Shown: positions 1 through 64,000 of the stretch, piece by piece
Numbering within the stretch: the first letter of the stretch is position 1
Layout of the letters: each line of letters begins with the position of its first letter
From: an uncultured Gemmatimonadales bacterium
Lineage (GTDB): Bacteria; Gemmatimonadota; Gemmatimonadetes; Gemmatimonadales; GWC2-71-9
DNA: 64,000 bases
Assembly (NCBI GenBank): GCA_963844035.1
Contig: CAWJMT010000009.1
Location: 64,001 to 128,000 of the forward strand
Reading direction: 5' to 3'
The notes under the pieces: model-generated
Told to the model about the DNA's origin: nothing
Seen by the model: only the letters and a program-made list of their open reading frames with translations
The model's database searches: none
Made by a program: the position numbers and the translations under genes

Positions 1-755
1 GGGCGGACTCACTTCGCCGTGCAGCGCTCAGCGTCGCCCAAACTCGGCCCGATTCCGCGCGCGCGATCCTGCGGCGACTGCTCGCCTCCCTGCCGCCAAG
101 CGACTCGCTCTACCCGGGCGTGCTGTTGACGGCGGCGCGGCTCGCAGCGGATGCGCCGACAGTCGCGACCTACCTGCAGCGCGTCGCGATCGAGTATAGC
201 CGCTCGGTGTGGGCCGACTCGGCACTGCTCCTGCTCACTCAGCTCAACTTCGCCCAGGGCGACCCCGCCGCCACCGTGCAGGCGACCGAACGCCTGCGGC
301 GTGACTACCCCGATTCGCCGCTTAAGCCCAGGGGCGCGTTCTGGGGTGCGCGGGCGTACTTCGATTTGAAGGACGATGCACGCGGGTGCGCCTTGATCCA
401 GGAGGCCCTGGCTGGCGCCGGCAGCGACGTCGAGTTCAGAAACCAGGTGTTATTCTACGCGTCACGCTGCACCAACCTGCCCCCGCCGGTGGCCGTGGTG
501 CCGCCGGACAGCGCTGGTCTCCCTGCGGGGTCGACGTACGCCGTCCAGGTTCTCGCCGTGAAGAGCGCACCCCAGGTGGACGACATGTTGAGCCGCCTCA
601 AGGTCATGGGTTTCGCGGCGCGGGTGGTGCGTGACACCAGCGGCCTCTTCAAGGTGAGAGTCGGCCGCTACGCCACTCGCGAGGAGGCGCAGCAGACGCA
701 GCGTAATCTGAAGACGCGGCTGGGAGGCCAGCCTTTCGTAGTGGTCGAGCCGTGA
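1..755 (+). CDS. TPR/BamD-like plus C-terminal SPOR domain protein (5' partial)
   Basis: Frame open from the window start; helical TPR-like repeats; C-terminal YAVQVLA...FKVRVGRYATREEA SPOR signature. Confidence 0.8.
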   Translation, partial: ADSLRRAALSVAQTRPDSARAILRRLLASLPPSDSLYPGVLLTAARLAADAPTVATYLQRVAIEYSRSVWADSALLLLTQLNFAQGDPAATVQATERLRRDYPDSPLKPRGAFWGARAYFDLKDDARGCALIQEALAGAGSDVEFRNQVLFYASRCTNLPPPVAVVPPDSAGLPAGSTYAVQVLAVKSAPQVDDMLSRLKVMGFAARVVRDTSGLFKVRVGRYATREEAQQTQRNLKTRLGGQPFVVVEP

Positions 756-3346
756 CGGCGCGCGTCGAGGCCGGGACCCCGCTGATGCAGCAGTACCGTG
801 AAATCAAGGCGCGGCACCCCGACACCATTCTGTTCTTCAGGATGGGCGATTTTTACGAAATGTTCGAGGACGACGCGCGTGTTGCCGCGCGCGACCTCGG
901 GCTCACACTGACGTCGCGGAACAACGGCGGCGCGGCGGAGGTGCCGCTCGCCGGCGTGCCCGTGAAGGCGGCGGCCGAGTACCTTCGGCGTCTGATCGCC
1001 AAGGGACACCGCGTCGCGATCTGCGAGCAGACCGAAGACCCCAAGCTCGCCAAGGGCCTGGTGCGGCGCGAGGTGGTGGAGACAGTGACGCCGGGAACGG
1101 TCCTCGCCGACGAATGGCTGGAGCGCAACCGCAACAACTATTTAGTCGCCGTCGACCCCCGGGGGAGCAACGCAGGTATCGCCGCTCTCGACCTGATCAC
1201 CGGCCAACTGATCCTCGAGACGGTGCCGGGCGCTGAATTGGGGCCGGCGCTGGGGCGCTACGAGGCTTCCGAGGTCGTGCTGCCCCAGAGTACGGCGCTG
1301 CCGCTGACCGACACGCCGGCACGCACCGAGCGTGACCACTGGGAATTCGATGCCGAGCTGGCGCGCACGGATTTGAGTCGCACGTTCGGACTGTCGTCGC
1401 TCGACGGCCTCGGGGTGGGGCCCGGGGACGAGCCGGCGCTCGGCGCGGCCGGCGCCCTGCTCCGCTACGCTCGGGAGCTCAAGCCCGGCGGCCTTCCCCA
1501 CATCTCCCGACCCACGATCGTACGGCGCGGCGACGTGCTGCCGCTCGATGACATGACACGCCGCAACCTGGAGCTGGTGGAGTCACTACGCCCAGGCACC
1601 ACCGGCGCAACCGTGCTCGACGTGCTGGACCGCACGCTCACCCCGCTGGGTGCACGGCTGTTGCGGCGCTGGCTGCTTGCCCCGCTGGTGGCGCCGGACG
1701 CGATCAACGCGCGGCTCGACTGCGTTGCCGTGCTGGTGGCGGACCAGCGCGGCCGGGACCGTCTGCGGGAAGCGCTGGACGGCGTGCGCGATCTGGAGCG
1801 TTTGGCCGGGCGGGCAGCCCTGGGCCGCGCGACCCCCCGAGAGTTGGGGGCGTTGCGCGACTCGATCCTCCGTCTTCCCGACGTGCAGGCGGCGCTCGAC
1901 GGGCTCGAGGCGCGCGGCGGGGCCGCCCTGCTCGAGCAGACCGCGGAGCGCTTCGATCTGTTGGGGGACGTGGGGAACGAGCTCGCTCGCGCACTCGTCG
2001 ACCGGCCACCCGCTCAGTTGAGCGACGGCGACGCGATTCGGGCGGGGTTCGATCGCGAGCTCGATGAACTCACCGACGCACGCGACGGCGGCAAGGAATA
2101 CATCGCGTCGCTGCAAACGCGGGAGCGGGAGCGGACCGGCATCCCTTCCCTCAAGGTCGGCTTCAACAAGGTGTTCGGCTACTACATCGAGGTCACGCGG
2201 CCGCATCTCGCGCGCGTGCCGGCGGATTTCGAGCGCCGGCAGACCGTGTCGGGCGCCGAACGATTCGTCACCGCCGATCTGAAGGAGCACGAAGCCAAGG
2301 TGCTCGGGGCGGAGGAGAAAATCGGAGCCCGGGAGGCGGTGCTGATCGAACGGCTCCGCGCCAGCGTGGCAGCCGCAATCGTGCGAATCCAGACGACCGC
2401 AACGCTGCTCGCCCAGCTCGACGTTTGGGGGGCGCTCGCGGACCTGGCGCACCGCGAGGGGTACGCCCGCCCGACGGTCGACGACGGGTTCGTGATCGAG
2501 CTCGAGGGCAGCCGCCACCCGGTCGTAGAGCGCATGATGCCTCGGGAAACGTTCATCCCGAACGACGTCCTGCTGGACGACGCCGGCCGGGTGATCGTCC
2601 TTACGGGGCCCAACATGGCGGGCAAGTCCACCTTGCTGCGGCAGATCGGCCTGTGCGTCCTGCTCGCCCAGATGGGCGCATTCGTGCCTGCGCGCCGGGC
2701 GCGCATCGGAGTGGTGGATCGCCTGTTCACACGCGTCGGCGCGTCGGACAACCTCGTGCGCGGCCAGTCCACGTTCATGGTGGAAATGAGCGAGACGAGC
2801 GCGATCCTCCACGGCGCGAGCGCCCGGAGCCTCGTGCTGCTCGACGAAATCGGGCGCGGCACGTCCACCTATGACGGGGTCGCCATCGCGTGGGCGGTGA
2901 CCGAATTCCTGCACAGCGCGATCGGGTGTAAGACGATCTTCGCGACGCACTACCACGAATTGACGCAGCTGACCGAGGAGCTGGCGCACGCGCGGAACTA
3001 CAACGTGGCGGTGCGCGAGGTGGGAGACGATGTCGTCTTCCTGCATCGGCTGGAGCCCGGGGGAGCCGATCGTTCGTACGGGATCCATGTGGGCCGGCTC
3101 GCCGGCCTGCCGGCGCCGGTGTTGTCGCGGGCACGAGAGGTGTTGCGGCTGCTCGAGGCCGGCCACCGCGTCGCGCACCAGCCCGCGCCGCCGCCGCCGG
3201 ACGCGCAGCAGCTCGCCCTGTTCGTCCCGGCGGCGCGGCACCCGCTGCTGGCAGAGCTCGATGGGCTGGACGTGAATGCTCTGTCACCGCTCGAGGCGCT
3301 GAACCGCCTGGCCGCGTGGAAAAAGCAGCTGGGCGGAGCGGCGTGA
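752..3346 (+). CDS. mutS: DNA mismatch repair protein MutS
   Basis: TPLMQQY, GDFYEMF, Walker A GPNMAGKST, STFMVEM, DEIGRGT, ATHYHEL. Confidence 0.98.
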   Translation: MTARVEAGTPLMQQYREIKARHPDTILFFRMGDFYEMFEDDARVAARDLGLTLTSRNNGGAAEVPLAGVPVKAAAEYLRRLIAKGHRVAICEQTEDPKLAKGLVRREVVETVTPGTVLADEWLERNRNNYLVAVDPRGSNAGIAALDLITGQLILETVPGAELGPALGRYEASEVVLPQSTALPLTDTPARTERDHWEFDAELARTDLSRTFGLSSLDGLGVGPGDEPALGAAGALLRYARELKPGGLPHISRPTIVRRGDVLPLDDMTRRNLELVESLRPGTTGATVLDVLDRTLTPLGARLLRRWLLAPLVAPDAINARLDCVAVLVADQRGRDRLREALDGVRDLERLAGRAALGRATPRELGALRDSILRLPDVQAALDGLEARGGAALLEQTAERFDLLGDVGNELARALVDRPPAQLSDGDAIRAGFDRELDELTDARDGGKEYIASLQTRERERTGIPSLKVGFNKVFGYYIEVTRPHLARVPADFERRQTVSGAERFVTADLKEHEAKVLGAEEKIGAREAVLIERLRASVAAAIVRIQTTATLLAQLDVWGALADLAHREGYARPTVDDGFVIELEGSRHPVVERMMPRETFIPNDVLLDDAGRVIVLTGPNMAGKSTLLRQIGLCVLLAQMGAFVPARRARIGVVDRLFTRVGASDNLVRGQSTFMVEMSETSAILHGASARSLVLLDEIGRGTSTYDGVAIAWAVTEFLHSAIGCKTIFATHYHELTQLTEELAHARNYNVAVREVGDDVVFLHRLEPGGADRSYGIHVGRLAGLPAPVLSRAREVLRLLEAGHRVAHQPAPPPPDAQQLALFVPAARHPLLAELDGLDVNALSPLEALNRLAAWKKQLGGAA

Positions 3347-3780
3347 CGTTACGGTATGGGCGGGCGATCGCGGTCGCGGCATTCTGTGCCGGCGCCGGCT
3401 GCGACAAACCGGCCCCGCCTCCCGGACAGGCAGCGACTACCCCGGCCCCCGCGGCCGATCAAGAGCCCCCGGTGGCGTTGAACGCGGACTCGCCCATTCA
3501 GTATCCGCCACGGCTGTTCGATCGCAGAGTGGAGGGCGACGTGGTGTTGCGGCTGTTCATCGATTCAACGGGTAAGGTGATACCGGAGTCATCGCGGGTG
3601 GGCGAGTCGAGCGGCTATCCCGCCCTGGATTCCGCGGCGCTCGCCGGGGCGAAGAAGCTGCGGTATGCGCCGGCGCGCCGGCGGGGATCGCCCGTGGCCA
3701 CCGCGTTCCTGCAACGCATCGAGTTCCGCCATCCGGAGGGCAACGTGCTCCAGGGGAGTCCCGATGCCTCCGCACGCTAG
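3343..3780 (+). CDS. TonB-family energy transducer (C-terminal domain)
   Basis: Pro-rich linker then YP...VEGDVVL...SSGYPALDSAAL; GTG start overlaps the mutS stop. Confidence 0.8.
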   Translation: MTLRYGRAIAVAAFCAGAGCDKPAPPPGQAATTPAPAADQEPPVALNADSPIQYPPRLFDRRVEGDVVLRLFIDSTGKVIPESSRVGESSGYPALDSAALAGAKKLRYAPARRRGSPVATAFLQRIEFRHPEGNVLQGSPDASAR

Positions 3781-5149
3781 ACCTTACGCGAACATTCTCG
3801 AAACGATCGGGTGGACGCCGCTGATCCGTTTGAACGCGGTGGCCTCAGGGATCCGCACGCCGGTGTACGCGAAGGCCGAGTTCTTCAACCCCGGCGGATC
3901 GGTCAAGGATCGGATCGGGCTCGCGATGATCGAAGCGGCCGAGCGGGAGGGCCAGCTCAAGCCGGGAGGGCTGATCGTCGAGGCAACGTCGGGCAACACC
4001 GGCGTCGGCCTCGCCATCGCGGCCGCTGTGAAGGGGTACCGGTGCATCTTCACGATGCCCGACAAGATGTCCCAGGAGAAGGCCCGGCTGCTCCGGGCAC
4101 TGGGCGCCGAGGTGGTGATCACGCCGACCGCGGTCCCGGCGGATCACCCCGAGAACTATATCGTGAAAGGCCGGGCCATCGCCGCCGCGCACCCGAACGC
4201 CGTGTTCGTGGACCAGCACTACAACCCGGTGAACCCCGAGGTCCACTATCGCACGACCGGGCCCGAGATCTGGGAGCAGACTGAGGGCCGCGTGACGCAC
4301 TTCGTCTGCTCCCCCGGAACCGGCGGCACGGTGAGCGGCGTCGGGCGGTACTTGAAGGAGCAGAACCCCAAGATCCGGGTGATCGCGGGCGATCCGGTCG
4401 GGTCGATCTACCTCCAGTACGCCAAGACCCATCAGAAGACCGACGGTCACCCCTATAAGGTCGAGGGGATCGGAGGCGATAAGATCCCGTCCTCGCTGCA
4501 TTGGGACGTCATCGACGAGTGGCAGGCGGTGAGTGACCAGGACGCGATGCTGATCGTCCGGCGCCTGGCGCGGGAGGAGGGCCTGTTCACCGGCGGGTCC
4601 ACCGGGGTGAACATCGTGAGCGCGCTGGACGTGGCGCGTCGCGTGAATGACCCAGCCGCGCTGGTGGTCACCGTCCTGGCCGATACCGGCGAGCGGTATC
4701 TCTCCAAGGTGTACAACGACGAGTGGCTGCGCGAAAATCAGATCCTCGAAGCGGAGCGGGTGACGGCTGGGCGGCTGGTGGGCGCGAAGGGCAACGGTGC
4801 CCCGCCACTGATCCACGTCGCTCCGCAAGCTACGGCGCGGCAGGCGCTCAATCTCATGAGCACGTACAACGTGTCGCAGCTCCCGGTGCTGGACGGCGGG
4901 GACGGGGTGGGCGCGGTGTCGGAGCAGGCGTTGATGGCGAAGGCCCTCGCGGAGCCGGGGACTTTGGACCGGCCGATCGGCGAGCTGATGGACCCGCCGT
5001 TTCCAGTTGTGGATGCCGATCTTCCCGTCGACCGCCTGACGACACTGCTGTCGCGCGGCACGCCGGCGGTGTTGATTCGCCACATGGGAACCATCACCGG
5101 AATCGTGACCCGGTATGACGTCCTGCATCAGCTCGCAGGGATTCAGTGA
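3764..5149 (+). CDS. cbs: Cystathionine beta-synthase with CBS domains
   Basis: NPGGSVKDRIG PLP lysine motif, TSGNTG, GTGGT, DTGERYLSK, C-terminal CBS pair. Confidence 0.9.
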   Translation: MPPHARPYANILETIGWTPLIRLNAVASGIRTPVYAKAEFFNPGGSVKDRIGLAMIEAAEREGQLKPGGLIVEATSGNTGVGLAIAAAVKGYRCIFTMPDKMSQEKARLLRALGAEVVITPTAVPADHPENYIVKGRAIAAAHPNAVFVDQHYNPVNPEVHYRTTGPEIWEQTEGRVTHFVCSPGTGGTVSGVGRYLKEQNPKIRVIAGDPVGSIYLQYAKTHQKTDGHPYKVEGIGGDKIPSSLHWDVIDEWQAVSDQDAMLIVRRLAREEGLFTGGSTGVNIVSALDVARRVNDPAALVVTVLADTGERYLSKVYNDEWLRENQILEAERVTAGRLVGAKGNGAPPLIHVAPQATARQALNLMSTYNVSQLPVLDGGDGVGAVSEQALMAKALAEPGTLDRPIGELMDPPFPVVDADLPVDRLTTLLSRGTPAVLIRHMGTITGIVTRYDVLHQLAGIQ

Positions 5150-6168
5150 TGCGCATAACCGTGCTGACGGGCGGCGCGACGCCCGAGCGCACCGTCGCGT
5201 TGGCGGGTGCGGCACAAATCGTCGCAGCGCTGCGGAGCCGCGGCCACACGGTGCGGGTAGTCGACACGACCCAGGGTCTCATGTCGGAGGGGGAGGAGAC
5301 CCGGCTGCTCGCGAGCACGGTCGGCGCGGGCCCGAGCGACGTGGGAGACCTGGAAGATCGCGAGCGCGCGATGCTGGGCAGCGGCCTCGCAAACCTGCCC
5401 GCGGTGCGCGATGCGGAGGTGCTGTTCCTGTCGGTGCACGGGGGCGCGGGGGAGGGTGGCGCGCTGCAGGCGGCACTCGACCTGCTCGGCGTGCCCTACA
5501 CGGGAAGCGGGCCGCTCGGGAGCGCGCTCGCGATGGACAAGGACCTGGCCAAACGCCTGTTCCGGGCCGCCGGCGTACCCGTACCAGCCTGGTTCATGGC
5601 CCCGGTCAGCCCGGAGGACGTGACCACCGCGCTCGGATGGCCGGTCATTGTGAAGCCGTCCCGCGGAGGATCGACCGTCGGGCTCTCGCTCGTCCAGAAC
5701 GCGAAGGGGCTGGACCAGGCGCTCCACCTCGCGGGGCGCTACGACGACGACGTGATGGTGGAGCAGTTCATCCCCGGGCGCGAGTTGACGGTTGGCATCC
5801 TGGGAGACGTCCCGTTGCCGGTGGGCGAGATCATTCCCAAGCACGAGTTGTTCGACTACGAGTGCAAGTACACGCCCGGAATGTCCCAAGAGATCTTTCC
5901 CGCCGACCTCGAGCCCAGCCTGGCGCGCCAGCTCCAGGAGCTGGCGCTGACAGCGCACCGCGCGCTGAAACTCGGGGGCTATTCCCGCGTTGACTTCCGT
6001 TTGAGCCCCGAGGGCGACATCTTTTGTTTGGAAGCCAATACGCTTCCTGGTATGACACGAACGAGCCTTCTCCCCCAGGCCGCCCGGGCCGCGGGGATCG
6101 AGTTTCCCGAGCTGTGCGAGCGTCTCTGCCGACTCGCTCGCACCCCCGGGAGTGGGCGCGGGAGATAA
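5146..6168 (+). CDS. ddl: D-alanine--D-alanine ligase
   Basis: HGGAGEGG, MDK, KPSRGGST, FDYECKY, EANTLPGMT. Confidence 0.93.
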   Translation: MMRITVLTGGATPERTVALAGAAQIVAALRSRGHTVRVVDTTQGLMSEGEETRLLASTVGAGPSDVGDLEDRERAMLGSGLANLPAVRDAEVLFLSVHGGAGEGGALQAALDLLGVPYTGSGPLGSALAMDKDLAKRLFRAAGVPVPAWFMAPVSPEDVTTALGWPVIVKPSRGGSTVGLSLVQNAKGLDQALHLAGRYDDDVMVEQFIPGRELTVGILGDVPLPVGEIIPKHELFDYECKYTPGMSQEIFPADLEPSLARQLQELALTAHRALKLGGYSRVDFRLSPEGDIFCLEANTLPGMTRTSLLPQAARAAGIEFPELCERLCRLARTPGSGRGR

Positions 6169-6171
6169 GCT

Positions 6172-7008
6172 GTGATAGACGCGCCGCGAATGTTTGGCAT
6201 GACCCCGTGGGTGCGACGGTTGCTCGTCGCCAACCTCCTCGTGTTCCTGTGCCAAAAAACGGTTCTGGTGGACCCGCGCTTCCAGGTGATTTTCGGCTTT
6301 CAGCCCCTGGACGCGGCGGCACGACCGTGGACGTTCGCAACGTACATGTTCCTGCACGGCGGCCTGCTGCACCTCGCGTTCAACATGCTCGCGTTGTTCA
6401 TGTTCGGACCGCCGGTCGAGGAGCGGATGGGCAGCCGGTCGTTCCTGACCTACTACGGCCTGTGCGGCCTTGGTGGGGCGGCGTTTTCCTTCCTGCTCAT
6501 GCAGATCCGCCCTGTGGACCATCCGATCGTCGGGGCGTCAGCGGCGATCTACGGTGTGCTGCTCGCGTTCGCGTGGGCGTGGCCCGACCAGCCGATCTAC
6601 GTCTTCCCGTTCCCGGCGCCGATCCCCGCGAAATGGCTGGTGACGTTCGCGGTGGTGATCTCGCTCGTGCTCGCGCTGCTCGACCTGTCGAGCGGGGTCG
6701 CGCATCTCGCGCACCTGGGCGGGTTCGCCACAGGGTTCCTCTACCTCAAGGCGTCGGACTGGCGCCTGGCACAAGCGGAGCGCCAGGTGCGCCGCACGGC
6801 CCAGCCGAGCGTGGTGGTGCAGTCCGCGCGCACGGCTGGCGGGGGCGACGCGAGCCGCAAGCCGCGTCCGGCATCGGAGCGGGACACCTCGGCGGCAGAG
6901 ATCGATCGCGTGCTCGACAAGATCTCGGCTCGCGGCATCGAGAGCCTCACGCCGGCGGAGCGGAAGTTTCTGTCGGAGACCAGTCGCAAGATGCGCGGCA
7001 AGCCGTAA
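6172..7008 (+). CDS. Rhomboid-family intramembrane serine protease
   Basis: HLAFNM, GASA catalytic Ser, AHLGG catalytic His, multiple TM segments. Confidence 0.92.
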   Translation: MIDAPRMFGMTPWVRRLLVANLLVFLCQKTVLVDPRFQVIFGFQPLDAAARPWTFATYMFLHGGLLHLAFNMLALFMFGPPVEERMGSRSFLTYYGLCGLGGAAFSFLLMQIRPVDHPIVGASAAIYGVLLAFAWAWPDQPIYVFPFPAPIPAKWLVTFAVVISLVLALLDLSSGVAHLAHLGGFATGFLYLKASDWRLAQAERQVRRTAQPSVVVQSARTAGGGDASRKPRPASERDTSAAEIDRVLDKISARGIESLTPAERKFLSETSRKMRGKP

Positions 7009-7121
7009 GGCGCGCCGCACAGAATGTCAAGGCGGCGCCGCGCGCGCCCGCCGACACGCTCCCACAACACGTGCTTGTCACTCCGGCGACCGCTTCCCAG
7101 ATTGGAGCGGCCAATCGCTCC

Positions 7122-8066
7122 ATGCTCGTCAACCTCGTGCCGGAATTCCTCGCGGTGCTCGCCGCGCCCGACCCCACGGTCGCGTATCGGCGCTATATGG
7201 AGCGCCATCGACCGATCCTCGCCGCGTACTGGCAGAACTACGTTCTCGATCCGGAGTCGCCGCACGCCGCGGATGTGATCGCCGGCACGCTCCGGGCCGA
7301 CCGCAGCGATCTGCATCGTCTGCTCGACGACGTGGACGTCGCATCCATCGCCGAGGACGCGCTGCAACGCACGCTCGCCCAGCTCGAGGCCGACTGTCCG
7401 GTGGACTTGTACCTCACGGTGGGAGTGGGCGCGGCCAACGCCGGTGAGCTGGTGGTCGGCGGCCGCGGCATCGCGGTGGTGTGCCTGGAGCATTTCACCG
7501 GACGGGCCAACCCCGAGACCTTCGGGTTGGGGCTCGCTCCGCATCTGCTGCCGCTATGGATTGCACACGAGGTGGCGCACGCCGTCCGCTACACTTCGCC
7601 GACGAGCCGTGCCGACCTGAAGCGCCTGGTCGCGGAGGCGCGCGGCAATTACGACTACTGGGACACGGGGAGCCGGGCCACGCTGCGGGAGCTGCTCGTG
7701 AACGAGGGGGTCGCGGTCGCCACCGCGCAGGCGGTAGCGCCCGGATTCGAGCCGTGGTCGTACCTCGGCTACACGCGCCGGCAGTATCGGCGTTGCCGCG
7801 AGCTGGACGCGTTCCTGCTGCGGGTGGTTGGCCCCGAGCTCGATCAGCAAGGCCTGGGGCTGCGGCTGCGGTACCTGTCGGGCGGCATGCGGCCCACGGC
7901 GCGAGTCGCGAGCGGTAAGGTGCTCCCCGAGCGATCCGGGTACTACGTCGGGCTGCGGTTAGTGGAGCCCTTCCTCGCCGAAGCCGGCCTCGCGTCCGCC
8001 GTGCGGGCCGATGCGAGTGAGTTCCGCCAGGCGGACAACCGGGCTTTGGGGATCCAGTCCGCGTGA
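7122..8066 (+). CDS. Putative Zn-dependent protease (DUF2268-like)
   Basis: AHEVAH zinc motif, downstream NEGVA, GYYVG. Confidence 0.6.
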   Translation: MLVNLVPEFLAVLAAPDPTVAYRRYMERHRPILAAYWQNYVLDPESPHAADVIAGTLRADRSDLHRLLDDVDVASIAEDALQRTLAQLEADCPVDLYLTVGVGAANAGELVVGGRGIAVVCLEHFTGRANPETFGLGLAPHLLPLWIAHEVAHAVRYTSPTSRADLKRLVAEARGNYDYWDTGSRATLRELLVNEGVAVATAQAVAPGFEPWSYLGYTRRQYRRCRELDAFLLRVVGPELDQQGLGLRLRYLSGGMRPTARVASGKVLPERSGYYVGLRLVEPFLAEAGLASAVRADASEFRQADNRALGIQSA

Positions 8067-8263
8067 GCCCGAAACCCCGAGAAGAGCGCCGGCACAACCG
8101 GCCGCTGCGCGAAGTGTTGGACGAGCTGATGCATCACTCACGCGATGTGGCCAAGCGTGCCAAGACGATGACCGCCGCAGAAATGGACTACGCGCAACAG
8201 CGTCTCGAGTGGCTGGCGGACGAGGTGTGGCGCCTGGCCGCGGGAACCCCGCCCCCCGATTGA
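8063..8263 (+). CDS. Small helical hypothetical protein
   Basis: 66-aa ORF with GTGA overlap to the upstream gene and typical codon usage. Confidence 0.55.
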   Translation: MSPKPREERRHNRPLREVLDELMHHSRDVAKRAKTMTAAEMDYAQQRLEWLADEVWRLAAGTPPPD

Positions 8264-8303
8264 TTAGCGCCGGCGACGTGCTCGTTTCGGAACGCCGCCG
8301 CTC

Positions 8304-8336
8304 TTGACACCCCCAGAAGGCGCGGGCACGTTAGCT
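8304..8336 (+). promoter_or_regulatory. Putative sigma70 promoter of the C1 operon
   Basis: Perfect TTGACA at 8304-8309; weak -10 (CACGTT) 17 bp downstream. Confidence 0.4.
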
Positions 8337-8484
8337 CCCTCTCCAAGGATTTCTGGAAGGGCTACCCGCAGCAGCGGGACCGCGTGGCTTCGACGTCACA
8401 CCATGCCACGCCGCTCCAATATTCAGATGGGACTCAAAGCCCCAGCGCAGGTTTAGCGCATCACCTCGGAATCGGGAGGGGTTT

Positions 8485-9000
8485 ATGGCCGCGGATTTCT
8501 TTTTGGGAGAATCGCTGGTGGGCGAGGGCAACGAGGTCGCCCACGTTGATCTGATCATCGGATCCAAGATGGGCCCCGCAGGACAGGCATTCACGCAGGC
8601 GCTGTCGCGCAACAGCGACGGGTTCACCACGTTGCTGGCCGTCGTGGCGCCAAACCTGCCGGCGAAGCCGGACACGCTGCTGTTCAACAAGGTCACGATC
8701 AAGGGTGCGGCCCAGGCGGTACAGATGTTCGGACCGGCACAGGCGGCGGTCGCCCGCGCGGTCGTGGACTCCGTCGCGTCGGGGGTGATCCCGCGCGCCA
8801 AAGCGGACGACTACTGCATTCTGGTGGGCGTGTTCATCCATTGGCAGGCGAAGGACGACAAGAAGATCTTCAAGTACAACTATCAGGCGACCAAGGAATC
8901 GATTGAGCGCGCCCTGAAGGGCCAGCCCACGCTGGACGCCGTGATCAGCGGCGCGAAGACCGCCACCCATCCGTTTGCCGGCGGCGCCGACAAGAGCTGA
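8485..9000 (+). CDS. fae: Formaldehyde-activating enzyme
   Basis: [52 protein letters not shown]. Confidence 0.96.
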
Positions 9001-9012
9001 CGCTCACGGCAG

Positions 9013-9886
9013 ATGCGCAGGATTCTGGTGCAACTCGACAGCTCCCGGCTGCCGAGCGTGTTCGACCGCGTTGTCGCGTACGATGCCGGCGCGGACGAGG
9101 TGCTGAGCTACGGCGCCGTCACGGAAAGCGATGTTCGCGATCTCGTGCACGGATGCATTTTCACCCGTGGCCCCAAGGACCTGAAGCACACCGCGGTGTT
9201 CATCGGGGGGAGGGACTTAGCGGCGGGGGAGCGCCTGCTCGCCGCCGCGCGCAAGGCGTTGTTCCCGCCCTTCACCGTCTCCTTGATGCTCGATTCCAAC
9301 GGCTCGAACACGACCGCGGTTGCCGCGGTAGCGCGACTGCTCGAGGCCGCGGGGGGCGCGCGCGGTCAGCGCGCCGTGGTGATCGCGGGGAGCGGCCCGG
9401 TCGGGGCGCGAGCTGCCGGGCTGCTCGCGAAGGCTGGGGCCGACGTGCTCATCACGTCGCGCCATGCCGATAGCGGGGAGCGGGCACGCGATGCGATCCT
9501 CCGGCGGTTCGGGGGCAGTGTGCGATCGGCCCCGGCCGGCACGCCCGACGAGATCGCACGGGCGCGTCGAGGGCGCCACGCTGCTCCTGAACGCCGGTCC
9601 CGCCGGCGTGCCGGTCGTGGGCAAGAGCGCCTGGGCCGGCCGACCCGGCCTGCGCGTCGCTGCCGACTTGAACGCCGTCCCACCCCTCGGCATCGAGGGG
9701 ATTACCGCCGCCGATGACGGGGTGACGAAGGACGGCGTGATCTGCCTGGGCGCGCTCGCGATCGGCAACGTGAAGATGAAGCTGCACAAGGCCTGTATCG
9801 GACGCCTGTTCGAGCGCAACGACCTGGTGCTGGACGCCGAAACAATTGCCGACGTCGCGCAAGAGTTGCGGACGTCCAAGGCGTAG
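9013..9886 (+). CDS. mtd: NAD(P)-dependent methylene-H4MPT dehydrogenase (Mtd family), frameshift near 9560
   Basis: SVFDRVVAYDAG, FTRGP, DSNGSNTTA, GSGPVG; continues in a second frame with DLNAVPPLGIEG, GALAIGNVK. Confidence 0.88.
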
Positions 9887-9891
9887 CGGCC

Positions 9892-11043
9892 GTGACCGCG
9901 CGTCGGGTCCTGATCGCCGGCGTTTCCACGCGCGCGTTGGCCGAATCGGCCGCGCGGGCGGGATATCGGGTGCTCGCGGTGGACGGGTTCGCAGATCTGG
10001 ATCTGAGCGCCTGCGCGGACACGGTGCTTCGGGTGCGCGACGCCGCGGGGCGGTTCCAACCGCGGCTCGCCGCTCGCACGGCCCGCTCGCTCGCGACGCC
10101 CGCCGTGTGCTACGTCGCGAGCTTCGAGAACGATCCGCGCGCCGTCCGGAGCCTCGCGGCGGATCGCGCGCTGTGGGGCAACGCCCCTGCGGTGCTCACC
10201 CGCGTACGCAATCCGGAGCGCCTCGCCCAAACCCTCGAGCGCCGGGGCTTTGCGGCACCGCAGGTGCGCGCCACCCGGCCCACGCGGGCGAGCGCCACCC
10301 GCTGGCTCATGAAATCACGCGCCTCGGGGGGCGGGCACGGCGTTGTGACTTGGCGGCCTCGGCGCCGGCGCGCGGATCCCCCCGGCGTGTACTTCCAAGA
10401 GCAGATCGCGGGCATTCCGGGATCGATCGTGTTCGCGGCCGACGGGCATCGCGCGGTCGCTCTTGGGTTGTCGCGGCTGCTCGTGGGAAAACGGGCGTTC
10501 GGGGCAGCGGGATTTCGTTACTGCGGGAATATCCTGGCGGACGCGCGCCACCCGCAGTTCGCTCGCGAAGCGGGTTTGCTCGCCTGGGGCGTGGCACTGG
10601 CGGCGAGCCTCACGCAGGCGTTCGGGCTCGTGGGCGTGAACGGGATCGATTTCGTCGCCCGCGCCGGACGCCCGTACCCGCTCGAGGTCAATCCGCGATA
10701 CACCGCGTCGATGGAGCTGGTCGAGCGCGCCTACGGCCTGTCGATGTTCGACATCCACGTCCGCGCATGCGCGGGCGACCTGCCGGCGTTCGAGCTGTTC
10801 AAGGCGCGCGCAGTGGACCACGGCGCGGTGGGCAAGGCCGTGGTGTACGCACGCCACGACATGGTCGCAGGAGACACGCGGGCGTGGCTCGAGGACGACA
10901 CGGTGCGGGACATCCCGGCACCGGGCGAGCGCATTCCGCGGGGGCATCCGATCTGCACCGTGTTCGCGCGGGCGCCGGACGCGGCTGCGTGCCTGCGCGC
11001 GTTGGAGACCCGCGCCGCGGCCGTGTACCGGCGTCTGGCATGA
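9892..11043 (+). CDS. ATP-grasp protein of H4MPT/methanofuran clusters
   Basis: STRALAESAARAG, D-x-FAD-x-D, GGGHG, EVNPRYTAS; cluster context. Confidence 0.8.
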   Translation: MTARRVLIAGVSTRALAESAARAGYRVLAVDGFADLDLSACADTVLRVRDAAGRFQPRLAARTARSLATPAVCYVASFENDPRAVRSLAADRALWGNAPAVLTRVRNPERLAQTLERRGFAAPQVRATRPTRASATRWLMKSRASGGGHGVVTWRPRRRRADPPGVYFQEQIAGIPGSIVFAADGHRAVALGLSRLLVGKRAFGAAGFRYCGNILADARHPQFAREAGLLAWGVALAASLTQAFGLVGVNGIDFVARAGRPYPLEVNPRYTASMELVERAYGLSMFDIHVRACAGDLPAFELFKARAVDHGAVGKAVVYARHDMVAGDTRAWLEDDTVRDIPAPGERIPRGHPICTVFARAPDAAACLRALETRAAAVYRRLA

Positions 11044-12303
11044 CGCCGGCCGCGAAGCTGGTGACGGAACACGCCACGTGTCTCGGCTGCGGTTGCGCCT
11101 GCGACGACATCTCGGTGGTCGTGCAGGGCGATGCGATCGCCGAGGCCGGCAACGCATGCGCGCTCGGCCGCTCCTGGTTTGGCGACGGCACGGTCGCGGC
11201 CGCACGTGCGCTCGCATGGCCGCGCGGTTCCCCTGGACGAAGCGGTCGCGGACGCGGCGACGCTACTCGGAGCGGCGCGCCGTCCGCTGGTTTACCTGGC
11301 GCCGGACATCACGGTCGGAATGCCAACGCGTGGCGGCCGGTATCGCCGACCGGCTGGGCGCGGTGCTCGACAGCCCGACGTCCCAGATCGCGGACGGAGT
11401 TCTCGCGGCGCAGCGGCGCGGGCAGGCGGGTGCGACGCTGGGCGAAATCCGGCAGCGGGCCGACTTCATCGTGTTCTGGGGAATCGATCCGGCGTTACGC
11501 TACCCGCGGTATTCCTCCCGCTACGCTGCCCTCCCGGCGGATGCCCAGACGCCCGAAGGACGCAGGACCCGCACGGTGGTCGCGGTCGACGTCGGTCGCT
11601 GCCCGGGGCGCTGGGGACGCGGATGAGCGCATCGCCATCTCGCCCGAGGAGGAGGTAGACGCGCTGGGCGCCATGCGAGCGGCGGTCCTGGGGCGCAGCA
11701 CGGGCGTGCCAGAGCTCGACCGCGTGGAGCAGCTCGCCCGGCGGATGGCGCAGGCGCGGTATGCGGTGATCGTGCACGACGCCGAACCGGGCGACCTGGC
11801 CGCCGATGCCGGGCGCGTAGAGGCGTTGCTCGCCCTGGCGGCGGAGCTCAACGGGCCGAGTCGATGCGCGGTGTCGTTGCTGCGGGCCGGCGGAAACCGG
11901 TCGGGGGCCGATCTCGTGCTCACGTGGCAGACCGGATTCCCGATGGCGGTGGATTTCGCGCCCGGGTACCCGTGCTATCGGCCTCGAGACGGCGCGGCCG
12001 TGTGGTTGCAGCGCGGCGAGATCGACGCTGGCCTAGTGGTGGGCGCAGCGGCCCATCTCCCGGCGGAGGTCGCACAGGGACTCGCCGCCGTGCCCGACTG
12101 TCCTGATCGGCCCTGCGGCGACGACCGCAGCGCTCAAGAGCGCGGTCGCGATCGATACCGGCGTCGCCGGAATCCACGAGGGCGGCACGGCCTTCCGCAT
12201 GGACGGCGTCCCGCTCCCGCTGCGTCCCGCCCGCGGCGTTACCCCCGCTCCTGCGGCACTCGGGATCGTGCGGGCGCTCAGCGAGCGGCTGGAGGACCGA
12301 TGA
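11040..12303 (+). CDS. fhcB: Formyltransferase/hydrolase complex subunit B (FwdB-like), several frameshifts
   Basis: CLGCGCACDDI, ATLGEIRQRAD, GGNRSGA...WQTGFP, GIHEGGTAFRMDGVPL found across frames. Confidence 0.85.
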
Positions 12304-13958
12304 CCGCGCCCACGCGGCTCCGCATCGCAGGTGGGGCGGTGTACGATCCGGCGAACGGTGTGGACGGCGTGGTGCGCGATGTCTGCATTGAAAACGGGCG
12401 CGTCGTGGCCGAGCTGCCGAAGGATGCACCGCGGCTCGATGCCAGCGGCATGGTCGTGATGCCGGGCGGCGTGGACATCCACGCGCACATCGCCGGGTCG
12501 AGTGTGAGCCATGCCCGTCACCTGCTCCCCGAAGAGCACGCCGCGGATCCGGCACCGCGTCCCGCGCTCTTGGACCACGAGCCCGCCCGCTCAGGGACGG
12601 GGGGCACGGTGCCCAGCACGTTCACGACCGGCTACCGCTACGCCCAGCTCGGCTATACCACGGTGATGGAGGCGGCGATTGCGCCGGTCGCCGCGCGGCA
12701 CGCGCACGCCGAGCTCGACGACACACCGCTTGTGGACGCGGGCTTCTTCGTGCTGCTCGGCAACGACGATTACTTGCTGGAGCAGCTGGCCAAAGGCGAG
12801 CAGCGACGGGCCCGCGACTACGCCGCCTGGCTGCTCGGCGCGGCGGGCGCCTACGCCATCAAGATCGTCAACCCGGGCGGGATCGCGGCCTGGAAATCGG
12901 GGGCGCGCGAACGTCGCGGGAATCGATGACCCGGTGGGATCGAGCGCGGTGACGCCACGCAGGATTCTGGAAACACTGGCCGATGCGGCGAACGCGCTCA
13001 ACCTGCCCGCATCCGGCGCACATTCACTGCAACAATCTCGGCCAAGCCGGGAACGTCGCGACCACCCTCGATACGATGCGCGCGCTCGCGGGACGGCGGG
13101 CGCACTTTACGCACCTGCAGTTTCACAGCTACGGAGGCGAGCGCGGGGGCGCCTGGAAGTCGGGGGCGCGCGAGGTCATCGAGTACGTCAACAGTCACGC
13201 CGAGTTGAGCGTGGACGTCGGTCAGGTGATGTTCGGGCCCGCCACGACGCTCACGCGCCGACGCGCCGGTCGAGTACCACCTGCACGCACGCACCGGCCG
13301 CAAGTGGGTGAACCTGGACGTCGAGCTCGAGAGCGGTTGCGGCATCGTGCCGTACGAGTACAAGGAGAAGGCGGCGATCGCGGCGTTGCAGTGGGCGGTG
13401 GGGCTCGAGCTGTTTCTGCTCGCGCGGAATCCCTGGCAGGTGGTGCTGTCCACCGACCACCCGAATGGCGGCTCGTTTCTGGCCTACCCGGAGCTGGTGC
13501 GGCTGCTCATGAACCGCACCTACCGCGACGCGTGCCTCAAGCGGGTGAATCCGAAACTGCTCGGGGGCAGCGCGCTGCTCGACGGCCTGGCGCGCGAATA
13601 CTCGCTGTCGGAAATCGCCATCGTCACGCGCGCCGGTCCGGCGAGGCTGCTCGGCCTGCGCCACAAGGGGCACCTCGGCGTCGGGGCAGACGCGGACGTG
13701 ACTCTGTACAGCAGGCAGGACGATGCGGCCGCGATGTTCGCGGCGCCCCGCTATGTCGTCAAAGCCGGGACCGTCGTCGTACGCGACGGACAGCTGCAAC
13801 ACGCGCCCGCCGGACGGCGGCTCCACGTGCACCCGGAATACGACGCGGCCGTGACCCGGGACGTGAAGCGGCACTTCGAGCGTCACGCCACCGTCTCGTT
13901 CGAGAATTATCCCATCGGGCCCGCTCGCCGATGCCCCCGTAGGCGGAGCGTGAGATGA
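12300..13958 (+). CDS. fhcA: Formyltransferase/hydrolase complex subunit A (amidohydrolase), frameshifts near 12905, 13005, 13255
   Basis: GGVDIHAHIAG, KIVNPGG, HIHCNNLG, THLQFHSYG, STDHPNGG, KGHLGVGADAD. Confidence 0.9.
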
Positions 13959-14855
13959 AGATCAACGGCGTGACGATCGAAGACGCGTTCGCGGAGGCGT
14001 TCACGATGCGCGCCGCACGCATCGTGATCACGGCGAAAAACGCGAAGTGGGCGCGCGCGGCGGCCCAAAGCCTGACGGGATTCGCCACATCGGTGATCGG
14101 TTGCAAGTGCGAGGCGGGAATCGAAGGTGATGTCGCCGCCACGGACACGCCCGACGGCCGACCCGGTCTCAGCGTGCTGCTACTCACGATGGACAAGGAG
14201 AGCCTGCCGGAGCGCCTGATCGAGCGACTGGGGCAGACCGTGCTCACCTGCCCCACGACGTCCTGTTTCGACGGTCTCCCGGCCGCGCCGAGACCGGCTG
14301 GCGGTCGGGAAGGCGCTGCGGGTGTTCGGCGATGGGTTCCAAGGGAGCAAGGTGGTCGGCGGCCGCCGCTACTGGCGCGTGCCCGTGATGGAGGGTGAGT
14401 TCCTGATCGAGGAGTCGTTCGGGGCGCAGAAAGCGGTGGGGGGCGGGAATTTTCTCATCCTCGCCGAGGATGCGGACGCGGCGCTCGCGGCGGCGGAAGC
14501 GGCGGTCGCCGCCATGGACCCGCTGCCGGGCGTGATCACGCCGTTCCCGGGCGGCGTGGTGCGGAGCGGGAGCAAGGTCGGCTCGCGGCGCTACAGCGAC
14601 ATGATTGCGACCACCAACGACGCGTTCGCCCCGACCCTGCGGGCGGTCACGGATACCGCGCTCCCGGAGGGGGTGAACTGCGTCCTCGAAATCGTGCTCG
14701 ACGGCCTGGACGCGCCATCGATCGAGGCCGCGATGCGCGTTGGGATCCACGCCGCGTGCTGCCCCGGAGTGCGCAGCATCACGGCGGGGAACTACGGCGG
14801 CAAGCTCGGGCCGCACCATTTTCACCTGCGGCAGATCATGGGAACGGCAGGGTGA
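13955..14855 (+). CDS. fhcD: Formylmethanofuran:H4MPT formyltransferase, frameshift near 14290
   Basis: INGVTIEDAFAEAF, TPDGRPG, VLTCPTT, FGDGFQ, PFPGGVVRSGSKVGS, AGNYGGKLG. Confidence 0.92.
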
Positions 14856-15618
14856 GCGACGAGGTCGTGCTGACGCTGCGCGCGCCGCTCGACCGCGCGC
14901 TCGAGGCGTCCTGCATCGCGCCGGACCGGTTCGCCGACGCTCGGCGAGCGGGAGATCGCGGCCCTCCCGATGCGCCAAGGCGGACGCGCGGCCGTGTTAG
15001 GTGATTTCTTTGCGGTGCGGGGCGCGCGCGCGGCCCGGGTCCGTGTGGCCGGGAAGCCTCGAGCAGGCGGACGGGATCGGGACGGGAATGACAGGCGGCG
15101 AGTTGGTGATCGAAGGCAATGTCGGACGGGATGTGGGGCTCGCGATGTCGGGCGGCAGCGTCGAAGTGCACGGCGACGCGGGGGTGAACGCCGGCGGCGC
15201 CCCTCCGGGGGCTGCGCGGGGGGTCACGGGTGGAGAGATCGTCGTACGCGGGTCGGTCGCCGGTGATGCAGGGGCTGGAATGCGCAGAGGGCTGGTCGTT
15301 GTGATGGGGGACGCGGGACGGGGGACGGCGCAAGGCGTGATCGCTGGCACGGTGGTCGTGTTCGGAACCATCGCAGCCGGAGCCGGCCGGTTCATGAAGC
15401 GCGGCTCCATCGTCGCGCTCCACGAGATCGCGCGGCCGGCGACGTTTCGCTACGCGTGCACCTATCGGCCGCCGCATCTGCAGCTGCTGTTTCAATACCT
15501 GCGCCGGCGCTACACGTTGCCGGTCACGGAAGCGCACGTCACCGGCCGGTATCACCGCTATTCGGGCGACCTCGCGGAGCTGGGACGAGGCGAGATTCTG
15601 CAATGGGCGGGGGAATGA
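14852..15618 (+). CDS. fhcC: Formyltransferase/hydrolase complex subunit C, frameshifts near 14940 and 15050
   Basis: GxGMxGG beta-helix repeats, MRRG, MKRGSI, GDLAELGRGEIL. Confidence 0.88.
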
Positions 15619-16584
15619 GCGGCGCAGGCGCCGGGCTCAACGCGCGGGCGTGGGCGATCGCCGACCGGCTCGCGGCCCCGGACGCGTTGCAGCGCGTCGC
15701 GGTGCGGCACGCTGGCGAACGGCGCCCGCGTGATCGATGCCGGGATCGCGGCGCAGGGTGGGCTCGGAGCCGGGCTCGCCCTCGCCGAGATCTGCATGGG
15801 CGGGCTGGGCCGCGTGAACTACCGGCCGGTGACGATCGGCGGCGAGGCGTGGGCCGGGGTGCAGGTGTGGACCGACCATCCCGGCGGTGAGCTGTATGGC
15901 CTCACAGTACGCCGGCTGGGCGATTCAGGTGGACAAGTACTTCGCGATGGGCTCCGGCCCGTTGCGGGCACACGCCCGCGTGGAAAAGGAGCTGTTCGCC
16001 AAACTCGGCTATGCCGAGCAGGCCGAGCGCGGGGTGCTGGTGCTCGAGACCCGGACTCCCCCAGGCGACGCCGAGGCGGCGTGGGTCGCGCGAAAGGCGG
16101 GGCTCGAGCCCTCGCAGCTCACCCTCGTGGCCGCGCCCACGGCGAGCATCGCCGGCACGGTGCAGATCATCGCCCGCATCCTCGAAACGGGGCTCCACAA
16201 GATGGACACGCTCGGATTCGACGTGAACAAGGTCGTCGAGCGGGATCGGCACGGCTCCGCTGCCGCCGGTCGCGAATCACGACCTGCGGGCGATCGGCCG
16301 CACGAATGACTGCATCCTGTACGGCGGGCAGGCGCGCTACACCGTGGACGCGGGCGACGCCGAGCTCGCGGCGCTCGTGCCCAACCTGCCGGCCTCGGCG
16401 TCCAAGGACTACGGCACGCCGTTCGCCGAGATCTTCGAGCGCTACGACGGCGATTTCTATCAGATCGATCCGCTGCTGTTCAGCCCGGCGGAGGTGTGGC
16501 TGACGAGCGTGAAGAGCGGCAAGACGTATCACGCGGGGCAGCGTGAACCCCGAGGTGCTGCGCACCTCGCTGTTCGCGGACTGA
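15615..16584 (+). CDS. mch: Methenyl-H4MPT cyclohydrolase, several frameshifts
   Basis: EICMGGLG, SQYAGW, AMGSGPLRA, APTASIAG, GRTNDCILYGG, DFYQIDPLLFSPA. Confidence 0.92.
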
Positions 16585-16590
16585 CGCGGC

Positions 16591-17472
16591 GTGCGGATCG
16601 CAATTCTGGCCGCGCGGGAGGGCTGGCACACCGCCGAGTTGTGCCGGGCGCTGGTGGCTCGGGCGTGCCAGCCCTCGGTGCTTGCCTACGAAGCGCTCGT
16701 CGGGCGCCTGGGCGCCGGGCCGGGATCCGGGCTGACGAGCGGCGGCGAGGATCTCGACAACGCCGCGGCGGTGCTGCCGCGCATTATTCCCGCGGGCTCG
16801 CTCGAGCAAATCATCTTCCGAATGGACGCGCTGCACCGCCTGGAGGACCGTGCCATTCCGGTGATGAACTCGCCCCGCGCGCTCGAGCGCACCGTGGACA
16901 AGTTCTGGACCACGGCACTGCTCGAGCAGGCGGGGCTTCCCGTCCCGGAGACGATCGTGTGCGAGCGCCCCGAAGACGCGGTGGCGGCGTTTCGCGAGCT
17001 GGGAGACGTGATCGTCAAGCCGCTGTTCGGCTCGATGGGACTCGGCATGGTGCGCGTGAGCGACGAGGAGATGGCGTTCCGCGTATCGCGCACGTTGGAG
17101 GCGATCCGAGGGGTATATTATCTCCAACGCGCGATCGATCATGGCGGTTGCGATGTGCGGGCGTTCGTGGTCGGCGACCGGGTGATCGGCGCGATCGAGC
17201 GGCGGGCCCCCGGCTGGCGCACCAACCTGGCCCGGGGCGGCGAGGCGCACCCCATTACCCTGAGCCCCGAATGGACGGCGCTGGCACTCCGTGCCGCCCG
17301 CGCGGTGGGGGCGGAATACGCCGGGGTGGACCTGCTCCCGGCGCAGGACGGCTCGGTGTACGTCGTCGAGGTGAACGGAATCCCGGGATGGCGCGGCCTG
17401 CAGGACGCGACGTCGGTCGACGTCGCCGGAGCGATCGTCGAGCATCTCCTCGAGCGGGTGGTGCGGCGGTGA
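16591..17472 (+). CDS. RimK-family alpha-L-glutamate ligase (orf5/MptN-like)
   Basis: KPLFGSMG, DVRAFVVG, WRTNLARG, EVNGIPGW. Confidence 0.85.
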   Translation: MRIAILAAREGWHTAELCRALVARACQPSVLAYEALVGRLGAGPGSGLTSGGEDLDNAAAVLPRIIPAGSLEQIIFRMDALHRLEDRAIPVMNSPRALERTVDKFWTTALLEQAGLPVPETIVCERPEDAVAAFRELGDVIVKPLFGSMGLGMVRVSDEEMAFRVSRTLEAIRGVYYLQRAIDHGGCDVRAFVVGDRVIGAIERRAPGWRTNLARGGEAHPITLSPEWTALALRAARAVGAEYAGVDLLPAQDGSVYVVEVNGIPGWRGLQDATSVDVAGAIVEHLLERVVRR

Positions 17473-18349
17473 GCCGACGCGAGCGATGTCGCCGCGCTGG
17501 CCCAGCTCGCGTGCCTGCTCGAGGTCAGCGCGCCGAAGCCCGGCAACGTGTCCCCGGCGGCCCCGTTCCACGACACGCGCTACGAGGACTTCCTCGCCAG
17601 CGCCGTGGCGATCGGCCCGTCGCTCGCCGCCGCGGCCGTCCAGCCCCTGGGTGTGACCATCCGGAACGCCGTCGAAGCCACGCGCCGCTGGACGCGCGAC
17701 CAACACGAACCTCGGCATCGTGCTGCTGTTCGCGCCGCTGGCCCGAGCGGCCCTGACTCGCGACGCGGGCAGCCTGCGCGACGCGGTGCGCGCGACCCTC
17801 GCCGCTACGACGGTGGCGGACGCACGCGAGGCGTATGCCGCGATCCGGCTGGCGTCCCCGGGTGGATTGGGCACCGCGCCGGAGCAGGACGTCGCCCGTT
17901 CCCCCACGGTGTCACTGCTCGAGGCGATGGCGTTGGCGCAGGGGCGCGACGCCATCGCGCGTGAATATGTGTCGGGGTTCGAGACGATCTTCGACGCCGG
18001 CGCACCGGCGCTGGACCGCGCCCGCGCTGCCGGGCTACCGTGGCGCGATGCGATCGTCCACACCTACCTCACATTGCTCGCCGGCGCCGCCGACACGCAC
18101 ATCGCGCGCAGGGCGGGCGCCGCGGCCGCCCGCGACGTGCAGCGGAGGGCGCAGGCGGTGCTCGACGCGGGAGGGATGCACCAGCCGGCCGGCCGGGAGG
18201 CGGTCGCCGAGCTGGACCGCGCCCTGCGCGACCCATGTAACACCAGAAACCCGGGCGCCACCGCCGACCTCACGGCCGCGGCGATATTCGTTACGCTGCT
18301 CGAGGGCGGCTGGTCCGAACGGACGGAGGAGCACCATGCCGGGGCGTAG
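17469..18349 (+). CDS. CitG-like triphosphoribosyl-dephospho-CoA synthase family (orf7), frameshift near 17700
   Basis: LEVSAPKPGNV, TNLGIVLL, DTHIAR, NPGATADL. Confidence 0.82.
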
Positions 18350-18846
18350 CCAATTCAAGGTGTCGCTCACGAAGGACCACATCGTGTTCGCCTCCGCGCA
18401 TTTCATCACGTTTCGCGGCCACCGCTGCGAGACACTGCACGGCCACAACTACCGGACGCGTGTGTCGGTGGAAGGCGGGCTCGATCCCGAGACCGCCTTC
18501 GTCATCGACTTCGCCGAGTTGAAGCAGCTGATGAAGCGGCTCGTGGACGAAATCGACCATCGCGTGCTGTTGCCGCTCGAGAACGCCAAGCTGCAAATCA
18601 CGGAAGAGGGCGACTCGGTGATCGGTCGCCTACGAGGGCGTGCGGCGGTACGTGTTCCCGAAGCGGGACTGCGCGCTGTTGCCGATTCCGAACACAACCG
18701 TCGAGATGCTGGCGCAATATCTCGCGGTGCGCGCGCGGCGCGAGCTGGAGCAGGCCGGCGGCGACGCGGTCGAGCTGACGTCGATCGAGGTCGAGGTGGA
18801 GGAAAACTTCGGCCAGTCGGCCACCTACCGCGAATCACTCACGTGA
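18336..18846 (+). CDS. 6-pyruvoyl/6-carboxy-tetrahydropterin synthase family (COG0720), frameshift near 18625
   Basis: FASAHF, CETLHGHNY, DF, DH, NTTVEMLA, VEE. Confidence 0.85.
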
Positions 18847-19882
18847 CCGGCGTGCTCGGCTGGGACATCGGCGGCGTGAACACCAAAGTCGCGCGCGTCG
18901 CGCACGGCGAGGTCGTCGACGTGCAGGCCCGGCCGTTCGAGATTCAACGGCACCCGCATGCCTTGCGACCGCTGCTCGTAGAGCTGGGCCGTGCGGTGGG
19001 GATGCAGCCGGGCGACGTGCACGCGGTCACCATGACCGCCGAGTTGTCCCAGACCTTCCGCACCAAGCGGGAGGGCGTCGGGTTCGTCCTCGATCACGTC
19101 CTCGCCGCCTTCCCGGACGAGGCACATCGGGGTCCACACGGTGGACGGTCGCTTCATCGACGCCGCCGCCGCACGCGAGGCGCCGCTCGCGGTGGCCGCC
19201 GCGAACTGGGCGGCCACGGCGCGTCTCGTGGCGCAGGAGTGGCCCGACGGTGTGCTGATCGATGTCGGATCCACGACGACGGACATCACGCCAATCGTCG
19301 CCGGTGCCATCGCCGCCCGGGGCCGCACCGACCCCGAACGGCTGCGCGAGGGTGAGCTGGTGTACACCGGGGCGCTGCGCACGCCCGTCGAGGCGATTGC
19401 GCCGACCGTTCCGCTCTGGGGTGGGGCAGCCGGAGTCGCCGCGGATGGCTTCGCGCTGGCGGGGGACGTACACCTGTGGCGCGGGCAACTGGTCCCCGAC
19501 GACTATTCCGTCCCCACGCCCGATGGACGCCCCGCCACGCGCGAGTTCGCCGGCGGGCGTCTGGCGCGGGTCGTGTGTGCCGACCGCGAAATGCTTGACG
19601 AGAGTACCATCGATGCGATCGCCGACGGCTTGTGGGAAGCGCAGGTGGAGCGGATCGCGCGCGCGCTGGCGCGCATCGGTGGACCGCCACGCGACGCTGG
19701 CGCGCGGCATCGCCATCGTCACGGGACTCGGCGATTTCCTGGCGGCCGAAGCAGCCCGCCGGGCAGGCCTTCAGGTGACCAACCTGTCCGCACACTGGGG
19801 TCGTGGGGCGCGGCACGCTCCCGCAGCGGCCGTCGCGTTGCTGCTCGACGCCAAACTTGAGCTGGAGACCATAGCGCGATGA
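18843..19882 (+). CDS. Hydantoinase/oxoprolinase-like H4MPT-linked protein (orf9, MfnF-like), frameshifts near 19125 and 19685
   Basis: GWDIGGVNTK, TMTAEL, AAANW, DVGSTTTDI, ELVYTG-x-LRTP. Confidence 0.83.
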
Positions 19883-20475
19883 CGGCAGGGCGGAGCGGGG
19901 TTGAGACGATTGTGAAGGTGGGCGGCGGCCTGCTGAGCCGGGCCGGTGCGTTCGAGCTCGTCACCGGGGCGTTGGCGTCGTTCGGGAAAGGGCGTCGCCT
20001 GCTGGTGATCCCGGGCGGGGGACCGTTTGCCGAGGCGGTGCGCGAGCTCGTACGGCGCGTGAAAGTCGGCGACGAGGCGGCGCATTGGATGGCAGTGTTG
20101 GGCATGGACCAGTACGCCCACGCCCTGACAGAACGGACCGCCGGCGCGGTTTTGGTCGAGCAGCTGCCCGAGGTCCACGCGGCTCTCGACGCCGGCCTAA
20201 TCCCGGTGCTCGCCCCGTACCGCTGGCTGCGTGCCGCCGATCCCCTTCCCCACTCCTGGAATGCCACGAGCGACAGCGTCGCCGCCTGGGTGGCCGGTGC
20301 GGTGAACGCCAAACGCATCGTGTTGATCAAGCCGGCCAAGGGCGAGACATCCAGGCTGGTCGACCCCCTGTTTCTCAAGACGCTGCCGCCGGGGGTCGAT
20401 TGTGTGGTGCTCACGGCGCATGAGATGGAGAAACTCGGCGAGGTTCTAGACAGGCGCGCCGCAAGCAAGGTCTGA
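19879..20475 (+). CDS. Amino-acid-kinase family protein (orf21, MfnE-like)
   Basis: VKVGGGL, PGGGPFAE, AHWMA, LPHSWNATSDS. Confidence 0.82.
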   Translation: MTAGRSGVETIVKVGGGLLSRAGAFELVTGALASFGKGRRLLVIPGGGPFAEAVRELVRRVKVGDEAAHWMAVLGMDQYAHALTERTAGAVLVEQLPEVHAALDAGLIPVLAPYRWLRAADPLPHSWNATSDSVAAWVAGAVNAKRIVLIKPAKGETSRLVDPLFLKTLPPGVDCVVLTAHEMEKLGEVLDRRAASKV

Positions 20476-21141
20476 GAGCGCGGCCGCACGGGCCACCGAG
20501 CACCCGTCCGGTGCGCCCACCGTCGCACGCGGCACCACGCACCCCAACAATGTCGGCACCGGCCTCCCGGGCCGCAGGCAGGTCCGCCCCGCGGAGGCTT
20601 CCCGCCAGAGCGACGAGCAGTCCGGCTGCGTGCGCCGTCGCTGCCCACGTTGCGACGTGGTCCTGTGGGATGAGCTCGAACAGGGTCGCGTCCTTGATGG
20701 CGGTGTCGAGCAGTACTCCGGTGGCGCCCACGGCAGCGGCGACTTCCAGGATCACGTCGGGCCGCGGTGCATGCCGACGCGGTCCCAGTCGGCATAGCCC
20801 ACCAGGATCACGTGCCCGTCCGTCCCTGCCCCGCAGGCGTCGGCAAGCTCACGGACCCGAGCGGCCGACCCGGTGCCGCGGAATCCGATTTTCACATAGG
20901 TGACGCCAGCGGCCACCGCCGCCCGGGTAGCGCGCCCGATGTGCGCGCTGTCGGTCGCATCACCCAATGCGGCGCTGACGGGCCGGTGAGCACCCACGGC
21001 CCTGCAGATCGCGCGCAGGCGCTCAGGCGCGACGGCACCGAGGGCGCCACGACGCGGCTCTTTCGCGTCGATCAGGTCGGCACCGCCCGCGAGCGCCGCA
21101 CGCGCATCACGTACATCCGCAACGCTCACCAGGAGTTGCAT
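20411..21141 (-). CDS. mfnB: (5-formylfuran-3-yl)methyl phosphate synthase (orf22/DUF556), frameshift near 20765; 3' end uncertain
   Basis: MQLLVSV, GGADLIDAKEP..GALGA, VSAALGD, YVKIG, LLDTAIKD, ALAGSL, GVRGAAC. Confidence 0.85.
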
Positions 21142-21202
21142 AGCTTGGGCGTCCCTTGTGGCTGCCGCGAAATCGCCGGTAGGTTAGGGTTTGGGAAACC
21201 CG

Positions 21203-22030
21203 ATGCCAAAACCTAGCGCCGAAGGGCCGGTCGTGCGATCCACGCCGGCTGAATCTCCCCCGGTCGGGGAACTATCACTCGCCGGGAAAGTGGTGCTCGT
21301 CACCGGCGGCTCGACGGGGATTGGCCGCGCTACTGCCGTCGCGTGTGCGGCGGCCGGAGCGGACCTGGCGATCACGTATGCGTCGAACCAGGCGGGTGCC
21401 GCGAGCAGCGCCGAGGAGATCCGCGCCCTCGGACGGCGTGCCGAGGTATTCCATGTGGATCTGGCGAATGCCGCCGGGGTCACAGAGCTGGCGGCGAGTG
21501 CGCGCGCCGCGCTCGGGCGCGTGGACGTATGGATCAACAACGCCGGCGCGGACATTCTGACGGGCTCCGCGCGCAACCTCACCTGGACCGAGAAGCTCGA
21601 CCGGCTGCTGAGCGTAGATCTCCGGGGCACCGTGCTGGCGTCGTGGGCGGCGGTGGAGCTGATGCGCGCGCAGCAGGCGGGGGGCGTGATCCTCAACATG
21701 GCCTGGGACCACGTGGCGGCGGGCGGGATGACGGGTGAGTACGCCCAGGTGTTCTGCGCCGCGAAGGGCGGCGTCCACAGCTTCAGCCGTGTCCTGGCGC
21801 GCTCGGTGGCGCCGCACATCCGGGTGAACGTGCTCGCCCCCGGCTGGGTCGAGACCGACTACGGGGCTGCGCTCGATCCCGCGGTCAAGCAGCGGATCGC
21901 CGGAGGCATCCCCCTGCAGCGCTGGGCCCGTCCGGAGGAGGTCGCCGCCGCCGCGGTATTTCTCGCGTGCGACGCAGCTGGCTACATCACCGGACAGATG
22001 CTGATGATCAACGGCGGCGACGTGATCTAG
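21203..22030 (+). CDS. Atypical SDR-family oxidoreductase
   Basis: TGGSTGIG, NNAG, VNVLAPGW, ITGQ; FCAAK where YxxxK is expected. Confidence 0.85.
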   Translation: MPKPSAEGPVVRSTPAESPPVGELSLAGKVVLVTGGSTGIGRATAVACAAAGADLAITYASNQAGAASSAEEIRALGRRAEVFHVDLANAAGVTELAASARAALGRVDVWINNAGADILTGSARNLTWTEKLDRLLSVDLRGTVLASWAAVELMRAQQAGGVILNMAWDHVAAGGMTGEYAQVFCAAKGGVHSFSRVLARSVAPHIRVNVLAPGWVETDYGAALDPAVKQRIAGGIPLQRWARPEEVAAAAVFLACDAAGYITGQMLMINGGDVI

Positions 22031-22051
22031 CCGCCTCACCAGGAGGTCCCG

Positions 22052-22411
22052 ATGGCGACGAAGGAACGCACCTACACCGAAGCGGAGATCGAGGGGAAGC
22101 TCAAGGACTTGCCCGGGTGGTGGGTCGAGAACGGCTGGATCCGCCGCATGTACAAGACCGACGGGTGGCCGATCACGCTGATGCTGGTGAACGCGATCGG
22201 CTATGTCGCCGAGGCGGCCAATCACCATCCCGATCTCACCGTGACGTGGGCGAAGCTGACGGTCAAGCTGCAGAATCACGCCGCGGGCGGGATCACCGAC
22301 AAGGATTTCGAGCTGGCCCGCAAGATCGAGGACGTGGTGCTGTGGCGGCCGCAGGGCGGCGCGCTCGAGGGGACACCCAACAAGTTCGTGCGCTCCGGCG
22401 ACCCGCGGTGA
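22052..22411 (+). CDS. Pterin-4a-carbinolamine dehydratase
   Basis: AEAANHHPDL, H..GGITDKDFELA. Confidence 0.88.
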   Translation: MATKERTYTEAEIEGKLKDLPGWWVENGWIRRMYKTDGWPITLMLVNAIGYVAEAANHHPDLTVTWAKLTVKLQNHAAGGITDKDFELARKIEDVVLWRPQGGALEGTPNKFVRSGDPR

Positions 22412-23818
22412 GCAGCGCGTCTCGCGCTCCGCGGCGGGTGCTGTTCGTCACCGGCAAACTCGCAGAGCCCGCGCTGCGCCGCACCCTCGAACAGCTCGCC
22501 CCGGAGTTCGTCTACGACGTCGCCGTTCTCAAGATCACGGTCGCCGCGCTCATGACGGCGTCCTGGATCGCGCGGTTTCTCGAAGTCCCGCCCGGCACCG
22601 ACCTGGTGCTGATTCCCGGCCTGTGCGAAGGCGACCCCGCGCTGATCACCGAGCAGGTAGGCGTTCCGGTGCGAGAAGGGGCCCAAGGATCTGCGCGAGA
22701 TTCCCGAGTACTTCGGCCGGGAGAAGGTCGCCGGTACGTACGGCGCCTGGAACATCGAGATCGTCGCCGAAATCAACAACGCGCCGCGGCTGCCGCGCGA
22801 AGCGGTGCGCCGCGAAGCCGAAGCGTTCCGCGAGAGCGGGGCCGACCTCGTCGACATCGGATGCACGCCTGGGCGCGCGTATCCCGACTTGGGCGGGGTC
22901 GTCCAGGAGCTGGTGGGTGCCGGGATGCGCGTCAGCATCGACTCGTTCGATCCGGGAGAAATCCGGACGGCGGTCGCGGCGGGCGCAGAGCTGGTGCTGA
23001 GCGTGAACCGGTCGAACCTCGAGGTCGCGCGGGAGCTTGCCGGCACGAGCGCGCGCGTGGTGGTGGTGCCGGATTTCGGCGCGGGGCTCGAGACGCTCGA
23101 GCCCAGTATTGCCGCCCTCGACGCCTGGGGGGTGCGCTACCTGATCGACCCGGTCATCGAGCCGATCGGGTTCGGCTTCGTCGCGTCGCTCGAGCGCTTC
23201 ATCGAGGTGCGCCGGCGCTACCCGAGTGCCCCGTTGTTCATGGGCGTGGGAAACATCACGGAGCTCACCGAGGCCGACTCGACGGGTATCAACGCCATTC
23301 TCATGGCGATCTGCCAGGAGCTGGGCGTCGGTGCGGTGCTCACCACGGCGGTGATTCCCTGGGCCCGAGGAGCGGTGCGCGAGCTCGCCGTGGCGCGACA
23401 GCTGATGTACCACGCCGTCACGCAGAAGACCTTGCCCAAGGGCATCGACGACCGCCTGCTCACGGTGCGAGACGCGAAGGTGCTCGCGTACCAGGAAGAC
23501 GAGTTGCGCGCGATTCAGGCGACCGTGACCGATCCCAACTTCCGCATTTTCACCGACGCCGACACGATCACCGTCTTCAACGACGAGATCTTCGTGCGCG
23601 GCACGGATCTCGATGAGCTGTTTGCGCAGCTGCCCGTCACGGACCCCGCGCATGCCTTCTACCTCGGGCGCGAGCTCATGAAGGCGAAACTGGCGATCAC
23701 GCTCGGCAAGACGTACCGCCAGGAGGGCGCATTGCGGTGGGGCTATCTCACGCCGCCCGACGACCGCGCTCCCAAGCACGTGAAGCGCCGGCGGGCCCGG
23801 GCCAAGGGCGGCGTGTGA
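22408..23818 (+). CDS. Dihydropteroate-synthase-like protein of H4MPT clusters (orf20), frameshift near 22675
   Basis: FVTGKLAE, VAALMT, GPKDLREIP, DIGCTPG, SIDSF, GNITELTEAD, HAFYLGREL. Confidence 0.83.
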
Positions 23819-25295
23819 GTGGGTTCCCCCTGGTCGAGGAGCTGATCCCGGCTCCCGATCCGCTGGAAGCGTGCGCGCAGCTGGCCGACCTTCCGTATCT
23901 CGTCTTGCTCGACAGCGCGACCACCGAGACACCCGTCGGGCAGCACTCATTTCTCACCGCCGATCCCCCAGCGCTGGTTCGCAGCAAGGGCGATCTGACG
24001 CAACAGCGCACCCCGGCGAGCGAGGTGTGGACGCGCGTGGACGGCGATCCGCTCAGCGCCGCGCGGCAGCTGCTCGCGCCCTTCGCTGCGGCGCCCGTAC
24101 CCGGGCTGCCCCCCTTTCAGGGAGGGGCAGCCGGTTACCTGGGCTACGATTGGGGCGCGATGCTCGAGCGTGTGCCCCGCGCCGCATACGACGACCTCGC
24201 CATCCCGGACGTCTTGCTCGGCATTTACGACTGGGTGATCGCCTGGGACCATCGGACGAACCGCGCCTGGCTCGTGTCGACGGGGATGCCCTGAGACGGG
24301 ACCGGCTCGGAGCGAGCGCGCGGCTGAGCCGCATGGCGTTCGTGAAGGAACGGCTGGCGGGCAGGCGGGCAGGCGGGCAGGCGGGCGGCGAAGGCAAAGC
24401 CCGCCCACCCGCCGACCCGCCCACCCGCCCCTCCGCCCCGACGTATCCCGTCCCCGACATCGCGGACGCCTCCCGTCTCGGGCTCCGCTCGACGTTCACC
24501 CGCGCCGGCTACCAACACGCCGTGGCGCAGGTGATCGAGTACATCTGCGCCGGGGACATCTTTCAGGCCAACCTGTCGCAGCGGCTCGAAGCCCCGCTTG
24601 TGGGCACGCCGTTCGAGCTGTACCGCCGGCTCCGGTCCCGCAATCCCGCGCCGTTCGCGGCGTTTCTCGATTTCGGCGAGCTGGTGGTGGCGAGCTCATC
24701 CCCCGAACGCTTCCTGCGCCTCGATGGCCGGCACGTGGAAGCCCGCCCCATCAAGGGAACGCGGCCCCGCGGGGTGGGACCGGAGCACGACGCGGCTCTG
24801 GCCATGGCGCTCGCCGAGAGCGACAAGGATCGCGCGGAGAACGTGATGATCGTCGATCTCCTGCGGAACGACCTGTCGCGCGTGTGCGAGCCGGGATCGG
24901 TGCGGGTGCCCGAGCTGTTCGCGCTCGAGCACTACGCGACCGTGCACCACCTGGTCTCGACCGTCGTGGGCGACCTCATCCCGACGCACAATGCGGCAGA
25001 CCTGGTGCGCGCCGCATTCCCCGGCGGGTCGATCACGGGCGCGCCCAAAGTCCGCGCGATGCAGATCATCGCCGAGCTCGAGCCGACGCGGCGCGGGGTG
25101 TATTGCGGCGCGATCGGCTACTGGAGCACGACTGGGGCATTCGACACGAGCATCGTCATCCGCACGTATCTCGTGCTCGGGGACGTCGTGTATTTCCAGG
25201 CGGGGGGCGGGATCGTCGCCGACTCCGATCCCGAGCAGGAGTACCGGGAAACGCTCGACAAGGCCGGAGGCCTCATCGCCGCCCTGGTGCCATGA
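23815..25295 (+). CDS. pabB: Aminodeoxychorismate synthase component I, frameshift near 24290
   Basis: LLDSA, PFQGG, GDIFQANL, PIKGT, AENVMIVDLLRND, GSITGAPK, GGGIVADS. Confidence 0.9.
24356..24439. repeat. Inverted pair of 8-bp tandem arrays inside pabB
   Basis: (GGCGGGCA)x3+GGCGGGCG at 24356-24387; CCCGCCNN-type x5 at 24400-24439. Confidence 0.8.
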
Positions 25296-25906
25296 TCCTG
25301 CTCATCGACAACTACGACTCCTTCGTCTACAACCTGGCGCGCTACACGCGCGAGCTGGGGCTCGAGCCGCACGTCGTGCGGCATGACGCGATTTCGGTAG
25401 CAGGCGTCGCGGCGCTCGCCCCGTCGCACATCGTGATCTCGCCCGGCCCGTGCTCGCCCACCGAAGCGGGGATCTCGACCGACGTGGTGCGCCGGCTGGG
25501 CGCCACGATCCCGATCTTGGGCGTATGCCTGGGCCACCAGTGCATCGGAGCGGCGTACGGCGCGCCGATCGTCCGCGCGGGACGACCGATGCACGGAAAG
25601 GCATCGTGTATCCACCACGATGGGCGCGGCATTTTCACCGGGCTCCCGAACCCGTTCCAGGCCGCCCGTTACCACTCGCTCGCCATCTCCCGCGCGGGGA
25701 TGCCTCCCGAGCTGCGCATCACGGCCACGAGCGACGACGGTGAGATCATGGCGGTCGAGCACACGCACCATCCCGTGGTGGGACTGCAGTTCCATCCCGA
25801 GTCGGTGCTGACAGAGCACGGCTACCGCCTGCTCGATCGATTCTTCCGGGGCGCGGCGTCACGGGGAGATCAGCTGCCCGACCGCGCCGACGGCATGGCC
25901 CGATGA
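25292..25906 (+). CDS. pabA: Aminodeoxychorismate synthase glutamine amidotransferase
   Basis: IDNYDSF, SPGPC, GVCLGHQ, RYHSL, QFHPES. Confidence 0.9.
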   Translation: MILLIDNYDSFVYNLARYTRELGLEPHVVRHDAISVAGVAALAPSHIVISPGPCSPTEAGISTDVVRRLGATIPILGVCLGHQCIGAAYGAPIVRAGRPMHGKASCIHHDGRGIFTGLPNPFQAARYHSLAISRAGMPPELRITATSDDGEIMAVEHTHHPVVGLQFHPESVLTEHGYRLLDRFFRGAASRGDQLPDRADGMAR

Positions 25907-26466
25907 TCCTCGAAACGATCCTCACCACTCAGGATTCCGCGGGCACGGTGCACTGCGCGCCGATGGGTGTGGAGTGGGGCGAGGAGGAAATCGTGATCAA
26001 GCCGTTTCTCGAGACGACGACACTGCGGAACCTCCGCGCTACGGGCGTCGCGGTCGTGAGTCTCACCGACGATGTGATGCTGTTCGCCCAGGCGGCGATC
26101 TCGGACGCGCGGTTTCCGACTTTCCCCGCGGCCGTGGTACCGGGCGTCGTACTCGAAGCCGCGTGCTCGTGGCGCGAGGTGCGGGTGCACGCCATCGACA
26201 CGACGCCGCCGCGCGCCCGCGTCGTCACCACCGTCGTCCATCGCGGTGTGCGCCGGGAGTTCATCGGCTTCAACCGGGCCCGGCACGCCGTGCTCGAGGC
26301 CGCGATCCTCGCGACGCGTACGCACCTGCTTCCCGTCGAACAGATCCGCGACGAGTTCGCACGGCTGCAGGTGATCGTCGACAAGACCGCGGGCCCAAGC
26401 GAGCGGGAGGCGATGGCGCTGCTCACCCAGCACGTGCGCACGGCCGTCCCGGTGGCGGCACGATGA
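25903..26466 (+). CDS. DUF447-family flavin-split-barrel protein of H4MPT clusters
   Basis: ILETILTT, APMG, PF..TTT..NL, GFNRA..AVLEAAILATR. Confidence 0.8.
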   Translation: MILETILTTQDSAGTVHCAPMGVEWGEEEIVIKPFLETTTLRNLRATGVAVVSLTDDVMLFAQAAISDARFPTFPAAVVPGVVLEAACSWREVRVHAIDTTPPRARVVTTVVHRGVRREFIGFNRARHAVLEAAILATRTHLLPVEQIRDEFARLQVIVDKTAGPSEREAMALLTQHVRTAVPVAAR

Positions 26467-27446
26467 CGCGGACGGCGCCGGCGGTGTTTGTCGAGGCGCC
26501 GGCGCGGCTGCATTTCGGTATGCTCGACCTGCGCGGCACCCTCGGGCGCCGGTTCGGGGGCATCGGCGCCGCTGTGCCCGCGCCGTCGCTCCTGCTCGAG
26601 GCGCGCCCCGCCGCGGGCTTGAGCGCGGAGGGACCCCGGGACCACGTCGAGCGCGCGCTCGAGTTCGCGCGTCGCTTCCTGTCCCATCACCATCTCGTTG
26701 CGGGAACCGAGTTGTGTCTGCACCGCACGATCCCGGCGCATGCGGGCCTCGGCTCAGGAACCCAGCTGGCTCTGGCGGTCGCGCGGGCGCTCGCCGAGCA
26801 GCACGGGCTTCCCACGGACATCGCCGCCCTCGCGCACGCCGTGGGCCGGGGCCGCCGCTCGGGCGTCGGCACTTGGACCTTCGCGGGCGGCGGATTCGTG
26901 CTCGGAGGGCGGCCGGCGGCGCACGGACACCGGGATCGCTCCCTTGCTCGCGCGGCTGCCGATACCGGCGGCGTGGCGCTGCGTCATCGTCGTGCCTGAG
27001 GGCGCGCCCGGGCTGGCCGGAGACGAGGAAGCGGCGGCGTTCGCGCGGCTCCCCCCCCGGACCCGCACGCGGTCGAGCACGTGGCGCACGTCGTGGTGAT
27101 GCAGCTGCTCCCGGCGCTCGCCGAGGCGGACCTGGCTGAATTCGGTGCGGCGTTGAGCGAGGTGCAACGGGTTACGGGCGGCTGGTTTGCCGAAGCTCAA
27201 GGGGGGGTGTTCGCGCCGGGCCAGAGCGCGGCGCTGGTGGAGCGCCTGCGCGAATGGGGAGCCACCGGCGTCGGGCAGAGCTCGTGGGGACCGGCGGTCT
27301 ATGGGTTGGTCGCGGACGCGTTCACCGCCGGCATGATCGCTGACCGGGCGCGCGACGTGGTGGGAGCTCGGGGTGCCGTGTACGAGGGCCCGTTCAGCTC
27401 GGGCGGCGCACGGATCGCGCGGGGCGCGCCACCCGAGCCGCTGTAG
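26463..27446 (+). CDS. mptG: Beta-ribofuranosylaminobenzene 5'-phosphate synthase, frameshifts near 26900 and 27060
   Basis: PARLHFG, HAGLGSGTQL, GRGRRSGVG, GQSSWGP (GHMP fold). Confidence 0.88.
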
Positions 27447-27449
27447 GCG

Positions 27450-28800
27450 CTACTTGCCTACGCAAAACGTCGCGAAGACGCGCTCGAGCACATCGTCAGG
27501 CGTCACGGCGCCGATCAGCTCGTCGAGCGCGCCCACGCTCGCCCGCAGGTGGGTGGCCGCGGCTACGGCATCCACTCCGTTCGCGCGCGCCGTGTGAAAC
27601 GCCTCGATTTCGCCGAGCGCACGCTCGAGCGCCACGCGGTGGCGCGCGCGCGTCACCACCGGCTCCACGTCACCGAGGCGCAGCAGCTGGCCGAACGCGA
27701 CTTCGGCGAGGCGACGCCGTAGGGCATCGAGACCTTCGCCGGTCATCGCCGAAACACGAGGGAAGGGGGAAGAGGGAAGAGGGAAGGGTAAATCTGCTTT
27801 CGTGTACACAGTAACGACCGGAGCTGTGCACTGCGCAAGGAACTCGTCACGCGCATCCCCTTCCCCCTTCCCCCTTCCCTCTTCCCCAATCGCTTCGCAG
27901 AACAAGATCAGGTCCGCCGCCGCGAGGTAGCGGCGACTCACTTCGATCCCGAGCCGCTCGACGTGATCCTCGCTGTCGCGCAGGCCCGCCGTATCGACGA
28001 GCCGGAACGGGAAGCCTTCGATCACGGCGGTCGCCTCGATCGCGTCCCGTGTGGTGCCGGGGATCTCGGTGACGATGGCGCGCTCGCGCCCGAGCAGCGC
28101 GTTGAAGAGCGACGACTTGCCCGCGTTGGGCCGGCCGGCGATGACCAGCAGGGCGCCTTCGTGGAGTCGTTCCCCCTCGGGCGCAGTTTTGACGAGCTGC
28201 GCGAGCCGGTCCCGCACGACGCGCCAGGTACGCGCGACGCGCTCCGGACTCACAGGGCCTTCGTCCTCGTCGGGAAAGTCGATGTCGTACGCCAGCAGCG
28301 CCTCGAGCTGCGAGCAGATCGTCGCGCAGTGCCTCGAGCCGCTGGGACAGGCCCCGGTCGAGCTGCTGCAATGCGTGCCGGCGCTGGACGGGAGAGGCTG
28401 CGTCGATCAGGTCGGCGGTGGCTTCGGCCTGGAGCAGGTCGAGCTTGCCGTTCAGGAGCGCCCGGCGGGTGAACTCGCCGGGAGGCGCGGGGCGGGCACC
28501 GGCGGCGACGAACGCCGCAACGGCGTCCGCCGGGACGAGCAACCCGCCGTGGGTGAACACTTCCACCATGTCCTCGCCGGTGTACGAGCGGGGCGCCGCA
28601 TACCAGGCGACCAGCGGTTCGTCGATCAAGTCGCCGGCGGCGGTGACGAGGCTGGCTCGCCGCATGGTGCGCGCGGCGTCGGGGAACGGGCGCAGGCAGC
28701 GCGCCGCCACTTCGCGCACGCCGGTGCCCGACAACCGGATCACCGCGACCGCGGAGCGTCCCGGTGGGGTCGCGAGGGCCACGATCGGATCCGACAACAC
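27450..28800 (-). CDS. mnmE: tRNA modification GTPase MnmE, frameshift near 28310
   Basis: IVALATPPG, PRSYTGED, PGEFTRRA, GRPNAGKSS, PGTTRD, DTAG, C-terminal FCVGK. Confidence 0.95.
27760..27886. repeat. Inverted pair of 7-bp tandem arrays inside mnmE
   Basis: (GGGAAGR)x4 at 27760-27787; (YCTTCCC)x4 at 27859-27886. Confidence 0.85.
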
Positions 28801-28828
28801 CGCTCCCCCGACCCCCCTTCCCTCGTGA

Positions 28829-30482
28829 CTACGTGGTCTTGCCCTGCTGTCGCAGCCGCCGTTGCGCGATCAGCCACTGTTGCGGAATGCTGAAGATGTT
28901 GGAGACCGCGTAGTACAGGTTCAACCCCGCCGCGAATCGGTAGAACAGCACGGTCATCATGATCGGCATGAAGTACAGCATCATCTTCGCCTGCGGGTTC
29001 GGCGGCACGCCCATCTGACCGACCTTGGAGAGCACAAACATCGACAAGCCCCATCATCACCGGGATGATGTAGTACGGGTCGTGACGCGAGAGATCCGGC
29101 AGCCAGAGGAAGGGGACGCCGCGGAACTCGATCGTGTTGGCGAACACGAAGAACAACGCGAACAGGACCGGCATCGGGATCAGCATCGGCAGACAGCCGC
29201 CGAACGGATTGACCTTATGCTCCTTGTATACCTTGAGCATCTCCCGTTGCAGCCGCTCGGGATCGTCTCGGTGTTTATCCTGCGTCGCTTTGATCAGCGG
29301 CGCGGCGGCCTGCATGCGGATGCTCGATTCCATCGCCTTCTGGTTCAACGGCCAGAGGACCAGACGGACCGCGATGCCGAAGATGACCAGCACCCAGCCG
29401 TAGGGAAGTTGGAGCCGCTCGTGCATCCACAACAACACCGTCTCGACGAGGCTCGTCACCGGCTGGATCAGGGGACGGAAAAATCCGCCGTAGGGGTTGG
29501 CGTTTTCGAGGTCGTGCCCGATGCGCTCCAGGCGCCGGTATTCGAGCGGGCCGATGTACATCTGATAGCGAAAGCCCCCCGCCGGCGCGACCGGCAACGT
29601 GACGGCGACCGCCATGCGGGTGGCCGTCTTCCCCTGGCGCGGACCGCCCACCGCGATGCTGCCGGCAAGCTTGGGATGGTTCTCCTCGAGCGCGAGCGCG
29701 GCCAACAGGAAGTACTTCGACTTGAGGGCCACCCACTCGAACGGACCGTCGAGGATCCTCTGCTCGCCCGGCTTGAGCGACGAGAACGCCGTGCTCTGCG
29801 TTTTGGCCGCCTTGGTGACGACGGCGAAATGGCGGAAATCGTCGACGGTATCCGCCTCCACCGACCGCGGCCCTTCGCCGAGTCCGAGGACGAGGACGGC
29901 CCCTGTCGGGCCCAGGCCGGTGACGCGGCCGAGCGCCGCGAAGCGGTACCCCTCGGGGTCGAACACGTATTCGAGGGTCACCGTCGCGCCCTGGCGTTCG
30001 CCCGAGAAGGTGAGCCGCGTATGTTCGCCGTCGACCTGCAGGGCACGAGTGCTCGGCTCGAACACCCAGTCACTCAACGCCACCGTGTCCCCGCCCACGA
30101 CCAGGCGAGTCGCCAGCACCGAGTGCCCGGCGGGCACGAGCTGTACGACCCCACCGCTGTCCGCAGGGGCAAACGACCGATAGCGAAGGAGTTCCGCGGC
30201 TACCAGCTGACCCCCGGCGGTGCTGAAGCCGAAGCGAGTGGTGGGGGAGGTGACCCACACCGTCTCCGCTGACGCGGAGACGGGGGCGGTCGGGCGGTCG
30301 GCCGGTCGGCCGGTCAATCGCGAGGTGCCTGCCGTTGAGTCGGGAGCCGGCGCCGGGTGCGACGTGTCTTCGACCGCCTGTCCGCCCGGCCGCCCGACCG
30401 GCTTCTTCGGCGGAAACAGGATGCTCGGTATCACTGCCACGCCGAGCATGAGGACGATTGCTAAGATGAGCCGTCGGTCCAC
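28829..30482 (-). CDS. yidC: Membrane protein insertase YidC, frameshift near 29045
   Basis: YGW..IFG..VR...WPL, NPFGGCLPMLI, FLWLPDLSRHDPYY, GLNLYY..SN...QQ. Confidence 0.93.
30285..30402. repeat. Inverted pair of 8-bp tandem arrays inside yidC
   Basis: (GSCGGTCR)x4 at 30285-30316; CGACCGCC/TGTCCGCC/CGGCCGCC/CGACCGGC at 30371-30402. Confidence 0.8.
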
Positions 30483-30488
30483 GAGTCC

Positions 30489-30716
30489 TCAGGGTACCGG
30501 GTCGAACCCGCCGGGGTGAAAGGGGTGGCAGCGAAGAATCCGCTTCGCGCCGAGCCAGCTCCCTTTGAGTGCCCCGTAGCGTTCGACCGCCGCGAAGGTG
30601 TAGTGCGAGCACGTCGGAGTGAAGCGACACTGCGTCAACATGTACGGGGCCAGAGTGACCTGGTACGCGCGGATCATCCCCATCACGGCAAGGCGAGGCC
30701 AGCGTCGCGGGTTCAT
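30489..30716 (-). CDS. yidD: Membrane protein insertion efficiency factor YidD
   Basis: [27 protein letters not shown]; located between rnpA and yidC. Confidence 0.93.
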
Positions 30717-31050
30717 ATGATGCGCCTCACACTGTCCATCAATTCTGCGCGGAGTGCTGGCGGTGGGGCGGAGTACGCGGAGCGTTTCGTGCGCACCACG
30801 AGGTCGACCGACGGCAGTGTCGCGATGGCTTCGCGCCTCAGCACCTCCCGGAGGCGCCGGCGCAACCGATTGCGTGCCACGGCGGTGAACTGGAAGCGGG
30901 GAACGACGAACGCGATCCGTGGATGGCCCAACTGATTGACGCGCCACGCCAACTCGAGGTGCGGTGTACGCCACCGGCGCCCTTTTTCCCAACAGGCCGT
31001 GAGCTCCGCGCTGCGCGCCAATCGCACGCGGCGCGGAAAGCGCTCGCGCG
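30713..31050 (-). CDS. rnpA: Ribonuclease P protein component (start uncertain)
   Basis: [28 protein letters not shown] (RNR motif); synteny. Confidence 0.88.
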
Positions 31051-31212
31051 TTAGTGGCTCCGATGCTTGGACGGCAGTCGGACGGTGAGGCGCTTGCGCC
31101 CCTTCTTGCGCCGACGCGACAAGACCGCGCGGCCCCAAACGTCTTTCATCCGCGCCCGGAAGCCGTGCTTGTTGATCCGTCGCCGGTTGCGTGGACGATA
31201 AGTCGGACCCAT
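31051..31212 (-). CDS. rpmH: 50S ribosomal protein L34 (absent from ORF track, 53 aa)
   Basis: Hand translation [44 protein letters not shown]... Confidence 0.95.
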
Positions 31213-31235
31213 AAATTTCCTCTCGTGAGGCGGGA

Positions 31236-31296
31236 AACGTACACCGCGCCGCGCGCCGCGGTCAAGGTTGACTTTTCCACAGGCGGGTCATAGCTT
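31236..31296. promoter_or_regulatory. Back-to-back rpmH and dnaA promoters with a DnaA box
   Basis: Plus strand TTGACT(31268)-17 bp-TAGCTT(31291) with TTTTCCACA (31273-31281) in the spacer; minus strand TTGACC-18 bp-TACGTT toward rpmH. Confidence 0.65.
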
Positions 31297-31336
31297 CGCG
31301 CTGCCCTTCGAAACTCCCACCCTTATTTCAGCATCG

Positions 31337-32723
31337 ATGGAGCAGTCCACAAAAGAAGCTTGGAAGCGCCTGCTCGACGAGGCGCGCCGTGAACTACCCG
31401 ACGCGACGGTGCGGACGTGGCTCGAGCCTATTGAGCCGATCGCACTGGACGACGGTCGACTGCTCGTCGGCGCGCCCGATCAGTTCGCCGTGGAGTGGAA
31501 CGAGTCGAAACACGCCGGCGTGCTCGCGCGCGCCGCGGAGCGCGTTTTCGGCCGGCCCACCACCGTGGTGTTCCGCGTCCAGGAAGATCGCCAGCAGCGC
31601 CCGCAGATGGACTTCTTCGTCGCTCCGCGTGAAGCTGCCCGCGGGAACCGAGAAGCCATCCGCCGCCACGACGCCGCTCAACGAGCGCTACACGTTCCAG
31701 ACGTTCGTGATCGGCAAATCGAACGAGCTGGCCGCGGCCGCGGCGCACGCCGTCGCGGAAGCGCCCGGCAAGACCTACAACCCCCTGTTCATCTACGGCG
31801 CCACCGGCCTGGGCAAGACGCACCTGATGCAGGCGATCGCCCACGCCGTCCTGCAGCACAATCCCGGGACGCGGTTGCAGTACTTCGGCGCCGAGCAGTT
31901 CATCAACGAAGTGATCGAATCGATTCACGCCCGCACGATGTCGGAGTTCCGGCGGCGCTATCGCAACGACGTGGACCTCTTCCTGGTGGACGATGTGCAT
32001 TTCCTCGAAGGCAAGGAAATGACGCAGGAGGAATTCTTCCACACCTTCAACGCGCTGTTCGAAGCCCACAAGCAGATCGTCCTGACGTCCGATCGCCCAC
32101 CGAAGGAGATCCCGGGCCTCGAGGACCGGCTGATTTCGCGGTTCGAGTGGGGCATGGTGGCGGACATCGGCCACCCGGATCTCGAGCACCGCATCGCGAT
32201 CCTGCGGAAGAAGGCGGAGCAGGACCACCTCGAGCTGACCATTCCGGACGACGTGCTCCGCTTTATCGCCGAGCATGTGCGGTCGAGCGTGCGCGAGCTC
32301 GAGGGCTGCATCATCAAGCTGTTGCTGTTCGCCTCGCTCAGGAATCGCGAGGTCACGATCGAGCTCGCCCGCGAGGCGCTGTCGGACAAGATCCGGCAGG
32401 GGGAGGACAGCGCATCGTACGCCGACCAATCGACGCCCAGCATCGATCGTGTCCAGGAAGTGGTGGCGCGCCGCTGGGGCGTCACGCCGGAGGGGCTGCG
32501 CTCCAAGGTCCGCACCAAGACGCTGACGATTCCCCGTCAGGTGGCGATGTACCTGGCGCGCAACATGCTGGGGATGCAGCTCGTCGAGATCGGCCAGGCG
32601 TTCGGCGGGCGCGATCACTCCACCGTGATCCACTCAGTGGACAAGGTCGAGCGACAAATGATCCGGGATCGCATGTTCAAGGAGCGCGTGGAAATGGCGC
32701 GACAGGAGTTGTCCGCACTGTAG
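31337..32723 (+). CDS. dnaA: Chromosomal replication initiator DnaA, frameshift near 31630
   Basis: YTFQTFVIGKSN, YNPLFIYG..GLGKTHL, QEEFFHTFN, RQVAMYL, GGRDHSTVIH. Confidence 0.97.
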
Positions 32724-32940
32724 CGCACATGTGTGTAAGGGGATGTGAACGCTGTGGGCAGAGCGCGCATTCCTGTGGGGAACCGTCGAACGGCCAACAG
32801 TCCCAACAGCGGGCCCACATGAGGTGGCGCATGTACGCAGCGTGGCAGTCGTCGCTTAGCGCGACTCAACACATTCCCCCAGTCTCTACTACTACTACTA
32901 TTATTTATATAGTATAGAAGTAGGTACTTCTTCCCTCATT
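32724..32940. other. oriC: Replication origin oriC (DnaA boxes, DnaA-trios, AT-rich unwinding element)
   Basis: dnaA-dnaN intergenic; degenerate boxes (TGTGTGTAA 32730, TGTGGGGAA 32774); (CTA)x5 at 32886-32900 followed by TTATTTATATAGTATAG. Confidence 0.8.
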
Positions 32941-32958
32941 CGAATGCAGCGGGATGGC

Positions 32959-34065
32959 ATGAAGTTCACGATCGCGCGCGAGCAGTTACAGGAAGGCATG
33001 GCCGCTGTAGCAGCAGCCATCCCGGCGAAGACCACGCTCCCGGTCCTCGCCAATGTCCTGGTTGAGGCAGGTAAGCACGGGCTGCGCCTGTCCGGCACCG
33101 ACCTCGACATCGCCGTGAGCACCACCGTCCCCGCCGAGGTCGATGCCGAGGGCGCGGTGACCCTCCCCGCGAAAAAACTGATCGACATCGCTCGCGAGCT
33201 GCCGAGCGGACCTGTGCGCGTGACCGCCGCCGGCGAGTCGCGCGTCTCGATCGAGTGCGGGCGCTCGAAGTTCAAGCTGCTGGGCTTGCCCCGCGAGGAG
33301 TTCCCGTCCTTCCCCGCCGTGAAGTTCGACGGCGCCTGGAAAGCCGCGGCGGGAGTCGTGCAGAAGCTGGTGGGGCACGTCGCGTTCGCCGCGTCCACCG
33401 AAGAGAGCCGGCCGATCCTGAACGGCGTGCTGTGGGAGCTGCGCGCCGACCGCATGCGGATGGTGGCGACGAACGGCCACCGCCTGGCCAAGATGGACGT
33501 GCCGGCGAGCGGCGGCTCGACCGCCGACCTCATCGTCCCGCCCAAGGCGCTGGAGCAGATCCGTCGCTTGATGGCCGGCGATGCCGACATGGAAATTGCG
33601 CGCAGCGACAACCATATCGGCTTCCGGGCGGGCAGCACGCTCGTGTTCTCGCGGCTCATCGAAGGGCCCTATCCGAACTACGAGCAGGTGATTCCGAAGG
33701 AGAACGACAAGTCGGCGACGGTGGACCGCATGGCGATGGCGGCCGCGCTGCGGCGCATGAGCGTGGTCGCGAGCGACCAGACGCACCGCATCCGGCTCGC
33801 GTTCTCAGGCGGAGCAGTGAAGTTTTCGGTCCAGACGCCGGATCTCGGTGAGGCCCAGGACGAGCTCGCCGTGACCTACGAGGGCGAACCCCTCGAAATC
33901 GGGTTCAACGCGATGTACCTGCTCGAGATCCTCAAGTTCATGCCGACCGACGAAGTGCGCCTCACGTTCAAGGCCCCCGAACGCGCGGCGACCATCGAGC
34001 CGGTCGGATGGGACGACCCGGCGAGCTACATGGCGCTGGTCATGCCGCTCCGTCTCGTGGATTGA
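32959..34065 (+). CDS. dnaN: DNA polymerase III beta sliding clamp
   Basis: TLPVLANVL, GTDLDI, SRPILNGV, VATNGHRLA, EGPYPNY, LVMPLR. Confidence 0.97.
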   Translation: MKFTIAREQLQEGMAAVAAAIPAKTTLPVLANVLVEAGKHGLRLSGTDLDIAVSTTVPAEVDAEGAVTLPAKKLIDIARELPSGPVRVTAAGESRVSIECGRSKFKLLGLPREEFPSFPAVKFDGAWKAAAGVVQKLVGHVAFAASTEESRPILNGVLWELRADRMRMVATNGHRLAKMDVPASGGSTADLIVPPKALEQIRRLMAGDADMEIARSDNHIGFRAGSTLVFSRLIEGPYPNYEQVIPKENDKSATVDRMAMAAALRRMSVVASDQTHRIRLAFSGGAVKFSVQTPDLGEAQDELAVTYEGEPLEIGFNAMYLLEILKFMPTDEVRLTFKAPERAATIEPVGWDDPASYMALVMPLRLVD

Positions 34066-34150
34066 CGGCCGCGGGGCCGTCCTCGGCCCCACTTTGCCGT
34101 CCCGATCCGTCCCGCGTTATCATTCTGGCCCATTTCGAGCCGGAGTTCGT

Positions 34151-35449
34151 GTGCCCGTAACACCAGTCGCACTGGGAGAATTCGCGAGCGTCGGCTCGGA
34201 GCTCCGGCTCATGTCCCATCGAGTGACCGCCGTGGCCCTCGGCGCCGCCACCCGGTACGAGGGAGGGGCGCTCACGGTCTCGGCGGCCGAGCTGCGCGCG
34301 GTGCTCGCCAACAGCGCGATCGCGGACTTCCGCGTCTCATGGGTCTCGCCCGGAGACTCAGCCCGCATTGTGAAAGTGCTCGACGTGGTCGAGCCTCGCA
34401 CCAAGGGGACCGGCGGCGCGGGAATCTTCCCGGGCTTTCTGGCGCTCCCGCCGCTCGAGGGCACAGGGGTGACTCACGTCCTCCGCGGGACCGCGGTGAT
34501 CGCCGCGGGCTACCTGCCACGGGCCCAGGAAGCCGTCATCGACATGTCGGGGCCGGGCGCCGCGCTCACGCCGTTCGGTGCGACCCACAACCTCGTCGTC
34601 GAGTTCACGCCTGCCGAGGGAGCGTCGTGGGAAAGCGTCGACATCGCCGTGCGTCTCGGCGTATTGAAGGTCGCCGCGCTGCTCGCCGGGGCCGCGCTCG
34701 ACGCGCCGCCGGACGAGGTGGTCACGCTTCCCGCGATCCCGCACGCCCGAGCGAGCGGCCTCCCGCGCGTCGGCGCCATCACCAATCTGCAAACGCAGGG
34801 CACGTTCAAGGACATCTTCGTGCACGGTAAGAGCTTCAGCCGCTCGGCGCCGACCCTGATCGATCCCAACGAGCTGCACGACGGCGCGGTCGTGAGCGGC
34901 CAATTCGGCCACCCGGCGCTCAAGAATCCGACGTACATGCATCAGAACCATCCCGTGGTGGCCGAGCTGCGGCGCCGGGACGGCAAGGATCTCGAGTTCG
35001 CCGGACTGATCCTGGCCCCGGAGCCGGTCGAGGCGGAGCAGAAAGAACGCGTGTCGAAGCAGGCGGCCGAGCTGTGCGCTGCCGCGAACTTCGCAGCCGT
35101 CGTGATCACCAAGGAAGGCGGCGGGAACGCGGACGCCGATATCTCCCTGAAGATGGACGCCCTGACCGAGTTCGGAATCGGATCGGTGGGGCTGTTCGCC
35201 GAGATGGCGGGCGCCGAAGGGACGGCGCCGTCGCTCGTCGTGCCTCCGGACAAGGGCACCGCGCTGATCAGCACGGGAAACTATGACGAGGTGGTGCGCC
35301 TGCCGGGTGTCGCGCGTGCGCTGGGGGGCGACACGATCGACGTGGCCAGCACGGCCGCGACCGCGGAGGTCGATCTGCCCACCGCGGTGCTGTACTGCTC
35401 GCTCTCGCCGATCGGCGCCGGGCGGCTCACCTGTCGCGAGGCGGCATGA
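34151..35449 (+). CDS. Glycine/sarcosine/betaine reductase component B alpha/beta subunit homologue (GrdE/G/I family)
   Basis: PGDSARIVKVLDVVEPR, IDMSGPGA, PNELHDGAVVSG, KNPTYMHQNHP, EGGGNADAD, ISTGN. Confidence 0.85.
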   Translation: MPVTPVALGEFASVGSELRLMSHRVTAVALGAATRYEGGALTVSAAELRAVLANSAIADFRVSWVSPGDSARIVKVLDVVEPRTKGTGGAGIFPGFLALPPLEGTGVTHVLRGTAVIAAGYLPRAQEAVIDMSGPGAALTPFGATHNLVVEFTPAEGASWESVDIAVRLGVLKVAALLAGAALDAPPDEVVTLPAIPHARASGLPRVGAITNLQTQGTFKDIFVHGKSFSRSAPTLIDPNELHDGAVVSGQFGHPALKNPTYMHQNHPVVAELRRRDGKDLEFAGLILAPEPVEAEQKERVSKQAAELCAAANFAAVVITKEGGGNADADISLKMDALTEFGIGSVGLFAEMAGAEGTAPSLVVPPDKGTALISTGNYDEVVRLPGVARALGGDTIDVASTAATAEVDLPTAVLYCSLSPIGAGRLTCREAA

Positions 35450-36729
35450 GCCGGGTCGTCCACTACCTCAATCAGTTCTTCGCCGGGTTCGGCGGCGAGA
35501 ATGCCGCGTCGACTCCTCCCGGCGTCAAGCCGGGATCGGTGGGCCCCGGCAAGAAGCTTCAGGAGTTTCTCGGGGCGGAGCACGAGATCGTCGCGACCGT
35601 GTATTGCGGCGACGACCTCGCCGCGGCCAGCACCGACGCGATTGCAGCCGTGCTCGAGCTGGTGGTCCAGGCACGCCCCGACATCGTCATCGCCGGTCCC
35701 GCGTCGACGAGCGGCCGCTACGGTGTCGCGTGCGCACGCGTTGCGGCCGCAGCTGCGCGCGCCGGCATCCCGGCGATCGCGTCCATGCATCCCGAGAACC
35801 CCGGCCTCGACGACGCCGGCACCGCCGCCGTGGTCGCGAGCGGCGCGTCGGTTCGCGAGATGGGCGCGAGCCTGGAGCGATTGGGCCGCGCGGCCCGCAA
35901 GCGCTTGGCCGGAGAGCCGCTTACCGAAGCGGACGGCAGAATCGGGAAGGTCCCGCGCAAGAACGTGCTGGTCGATCGCAACGCGGCGAGCCGTGCGGTG
36001 GACCTGCTGCTCGCGCGGTTGAACGGGCGCGACGAGCCTGCCGAGGTCCCGATCCCGCGCTTCGATCACGTAGCCCCTGCCCCACCGGTGGCGGACGCGG
36101 CTCAGGCGGTGGTCGCGCTGGTGACCGAGAGCGGCCTCGTCCCCGTCGGCAACCCGGACCGGCTCGAGTCCGCGCGCGCGACCCGTTGGCTGCACTACTC
36201 GATCGCAGGGAAAGCGACGGCGCCGGCGGGAGAGTACATGTCGGTGCACGGCGGCTACTCCACGGTCTGGGCGAACCAGGACCCCAACCGTCTGTTGCCG
36301 CTCGACGTGGCACGCGAGCTCGAGAAGGAAGGCCTCATCGGCTCGCTGCACGGTGAGTACCTCGTGACCACGGGGAACGGCACCACCGTGCCGAATGCGC
36401 GCCGCTTCGGCGTCGAGTGGGCGGCGGAGCTGCGACGCGCGGGGATCACCGCCGCGATCCTGACCGCCACGTGAGGGACCGGAACGCGTTGCGGGTCAAC
36501 GCTTGCGAAGGAGCTCGAGCGGGCCGGGATTCCGACGGCGGTGCTCTGCAACCTCGTATCGGTGGCGGAGCGCGTGGGGGCCGTGCGCATCGTTCCCACC
36601 CGCGGCATCCCGTACCCGACGGGCGATCCGTCGCTGCCGCCCGCCGAGGAGCGCGCGTGGCGGCGCACGCTCATGCTCCGGGCGCTGAAGGCGATCGCGA
36701 CGCCGGTCACCGGGCCGACGCAGTTCTGA
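35446..36729 (+). CDS. grdB: Reductase selenoprotein B (GrdB/F/H family), Sec at UGA 36472-36474
   Basis: VVHYLNQFFAG, HGGY, DPNRLLPLD, TTGNGT; frame continues through TGA as LTAT-U-GTGTRCGSTLAKELERAGIP...IPYPTGDP. Confidence 0.9.
36486..36502 (+). promoter_or_regulatory. Bacterial SECIS element for grdB
   Basis: 17-nt hairpin GCGTTG-CGGGT-CAACGC starting 11 nt after the in-frame TGA. Confidence 0.7.
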
Positions 36730-36730
36730 C

Positions 36731-38152
36731 GTGAGCGGATTCCCCGTTATCTCCGCGGCGAGCCAGGTGCTCGCCCATACGCCCGGCCTCGCACGCCACG
36801 GGTCGAAGCCAAGCCGCGAGCTGCCGAAGGACGCGGCCGTCGAGCGCGCCTTCCTCGCGGCGCTGCGCGATTTCGAGCACGCGGTGAGTTACCCGGCCCA
36901 TCAGGCGTATCTCGGCGCGATCCACCCGCGCGACCTGCCGCCCCGGCCCTGGGCGAATTGCCTGTCGAGCGCTGCCTCGCGCTTTACCCCTGACGGCGAG
37001 ATCATGCCCGAAGAGGAGTTCCTGGGCCTGCTCGCCGCGATCGACGAGTTCAGCCTGCTGACGCTCGAGCCCGCCGTCGCCGACCGCGCGGGCGCCGCGT
37101 TGGCGCAGCACCCCCTCGGCTCGCGGCTCAAGCTCGGCCGGCTCGAGCAGGCGCGCGGGAACGGCGGCGACGCGGGGGCGTTGCCGTTGTTCGTCGGGAC
37201 GCACCCCGCCGGCGCAATGAAGCGGGCACACGACACGGATGAGGCGCTGACCGCCGGCGTGCTGCTCGAGAACCTCTGCGGCAAGGGCACCGCCACCCTG
37301 GCGTTGCTGCGGCTGCTGCACGCCAATGACATCGACCCGGCCTCCATCGACTACGTCCTGGGATGCGGCGAAGAAGCGATCGGCGATCGCTACCAGCGGG
37401 GGGGCGGCAATCTCGCCAAGGCGGTCGCGGAGTCCGCTGGGTTGACCGAGGCCTCGGGCGCCGACATCAAGGACTTCTGCGCCGCGCCGGTGCCGGCGCT
37501 CGTGATCGCGGCGAGTCTCGTATCGGCGGGCGTCTTCCGGCGGGTCGCGGTCGTGGCCGGCGGCTCGCTCGCCAAGCTCGGTATGAAGTTTCAAGGCCAC
37601 CTGGCCAAGGGCCTGCCGGTGCTGGAGGACGTCCTGGGTGGAGCCGCGGCGCTGGTCGAGGCGGACAACGGAGCATCGCCGGTCATTCGACTCGACGCCG
37701 TCGGGCGGCACCGCGTCGCGGCGGGAGGATCGAATCAGCAGATCATGGAGGCGCTCGCGATCGAGCCGCTGGCTCGCATCGGGTTGTCGCTGACCGCCGT
37801 CGACGACTTTGCGACGGAGCTCCACAACCCTGAGGTCACGGAGAGCGCGGGTTCGGGGAACGTGCCCGACCGGAACTATCGCACCATTGCCGCACTCGGG
37901 GTCCGCCGGGGCGACATCCCCCGCGACCAGATGGACGCCTTCGTTCGGGACCGGGGCATGACGGGGTTCTCGCCGACCCAGGGTCACCTGGCATCCGCGC
38001 TCTGTTATCTTCCCCACGCGCTGCGCCGCATCAAGAGCGGGGCGGCCGAGCGAGCCATGCTGATCGCCAAGGGCAGCCTGTTCCTGGGTCGCATGTGCCA
38101 GTTGTCGGACGGAATGTCGGTCATACTCGAACGCAATCCACGAGGAGCGTGA
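36731..38152 (+). CDS. grdC: Glycine reductase component C beta subunit (FabH-like)
   Basis: LENLCGK, CGEEAIGDRYQRGGGNLAK, FCAAP, AKLGM, ELHNPEVT, GFSPTQGH, KGSLFLGRM..LSDG. Confidence 0.9.
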   Translation: MSGFPVISAASQVLAHTPGLARHGSKPSRELPKDAAVERAFLAALRDFEHAVSYPAHQAYLGAIHPRDLPPRPWANCLSSAASRFTPDGEIMPEEEFLGLLAAIDEFSLLTLEPAVADRAGAALAQHPLGSRLKLGRLEQARGNGGDAGALPLFVGTHPAGAMKRAHDTDEALTAGVLLENLCGKGTATLALLRLLHANDIDPASIDYVLGCGEEAIGDRYQRGGGNLAKAVAESAGLTEASGADIKDFCAAPVPALVIAASLVSAGVFRRVAVVAGGSLAKLGMKFQGHLAKGLPVLEDVLGGAAALVEADNGASPVIRLDAVGRHRVAAGGSNQQIMEALAIEPLARIGLSLTAVDDFATELHNPEVTESAGSGNVPDRNYRTIAALGVRRGDIPRDQMDAFVRDRGMTGFSPTQGHLASALCYLPHALRRIKSGAAERAMLIAKGSLFLGRMCQLSDGMSVILERNPRGA

Positions 38153-38155
38153 ACG

Positions 38156-38500
38156 GTGGCTGGTGCGCTTGCCGAGGCGACGAAGGAGAACTTTCGGGAT
38201 GTGGTTGCGAGCGGATGGGTCCTCGTGGACGTGTGGGGACCCCAGTGCGCGCCCTGCATCGCGTTGATGCCCGACGTCGAAGCGCTGGCGCAGGCGCGGC
38301 ACGACGTGACATTCGTCAAGCTCGACAGCACGCAGGCCCGGCGGCTGTGCATGGAGCTGCGCGTGATGGGCTTGCCGGCCTTCCTGCTGTTTCAGGACGG
38401 CCAGGAAGTGGGGCGTATCGGCGGACAGGATATCAATGCGGCGCGGTTGACGACGTGGCTGGATGAAACCCTCACGGCGAATCGAAAGGAGGGGAACTAG
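38156..38500 (+). CDS. Thioredoxin of the reductase operon
   Basis: VDVWGPQCAPC, LRVMGLPAF. Confidence 0.9.
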   Translation: MAGALAEATKENFRDVVASGWVLVDVWGPQCAPCIALMPDVEALAQARHDVTFVKLDSTQARRLCMELRVMGLPAFLLFQDGQEVGRIGGQDINAARLTTWLDETLTANRKEGN

Positions 38501-38504
38501 CGGC

Positions 38505-38969
38505 ATGCTCAAAGAACGACTGGTCATCGCCCTGGGAGAGCGGGACGGGCTCTCGGGTCCGGCGATCGCTGCGTGCGTGACGGCGGCGGGCGGAACCGTC
38601 GCGTTTGTCGCGACGGAGTGCTTCGTCTGAACGGCGTCGGGCGCCATGGACGTGCAGAGCCAGGACGCGATTAAGCGCCTGGCGGATCAGCACGGCAAAG
38701 ACAAGCTGCTGGTTGTCCTCGGTTCACCAGATGCGGAAAGCGCCGAGATCGCAGCCGAAACTGTCGTGCTGGGAGATCCCTCGTATGCAGGTCCTCTGGC
38801 GGGAGCCCAGTTGGGGCTTATGGTGCATCACATGCTGGACCCGGAAATCCGCGCGCAGGTGCCGGCGGATGTCTGGGAGGAACAGATCGGAGTGATGGCC
38901 GACGTCTTGAACGCCGGGGCGTTGACTGCTGCCGTCGCAGCGATGCGGGCACGGGGGGCGGGCGCGTAG
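38505..38969 (+). CDS. grdA: Reductase selenoprotein A, Sec at UGA 38628-38630 (codon 42)
   Basis: Hand translation MLKERLVIALGERDG...TECFV-U-TASGAMD...AETVVLGDPSYAGPLAG...WEEQIGVM; RBS AGGAGG. Confidence 0.92.
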
Positions 38970-39127
38970 ACACACTACGGCGCCCGCCGTTCGTGTCACG
39001 GGGTCAGATCGACCGAATCGCCGACTGTGTATCACCCATGCTGTCCCTGAGCGCATCCGTCACCAGCGAGTCCGCCACGTTGTCCGTCATCTGTCCGCTA
39101 CACTGTCTTCCACCGGAAGCACGACGT

Positions 39128-39892
39128 TCAGAGAATCGAGCGCGAGCGCGGGTTCAAGGGCACGATCGGCGTGGTGTCACTCTCCTCCACCTCCCGCGGC
39201 ACGAGGACATCCACGCCGTGATAGCGGGCGAGGATCAGGGCGCGCCTGGCCAGCATCCGATCGGACTGGTAGCGGGGATTGGAGCTGCGTGGATGCGGCA
39301 ACGTTGCGACGAGTGCGGCGGCCGCGCCCTCGCCGAGCCGGGACGGGGGCACGCCGAAGTAGCTCCGGCTCGCCGCCTGAACCCCCCAGATACCCGGGCC
39401 CCACTCCGCCACGTTCAGATAGAGCTCAAGGATTCGCGCCTTGGGGAGCGCCAGCTCGAGCCGGAACGCAGTCACCGCCTCCTTCACCTTGCGTAGCAGG
39501 CTCCGTGACGGCGAGAGGTAGAGATTCTTGGCGAGCTGTTGGGTGATGGTGCTCGCTCCCCGCATCCGGTCGCGCCGTCGCCACACCGTCCGCGCAACGC
39601 TCCAGACGCCCCGGCCCTGCTCGATCCCCAACGCGTCCGCCATTTCCGCCGGGTCGAATCCGTGGTGCGTCCAGAAGCGTGAGTCTTCCCCGATAACGAC
39701 CATGCGTTGGAGCGCGGGGGAGATCTCGGCAAGGGGAGTTGGACGTACCCTGCCCGCCTGCCCGCCCACCCGCCTTCCCGCCGCCTCTCTCATCATCGCC
39801 GTCTCGCGCGGCCAATGATCGCGCCACCAAATCGGCGGCGGCCAGACGCCGAACAGCCACACGACGCACAGTGCGCCTATCCCTAGCGCCAT
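39128..39892 (-). CDS. mtgA: Monofunctional peptidoglycan transglycosylase (3' tail possibly frameshifted)
   Basis: EDSRFWTHHGFD, GASTITQQLAKNLYL, RKVKE, ILELYLNVAEWG. Confidence 0.9.
   Translation of the reverse strand: MALGIGALCVVWLFGVWPPPIWWRDHWPRETAMMREAAGRRVGGQAGRVRPTPLAEISPALQRMVVIGEDSRFWTHHGFDPAEMADALGIEQGRGVWSVARTVWRRRDRMRGASTITQQLAKNLYLSPSRSLLRKVKEAVTAFRLELALPKARILELYLNVAEWGPGIWGVQAASRSYFGVPPSRLGEGAAAALVATLPHPRSSNPRYQSDRMLARRALILARYHGVDVLVPREVEESDTTPIVPLNPRSRSIL
39751..39782. repeat. 8-bp tandem array inside mtgA
   Basis: TGCCCGCC x2, CACCCGCC, TTCCCGCC. Confidence 0.7.
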
Positions 39893-39923
39893 CCGGCGCG
39901 CCTTCCTAGGTTTTCCGTCCGCC

Positions 39924-41342
39924 ATGTCGCTGGATCTTCCCCGCCTCCGCGCCCGCCTGCAAGAGGCCCTCGGAGACCAATTTAAAGTCGGTGCGCTGCT
40001 CGGCGAAGGTGGATTCGCCGCAGTATTCCGCGTGCGCGACAAAGCCATGCGCCGCGAGGTCGCGGTGAAAGTGCTCGATCTCGGTCTGACGCCGTCACCC
40101 GAGCTCGCGGAGCGGTTCGTGCGCGAGGCACGCACCGTGGCGAAGCTCGAGCACCAGCACATCGTACCCATCTACAAGGTGGGCGGCTACCAGAACGAGG
40201 TGCTGTACATCGTCATGCCGTGCGTCGACGGGCCGTCGCTGCGGCAGCTGCTCGACAAGCGCGGTCGCATGCCGATCGCCAAGGCGGTGACCATCGCCCG
40301 CCAGGCCGGCGCAGCGCTGGGGTACGCCCACCAGCAGGGCGTGGTGCATCGGGACGTCAAGCCGGACAACATCCTGCTCGACGGCGGCAGCGAGGTGCGG
40401 GTCACGGATTTCGGCATCGCGAAGGCCGCGGAAGCCGCATCCGGAGCGAACCTCACGACCGAAGGAATGGTCGTCGGCACGCCGCAGTACATGAGCCCCG
40501 AGCAAGCCACCGGGGACAAGATCGGGACCCGCTCGGACATCTACTCGCTCGGGATCGTGCTCTACGAAATGTTGGCGGGGAAGGTGCCGTTCGAAGGCGA
40601 CTCAGTGCAGTCGATCCTGATGAAGCAAGCGACTGCCGACCCGGCGCCGATCCGCGAAATCCGCAGCGAAGTCCCGCCGGAGCTCGCCGCGGTGCTCGAC
40701 CGGATGCTCTGCAAAGCCCCTGGTGAACGGTTCGGCACGCTTGCCGAGCTCGACGCGGCGCTGGTCGCGGCCGTACCGGCCGCGGCACGCAAGCGGAAGA
40801 CCGGGCAGGCGGGCACGGTCACGGGGGCGGCGTCGTCTGTCGCCGCGGCCGGGGTCGCGGCCGCCCTCGGCGTCGGCGCGCTGGTGGCCGGAGGCATGCT
40901 GGTGAGCTGGGTCGCGCTCGACCGCCCGCCGAGAGTGCTGATCACGCAGCCGGTCTCAGACAGCGTCAACACCTCGCTGCGGCGCCGCGGCATCCTGGCG
41001 GTGAACGACACCGCCGTGTTCGCGTTCAGTCCAGCTGGCAGGGAGGAGCTGACGCTGTTCATCATCGCCCGGCGGCGGGTGGTGGTGGCGGAGCCCCATC
41101 GGTTGCGCGGGTACGCTCGGGACAGTGTCGCGTACACCTTCGTGCCCGGCTGGCGCGCCGGCCCGCGCTTCTTTTTCTTGTTGCTTCCCGCGCGGGCGCG
41201 GCCCGACACGGTGTTTGCGACGCTGTCACCGCGCGGGCTGTGGGCGATCGGGCGCGGCGTTGACGGTCTGCTCCCCGGCGGAATCCGGTTGCGGCCCCGC
41301 CCCGGCGCTCAGCGCCCGGCGGTGCGGGAGATCAGTCCGTAG
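39924..41342 (+). CDS. Hanks-type Ser/Thr protein kinase with TM segment
   Basis: GEGGFAAV, VAVK, HRDVKPDN, DFG, GTPQYMSPE. Confidence 0.93.
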   Translation: MSLDLPRLRARLQEALGDQFKVGALLGEGGFAAVFRVRDKAMRREVAVKVLDLGLTPSPELAERFVREARTVAKLEHQHIVPIYKVGGYQNEVLYIVMPCVDGPSLRQLLDKRGRMPIAKAVTIARQAGAALGYAHQQGVVHRDVKPDNILLDGGSEVRVTDFGIAKAAEAASGANLTTEGMVVGTPQYMSPEQATGDKIGTRSDIYSLGIVLYEMLAGKVPFEGDSVQSILMKQATADPAPIREIRSEVPPELAAVLDRMLCKAPGERFGTLAELDAALVAAVPAAARKRKTGQAGTVTGAASSVAAAGVAAALGVGALVAGGMLVSWVALDRPPRVLITQPVSDSVNTSLRRRGILAVNDTAVFAFSPAGREELTLFIIARRRVVVAEPHRLRGYARDSVAYTFVPGWRAGPRFFFLLLPARARPDTVFATLSPRGLWAIGRGVDGLLPGGIRLRPRPGAQRPAVREISP

Positions 41343-42076
41343 AGGTTGGCTTGGTCCACGCGATTGGTGTTCTGGGGAATGCCGACCGTGGACCCGACTC
41401 GCTCGCGGCCGCCGATCGAAATGCCGAACACCCAGGCGGTGCGGTGGAATGACGGGTCCGCATCGAGCCGTGCCAGCAAGGCCACCGCGAAGCGGCCACC
41501 GGTCGCGACCCGTGCATCGAGTGCGTACCCGACCACCGAATCCTTGGTGAAGCGCCCCTCGGAGGAGATCGTGAGGAGCGGTCCGAACGGTTGCAACGCG
41601 ATGCTCGGGACGACGGTGGCGAGCTGAACCTCACCGCGGACCACGGGCTGCATCACGTTCGTAACGACGGTCGCGAGCGACACCCACCGCATGGGTTCGT
41701 ACCCCACGCCGAAATCCCACCCTGTGCCTTTGGTGTCACCGCGATACATCGAAGCCGCGAGCCCGGCGGAGAGCCCCTTGCGGGCGGCTCCCAGCCCGAA
41801 GCGATACGTGTGACCGGTTACGCCGCCCTCGAACATGTCCCGCTGATACCCGAACGACAGCCCGCGTGAGTTGAACCCGAGCGTGAGCTGACGCAGCTGA
41901 ATGTCGCTCCCCGGGTCTTCGACCGTCAGGTCCGCGTGGATCGATGCCTCATGTTCCTTGCCCAGGCCCGCCGGGTTGACCCACAGGGCGCGCGCGTCGC
42001 TCACGGTGGCGGGGGACAGGTACGCGAGGGTCCGGTTGGGGGAAACCTGGGCGTCGACGGGGCGCGCGACGCTCAC
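41309..42076 (-). CDS. Putative outer-membrane beta-barrel protein (true start probably further upstream)
   Basis: WVNPAGL motif, alternating beta-strand pattern, hydrophobic signal-like stretch upstream in frame. Confidence 0.5.
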   Translation of the reverse strand: MSVARPVDAQVSPNRTLAYLSPATVSDARALWVNPAGLGKEHEASIHADLTVEDPGSDIQLRQLTLGFNSRGLSFGYQRDMFEGGVTGHTYRFGLGAARKGLSAGLAASMYRGDTKGTGWDFGVGYEPMRWVSLATVVTNVMQPVVRGEVQLATVVPSIALQPFGPLLTISSEGRFTKDSVVGYALDARVATGGRFAVALLARLDADPSFHRTAWVFGISIGGRERVGSTVGIPQNTNRVDQANLYGLISRTAGR

Positions 42077-42120
42077 GAGGAGCGCGACGATCGCGAGTGC
42101 GACGATGCAGCGCGGCGCGA

Positions 42121-43039
42121 TTACGGGCGCACCGAAACGGAGGACTGAAGCACCTGCGTGCGGGGAATCGTGAGACCCTGGGCAGGGAGTGAGACGGTGA
42201 GACTTGTCGAGTCGCGCGATTCACCGCCCAGGTACCGGCCGTCCTCCGCGATGAACGCCCGCGCCGTGGTCGTGCCGGTGCCGTTGAACTCGAACACTTG
42301 CCCGCCATTTTCGCTCGAGCCCACCAGGCTGTAGGTCGCGGTGCTTTCGATTCGCAGGCTCCGGGTCCCGCCATGGACTTCCCACGCGCCCGTTGTCGAG
42401 TGCGTGGTGGTGCGCCGGGTGACCGAGCCGCCATTGGCCCGCTGCGTGACCGCTGCGGTATCGGTCCACGTCGCTCCCACGCTCACGCCTTCCAGGGGAA
42501 CACGCGGGAGGAAGTCCCGGAACGTTCCCGCCAGCTGGGCGATGTTCTGCGCGCTCACACTGTCGGAGGTGGTCGTAGCCTGAAAATCACCGCGCGGCGC
42601 GAGCCGGCCCGCGAGGATCAGCGCGCGGACGCGGGCCATGTTACCGGCGATCGGTTGCAGGGTCCCGGAATCGGACAGCACCGAGTCAACCGTAATGGTC
42701 GTCGGGTAGCCGTTCGCGTCCGCCGGACCGGTGATCACAACGCCCACGAACAGGCGGGCACCAAGATCCTGGGGGTGTTGCTGCCCGCCGATCAACTGGT
42801 CGACGTGCAGCTTGCGGTCCACCACATACCGCATGGCGCTCGGTCCGTATCGGATTGCGCCGTGGGCCGGTGGCCGCACTGGGGTTGTGATCGGTGGTGG
42901 TGTGGGGGGAGGCGGTGGCGGGGCCGGCGCTGCGGCCGGAGGTTGCGGTGCCGGGGCGTCGGCGGCGGGCGGGGCGCCGGACCCTCGCGACGCAACTGGC
43001 CAGCACCAGGACCGCGGCCGCGCGGCTCCAGGCGGTCAT
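42121..43039 (-). CDS. Hypothetical lipoprotein, frameshift near 42970
   Basis: MTAWSRAAAVLVLASC lipobox, Pro-rich linker, Thr/Ser-rich beta domain. Confidence 0.55.
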
Positions 43040-43284
43040 GAGTGCGGCTCGGACGCAGGCGTTGTGGCGCGGTCGGACTTGGTGCGCCCGAACACCGCGA
43101 TCAATTCCGGGCCATCGCTCGAAACCCGCAGCAGCTTCCAACCGCGTTTCCCCATGTCGGCACGCCACCCGATGAGCTTTTCCCATTCCTCGCTCGTGGT
43201 GCGGAAAACGCGTAAGTCGGCTACGGTTTCCCACTGGGGTGGGTACGGCTTCGGCGTCGGGGACGAAGGTGGGGGCAGGGCCAT
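43036..43284 (-). CDS. Small hypothetical protein
   Basis: 82-aa ORF whose stop overlaps the next start (ATGA); start codon lies in the rnpB 3' end. Confidence 0.55.
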   Translation of the reverse strand: MALPPPSSPTPKPYPPQWETVADLRVFRTTSEEWEKLIGWRADMGKRGWKLLRVSSDGPELIAVFGRTKSDRATTPASEPHS

Positions 43285-43643
43285 AAGCCGAGTTCTGTTT
43301 GTCCACCCGAAAGCGGACAGATGGTCATCTCTCTGGGATGGCTGTCGCCAGCCACCTCGACGCGGCCTACCCGCAGCTCAAGCGACCCGGGTCGAGTCTC
43401 GCTGCTTATTTGGCCTTGCTCCGACTGGGGGTTACCGTGCCACGCCTGTTGCCAGGCGCGCGGTGGGCTCTTACCCCACCGTTTCACCCTTACCCCTGCA
43501 TCAGGGGCGGTTTGTTTTCTGTGGCCCTGTCCGTCGCCTTGCGGCGCCCAGGCGTTACCTGGCAGTCTACCCTTTGGAGCTCGGACTTTCCTCAGCGCAC
43601 CATGCCTGCCGGCGCACCGCGACCATCGCGCCCTACCACCACC
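43268..43643 (-). ncRNA. rnpB: RNase P RNA (class A)
   Basis: Minus strand GAGGAAAGTCCGAGCTCC, GGGTGAAACGGTGGGGTAAGAGCCCACC, ACAGAACTCGGCTTA; P1 GGTGGTAGGGC pairs with GCCCTGCCCCC. Confidence 0.95.
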
Positions 43644-43651
43644 AGCGAACA

Positions 43652-43681
43652 AACTTACCGGCGTCAGGACGCGCGATGCAA
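43652..43681 (-). promoter_or_regulatory. rnpB promoter
   Basis: TTGCAT-18 bp-TAAGTT ending about 8 nt before the predicted 5' end of the RNA. Confidence 0.55.
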
Positions 43682-43689
43682 GGCTCGCG

Positions 43690-45717
43690 CTACCGCGCCA
43701 GGCGCCGCAGCACGAGCGCGAGGCTGTCGCTCCCGCTCCGCCCCCGCCCTTTCGCGGATCGCGCGCGGACCGACGTTCCCTCACTCGAAGACAGCCAGAA
43801 GCCGTCATTCTCGCCGAAGGCTAGGCGTTTCAGCCCTGCCAGGCTGCCGGAACGGACCAGCGTGAGCGGCAACTCGACGGCGTGGACCGCGTAGAGACCG
43901 CGCGCCCGGTAGGCGTTGAGTACCGTGCGGATCTCCGCTTCCGGCGTAAACAGCAGTGCGGGGCGGTCGGGAAGCGAGAATCCACGAAACAGTCCCAATG
44001 TGAACCAGTCCGCCGGAGCCTGCTGAAGGCGGAACGCGAAATAGAGGCTGCCGCTCTCCCGCAGCGCTCGATCTCGCAGCCCGCGCGCGCGCTCCGCCAC
44101 CAGGTCTTCGAGCGCTCCAAGGTACGCGGCGAGCAGGCCCGCCTCGCGCAGCGTGCGGTAACGGTTCGGAGCCGCCACCGTGTCGAGCGTGCCCCGTTGC
44201 CCGATGCGCCTCAGGCCCTGGCGCCAGGCCGCGTCGCAAAACTCCTGGCCCATGGAGTATCCGCTCCAGCCACCTTTGCGGGATCCGCTGAGATCGAGAG
44301 CCAGTGCCGGGACGAGCTGGCGCGTCTGGTTGGCGAGCCGTGCGAGCGCCATGAAGGCGGGCGCGATCCCGGCGTCCCAGAGGGTTGAGTCGAGCGCGCA
44401 CGGCATGCCGATGGCCTCGCCGCGCGACCCGCGCGACGAATCGCTCCACGCACCGGGTGGCCGATAGGCCGCATAGTCGAACGCCGGGATCCAGGCCACG
44501 CTGGTGGGCTGTAGTTGACTCACGACCCCTTTCCAGGCGCGGCGGACCGCGTCTCGGTCGGCCCACAGGTGATGCAACGAGTCGACCACCGTCTCGGGGC
44601 GGGCATCGCCCGCCAGCAGATTCAGGCCGGCGGCATCGAGGGAACCGACCAGCGAGTCGAGCGACGCGGCGGACCTCGGCACCTCGTGCCCCTGCTCCAA
44701 AACAAGGAGTGGCGTCCAGAGCGTCCGAATCCCGACCTGACGGATCCAGCTCGGGACCTCGGGCGCGCGTCCCGCCTGTGAGCTGGTGGGTGGCTCGAGC
44801 GGCACGGTGGTGGCGCCCGGCGGGGCGGTTTTGGGGGCGGGCTGCAGATCCACCGGCACGGGCGCACCCACCAGGGTCAGCGGCTGGCGCTGGTCTCCCG
44901 GCGGGACGTGAGCCCACTCCGCCGGCCGGCGCGTCCAGCGCGCCAACGCGGTGAGGAAGTCCTTCGTGTCGCTCAACGCTCCCAGCTGGAGCAGCGGCAT
45001 GGTGGTCGCGCGATTTTGTGGACCGAGCGCACCCAGGGCGTGCCGGCTGATCACGACGACCAACCCGTCACCGAGACGGCTGGCGGCAACAACGGGCGAA
45101 CCGAGGCGGACTGGGGCATCCTTGGCGCCGCGTGCCGGTGGACCGAGGCTCGAGACGGCCACCACCTGTGCCGTTCGCTTGACGCTCAGCGGATGGTTGC
45201 GATCCAGCGGGAACGGCTCGTACGATGCCCCGAGCGGGTCGCTCCCAACCGGTCGGCCCACCGCCCACGGCTGAGCGCGAGCGAACAGCACCCGGGCGGC
45301 GGAGTCCTGCAGCGCTCGATCGCCGATGGCGATACCACTTCCCTGCGCCGCCAGCCATTGGTTCGCCGTCCAGCGATCGAGCGACCCTTCACCGTCGCCG
45401 GCGTAGGCCAGGACCGCGACCCGGCCACCCCTCACCCAATCACCCAGCGTGCCCAGGTCGCCGGCCGTGAGCGCGTCCGAGGGAACCTCGGGCCCACGTC
45501 CGAGGAGCAGCAGCAACACGTGGTAGCGCCGCAGATCGGCCTTGGTCAAGTGAGGATAGAACCGGCGGTACTCCACCGCGTATCCGGCGGCGCGCCATGG
45601 CCCCGCGGTCCCCTCAAGCAACGCGGGATCCGTGAGGGCGAGGTCCAACACCAGCGCGCGGCGACCCGACGACTGGCAGGCGGCGAGCAGCACCAGCAAC
45701 AGCAGGGCGCGCGGCAT
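43690..45717 (-). CDS. Hypothetical two-domain lipoprotein
   Basis: MPRALLLLVLLAAC lipobox; TGATG coupling to the upstream kinase; 675 aa. Confidence 0.6.
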   Translation of the reverse strand: MPRALLLLVLLAACQSSGRRALVLDLALTDPALLEGTAGPWRAAGYAVEYRRFYPHLTKADLRRYHVLLLLLGRGPEVPSDALTAGDLGTLGDWVRGGRVAVLAYAGDGEGSLDRWTANQWLAAQGSGIAIGDRALQDSAARVLFARAQPWAVGRPVGSDPLGASYEPFPLDRNHPLSVKRTAQVVAVSSLGPPARGAKDAPVRLGSPVVAASRLGDGLVVVISRHALGALGPQNRATTMPLLQLGALSDTKDFLTALARWTRRPAEWAHVPPGDQRQPLTLVGAPVPVDLQPAPKTAPPGATTVPLEPPTSSQAGRAPEVPSWIRQVGIRTLWTPLLVLEQGHEVPRSAASLDSLVGSLDAAGLNLLAGDARPETVVDSLHHLWADRDAVRRAWKGVVSQLQPTSVAWIPAFDYAAYRPPGAWSDSSRGSRGEAIGMPCALDSTLWDAGIAPAFMALARLANQTRQLVPALALDLSGSRKGGWSGYSMGQEFCDAAWRQGLRRIGQRGTLDTVAAPNRYRTLREAGLLAAYLGALEDLVAERARGLRDRALRESGSLYFAFRLQQAPADWFTLGLFRGFSLPDRPALLFTPEAEIRTVLNAYRARGLYAVHAVELPLTLVRSGSLAGLKRLAFGENDGFWLSSSEGTSVRARSAKGRGRSGSDSLALVLRRLAR

Positions 45718-48095
45718 CAGTCGGGCCGCGACTGCTCGATCAGGTGCCGAAATCGCGGAGTCTCCCGTAAGGGGTCGAAGTCCGGCGCCCGGAGGTAAAA
45801 CCACAGGCGTGCGCCGCGGGGGCGGACGCGTTCCAACAGGGCCAGGGCCGCAGCGGAATCTTGCAGGGCGACCAGCGCCCGCGCGACCCACGCTGCATCC
45901 GCCACGGTCGGGCGTTCCAGGCCAGTGCCATCGCGCAGGATTTCCCGCACCCGCGTGCGAGCGGCGGACGTATCGCCCGCGCGGAGGTCCACCAGGGCGA
46001 GTACGGCTTCGCCGGGACGCTGATACCCGGCGTGAAATCGCACGGCGGTTTCGGCATCGGTGCGCGCTTCGGCCAGATCGCCGGCGCCGAGGCGGATCAC
46101 CGCCCGGAGGACGTATGCGTAGTCGGCGGCTGGATCGAGGGCAAGCGTGCTGTCGAGCCAGCGGCTCGCCGCATGCTCCCGGTTCGTCCGCAGACTCAGT
46201 CGCGCCATGTTGAAGAGCGTGATGGGCCGCGCCGGCTCGATGCCGAGCGCTTGGGCGTACATGCCCTCGGCTGCGGAATCGGCCCCGAGCCAGAGGAGGG
46301 CCATCCCGTACTGGTGATACGCCTCCGCGTTCCGGGGGTCGAGCTCGACGGCGCGCGCCAACGCGGCGCGTACACCGTCGAACGTGCGCGGGTTGCGGAA
46401 ACTGAACAGGAACCCCTTGGCCATCCAGGCGTCGGCGCTGCTCGAGTCCGTCGCGAGGGCCCGATCGGCGGCCGCGAAGCCTTCGGAGAGCACCCACTCG
46501 GACGATCGCGAAGGGAAGGACCATCCCCAGTCCAGAAACAGCGCGTAGCCGAGTGCGATCCGCGCCGAGGCGGCAGCAAACCCGGGGTCGAACCGCAACG
46601 CCGCTTGATACTCGCCGATGGCGCGTGCGACAGCGCGCGGCGTCCGCTCCGCCAGATAGTAGTTGCCGTGCAGGAAGTGATCGTAGGCGGCCGGCTGCTG
46701 CGTGGGGCGTTGCGCCAGTGCCGAGCGCTCCGCCGGCACGAGCTGGCCGGCGACCGCTCCAGCAACGGCCCGGGTGATGTCGTCCGCGATCGCGAGGAGG
46801 TCTGTCGTCGGTTCGTCGTACTCCTCGCCCCAGTGCCGGATCCCGTCGGATGCACGGACGAGTTCGACGGCGACCCGCAGGCGCGTGCCGGTGCGCCGCA
46901 TGCTGCCCGCGACCAGATACGCCACGCCGAGCGCGCGCCCTATGCCTGCGGGGTCGGGGGTCGCGACGCCGCGAAAGCGGCGCACCGCCACGCGCGAGGT
47001 GACCGCCAGACGCGAGATGCGGCCCAGCCGCCCGATGATGTCCTCGGTGAGGCCGTCTGCAAGGTATGAGTCCGCGGTGTCGGCCGACTGGCTTTCGAAG
47101 TACAACACCGCGACGCTGTTGGCGTTCGGCGCGCTCCCCGGCGGTTTCGGCCCTCGCTCGAGTATCCAGCGGACCCCGACCGCGAGCCCCAGCGCTGCGG
47201 CGACGATGGCGATGGTGATGCCGAGCCGCCGGGGCCGCGCTGCCTGCGGTCGCTCGTCGGTCAGCATCCGCACGAACGCTTGAATGGAAGCAGGCCGGTC
47301 CGCCGGGAGCTTGGCGAGTCCCGCTGCCACGGCGCGCTCGACATGCGGCGGCAAGTCGGGCCGCACGGTGCGGATCGGGCGGGGCGGATCGGCGAGCAAG
47401 CGGGCCACCGTAGCCTGGAGATTGGGGCCGGTAAACGGCGGCTCCCCGGCGAGCATTTCGTACAACATCGCCGCCAGGGCGTAGACGTCGCTCCGCGCAT
47501 CGATGTCCCGCGCGCCCATGGCCTGCTCGGGGCTCATGTACTCTGCCGTGCCCAATGTCTCGCCGGACCCGGTGGACGATTGGTCGGCCTGCGATTCGGC
47601 GAGGAGCTTGGCGATCCCGAAGTCCGCCACCATCGCGTGACCGTGGGACAGCAGGATGTTGGCGGGCTTCACGTCCCGGTGGAGGATCCCGGAGTCGTGG
47701 GCGTATTGGAGCGCTTCGCCGACCTCAGCCGTGATGCGGATGGCCTGTTCGAGCGAGAGCGGGCCGCCGCGCTCCAGCAGCTGGTGCAGCGACTCGCCCT
47801 CGACGAGCTCCATGACGTAGAACAGCAGTCCGTCCGCTTCGTCGGCTTCGAACAGCGATACGATATTCGGATGGGAGAGCTGCGCCGCGAGCAGGACTTC
47901 CCGCTGGAAGCGCTCGCTCCCGACGTAGGCCCGCAGTTCGGGCGGCAGCACCTTGATGGCCACCTGGCGTCCGAGCCTGACGTCCGTGGCGCGATACACC
48001 GTGGCCATGCCGCCGGCCCCGAGCTCAGGTCCCAGGATGTAGCGGCCCGCCAGCGCGCGGCCCAAGCGGTCGTGCAACAAGGGGTCAGCTGGCAT
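45717..48095 (-). CDS. Ser/Thr kinase with TM, TolB-like and TPR domains
   Basis: GAGGMATVY, HRDVKPANIL, DFG, SVAVLYF...LADGLTEDII, TPR repeats. Confidence 0.92.
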   Translation of the reverse strand: MPADPLLHDRLGRALAGRYILGPELGAGGMATVYRATDVRLGRQVAIKVLPPELRAYVGSERFQREVLLAAQLSHPNIVSLFEADEADGLLFYVMELVEGESLHQLLERGGPLSLEQAIRITAEVGEALQYAHDSGILHRDVKPANILLSHGHAMVADFGIAKLLAESQADQSSTGSGETLGTAEYMSPEQAMGARDIDARSDVYALAAMLYEMLAGEPPFTGPNLQATVARLLADPPRPIRTVRPDLPPHVERAVAAGLAKLPADRPASIQAFVRMLTDERPQAARPRRLGITIAIVAAALGLAVGVRWILERGPKPPGSAPNANSVAVLYFESQSADTADSYLADGLTEDIIGRLGRISRLAVTSRVAVRRFRGVATPDPAGIGRALGVAYLVAGSMRRTGTRLRVAVELVRASDGIRHWGEEYDEPTTDLLAIADDITRAVAGAVAGQLVPAERSALAQRPTQQPAAYDHFLHGNYYLAERTPRAVARAIGEYQAALRFDPGFAAASARIALGYALFLDWGWSFPSRSSEWVLSEGFAAADRALATDSSSADAWMAKGFLFSFRNPRTFDGVRAALARAVELDPRNAEAYHQYGMALLWLGADSAAEGMYAQALGIEPARPITLFNMARLSLRTNREHAASRWLDSTLALDPAADYAYVLRAVIRLGAGDLAEARTDAETAVRFHAGYQRPGEAVLALVDLRAGDTSAARTRVREILRDGTGLERPTVADAAWVARALVALQDSAAALALLERVRPRGARLWFYLRAPDFDPLRETPRFRHLIEQSRPD

Positions 48096-48154
48096 GCGCC
48101 CGACTGTTTCGATCGATCAGCTCGCGTTCTCGCATGCCTTCCCGCCCCGTCGGA

Positions 48155-48499
48155 CTACGGCCGCGGCTCGACTCCCAGGCGCGTCAGCCCCCGGCGCGCC
48201 GCGGCAATATAGGGCTCGAGCTCCTTGTTCGTCCCTGCGCCGACCGCGACGATGAACTTGTAGGCCACGATCGCCGAACCGGCGTCCCCATCTCGCTCGG
48301 CCTGATCGCCGCGCGCCAGCACTTTGTCGAGCGCCTCGGGCGTGCGATAGCTGAGCCCGGGGTCGGCCCGGACCTTCTTGGCGGTATGGTGGAACGTGGT
48401 CGCCCCCCACAATCCCAGGCCCAAGGCGACGATGGCCAAGGCGATCCCGAGTCGCGCCGCGCGCTTCCGGTCGGCCGGCGGCTGGATCACAGGCTCCAC
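48155..48499 (-). CDS. Hypothetical membrane-anchored protein
   Basis: N-terminal TM helix followed by a TPR-like helix pair. Confidence 0.5.
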   Translation of the reverse strand: MEPVIQPPADRKRAARLGIALAIVALGLGLWGATTFHHTAKKVRADPGLSYRTPEALDKVLARGDQAERDGDAGSAIVAYKFIVAVGAGTNKELEPYIAAARRGLTRLGVEPRP

Positions 48500-48594
48500 A
48501 CGGCCCCCGGAGTTTTCGGGTAGGGTCGAAGCGTCGAAGGACGCGGGGCTGGGTTGAGCCCGGGTTGATGGTGCATCGCTATCGTCTCCTTACC

Positions 48595-49458
48595 ATGGTA
48601 ACCGTCTGCACAGTGCTGCCACCACCGGAACGGGCGCGGTTGGACGCGGCTGGGAACGGGTGTTTTACCGCTGTGCATGCCGATTCGTTTCACGACGTTT
48701 TGAGTACCGCGCGGCGGCAGCGGGTGGATGCCTTGGTCATTTCCGTGCACCGCTGCGACGGCATCGAGCTGCCTGCCGTCGCGCGGTTTGTGCATGAGTT
48801 CCCGGCGATCCCGGCCGTCGCCCTGGTATCGCGTCACGATAGCATCGCCACCGAAGCGCTGCTCCGGCTCGGAGCCACCGGCGTGCGAGCCGCGGTGGAC
48901 TGCACCGAGCCGGGGGGCTGGCGACGGTTGCGCGAGCTGGTGGGGCATCCGGTTTCGCCGGCAGCGGCGCAGATTCTCGGCCGCGTGCTCCCCGCTCTCG
49001 ATCCCGCCTCTGGTGACGCGCGGCTGTTCTTCGAGGCGCTCGCCCGGCTTGCTCCCGTCTTGACCACGGTGCGGGGACTCGCCCGGCATCTGCGCCTGGG
49101 GTCGAGCACGCTGATGTCGAGATTCTACCGCGCCCGGCTGCCGTCGCCGAAGAGCTACCTCGCCGGCATGCGGCTGCTGCATGCGGCCCACCTGTTTCAG
49201 AACCCCGGGCTGTCGGTGGCGGACGTCGCGTATCGGCTGGACTACTCGTCGCCGCAGAGCTTCAGCCGTCACCTCAAAGCCATGCTGGGAGTCACCGCCG
49301 GGGAGTTTCGGCACCGATTTCCCTTTGATCTCGCACTCGCCCGCTTCGTCGACTTGCTCATCATCCCGTACCGGGAGGCCCTGCGCGCGTTACACCCCCT
49401 GAACGCGGGGATTGGGGACCAAGGACCCAACGCGGCTCGCGTCTCCCGGACGGGATAA
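48595..49458 (+). CDS. AraC-family regulator with degenerate receiver-like N-terminus
   Basis: LSVADVAYRLDYSSPQSFSRHLK...GVTAGEFR AraC HTH. Confidence 0.82.
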   Translation: MVTVCTVLPPPERARLDAAGNGCFTAVHADSFHDVLSTARRQRVDALVISVHRCDGIELPAVARFVHEFPAIPAVALVSRHDSIATEALLRLGATGVRAAVDCTEPGGWRRLRELVGHPVSPAAAQILGRVLPALDPASGDARLFFEALARLAPVLTTVRGLARHLRLGSSTLMSRFYRARLPSPKSYLAGMRLLHAAHLFQNPGLSVADVAYRLDYSSPQSFSRHLKAMLGVTAGEFRHRFPFDLALARFVDLLIIPYREALRALHPLNAGIGDQGPNAARVSRTG

Positions 49459-51162
49459 TCAATCAGCGGCCGCCGGGAGTGGGGGCGCTTTGGTCTGGCC
49501 GTCGCGCGACAATACCGAGAACCGTGCAATGCTGGCGCGGAGACGCTCCGCGAGCTGTGCCAGCTGCTGCGACGTCGCCGTGAGGTCGCCCATGGCCGTG
49601 ATCTGGGTCTGCGTCGCCGCGGCTGCCCCGTCGGCGCTCTGCGACGACGCCGTCGAGATTGTCGCCACCTGCTGCAGTGACTGCGCCAGCTGGGCGAGAC
49701 GCTGGGCCTGGTCGCGCGATACCTCGGCAGTGGCGTTCACCAGCTCGCCGATCAGCTCGACGCCCTGGTGGAGCTCCTGCAGGGCGCCGTCCGCCTCAGC
49801 CGAGACGGCCCCGATGTCGCGCACTTTGGCCTCCCCGGACTGCATGGCGCGGGCGGCGGCATCGATCCCGGTGCGCAACTCCGACACCAGCTCCGCCACG
49901 TCTCGCGCCGACTTGCCGGCCTGCGCGGCGAGGGCGCGCACTTCGTCCGCTACGACCGCAAACCCCTCGCCGTGCTCCTCGGCACGCGCTGCTTCAATGG
50001 CGGCGTTGAGGGCCAGCAGGTGTGTCTGGCGCGCGATCCGCGCGATGGTTTGGGCGAACACGCCAATGCGCTCTGACATGCCCGACAGGCCGGCGACCGT
50101 CGCAGCCGTGGCGCGCACTTCCTCCCCCACCGAGCGCAGAGTCTGGCTGGCCCGAGCCACCCGCTCGCGCCCGCGCTCGGCCGCGGCGACCAGCCGCGCG
50201 GCATCGACCTGCATCAGCTCGGCACGGACGCGCAGCGATTCGGCTTGATCGGCAGTCTTTGCACTTTCGCCCCGCGCAGCGTCCGCCAGGGCCCGCTGGT
50301 TTCCGAGATCGGTGGCGAGATCTTGCGCGGTGTGCGTCACCGCCTCGGACGTGGCGTGCAGCTCTTCGGCTGACGCGGCGAGCTGCTCCGCGAACGCTGC
50401 GACTTCATCCGCTTCGCGCTGCACCGTCGAGATCGTCGTCCCGATCTCCCCGAGCATGCGATTGAAGCTCTTGGCAAGGAATCCCAGCTCGTCCGACTCC
50501 ACGGCGGGCGCCCGGACCGCCAAGTAACCCTGCTCGGCTTCGCCCATGATGCCCCGCGCCTCGCGGATCCGGTCGATCAGCGCCGCGGGAATGCGCTTCA
50601 ACCCCATCGCCACCGCGACGAACACCACAGTTTCGAGATACGTCGCCGTCGCGAGTCCCGGATCGCCGCCGTAGAGCAGGTAGTGAAGCTGGCTTGCCGC
50701 CAGATAGGCCAGTGCGGAAATCAGGACGAGGAAGTCGCCCACCGCGTGGCCTTGGTCGAATGCGTAGGGAAGCACGGCGATGAAGAACGCCGCCACCAGG
50801 CCGCCGTGGCCGAACCACACCACCAGGACGCTGACGAGCACCGCGTCGAGCATGGCGAGGGCGTAGACCAGCCACCAGCGATACCAGCCCCGCTCGTTGA
50901 CCATGCCGACCAGAGCGTTGAGCAGCGCCGCGCCCCCGCCGACGAGGACCATCGTGCCTGGGCGCGCTTTGACCATGCCGCCGATCCAGCCGAGCATTCC
51001 GATCAGCACACCCACCACGACCATGACCCAGCGACGGCGGTGCGCCCGGGCGAACGTCTCGAGGTCCTTGAGGCGCTGTTCGACCGCCGCCGTGTCGTCC
51101 GTCCATCCTCGGATGCGGGCGGCGAGCGAGCTACGGGCAGGAAGGGTGCCCGGCCGTGTCAC
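49459..51162 (-). CDS. Methyl-accepting chemotaxis protein (multi-TM sensor, HAMP)
   Basis: [54 protein letters not shown] signalling hairpin. Confidence 0.93.
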
Positions 51163-51242
51163 GGGCGCACCCCAGTCAGCACGTCATGTGGCATCGAGTC
51201 TCTCACGACCATCATACTAGCGTGGCACCCTGCCACAAGCCG

Positions 51243-51794
51243 TCACCCGAGTCCTAAATCCCGGGCGGTCACCATGGACTCGACCTCAAAGCCCGCCTGC
51301 TCGAGGGTCGCGCGGCCTCCCTCTTGGCGGTCGACCACGGTGAGAACGCCGAGGACACGCCCGCCCTCTCCCTCAACCGCGGCAAGTGCCTCTAACGCCG
51401 AGCGCCCCGTCGTGAGCACGTCCTCCACCACGACTACACGGGCGCCACCTGCAAAGCACCCCTCGATGCGCCGTCCCGTGCCATGGTCCTTTGCCTGCTT
51501 GCGAACCGTGAATGCGTTGAGCGCGACCCCCTGTGCGTGAGCCGCCGCCGCGATTGCGTACGCGACGGGATCGGCACCCAGGGTGAGTCCCCCGACTGCC
51601 TCAGGTCGCCAGCCGCGGGCCCCGAGGCACTCCAGTCCGACCCGCCCGATCACGCTGAGTCCCTCCCCCGACATCGTGGTCAGCCGTGCGTCCACGTAGA
51701 AAGCGGACCGTCGTCCTGAGGCCAGAACGAAATCGCCGTGGCGTACGGAGCGCTCGCGGAGTAGCTCGATAAGTCGGTCGCGGCTGCTTTGCAT
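51243..51794 (-). CDS. pyrE: Orotate phosphoribosyltransferase
   Basis: FVLASGRRSAFYVD, RKQAKDHG, VVEDVLTTGRS. Confidence 0.94.
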   Translation of the reverse strand: MQSSRDRLIELLRERSVRHGDFVLASGRRSAFYVDARLTTMSGEGLSVIGRVGLECLGARGWRPEAVGGLTLGADPVAYAIAAAAHAQGVALNAFTVRKQAKDHGTGRRIEGCFAGGARVVVVEDVLTTGRSALEALAAVEGEGGRVLGVLTVVDRQEGGRATLEQAGFEVESMVTARDLGLG

Positions 51795-51801
51795 ATCGTT
51801 A

Positions 51802-51824
51802 GTAGTAGTAATAGCTACTACTAC
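51802..51824. repeat. AT-rich trinucleotide inverted repeat
   Basis: GTAGTAGTA-ATAGC-TACTACTAC, perfect 9-bp arms. Confidence 0.75.
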
Positions 51825-52729
51825 ATGATCCCTCGACGGCGACCAAGCTGCTTGAGGCGGTCCAGCAGGCCGGGCTCGGTGGGTGGTGCGGCATCAATGG
51901 CGGCCACAAACTCGGCGGCGAATTCGGTCACGGTCGGTTGCCGCCGGGCTGGGTCGCGCTCCAGGCCCCGCATCACGGCGGCCTCGAGCGCGGCTGGGAA
52001 TTTGAGATCGAGCACCGCCTTCCCGAGCGGCGTCGGGGTTCCCGTAAGCAGCTGGTTGAAGAGGTCGCGCGGTCGCAGGCCGGTGAAGGGGTGCCGCCCG
52101 GTCAACAGGTAGTACGCGATCGTGGCCAGACTGTAGAGATCGGCGCGACCGTCCACCAGCTCTCCTGACAGCGTCTCCGGCGCGACGTACTGCAGCGTGC
52201 CGACGAAGAAGCCGGAGCGCGTCAGCCGGGTTTCGGCCGACAGCTCATCGCGCGCGATCCCGAAGTCGAGCAGTTTGAGCGTGCTGCTGGCCTCGTCGTA
52301 CATGATGTTCTCGGGTTTCAGATCGCGATGGATAATACTGACTCGGTGGGCTGCGCCCAGGGCGTCGCCCAGCTGGCGCACGAGGGAGCCGACCAGCGGC
52401 AGCGCCAGGCGTCCCTTTCGCGCCACCACCTCGGCCAGAGACGTCCCTGCCGCCCACTCCAGCGCGAGGTAGTGCTGGCCCTCTTCTTCGCCGTACGCAT
52501 ACGTGCGCACCACATTCGGATGTTCCACCCGCGCACCGTATCCTGCCTCGCGCAGGAAGCGCGTCACCGCGTTGGGGTCGCTCTTCAGTCGTGGCCGCAA
52601 TACCTTGAACGCGCAGACACCGCGTTCGCCATGCTCGGCGCGGTATACCTCGGCCGTTCCCCCCTCACCGATGCGTTCGAGGAGGCGGTACCCGGCGATG
52701 GTGCGGCCGGTGAGATTCTCGGTTGGCAT
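51821..52729 (-). CDS. Cytoplasmic Ser/Thr protein kinase
   Basis: GEGGTAEVY, HRDLKPENIM, DFG, GTLQYVAPE. Confidence 0.92.
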   Translation of the reverse strand: MPTENLTGRTIAGYRLLERIGEGGTAEVYRAEHGERGVCAFKVLRPRLKSDPNAVTRFLREAGYGARVEHPNVVRTYAYGEEEGQHYLALEWAAGTSLAEVVARKGRLALPLVGSLVRQLGDALGAAHRVSIIHRDLKPENIMYDEASSTLKLLDFGIARDELSAETRLTRSGFFVGTLQYVAPETLSGELVDGRADLYSLATIAYYLLTGRHPFTGLRPRDLFNQLLTGTPTPLGKAVLDLKFPAALEAAVMRGLERDPARRQPTVTEFAAEFVAAIDAAPPTEPGLLDRLKQLGRRRGIM

Positions 52730-52769
52730 GGGAATGCGCGAAGCTATGCCTGGACTTCGGGTTGAGCAA

Positions 52770-54125
52770 GTGAGAGTGCGGTTCGCTCCGGCGATCGTGG
52801 CAGCTGGCATGCTCGCGGCATGCGGTCCGTGGCAACGCGTCGGCAAGGAGGCCCCTCCTCCCACCGCGGTGCCGAAGATCTCTGAGCGGTTCGACGTGAA
52901 CGCGATCTACCGCGGGATGGGGTTCGCGGTCGGGGGCCCGCCGCTCCCGTTCGTCGCGTCGCTCCACTTTTTCGCCGGGATGAAAGCGGACTCGACGCCG
53001 GGCGTGTTCGCCCTGTCACTTGCCAACCACGCGCTCAGTTTTCGGCGGGTCGACAGCAGCTTCGCCGCGGTGTACCACGTCGAGCTGGTGGTACGTGCCG
53101 ACACCACGGTGGTGTTCCGGAGGGTGGGGGACGAAACCGTGCGCGTGGGGACCTTCCAGGAGACGCTGCGCGTCGACGAAAGCATTGTTTTCCAGCAGTT
53201 CCTCGTGCTGCGTCCTGGGATCTACTCCGCCAGCGTGGTCGTTCGGGACCGCAACGGTCCGGCGTCCTCCGAGTCTCGGATCGTCGACACCGTACCCCAA
53301 TTCGTGGGGCCGGGCCTGAGCGAGCCGATCGCGACCTATCAGGGGTCGGGGCGCGCCAGGCTCGACACGGTACCCAATATCGTGGTCAATCCGCGCGCCA
53401 CACTTCCTTACGGGGCCGACTCGTTGCGCTTTTACGTCGAGGCCTACGGCCTCCCCGCAGGGACCGTCCTCGCGGCCAAGGTGCTCGATCCCGACTCCGT
53501 GGTGGTGTGGACTGGGACGGCGACCGTCAGCCGATTCGGATTGGCGCTCGCCCGGTTCGTCGTCAGTCCCTCCGACCTGCCGGTCGGCCGGTCGGTCTTT
53601 GAAGTCGAAGCGGTCGGGACCGAGGCGCGCACGGCGACTCCGTTCCTCGTCACCTTCTCGGAGCAGTGGGCGATCGCGAACTTTTCGGAGATGGTGGACG
53701 TGCTGCGATTTTTCGAGCGGCAGGACCTGGTGGCCAAGTTAAAAGCGGCGCCGCGCGAGCAGCGCGCGGCGGCGTGGCGGGACTTCTACCGCGCGAGCGA
53801 TCCGGTCCCCATCACCCCCGAGAACGAGGCGTTGGATCAGTATTTCCATCGGGTCGGGATTGCCAACGTGCGCTTTCCCGAGCCCGGGATTCCGGGCTGG
53901 CGGACCGAGCGCGGTGAGGTGTACATCGCGCTGGGCGAGCCCGAGACGATCAGCGACCTGGCCAACCAGGTCGGAGCGGGTCCGCGCCTGATTGAGTGGG
54001 AGTATATGAGCCTCCGGGTGACGCTCGTCTTTGAAGACGATACGGGCTTTGGGGAGTTTCGCCTCACCCCGCTGTCACGCTCCGAATTTCAACGCGTGGT
54101 CGCGCGCATACGCCGCGGCCAGTGA
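52770..54125 (+). CDS. GWxTD-domain lipoprotein
   Basis: LAAC lipobox; DPVPITPENE, PGWRTERGEVYIALGEP. Confidence 0.8.
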   Translation: MRVRFAPAIVAAGMLAACGPWQRVGKEAPPPTAVPKISERFDVNAIYRGMGFAVGGPPLPFVASLHFFAGMKADSTPGVFALSLANHALSFRRVDSSFAAVYHVELVVRADTTVVFRRVGDETVRVGTFQETLRVDESIVFQQFLVLRPGIYSASVVVRDRNGPASSESRIVDTVPQFVGPGLSEPIATYQGSGRARLDTVPNIVVNPRATLPYGADSLRFYVEAYGLPAGTVLAAKVLDPDSVVVWTGTATVSRFGLALARFVVSPSDLPVGRSVFEVEAVGTEARTATPFLVTFSEQWAIANFSEMVDVLRFFERQDLVAKLKAAPREQRAAAWRDFYRASDPVPITPENEALDQYFHRVGIANVRFPEPGIPGWRTERGEVYIALGEPETISDLANQVGAGPRLIEWEYMSLRVTLVFEDDTGFGEFRLTPLSRSEFQRVVARIRRGQ

Positions 54126-56361
54126 GGGTCGTTCCCGCCGCGCTGTTCCTGGTGGCAGCCGGAGCAGCCGCCGCCGTATGCCCAGACCCCCGTCCGCGTC
54201 AATGACCGCGAGAGTGTTGCCGCGGCCGACTCGCTGCGGCGAGCGGGGCGTCCCTGGCACGCGGCGGAGCTGCTCCTGGCGGCGACGGCGCACGACCCCA
54301 ACCCGAACGCGCAGTTCATCGTCGAGGGCGCGGCTGCCGAGCTTGGCGCGAAGCGCTATGAGCGCGCCCGCCGTTTCCTGGTCGGGCGTTCGTGGCTGGA
54401 GGACTACGAGGGCGGAGTGGCGTTGGCGGTGCTGGGTGCCGCGGAAGCCAAGCTCGGAATGTTCGAGCAGGCGGCGACCCATTTTGCCGCGGCGCGCAGG
54501 CGCGCGATCGGATCCAACGCCGCGCTCTGGGCCGTGCATGAAGGCCTCGCGTGGGAGCGGCTCGGCCAGCGGGATTCGGCGGCGAGCGCGTTTGCGGCAG
54601 CGCAGCGCGCGGGGTTGCCGACCATCGCCCCGTGGCTCCGGCTCCGCGAGGCGCGGGTCGTCAGCGATACGGCGCGAGCGGCACGGCTGCTCGCGGACCT
54701 GCCCGCCGCCCGCGACGCGGGACGCTCCGGCCGCGTGGGCGCTGGTGCTGCTCGCGACGGGGGACTCGCTCGCCGCGCTCGAGCGCTTGGTACAAGGCGG
54801 CCGGTCGCTCGATGAGGGTCGCCTCGCGTTGCAGCTGCGCGACTCGGCCCGGGCGCGGAGTGCCATCTACGCGCTGATGGCCCGGGCACCCGAGTCCGAC
54901 GATGCGGCGGCGGCGGTCGGGGTGGCGCTGGCGGCCCTCCCGCCGCGCGTGCCCGCCGAGCGGGTCGCCCTGGCCCGGGCGATGAAGTCCCACGGAGCCG
55001 CGGTCGACGCCAGCACGCAGGTGGCGCGGGCGGTGCAGGGGGGAGATTCGAGCGCCGCGACGCTACTCCTGCTTGGCGAGCTGCTCACGACTGCGGGCCG
55101 CTACCGTGAAGCCGCGCAGGCCTATCAGGCCGCGGCGCGCGACTCCGCGCTCGGCGCGCTCGCGACCTATCGCCGGGCACGCGTGCTGTCGCGGTCGGGT
55201 GCCCCCGGCGCCGCTGACGCGCTCTCGGCATTTGCGAAAGGCTACCCCGGCGACAGCGCCGCGCCGACCGCGCTCTACGTGTTGGGCGATGGTGCGGCCG
55301 ACCGCGCCGATTGGGTCGGCGCAGCGCGCTGGTTCGGCGCGCTGGTCGAGCGCTATCCGGCCGACCCAAGGTCCTCGCAAGCCCGGTTTCGCCTGGCCGC
55401 CCATGCCACGGACCAGGGACAGGTCGACAGCGCCGTCGCGCTGTATCGGGCTGAAGTTGCTGCCGGCGCCCCGCAGCGACTCGCGGCGCGGTTCTGGCTG
55501 GGGAAGATCGCGCGCGCGCGCGCCGATACGGCGACGGCGCAGACGCTCTGGACCGCGTTGGCGCAGGACGATTCGATCGGGTATTACGGCCTGCGAGCCC
55601 GCGGTGCGGCGCGGCTTGGCGCCGTTGGCCATCGCGGTACCGCCGGACCCGCCGGCGGTGCCGGCCGTCGCTCAGGGCCTCGCGCGCATCGACACGCTCG
55701 TCCTGGCGGGCCTGGACTCAGCGGCTCAGTCGGAAGTGCGGTACCTGCTGGGGCACCCACCCGCAGACCTCGAGTCGCTGCTCAGCTGGAGCGAGGGGCT
55801 CGCCGCGCGAGGCTGGGGTCCGGCCGGCGTTCGGCTGGCCTGGCTCGCCGCGATCCGCTCACCCAACGATCCGCGCGTGCTGCGCGCCATCTTCCCCTGG
55901 CCGAACCGCAGCGCGGTGGAAGCCGAGGCGAAGGAATTCGGCATCGATCGGCTGCTCCTGGTCGCGATCGTGCGGCAGGAAAGCACCTTCGATCCGCAGG
56001 CGCTCTCCCCCGCGGGCGCGCGCGGCCTGGCGCAGCTGCTACCGGGAACCGCCGCGTTCACGGCCCGGGGGCTCGACGTTTCCTTCGATGCCGATTGGAT
56101 CACGGTTCCGGACTTGAACCTGCATCTCGGCGCGGCGCACTTCGCCGAGCTGCTGCGCCGCTACAACGGTCGCGTGGAGCCGGCGGTCGCGGCCTACAAC
56201 GCCGGCTCGCGGCCCGTGACGCGCTGGCTCAGCCGCGCCGGAGCCGACGACCCGGACCAGTTCATCGAGCGGATCCCCTACGCGGAGACGCGCGGCTACG
56301 TCCGATCGGTGTTGCGCAACCGCGACCTGTATCGGGCGATGTACGAAGCCCCGGGCGATTG

Positions 56362-56362
<1 letters not shown>
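54122..56362 (+). CDS. slt: Soluble lytic transglycosylase with TPR repeats, frameshifts near 54175, 54720, 55600
   Basis: AIVRQESTF, SPAGARGLAQ, AAYNAG, IPYAETRGYV. Confidence 0.85.
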
Positions 56363-59190
<2,828 letters not shown>

Positions 59191-59264
59191 GCACGGCTCT
59201 TGCTCGAACTACCCCTGGTACCCACTATTGGGGCACCGCCCTTTCGCGCGTTGGAGGTTCTAAG

Positions 59265-59645
59265 GTGAAGTCACGCAGCGGCTTTACCCTGATCGAGGTG
59301 CTGGTGGTGGCGGTGATCATCGGGCTGCTGGCGGCCATCGCCATCCCGAAGTTCACCAACACCAAAGAAAAAGCGTACGTCGCCGCAATGAAAACCGACC
59401 TGCGCAACCTCGCCACCGCCGAGGAGGCCTTCTTCTATGACAGCGCGAAGTACAGCGTGAGCTTCGTGCAGATGAACGGCTACGTGCCGACCATCGGGGT
59501 GTCCGTCACCGTCAATGAGGCAACGACCAAAGGCTGGTCGGCGACCGCCATCAGCGTCAACACGCCGCGGCGCTGCTACGTCTTTTCCGGCACGGCCGTG
59601 CCGATCGGAACCGCAACCCTCGAGGGCAATATTTCCTGCTCGTAG
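59265..59645 (+). CDS. Type IV pilin-like protein
   Basis: SG/FTLIEVLVV prepilin cleavage motif, C-terminal Cys pair, RBS GGAGG. Confidence 0.88.
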   Translation: MKSRSGFTLIEVLVVAVIIGLLAAIAIPKFTNTKEKAYVAAMKTDLRNLATAEEAFFYDSAKYSVSFVQMNGYVPTIGVSVTVNEATTKGWSATAISVNTPRRCYVFSGTAVPIGTATLEGNISCS

Positions 59646-59683
59646 ACCGGCCCTACCGTGAATTCACACGCCGCCGCGAGGGG

Positions 59684-59911
59684 ATGTGTTTCGCCCTCGA
59701 CGGCGGCGTGTGGCTTCACCGCCATCGGATCAACGACGAACCGATGGTGCACCTGGTGAGCGCCGACAGCGAGCGCCTCCTCGCGTTGGCACCCACGCTG
59801 GGCCTCCGTCCCGAATGGCTGCAATACAAACCGCTGAAGGATCCCCGGACAGGAGTGCGGGTTCCGGCCTGGCACTGGGATGTGTGGGGGAGCCGCCTGA
59901 ACCAGCTGTGA
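59684..59911 (+). CDS. Small hypothetical protein (DUF4031-like)
   Basis: HLVSAD...LGL...WLQ...HWD pattern. Confidence 0.4.
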   Translation: MCFALDGGVWLHRHRINDEPMVHLVSADSERLLALAPTLGLRPEWLQYKPLKDPRTGVRVPAWHWDVWGSRLNQL

Positions 59912-59930
59912 AGGAGGGCGTGGGCGCCCG

Positions 59931-62208
59931 CTAAGCGTCCGGATCCCGTTCGATCTTCGGCGCACGCACCCCCGGCCACCAGTTCCACCGTCCCGCGATG
60001 TGCATGATCGCGGGGACCAGGACCATCCGGATCAAGGTCGCGTCGAGCAGCACGGCCGCGGCCAGGCCGAACCCGATCAGCTGGACCGCGAGCACGCGCG
60101 CGAAGGCGAACGTGCCGAACACCAGGATCATGATGAGGGCGGCGCTGGTAATCGTGGACGCGGTGGCCGAGAGGCCTTCCATCGTGGCGTGATCGTTGCG
60201 CCCGGTCTTGTCGAAGACTTCCTTGATCCGCGTCAGAAGGAACACCTCGTAGTCCATCGACAGCCCGAACACGGTCGCGAACACCAGCACCGGCACGACC
60301 CCCCAAATCGCTTCCGTCGGGCCCTCGAGCCCGAACAGCCGGCCGCCGTAGCCGTGCTGAAACACGAGAACGGTCAGGCCAAACGCCGCGCCGACGGAAA
60401 GGCAGTTGAGCAGCACGGCCTTGAGCGGCACGAGCAGCGAGCGGAACGCCACGAACAGCATGATGGCGGTGATGCTGAGAATGAAGCCGACGGTGACCCG
60501 GCAAGCGCCGCAGCAGCTCGATCTGCGCGTCGAGACTTGCCGCCGCAAAGCCGCCGACCAGCATTTCGGCGCCGCCCAGCCCGCGGACGCCGTGCCCGGC
60601 AATGGCGCGGACGCGCTTCGCGATCTCCATCATGCCGGTGAGCGAAACGGTATCGCCCGGGATGATGTCGATGAGTGTGGTGCGGCTGTCGGCGCTCAGG
60701 TACGCGTCGAAGAACTTGCGGTTCCGCGCCCGCGCCGCGGGCGCGTCGCTGTAGTAGATCGCCAGCTGCAGGGTGGATAGATCCGGATGCAGGCTCGCGA
60801 CCCCGCGGACTTCCTTTACGCGCGGGCTCTTCGCGAGGGAATCGGTCAGGACCTTGAGCCCCGCGACCCGGCGCGCCGCCAGCGCCGACTCGCCCTCGGG
60901 GAACTGCACCACGAGGCGGATGGGGTAGATCACGCCGCTCGCACCCATGGCCTTAAGGGCGGCGAGCCCCTGTCCCGACTCAGATTGCGGCGGGAACCAG
61001 TTGGTCGCCGGCAAGCCCAGGCGCAGCTGCGTCAGCGGCGCGGTGAGAAGGGCGATCCCGGTGCTGCCGAGCGCGACCGCGCGCCACGGCCGGTGGCCGA
61101 GCCACCGCGCCCACCGCTCCCAGCCTGTGGGCGCGTGAAACCGCGCGAGCGGCCGTGCGAGCCGCCGGGGACGGTCGATGTTCCGGCCCAGGATCGCCAG
61201 CACCGCCGGGAGGAACGTCGTGGAGAGCAGCACCGCCACGGCGACCACCAGCAGCCCGCCCGTCCCTACCGAGCGGGTGTCGGTCATCGACGTCGTGATC
61301 ACCAAGCCGAGGAATCCGACGAGCACCGTGAGTCCCGAGGTGATGACCGCGGAGCCGGCCGTCTCGATCGTGCGCACCGCCGCGTCCGTGGGAATGAGCC
61401 CGCGGTTCAGCTCTTCGCGAAACCGCGTGACGATGAACAGCGAATAGTCGATGCCCACACCCAGTCCGACCATCGTCGTGATGTTGAGCACGAACACCGA
61501 CATGGGCTGGAAACGGGCCGCGATCGTCACGAGGCCGAGCGCGATCGTGATCGCCAGAAACCCCACGACCACCGGCAGCATCGCCGCCACGAGTGCCCCA
61601 AACGCCACCACCAGGACCACCAGCGTCAGCGGCAAGATCCGCCATTCGCTCCGCTCGGTGTCTTCGGTGCTGATCGTCCGCACGTCGTAGTCGAGCGCCG
61701 GGTTGCCGGTGACCTTGATGTCGAAGCCCGACCCGCCTGGTACCCGGCCCACCGCCTCCCGCAGGGTGGTGCGGAACTCAGGGACGAAGTTGTTCGTGAT
61801 GTCTTCCGCGTGCGCCGGCGTGAGTGCGGCGATCAGGAACGTCGTGTGCCGATCCTTGCTCACGAACGTGGACTCGCCGATGCTGCGCAGCGACACCACC
61901 TGGCTGATGTATGGCTGGCGCTCGGCCGCCGCCGTGACCGAGTCCAGGACCGCCGCGAACCGGGGGTTCTTGAAGGGCACGGGTCCGTGCACCACGATGG
62001 CGACGTACTCGGCGATCGGCATGGGGAAGGCATGCCGCAGGAGGTCGGATGACCGGTTCGACTCGGTGAGCGCGCTCGCACGTCCGCGGACGTCCAGGAA
62101 GCGCTGGACGTGCGCCGCGCGCGGCGCGAATACGATTGCGAGCGCCGCCCACGCCGCGATCACCCAGGCCCGCCAGCGAATCAGGGCGTTTGCGGGTAAC
62201 GCGATCAC
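59931..62208 (-). CDS. MMPL/RND-family transporter, frameshift near 60500
   Basis: GLGVGIDYSLFIVTRFREE, FGLSMDYEVFLLTRI, LDATLIRMVLVPA. Confidence 0.9.
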
Positions 62209-62298
62209 CTACTGTCCAAGCATAAGCAGGCCACAATCATAGAGACGTCACGATGGCAAAGCTAGCGGCCGGCGCACAGCATTTGACATATTGCGCGC

Positions 62299-63129
62299 GT
62301 GGTCGACCGCCGACTCTCCACAATGATTGCTGCAGTGACGGTTGTACTCGTCACTCTCGTGCTATGGAGCGTGTTCTCCCCGCGAACGCTGCCGTCAGGC
62401 CGCCGCGCCGGGAGCCGGGAAGCCTCGAGGAGGCCCGGCCTGGAGCCCGATCCCGTAGGTCGGGGAACAGTGCCCCGTGCACAGCCCCAACCATATGTCG
62501 CGCCCGTGATACCACCGGAGACCCAGTCCGACGGCCAGCTGAGCTACATCGACCAGCTCGCGCGGGCGGAGAGCCGGCGCCGGATCCGCGCGAGCGCCGG
62601 GTACACCTACCTGGACGAGGTGCTGGCCGCGAGCGGGGACTCTTCACTGCGCCGCTGGGATGACCGCAACGGACGTCCCATTCGCGTGTACGTCCCGCCC
62701 GGAACGGTCGAGCATTTCGAGCCCGATTTCCTGGATGCCGTGCGTGGCGCGTTTGATACCTGGGTGCAGGCAGGCGTCCCCCTGACGTTCAACGCGTACG
62801 CCGATTCAGTGAGCGCGGAAATCGTGGTCCGCTGGACACTCCAGTTCAACATCGATCGCACCGGACAGACCGACCTCGTTTGGGACCAGGGGGGGCGCAT
62901 CGTCTCGGGCGTGATCACCATCGCGACGCTCGACCCGAACAGCAAACCGCTCGCGACTGGAGACGTTCGGGTCGTAGCGCTCCACGAGGTCGGCCATGTC
63001 CTCGGGCTCGACCACTCGGCCGACTCGAGTGACATCATGTTCGCGCGAGCGCGCGTCCGCGGTCTGTCCGACCGCGACATCCGCACCGTGATGTTGCTGT
63101 ACCAGTTGGCGCCGGGATCGATCCGGTAG
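62299..63129 (+). CDS. Matrixin-family metalloprotease
   Basis: HEVGHVLGLDH zinc motif, Met-turn DIM, N-terminal TM. Confidence 0.88.
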   Translation: MVDRRLSTMIAAVTVVLVTLVLWSVFSPRTLPSGRRAGSREASRRPGLEPDPVGRGTVPRAQPQPYVAPVIPPETQSDGQLSYIDQLARAESRRRIRASAGYTYLDEVLAASGDSSLRRWDDRNGRPIRVYVPPGTVEHFEPDFLDAVRGAFDTWVQAGVPLTFNAYADSVSAEIVVRWTLQFNIDRTGQTDLVWDQGGRIVSGVITIATLDPNSKPLATGDVRVVALHEVGHVLGLDHSADSSDIMFARARVRGLSDRDIRTVMLLYQLAPGSIR

Positions 63130-63141
63130 ACCGGTGGGCGC

Positions 63142-64000
63142 ATGGCGGGCCGCGGTATCGTTTCCTTCTTGACTCACACTGCCCCCGACGGGGGCGCCGC
63201 CACGCTCGCTCAGGTGCTGGACGGGCGGACCCGCCCGGCGCAGCTCAGCGCCGCGCTTCCCGACGGGGCGGTGCGTTGCTTCGCCTGCGGGCATCGCTGT
63301 TTGGTGCGGCCGGGGCGGCGCGGCATCTGCAAGGTACGGTTCAACCGGGACGGGACGCTCTATGTTCCGGCGGGGTACGTGGCGGCGCTGCAGTGCGATC
63401 CCACAGAGAAGAAACCGTTCTTCCATTGTCTCCCCGGCAGCAACACGCTGACGTTCGGGATGCTCGGCTGTGACTTCCACTGCGGCTATTGCCAGAACTG
63501 GCTCACGTCGCAGGCGCTCCGGGACGACGCGGCCGGGGTCGATCCCACGGACGTCACTCCCGACGCGCTCGTGGCGCTGGCGCGCCGGCAGGGCGCGGCC
63601 ATGGTCGGCTCGTCCTACAATGAGCCGCTCATCACGGCGGAATGGGCGGTGGAGGTCTTCACCGTCGCCCGGGCCCACGGGCTCAAGACGGCGTTCATTT
63701 CCAACGGCAATGCCACGCCGGAAGTGTTGGAGTACATCCGCCCGTGGACGGACTGCTACAAGATCGATCTCAAGGCGATGGACGATCGGCGCTACCGCGA
63801 GCTGGGTGGTGTGTTGCAGCACGTGCTTGACGCCATCCGCATGGTCCACGACCAGGGGTTCTGGCTCGAAGTCGTGACGCTGGTGGTGCCGGGGTTCAAC
63901 GACGACGATGCGCAGCTCGCGCGTGCGGCCGAGTACATCGCATCCGTTTCGCCCGAGATCCCCTGGCACGTCACGGCATTCCACAAGGACTACCGCATGA
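63142..64000 (+). CDS. amrS: AmmeMemoRadiSam system radical SAM enzyme (3' partial, absent from ORF track)
   Basis: CFACGHRC...GICKVR, DPTEKKPFFH, GCDFHCGYCQN (CxxxCxxC), SYNEP, IPWHVTAFHKDYRM. Confidence 0.88.
   Translation, partial: MAGRGIVSFLTHTAPDGGAATLAQVLDGRTRPAQLSAALPDGAVRCFACGHRCLVRPGRRGICKVRFNRDGTLYVPAGYVAALQCDPTEKKPFFHCLPGSNTLTFGMLGCDFHCGYCQNWLTSQALRDDAAGVDPTDVTPDALVALARRQGAAMVGSSYNEPLITAEWAVEVFTVARAHGLKTAFISNGNATPEVLEYIRPWTDCYKIDLKAMDDRRYRELGGVLQHVLDAIRMVHDQGFWLEVVTLVVPGFNDDDAQLARAAEYIASVSPEIPWHVTAFHKDYRM

Follow-up and report, generated by a model that had tools for sequence, protein, structure and literature searches.

We propose that the 21 contiguous H4MPT/methylofuran genes at positions 8485-27446 of the window (the whole 64,000-nucleotide stretch analysed), which belongs to a Gemmatimonadales genome (G000), form a THMPT/methylofuran cluster in an inherited chromosomal slot of a species having no xoxF at the usual site, and that they serve the detoxification of formaldehyde to formate in a non-methylotroph. 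We give this best explanation a probability of roughly 0.68, and a detoxifying role is likely because the methanol dehydrogenase is missing in this species. Based on family membership, Fae would join formaldehyde to H4MPT, Mtd would oxidise methylene-H4MPT with the production of NAD(P)H, Mch would make formyl-H4MPT, FhcD would pass the formyl group to Fhc-bound methylofuran, and FhcA would hydrolyse formyl-methylofuran to formate. The pterin would be built by PabAB, MptG, Orf20, DUF447, and the CitG-like, PTPS and PCD proteins, with the short-chain reductase (SDR) presumably carrying out the last pterin reduction, while methylofuran would be built by MfnB/E/F, the ATP-grasp ligase and the RimK-like ligase. 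The route would run in the cytoplasm; its formaldehyde may be of environmental origin or a product of incidental metabolism, and the formate may be excreted.

Gene content of the cluster

Both the core set (fae, mtd, mch, fhcBADC) and the H4MPT-synthesis set (mptG, orf20, DUF447, RimK-like, CitG-like) are present, and Pfam and tblastn confirm, in coordinates and in order, every gene of the 21-gene island described in an earlier note on this DNA (Table 1). All genes but mfnB, that is, 20 of the 21, are on the plus strand. On the ORFs of the window, Pfam gave Fae, Mpt_N, ATP-grasp_3, Amidohydro_3, FTR/FTR_C, MCH, RimK, CitG, PTPS, Hydantoinase_A, AA_kinase, 4HFCP_synth, adh_short, Pterin_4a, DUF6513/Pterin_bind, Anth_synt_I_N/Chorismate_bind, GATase, DUF447 and GHMP. 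The fhcB and fhcC fragments have no Pfam match, and both were located by tblastn with intact orthologs, of which FhcC scores above the cut-off of TIGR03122 and FhcB below that of TIGR03129. The mtd ortholog of the same-genus genome G002 matches MtdA structures (E 5e-86). We take the ATP-grasp ligase to be orfY/myfA from its place after mtd, the CitG-like gene to be orf7 and the DUF447 gene to be orf19; the motifs present in FhcA are likewise assumed to be metal-binding. In the window, the Rfam scan gave RNase P only, and the result of the promoter/terminator scan was at the chance level.

Table 1. Features of the H4MPT/methylofuran cluster, in window coordinates.
Feature	Position	Strand	Evidence
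fae, formaldehyde-activating enzyme, whole	8485..9000	+	PF08714 E 5e-68; TIGR03126 over cut-off
mtd, methylene-H4MPT dehydrogenase, MtdA/C-like by similarity; +1 break near 9565	9013..9886	+	PF09176
ATP-grasp ligase, probably orfY/myfA, whole	9892..11043	+	PF02655 E 5e-19
fhcB; four +1 breaks	11040..12303	+	tblastn of ortholog
fhcA, formyl-MYFR hydrolase; at least three +1 breaks, 3' end approximate	12300..13958	+	PF07969; TIGR03121 over cut-off (ortholog)
fhcD, formyltransferase; one +1 break	13955..14855	+	PF01913 + PF02741
fhcC; two breaks	14852..15618	+	tblastn; TIGR03122 on ortholog
mch, methenyl-H4MPT cyclohydrolase; three to four +1 breaks	15615..16584	+	PF02289 in three pieces
orf5/myfB-like RimK-family glutamate ligase, whole	16591..17472	+	PF08443; best NCBIfam MptN, below cut-off
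CitG-like; +1 break near 17694	17469..18349	+	PF01874 in two pieces
PTPS-family pterin enzyme; +1 break near 18621	18336..18846	+	PF01242
mfnF-like (orf9); two +1 breaks	18843..19882	+	PF01968; TIGR03123 over cut-off (ortholog)
mfnE-like kinase, whole	19879..20475	+	PF00696; NF040622 below cut-off (ortholog)
mfnB-like 4-HFC-P synthase; break near 20771, 3' end approximate	20470..21141	-	PF04476
atypical short-chain reductase (SDR), candidate dihydromethanopterin reductase, whole	21191..22030	+	motifs, co-occurrence
pterin-4a-carbinolamine dehydratase-like (PCD), whole	22052..22411	+	PF01329; NF002017 over cut-off
orf20, DUF6513 + dihydropteroate-synthase-like domain; +1 break near 22675	22408..23818	+	Pfam, NCBIfam
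pabB, aminodeoxychorismate synthase I; broken near 24310	23815..25295	+	Pfam, NCBIfam
pabA glutamine amidotransferase, whole	25292..25906	+	PF00117
DUF447, whole	25903..26466	+	PF04289/PF20766
mptG, beta-RFA-P synthase; two breaks	26463..27446	+	GHMP domains; TIGR00144 over cut-off (ortholog)
3-bp gap between mptG and mnmE stops; xoxF(-xoxJG-beta-propeller) site in relatives	27447..27449		

Genes not found in this species

The contigs of 17 relatives cover this site, and in 16 of them xoxF follows mptG, the 17th being rearranged. In G000 xoxF is absent from this native site, where only 3 bp separate mptG and mnmE, and an X1 contig spans mptG-mnmE without an insert. Neither TIGR03075 nor the XoxF proteins of three relatives gave any methanol dehydrogenase match in G000; the window has no such gene, as reported earlier, and none was found in the rest of the genome. 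At the pqq locus, pqqD is the sole remaining gene of the operon, a deletion called from synteny in one contig, and pqqBCE, xoxJ/G and DUF1464 were searched for in G000 and not found. Formate dehydrogenase and FTHFS were also not found in this genome (83.7% complete). As the searches yielded none of xoxF, pqqBCE, formate dehydrogenase or FTHFS, the species probably does not grow on methanol. Moreover, orf17, a HisA-like gene required for methylofuran in M. extorquens, is absent after the PTPS gene in G000, whereas all 18 relatives in which this site can be seen carry it; elsewhere in G000 there is one HisA-like gene only (31%). Being accessory, orf17 is not diagnostic of this kind of cluster.

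Frameshifts and selection

Frameshifts split 13 of the 21 cluster genes in the assembly, the whole ones being fae, the orfY-like gene, rimK, mfnE, the SDR gene, PCD, pabA and DUF447. The breaks are net +1 in 21 of 23 cases in the island plus mnmE, yidC and dnaA, and in 64 of 68 cases elsewhere. Because dnaA and yidC are also frameshifted and contigs of a strain about 96% identical do not carry the inserted base or bases at 8 of the breaks (among 12 of 45 indel rows), the frameshifts are probably insertion errors of the assembly.

The main alternative is that the cluster is an early-stage relic, with the methylofuran half dead after the loss of xoxF, pqq and orf17 and the whole heading to a state with pterin genes only. 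Such reduced states exist at the same site between the same flanks, the sister species G006 retaining PTPS-mfnE-SDR-PCD-pabAB and nothing else of the cluster, and the sister species G003 being reduced to PTPS-SDR-PCD with a PQQ dehydrogenase, and the losses in G000 (orf17, DUF1464, xoxF/J/G, pqqBCE, formate dehydrogenase and FTHFS) would fit, as would the frameshift density of the island, 1.09/kb versus a background mean of 0.35/kb (blocks 0-0.96), the highest measured. By contrast, dN is not raised, the values versus G033 being 0.200 for G000, 0.215 for G002 and 0.252 for G004, and the strain without the extra bases differs mostly by synonymous changes (25 of 38 strain-difference codons versus 28% expected, the codons coming from 39 of the 40 sites listed, out of 1138 in the table). 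The few in-frame stops in G000 lie in fhcA and pabB, both having misaligned frameshifted stretches. As read from these comparisons, the substitution pattern shows a cluster apparently under purifying selection, and we consider the relic explanation unlikely.

Methanol and other sources of formaldehyde

Another explanation, a good deal less probable, is that the species still oxidises methanol like its relatives, with xoxF and the pqq genes in parts of the genome that the bin does not include. The completeness of the bin is indeed only 83.7%, a TIGR03075 match occurs in 34 of 36 same-family genomes, several with paralogs on other contigs, and PQQ might be scavenged, as the available part of the literature suggests; but both native loci are assembled with their flanks intact and the genes missing, and the bin, at 3.47 Mb, exceeds the six same-genus genomes (2.6-3.2 Mb). 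Note also that the frameshifts probably depress the completeness score. The incompleteness of the genome, the duplication of strain sequence and a foreign stretch in it count against the main explanation.

The searches that the earlier note had suggested for xoxF, fdh and demethylases gave neither of the first two in G000 and no source of formaldehyde among Rieske, GcvT-domain and gmaS candidates. No Rieske oxygenase was found in G000, the two Rieske matches not being demethylases but a chlorite-dismutase/HemQ-like fusion and a cytochrome bc subunit; the motif scan missed both of these real Rieske proteins, and its blanks are therefore weak. No GcvT-domain demethylase was found in G000 either, where the GcvT-family matches are gcvT and two YgfZ-like genes, as read from the ORFs. 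gmaS was below the cut-off, purT gave nothing over the cut-off, and MauA gave 0 of 5, with no control giving a match either. Two of the four DAO loci were scanned and correspond to a glycerol-3-phosphate-dehydrogenase-like protein and an unassigned oxidase, the other two being judged by eye. G000 also has one P450. The C1 source, called unknown before, is still without a candidate in G000 because xoxF and the pqq genes are lost, but the relatives are predicted to use methanol via XoxF.

Chromosomal position and origin

The order mutS-cysK-ddl-rhomboid-DUF2268-fae...mptG-mnmE-yidC-dnaA is shared with the same-genus genomes G002 and G004. The GC content of the cluster (0.67-0.73) is similar to that of the flanks, and in a five-gene tree the window groups with Gemmatimonadales loci with a support of 0.97. 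The tree was midpoint-rooted, with 27 of 83 rows dropped for low coverage and with no proteobacterial, planctomycete or archaeal references, and it is therefore silent on the donor and on the direction of transfer. Together with the Fae comparison, it bears out the Gemmatimonadota origin proposed earlier; mch is present in 44 of 201 sampled genomes of the phylum. A chimeric origin of the island, with a join at 8.3 or 27.4 kb, or a planctomycete or proteobacterial origin of the contig, is refuted in practice, because the cluster occupies the same chromosomal slot in same-genus genomes: a low-GC foreign stretch on contig C22, near-duplicate contigs in the bin and the 78-86% identity of Fae to Acidobacteriota copies might suggest it, but both junctions are syntenic, the right one is spanned by an X1 contig, GC is flat and the tree position is among Gemmatimonadales.

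FhcB and the direction of the pathway

In FhcB, the four Cys of the N-terminal Fe-S motif are retained, and Cys118/His119 of FwdB are missing. According to the available part of Hemmann 2019 (PMC6926001), the absence of Cys118 is tied to the release of formate. Formaldehyde oxidation to formate, as expected before, is thus supported as a prediction by an FhcB having no metal-ligand Cys and by a cluster in which no fwdD was seen and no gene is unassigned. A reductive pathway fixing CO2 via formylmethanofuran dehydrogenase is highly improbable: the four-Cys motif is absent from M. extorquens FhcB, and the present FhcB is closer to archaeal FwdB than to FhcB 6S6Y, but the archaeal Fwd/Fmd enzyme has a Cys/Sec metal ligand, subunit D and ferredoxins, whereas here that ligand is missing, all 21 genes are assigned with no fwdD/F/G, and PF00384 in G000 matches only NuoG and an alternative-complex-III-like subunit.

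A candidate dihydromethanopterin reductase

The SDR has an invariant Trp-Asp at the position of the catalytic Ser and Phe for the catalytic Tyr. It tracks the pathway in three phyla, Gemmatimonadota, Acidobacteriota and Planctomycetota, where DmrA/DmrB are absent. No known dihydromethanopterin reductase (DmrA or DmrB/AfpA) was found in the cluster or the genome, PF00186 giving 0 matches in G000 and the DmrB/AfpA profile TIGR02699 matching 0 of 201 genomes; TIGR02700, matching ferredoxin domains only with 0 of 61 over the cut-off, was unsuitable and was replaced by TIGR02699. We thus regard the SDR as a candidate third dihydromethanopterin reductase. SDR and folA show no overlap (44 and 32 genomes), an exclusion that is not counted as strong because neither gene occurs in 125 of the 201 genomes and related genomes are not independent data points. 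The G004 ortholog scores 143 bits with NF006598 versus a cut-off of 288, and the structure/PDB searches gave generic FabG-like proteins, which neither favour nor exclude pterin reduction. The pteridine reductases PTR1, FolM and PruA have a TGxxxRxG motif and an Asp-Tyr-Lys triad. The SDR shares with them the superfamily and the proposed pterin reduction, but it has no Arg in TGxxxRxG, its catalytic Tyr is often Phe and its nearest structures are FabG-like, which places it outside that group.

At the title/abstract level, no proposal of an SDR as Dmr was found in the literature, and the accessible text of PMC6193120 contains neither FolM nor short-chain. As a candidate for the step of the DHFR-like DmrA and the flavoproteins DmrB/AfpA/DmrX described there, the SDR would make up for their absence; its Rossmann fold is unrelated to either type. 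Putting these together, we suggest tentatively, at somewhat below even odds, that the Trp-Asp SDR may be a third, flavin-free dihydromethanopterin reductase of the three phyla that also reduces folate-type pterins, and that G000 may be an intermediate in a loss series, with methanol oxidation gone, the formaldehyde module still selected and methylofuran made without orf17. The reduction of folate-type pterins would then explain why the SDR is retained alongside PTPS, PCD and PabAB once the C1 genes have been deleted.

Comparison with known systems

The cluster in soil Gemmatimonadales is not new, having been published since 2016, and the earlier view of a pathway little studied in this lineage is not supported: Butterfield 2016 (PMC5103831), in its available part, described the full THMPT pathway there, with fae, mtd, fhc, mch and THMPT synthesis in one cluster, xoxF directly downstream and the proteins found in the proteome. 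By contrast with that cluster with its adjoining xoxF, PQQ synthesis and THF-serine route, xoxF, pqqBCE and FTHFS were not found here, nor was the XoxF methylotrophy module of Gemmatimonadetes, with xoxF beside the cluster plus PQQ synthesis, found in G000. As far as the accessible parts of PMC6926001 and PMC8141765 go, the Methylorubrum extorquens cluster is similar in FhcBADC without the dehydrogenase site, Mch, Fae, Mtd, RimK-like MyfB, ATP-grasp, MfnB/E/F-like proteins and MptG, whereas here FhcB keeps the Fe-S cysteines, DmrA and orf17 are absent, pabAB, PTPS and SDR are inside the cluster, and no methanol or formate dehydrogenase was found. From what is available of Chistoserdova 2016 (PMC5020050), methanol dehydrogenase has likewise been lost in Nitrosococcus oceani/watsonii, where close relatives differ by the loss of part of the genes, and Planctomycetes have an H4MPT cluster without methanol dehydrogenase, Afp being unrecognised there too; what differs here is a nested loss series in one genus at one site, with the pterin genes the last to go.

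Finally, it is noted that H4MPT genes should not be taken as a sign of methylotrophy, as they appear to be kept under purifying selection here although no methanol dehydrogenase, no PQQ pathway and no formate dehydrogenase could be detected. No enzyme for the last step of H4MPT synthesis is recognised in Planctomycetes, and the known types were not found in this phylum; the SDR is a candidate for this step.

Identity and setting of the island

Based on Pfam searches with 56 ORFs of the window (G000:C9:64001-128000; G000, the source bin, has 3.47 Mb in 39 contigs, 83.7% complete and 3.0% contaminated) and NCBIfam searches with the intact orthologs of the same-genus genomes G004 and G002, the island consists of 21 contiguous genes in the order fae, mtd, ATP-grasp (orfY-like), fhcB, fhcA, fhcD, fhcC, mch, RimK-like, CitG-like, PTPS, mfnF-like, mfnE-like, mfnB-like, SDR, PCD, orf20, pabB, pabA, DUF447 and mptG. 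The gene content given in the earlier note is thus real and correctly annotated. The orf-number labels for the CitG-like, DUF447 and ATP-grasp genes are our presumed assignments. The GC content is 0.67-0.73, with the flanks alike.

The gene order on both sides of the island is identical in the window and in G002 and G004, where it reads mutS-cysK-ddl-rhomboid-DUF2268-small ORF-fae, then, after mptG and an xoxF module, mnmE-yidC, and the right junction is bridged by a contig of sequencing run X1, from a strain about 96% identical. No chimeric join is therefore present at the island ends, a possibility that had been raised. Since the mnmE-yidC-rnpA-dnaA region adjoins, the island lies beside a likely replication origin.

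Coordinates of the features in the window and related contigs
Feature	Location	Remark
66-aa ORF	window:8063-8263	conserved, no Pfam match, immediately upstream of fae; kept in same-genus genomes G003 and G006, hence probably outside the C1 module
Island	window:8485-27446	21 genes
SDR	window:21191-22030	candidate dihydromethanopterin reductase
X1 contig	window:25906-27695	right junction
mnmE-yidC-rnpA-dnaA	window:27450-32723	directly after the island
Reductase-type cluster (glycine/sarcosine/betaine)	window:34094-38969	component B alpha and beta, component C beta, thioredoxin, GrdA
In-frame TGA, grdB	window:36472	probably selenocysteine
In-frame TGA, grdA	window:38628	probably selenocysteine
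Class A RNase P RNA	window:43268-43639	
HemQ-like protein	G000:C9:24233-25309	chlorite-dismutase/HemQ-like, fused to Rieske ferredoxin; hemE-like gene adjoins
Lone pqqD	G000:C37:183101-183385	between flanks of relatives' pqq operon
Low-GC stretch	G000:C22, about 5700-15900	GC about 0.48 in a high-GC contig; CitG-like gene and archaeal-looking ORFs; probable bin contamination or chimera
DUF1464 gene	L095:6229-7386	G004

It is noted that tRNA-SeC is located on contig C3 of G000, and that full-length GrdB was found in 5 of the 7 genomes of the genus and in none of the other 54. Contigs C13 and C32 of G000 are near-duplicates (90-95% identity), reflecting a strain or species mixture within the bin.

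The best 79 Fae loci in the searched genome contigs, with identities of 77-91%, carry mostly Gemmatimonadota titles, 20 being Acidobacteriota; these loci and the G genomes partly overlap and are not independent samples. In a midpoint-rooted FastTree of fae, mtd, ATP-grasp, fhcA and fhcD (56 rows kept, 27 dropped for coverage), the window clusters with the Gemmatimonadales loci L016, L017 and L022 with support 0.97. Closely related clusters of Acidobacteriota MAGs (L014, L019, L040, L042, L051, L059 and others) form a single clade in this tree, which suggests cluster exchange between the two phyla.

Frameshifts

Frameshifts split 13 of the 21 island genes, and mnmE, yidC and dnaA as well. The net shift is +1 in 21 of the 23 breaks scored across the island and these three genes, and in 64 of 68 breaks among the 178 genes scored outside them. 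Insertion errors in the long reads are, we infer, the most likely cause of the breaks. At 8 sites matching breaks, the contigs of two runs from a single study, X1 and X3, do not have the added base(s) (12 of 45 indel rows shown). The codons differing between G000 and these strains are synonymous in 25 of 38 cases against an expectation of 28%, the 38 codons coming from 39 of 40 listed sites, out of 1138. The dN relative to G033 is 0.200 for G000, 0.215 for G002 and 0.252 for G004 (core genes, about 4120 codons). What counts against assembly error is that the island is the block of highest break density, 1.09 per kb versus 0.35 elsewhere (other blocks 0 to 0.96).

Functions missing from the source genome

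Among 17 relatives, chosen from mch- or SDR-positive lists, with a contig reaching beyond mptG, a PQQ dehydrogenase follows mptG in 16; in the remaining one, G146, xoxF lies at the opposite end of a rearranged cluster. The dehydrogenases of G004 and G028 contain the D-x-D lanthanide motif, and the G002 copy gave no match to the pattern used. In G000 only 3 bp separate the mptG stop from the mnmE stop, and no PQQ dehydrogenase was found in this 84% complete genome, where absences away from assembled syntenic sites are subject to that completeness. Such a cluster end is not unique to G000, as several metagenome loci without taxonomic label likewise carry no xoxF within 2-4 kb past mptG. The pqq locus of G002 and G004 contains pqqB, C and E (ORFs read by eye), whereas between the same flanks G000 has only pqqD; pqqC occurs in 10/10 mch-positive relatives sampled. 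Moreover, orf17 (PF00977), present in all 18 relatives showing the site, is absent from its site in G000 and from the X1 contig spanning it; Hemmann 2021 describes orf17 as essential for methylofuran in M. extorquens. DUF1464, which lies between mtd and ATP-grasp in most relatives, is absent from the G000 island and from several relatives.

FTHFS is present in G002 and G004 and was not found in G000, NAD-FDH is found in G004 only among 5 genomes, and none of the 7 genus genomes has a molybdo-FDH above the cut-off. No dedicated formaldehyde source was found in G000 (84% complete), which has one P450 with no substrate assigned.

At the same site, G006 is reduced to PTPS-mfnE-SDR-PCD-pabAB, and G003 is left with PTPS-SDR-PCD and a 57% PQQ dehydrogenase. 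Pairwise distances give no clear order of branching, so these reductions are states, not a dated sequence. On G023:C1 (L200, L295), a divergent fhcBADC adjoins xoxF and PCD; this genome has folA and gives no mch or SDR match.

A candidate dihydromethanopterin reductase

The SDR has an invariant Trp-Asp at the classical catalytic Ser position, and its catalytic Tyr is either kept or replaced by Phe. Of 201 phylum genomes, 44 have mch, 44 have the SDR and 42 have both. In three of the four discordant cases a contig end intervenes (in G102 the SDR lies at it; in G214 and G143 the contig stops before the missing gene), while G003 really has the SDR without mch, as does G006. Of the 80 metagenome SDR loci, 48 reach a length of 3 kb or more; Trp-Asp is found in 46 of these, 43 of which adjoin H4MPT/methanofuran genes, in several gene orders. 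In two loci from Vicinamibacteria the SDR has PCD and orf20 as neighbours, and a divergent member lies next to orf20-pabAB, its named homologs being only Planctomycetes among the matches listed. AfpA was found in 0/201 phylum genomes, with search controls giving matches, and a search at E 1e-20 found DHFR-family genes in none of the SDR-positive genomes. According to Chistoserdova 2016, Planctomycetes have no recognised Afp. From its co-occurrence with the pathway and its neighbourhood, the SDR is proposed as a candidate dihydromethanopterin reductase. Counting against this proposal are the lack of the PTR1/FolM motifs, the FabG-like proteins returned by structure searches, a few low-GC homologs without C1 neighbours and the joint absence of folA and SDR in 125/201 genomes.

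Distribution and predicted role

The gene mch occurs in 16/36 same-family genomes, 0/24 other same-order genomes and 44/201 genomes sampled across the phylum. The pathway, which the earlier note regarded as little studied in this lineage, has been reported before: Butterfield 2016 (PMC5103831) describes it in full (as the THMPT pathway) in soil Gemmatimonadetes, places its biosynthesis genes directly upstream of xoxF and finds each pathway represented in the proteome, and Diamond 2019 (PMC6784897) and PMC10875860 describe XoxF as common in the phylum. With these reports the presence of the pathway in Gemmatimonadota was already known, and the island is a cluster type already described, here with reduced context.

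FhcA has its metal motifs, and FhcB has lost FwdB Cys118/His119, a loss linked to formate release in Hemmann 2019. Of the 60 loci with a match, 52 keep the N-terminal four-Cys motif of FhcB, whereas M. extorquens FhcB is without it. One of the 60, the Gemmatimonadales locus L027, has an fhcB-like gene that retains the FwdB catalytic motif with Cys-His and may code for a genuine subunit of a formylmethanofuran dehydrogenase.

Based on family knowledge, formaldehyde would be converted via methylene-, methenyl- and formyl-H4MPT to formyl-methylofuran and then to formate, with NAD(P)H yielded at the Mtd step. From the gene losses in G000 we infer, with a probability of roughly 0.68 and with early decay of the island as an unlikely alternative, that the island would serve formaldehyde detoxification with formate excretion rather than growth on methanol.

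Follow-up and report, generated by a model that had tools for sequence, protein, structure and literature searches.

Gene content and setting of the cassette

The window, a stretch of 64,000 nucleotides from a Gemmatimonadales genome (G000), carries five intact genes on its + strand that form a cassette in the order grdE-grdB(Sec)-grdC-trx-grdA(Sec), with dnaN upstream and a convergent mtgA downstream (Table 1). This agrees with an earlier sequence-only reading, which had described a tight operon of these genes facing mtgA in a probable Gemmatimonadota: every gene lies where it had been placed, and the congeners of G000 are titled Gemmatimonadales. The intergenic distances within the cassette are -4, 1, 3 and 4 nt and thus leave no space for grdD, trxB or grdX. 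Thioredoxin reductase, noted earlier as absent, is indeed missing from the operon, but trxB is found elsewhere in the genome.

Table 1. Features of the cassette and its flanks, with positions in the window
Feature	Position	Strand	Evidence
dnaN, host gene outside the cassette	32944..34065	+	TIGR00663, 313 bits
GC-rich hairpin right after the dnaN stop, possible terminator	34073..34090	+	RNA fold
Sigma-70-like promoter match that may belong to the cassette	34094..34123	+	9/12 matches; weak
GrdE-family protein B subunit	34151..35449	+	PF09338, 338 bits
GrdB-family selenoprotein B, Sec343	35446..36729	+	PF07355; TIGR01918, 411 bits (cut-off 65)
SECIS-like hairpin 3' of the grdB TGA	36486..36502	+	third-position conservation and consensus hairpin
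GrdC, 473 aa, thiolase/FabH fold (predicted)	36731..38152	+	NF040746, 556 bits (cut-off 450)
Thioredoxin, WGPQCAPC	38156..38500	+	PF00085
GrdA selenoprotein A, CxxU (Cys39, Sec42)	38505..38969	+	NF040748, 191 bits (cut-off 130)
mtgA-like transglycosylase, host gene, convergent	39128..39925	-	PF00912, 158 bits

A terminator scan gave no call at the hairpin behind dnaN, and the promoter match was seen once against 0.3 expected in shuffles. The grdE-like gene has an alternative ATG start at 34211. The top NCBIfam model for the thioredoxin is clostridial TrxA, at 92 bits under its cut-off of 140. Contigs from a soil metagenome run span both junctions, dnaN-grdE and grdA-mtgA. Three soil RNA runs yielded short contigs over the cassette but also over the flanking DNA, and are therefore not taken as proof of cassette transcription.

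Both selenoprotein genes are interrupted by an in-frame TGA, at 36472-36474 in grdB (context TAT-U-GTGTRC) and at 38628-38630 in grdA (context ECFV-U), and each codon keeps its position in 45/45 distinct soil-clade rows. The grdB TGA is followed by a hairpin with third-position conservation of 0.98-1.00 at codons +4 to +9 (45 rows); for grdA, alignment analysis found no clear conserved SECIS hairpin. The selenocysteine machinery, on which the sequence-only reading had made its case depend, was found in G000. A tRNA-Sec and an intact selD lie outside the cassette, and selA and selB are present with one frameshift each in the assembly. In 5/5 congeners selA, at full length, and selB exceed their cut-offs, and the essential dnaA carries the same kind of frameshift in the G000 assembly while being a single frame in the congeners. 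Compared with congeners, dN/dS is 0.08-0.30 (15 gene pairs) and 0.11-0.16 for GrdC, which is under strong selection. The cassette is under purifying selection.

The position after dnaN, singled out earlier as a site often held by recF/gyrB, turned out to be unremarkable. In 5/5 congeners dnaN is directly followed by mtgA or a Ser/Thr kinase gene and the cassette is absent there, while four congeners carry it at other genomic sites. The insertion behind dnaN is incidental, and the cassette is mobile. A functional link to dnaN or a loss of recF/gyrB is ruled out by this synteny, as no recF/gyrB was displaced. The cassette is common to soil Actinomycetota and this Gemmatimonadota host; in the tree, the six Gemmatimonadota rows group as a single clade amid actinobacterial ones. 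Actinobacterial monophyly is not rejected by an AU test (p 0.29), and we therefore name no transfer donor. Our literature search found no paper describing this GrdD-less cassette.

GrdC and the absence of GrdD

The lack of grdD at the locus extends to the whole genome and to its relatives. The GrdD model NF040747 exceeded its cut-off in 0/82 genomes (G000, 83.7% complete, and 81 others with a related GrdC, the surveyed genomes being incomplete), with a best score of 30 bits against 549-581 bits in 3/3 canonical records used as positive control. The catalytic C-terminal domain of GrdD (SGMGCTGP) was likewise found in 0/76 genomes and in 3/3 controls. These searches covered a distant GrdD, a GrdD fragment and a stand-alone Cys domain, and recovered none. 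PlsX is a distant relative of GrdD and is the sole weak match of the GrdD model (17 bits). The distant PlsX/GrdD-like partner envisaged by the sequence-only reading did not materialise: the only PlsX in G000 sits in an ordinary plsX-fabH-fabD-fabG cluster and begins directly at its first strand, with neither the N-terminal helix of GrdD nor its Cys-bearing domain. Reportedly, Cys359 of GrdD is the acetyl-carrying thiol. We know of no proven catalytic role for GrdC.

In the GrdC of the cassette, the motif DFCAAP places Cys250 at the thiolase position, where it aligns to the catalytic cysteine of FabH. The predicted model matches FabH, OleA, PqsC and HMG-CoA synthase folds (Z 21.5-23.3, rmsd 3.1-5.1 Å, 247-291 aligned residues), indicating that GrdC adopts a thiolase fold and keeps the catalytic cysteine of the family. 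With the FabH/KAS III-like acyltransferases (FabH, OleA, PqsC, PhlABC and HMG-CoA synthase) it shares the fold and the position of this cysteine, but only 11-22% identity, and it has ~150 extra residues. Glu363 occupies the place of the FabH catalytic His; how His419 lines up with the Asn of FabH is ambiguous by hhalign. The sequence-only reading had pointed to the DFCAAP kept at this position. The cysteine is no feature particular to the variant: Cys250 is invariant in 106/106 GrdC, including 28 that are paired with GrdD, and since Glu363 and His419 are just as invariant in GrdD-paired GrdC, the three residues are no mark of altered function. Clade-specific basic residues, of interest for a possible CoA-binding channel, are K26, R220, K247 and K286. 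His365, at first counted in 40/40 soil, 25/29 deep and 1/28 canonical rows, was dropped as a marker of GrdD-less proteins, since 4/6 GrdD-paired Desulfobacterota copies also have it.

What does separate the two kinds is a C-terminal helix of GrdC, present in 75/75 GrdD-paired proteins and missing from 81/81 GrdD-less C-termini. GrdC-GrdD fusions lack both this tail and the N-terminal helix of GrdD. The pattern recurred in a sample of 401 genomes from the phylum of G117, which were not picked by similarity to this GrdC. Here, 21 genomes have GrdC and six have GrdD; the tail is present in 6/6 of the latter, and of the other 15, 13 are tail-less and two not scorable. The tail thus provides a simple sequence marker that tells GrdD-paired from GrdD-less GrdC. 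By hhalign it resembles the N-terminal helix of GrdD (93%), a likeness that short amphipathic helices might show in general. A complex prediction for GrdC and GrdD of a canonical system (L137, alignments A2 and A3) scored 0.01 in a run without controls and is given no weight for or against.

Protein B and comparison with known reductases

The protein B subunits depart from those of known systems. The loss of the pyruvoyl site in GrdE, like that of the GrdC tail and the wide spread of GrdD-less systems, had escaped the sequence-only reading. In GrdE, the two pyruvoyl-forming cysteines are gone, with GQFGHPALKN replacing GNCVSACDKN, and the motif GQ[FY]GHP occurs in 43/43 soil-clade rows (one row a duplicate). 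The protein falls under the cut-off for the GrdG, FarE and PrdA models. GrdB has the motif U-G-T-G-T-R-C and so misses the first Cys of UxxCxxC. The GrdB motif of Nobu et al. matches 0/43 soil rows versus 28/43 canonical rows, and TIGR01917 gives 379 bits against a cut-off of 602. The sarcosine reductase models also stay under their cut-offs (GrdF 422 versus 800 bits, GrdG 234 versus 780), as do those for betaine GrdH (371 versus 775) and FarE (128 versus 675); the GrdF motif is found in 0/43 soil rows, in a comparison set without a positive example. In the tree, GrdB of the soil clade occupies a long branch by itself (100% SH-like support), and neither published motif fits any of its rows (43/43).

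Glycine reductase of Peptostreptococcales consists of GrdA, GrdB/GrdE, GrdC/GrdD and TrxA/TrxB. Compared with that of Acetoanaerobium noterae (L134), the cassette has the same gene families at 35-43% identity per subunit and retains the CxxU of GrdA, the Sec of GrdB in T-U-G and the cysteine motif of GrdC. In contrast, it lacks GrdD, the GrdC tail, the pyruvoyl cysteines of GrdE and an operon trxB, its GrdB is one Cys short and fails the glycine motif, and its hosts have heme-copper oxidases. The substrate of the cassette is probably not glycine. Betaine reductase combines GrdH/GrdI with GrdA, GrdC and GrdD. Like the cassette, that of Enterococcus gilvus (L133) has a protein B whose alpha subunit is devoid of the canonical pyruvoyl motif, but the replacing motif differs (GSFMPCSSKW in betaine reductase), the cassette GrdB sits on a separate branch of the GrdB tree, and L133 carries grdD as well as a BCCT transporter. 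BCCT transporters occur in just 2/45 cassette hosts, which counts against betaine and points to no other substrate. A further parallel is the fluoroacetate reductase FarB/FarE of Cloacibacillus, which shares a non-proprotein E subunit and a B subunit without CxxC; FarE and betaine GrdI likewise lack the pyruvoyl motif (PMC10838667). Far shows that this scaffold can act on a haloacetate; it comes with a dedicated transporter and a radical SAM gene, and its proposed role is to supply the ordinary proteins A and C (PMC10838667).

The cassette itself has no transporter or regulator gene, and its neighbours gave no substrate clue, with no non-Grd family in more than 8/85 loci. In two other loci (L077 and L084), tail-less GrdC is paired with a glycine-type protein B, so it can serve the ordinary C2 route.

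Proposed route and alternatives

We propose that the five genes encode an intact and mobile Grd-family selenoprotein reductase without GrdD, which likely finishes on GrdC alone, an option already raised by the sequence-only reading, and probably yields acetyl-CoA, the substrate likely being something other than glycine; we give this reading a probability of about 0.4. By analogy with the established Grd cycle, the leaving group of a compound X-CH2-COO- would be displaced by Sec343 of GrdB and the carboxymethyl group handed to Sec42 of GrdA. Cleavage of the selenoether by GrdC would follow, with the C2 unit caught as acetyl-Cys250, while the thioredoxin and the TrxB encoded elsewhere would re-reduce GrdA. 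Two steps would be particular to the variant. As there is no GrdD, the acetyl group may pass from GrdC to CoA in a thioester exchange, as is usual among thiolase-fold enzymes. As there is no pyruvoyl group, X would be one that departs without Schiff-base activation, such as a halide or onium group. Detoxification or salvage of such a compound in an aerobe is favoured over an energy-yielding fermentation.

The same path to acetyl-GrdC could also end in hydrolysis to acetate, making this a pure detoxification or electron-sink enzyme. The cassette has neither GrdD nor an acceptor gene, aerobic hosts need no substrate-level ATP and, according to PMC10298544, the related D-proline reductase conserves no energy. 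A 473-aa thiolase-fold subunit under strong selection would, however, be uneconomical if the thioester were wasted, and Syntrophorhabdus and Syntrophobacteraceae, to which saving it would matter, have tail-less GrdC too; we regard hydrolysis as rather unlikely. The product might still be acetyl phosphate, whether GrdC forms it unaided or an unlinked and unrelated protein does so, for example the housekeeping PlsX or Pta. The kinship of PlsX with GrdD, of which it is the only weak model match, speaks for this, as does acetate kinase in 3/5 genomes of the same genus and in 31/77 other GrdD-less genomes. The 31/77 are only a minority, though, and searches for acetate kinase and Pta domains found none in G000. 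Together with the fatty-acid setting of PlsX, its missing helix and Cys domain, and the loss of the GrdC tail that accompanies a separate partner, this makes acetyl phosphate an unlikely product.

A larger shift in chemistry, in which the carried unit is not acetyl or the acyl-cysteine serves condensation or another acceptor, for instance in the repair of carboxymethylated cell thiols, would suit the long GrdB branch that fits neither published motif, the lack of a transporter or regulator, and nearest folds that include condensing enzymes as well as acyltransferases. But GrdA and GrdC exceed curated family cut-offs and tail-less GrdC does occur with a glycine-type protein B, and we consider such a shift distinctly improbable. 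A decaying relic, or a GrdD simply lost in assembly, is very unlikely: the genome is incomplete and its selA and selB are frameshifted, but dnaA is frameshifted alike, the congeners have both sel genes over cut-off, GrdD was found in 0/82 genomes and dN/dS is 0.08-0.30.

Returning to the acetyl-CoA route, a wider and more tentative proposal is that GrdC, long regarded as protein C's accessory half, is the true selenoether-cleaving, acetyl-capturing enzyme (through Cys250, Glu363 and His419), with GrdD an optional phosphorolysis add-on attached either through paired helices or as a fusion partner. GrdD-less systems, a large branch that spans aerobic soil Actinomycetota, Gemmatimonadota, Dehalococcoidia, Entotheonella and syntrophs, might then use selenium to convert a new substrate directly to acetyl-CoA. 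The protein C step, from carboxymethyl selenoether to acetyl thioester, is still called speculative in PMC10298544; a natural GrdD-less system isolates GrdC and makes this step directly testable. Genomes labelled 'glycine reductase' on the strength of GrdA/B alone might not use glycine or gain ATP from it. Grd selenium chemistry occurs in oxygen-respiring soil bacteria, the heme-copper oxidase family being present in 44/45 hosts.

Gene content, selenium support and origin of the cassette

The grd operon that the sequence-only reading described is present, with five genes separated by gaps of -4 to 4 nt, and contains no frameshift. In profile searches of the window proteins (source genome G000, contig C9, 64001-128000), its genes match, in order, models of GrdE, GrdB, GrdC, thioredoxin and GrdA. 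GrdA and GrdC exceed curated family cut-offs. Protein B (GrdB and GrdE) passes only the broad family cut-off and falls below the glycine, sarcosine, betaine, proline and fluoroacetate models. The in-frame TGA codons of grdB and grdA are each kept in 45/45 distinct rows of the soil clade of GrdD-less systems, where a conserved hairpin lies 3' of the grdB TGA. The cassette's dN/dS against congeners, other genomes of the genus, is 0.08-0.30 (15 gene pairs). Overall, the cassette is a genuine variant within a known enzyme family, kept under selection and lacking GrdD; the substrate and product suggested for it are tentative.

A missing Sec machinery, held to imply pseudogenes, is not what we found: tRNA-Sec, selD (Cys form), selA and selB are all present outside the window, and trxB lies elsewhere in the genome. 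The single frameshifts in selA and selB are read as assembly errors, because the window's dnaA shows the same defect here yet is one frame in congeners, and because both genes exceed their cut-offs in 5/5 congeners. Unlike the cassette, dnaA, yidC and mnmE are each broken up between reading frames, which suggests single-base assembly errors. In two compared loci, L051 and L079, sel or sel-like genes directly adjoin the cassette.

Features located in the window, the source genome (G000) and compared loci (L)
Feature	Location	Strand	Remark
grdB TGA	window:36472
grdA TGA	window:38628
dnaA	window:31268-32723
yidC, mnmE	window:27450-30500
RNase P RNA class A	window:43268-43639	-	RF00010, 295 bits
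selA	G000:C35:264033-265353		one frameshift
selB	G000:C3:152940-154801		one frameshift
tRNA set Trp, Glu, Glu, Lys	G000:C5:196821-205925
same set	G000:C21:6140-20394
selA + selD	L051:2674-5125
selD-like gene	L079:6441-7382
GrdC-GrdD fusion	L196:4598-7150
GrdD-less operon	L086:3089-9925
GrdD-less operon	L087:3135-9932
hydantoinase/oxoprolinase A + B	L080:1329-5202		Pfam-checked
hydantoinase/oxoprolinase A + B	L101:4104-7964
tandem grdA	L135:7971-8908

The position after dnaN did not prove to be shared: in 5/5 congeners the next gene after dnaN is mtgA or one for a Ser/Thr kinase, and the four cassette-bearing congeners hold the cassette in three other settings. A soil metagenome contig, from a run possibly related to the source sample, spans the dnaN-grdE junction, which argues against misassembly. 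GrdC occurs in 3/401 sampled Gemmatimonadota genomes, all of this genus (5/7 of its genomes), and among the matches listed (best 80 of 227) its nearest copies outside the phylum are actinobacterial, at ~62-73% identity. Given this rarity, confinement and affinity, horizontal transfer, in either direction, is likely.

The repeated tRNA set of the source genome reflects either duplication or contamination.

Loss of GrdD and the GrdC tail

GrdD, which the sequence-only reading noted as lacking from the operon, is missing from the genome rather than misplaced. Model NF040747 exceeded its cut-off in 0/82 genomes (5 of the genus, 46 soil-clade, 31 more distant; best score 30 bits), chosen by similarity to the window GrdC (best 80 of 227) and any of them possibly incomplete; three of three canonical records scored 549-581 bits. 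When searched with a profile for the GrdD domain that bears the Cys, 0/76 genomes gave a match (controls 3/3), and a six-frame search of the source genome found no such domain either. Six genomes flagged unpublished (G061, G065, G069, G091, G096, G106) were counted in the NF040747 soil-clade, acetate kinase, tail, motif, active-site residue, GrdB tree, hairpin and TGA tallies and left out of the BCCT, heme-copper oxidase and Cys-domain counts; the GrdD result is unchanged without them. The source genome's sole PlsX sits in a fatty-acid cluster. Even sampling of 401 Desulfobacterota genomes gave 21 with GrdC and only 6 with GrdD.

Beyond the GSLF motif, GrdD-less GrdC has 23-34 further residues in 81/81 scorable C-termini (a few are duplicates of one genome). 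GrdC adjoining grdD continues for at least 55 residues and ends in an amphipathic helix in 75/75 (80 loci minus three without GrdC, one fusion and one broken copy). Within the Desulfobacterota sample, the tail is present in each of the 6 genomes with GrdD; among the 15 with GrdC but no GrdD, it is absent from 13, and 2 were unscorable. Natural GrdC-GrdD fusions (P0011, P0013, P0015, P0016, P0054, L196) have neither the tail helix nor the N-terminal helix of GrdD that resembles it; we infer that these two helices connect the subunits. Tail and fusion sequences are related by descent, and these counts are not independent events. Window-type GrdC looks fitted to operate without a separate GrdD. 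The fusions (P0054 partial) measure 840-860 aa and are dispersed across the GrdD-paired part of the tree.

Proposed chemistry and alternatives

The predicted GrdC structure (pLDDT 93.9) has a thiolase/FabH fold, with Cys250 aligned to the cysteine and Glu363 to the histidine of the FabH active site. The thiolase-position Cys is not particular to the window: Cys250, Glu363 and His419 are invariant in 106/106 GrdC rows, of which 28 are GrdD-paired. This makes GrdC look catalytic in all Grd systems. GrdD sequences show the motif SGMGCTGP, and GrdD Cys359 is reported to be the acetyl-carrying thiol.

Following the Grd cycle as given in PMC10298544, GrdB-Sec would take up the carboxymethyl group, which would then be carried on GrdA-Sec. 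GrdC would then bind the acetyl as acetyl-Cys250 and, most likely, pass it on to CoA, a reading we put at roughly 40%. Hydrolysis of acetyl-GrdC to acetate is rather unlikely. Formation of acetyl phosphate by another route is unlikely; a domain search found no acetate kinase in the source genome (83.7% complete), and 31/77 other GrdD-less genomes have one. Altered chemistry is improbable, and a relic or artefact very improbable, given the low dN/dS.

In 43/43 soil-clade rows, GrdE has GQ[FY]GHP in place of the GNCVSAC of glycine-type enzymes, and GrdB, a separate branch of its tree, fits neither motif of PMC9751293. According to PMC10838667, the pyruvoyl group derives from the GNCVSAC cysteines, which betaine GrdI and FarE lack. 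BCCT transporters occur in 2/45 hosts and the heme-copper oxidase family in 44/45. GrdD-less syntroph loci L077 and L084 keep glycine-type protein B, so GrdD loss and substrate change are separate events. Full-text searches of non-subscription literature brought up no account of a Grd system lacking GrdD, nor do passages from PMC12674515, PMC3091704 and PMC1794560 mention one.

Neighbouring genes in compared loci

The operons of L086 and L087, from Syntrophorhabdus-like genomes, have canonical GrdE cysteines and are preceded by epimerase-family and class I/II aminotransferase-family genes, presumably a threonine-to-glycine route (tdh, kbl). In one actinobacterial lineage (L041, L043, L044, L045, L047, L050), grdC and B genes have no trx or grdA behind grdC, and a DAO-family FAD oxidoreductase lies near grdC. 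Hydantoinase/oxoprolinase A and B genes stand immediately 5' of GrdD-less grd genes in L080 and L101. A canonical operon on a Photobacterium replicon (L135) carries two tandem grdA genes.
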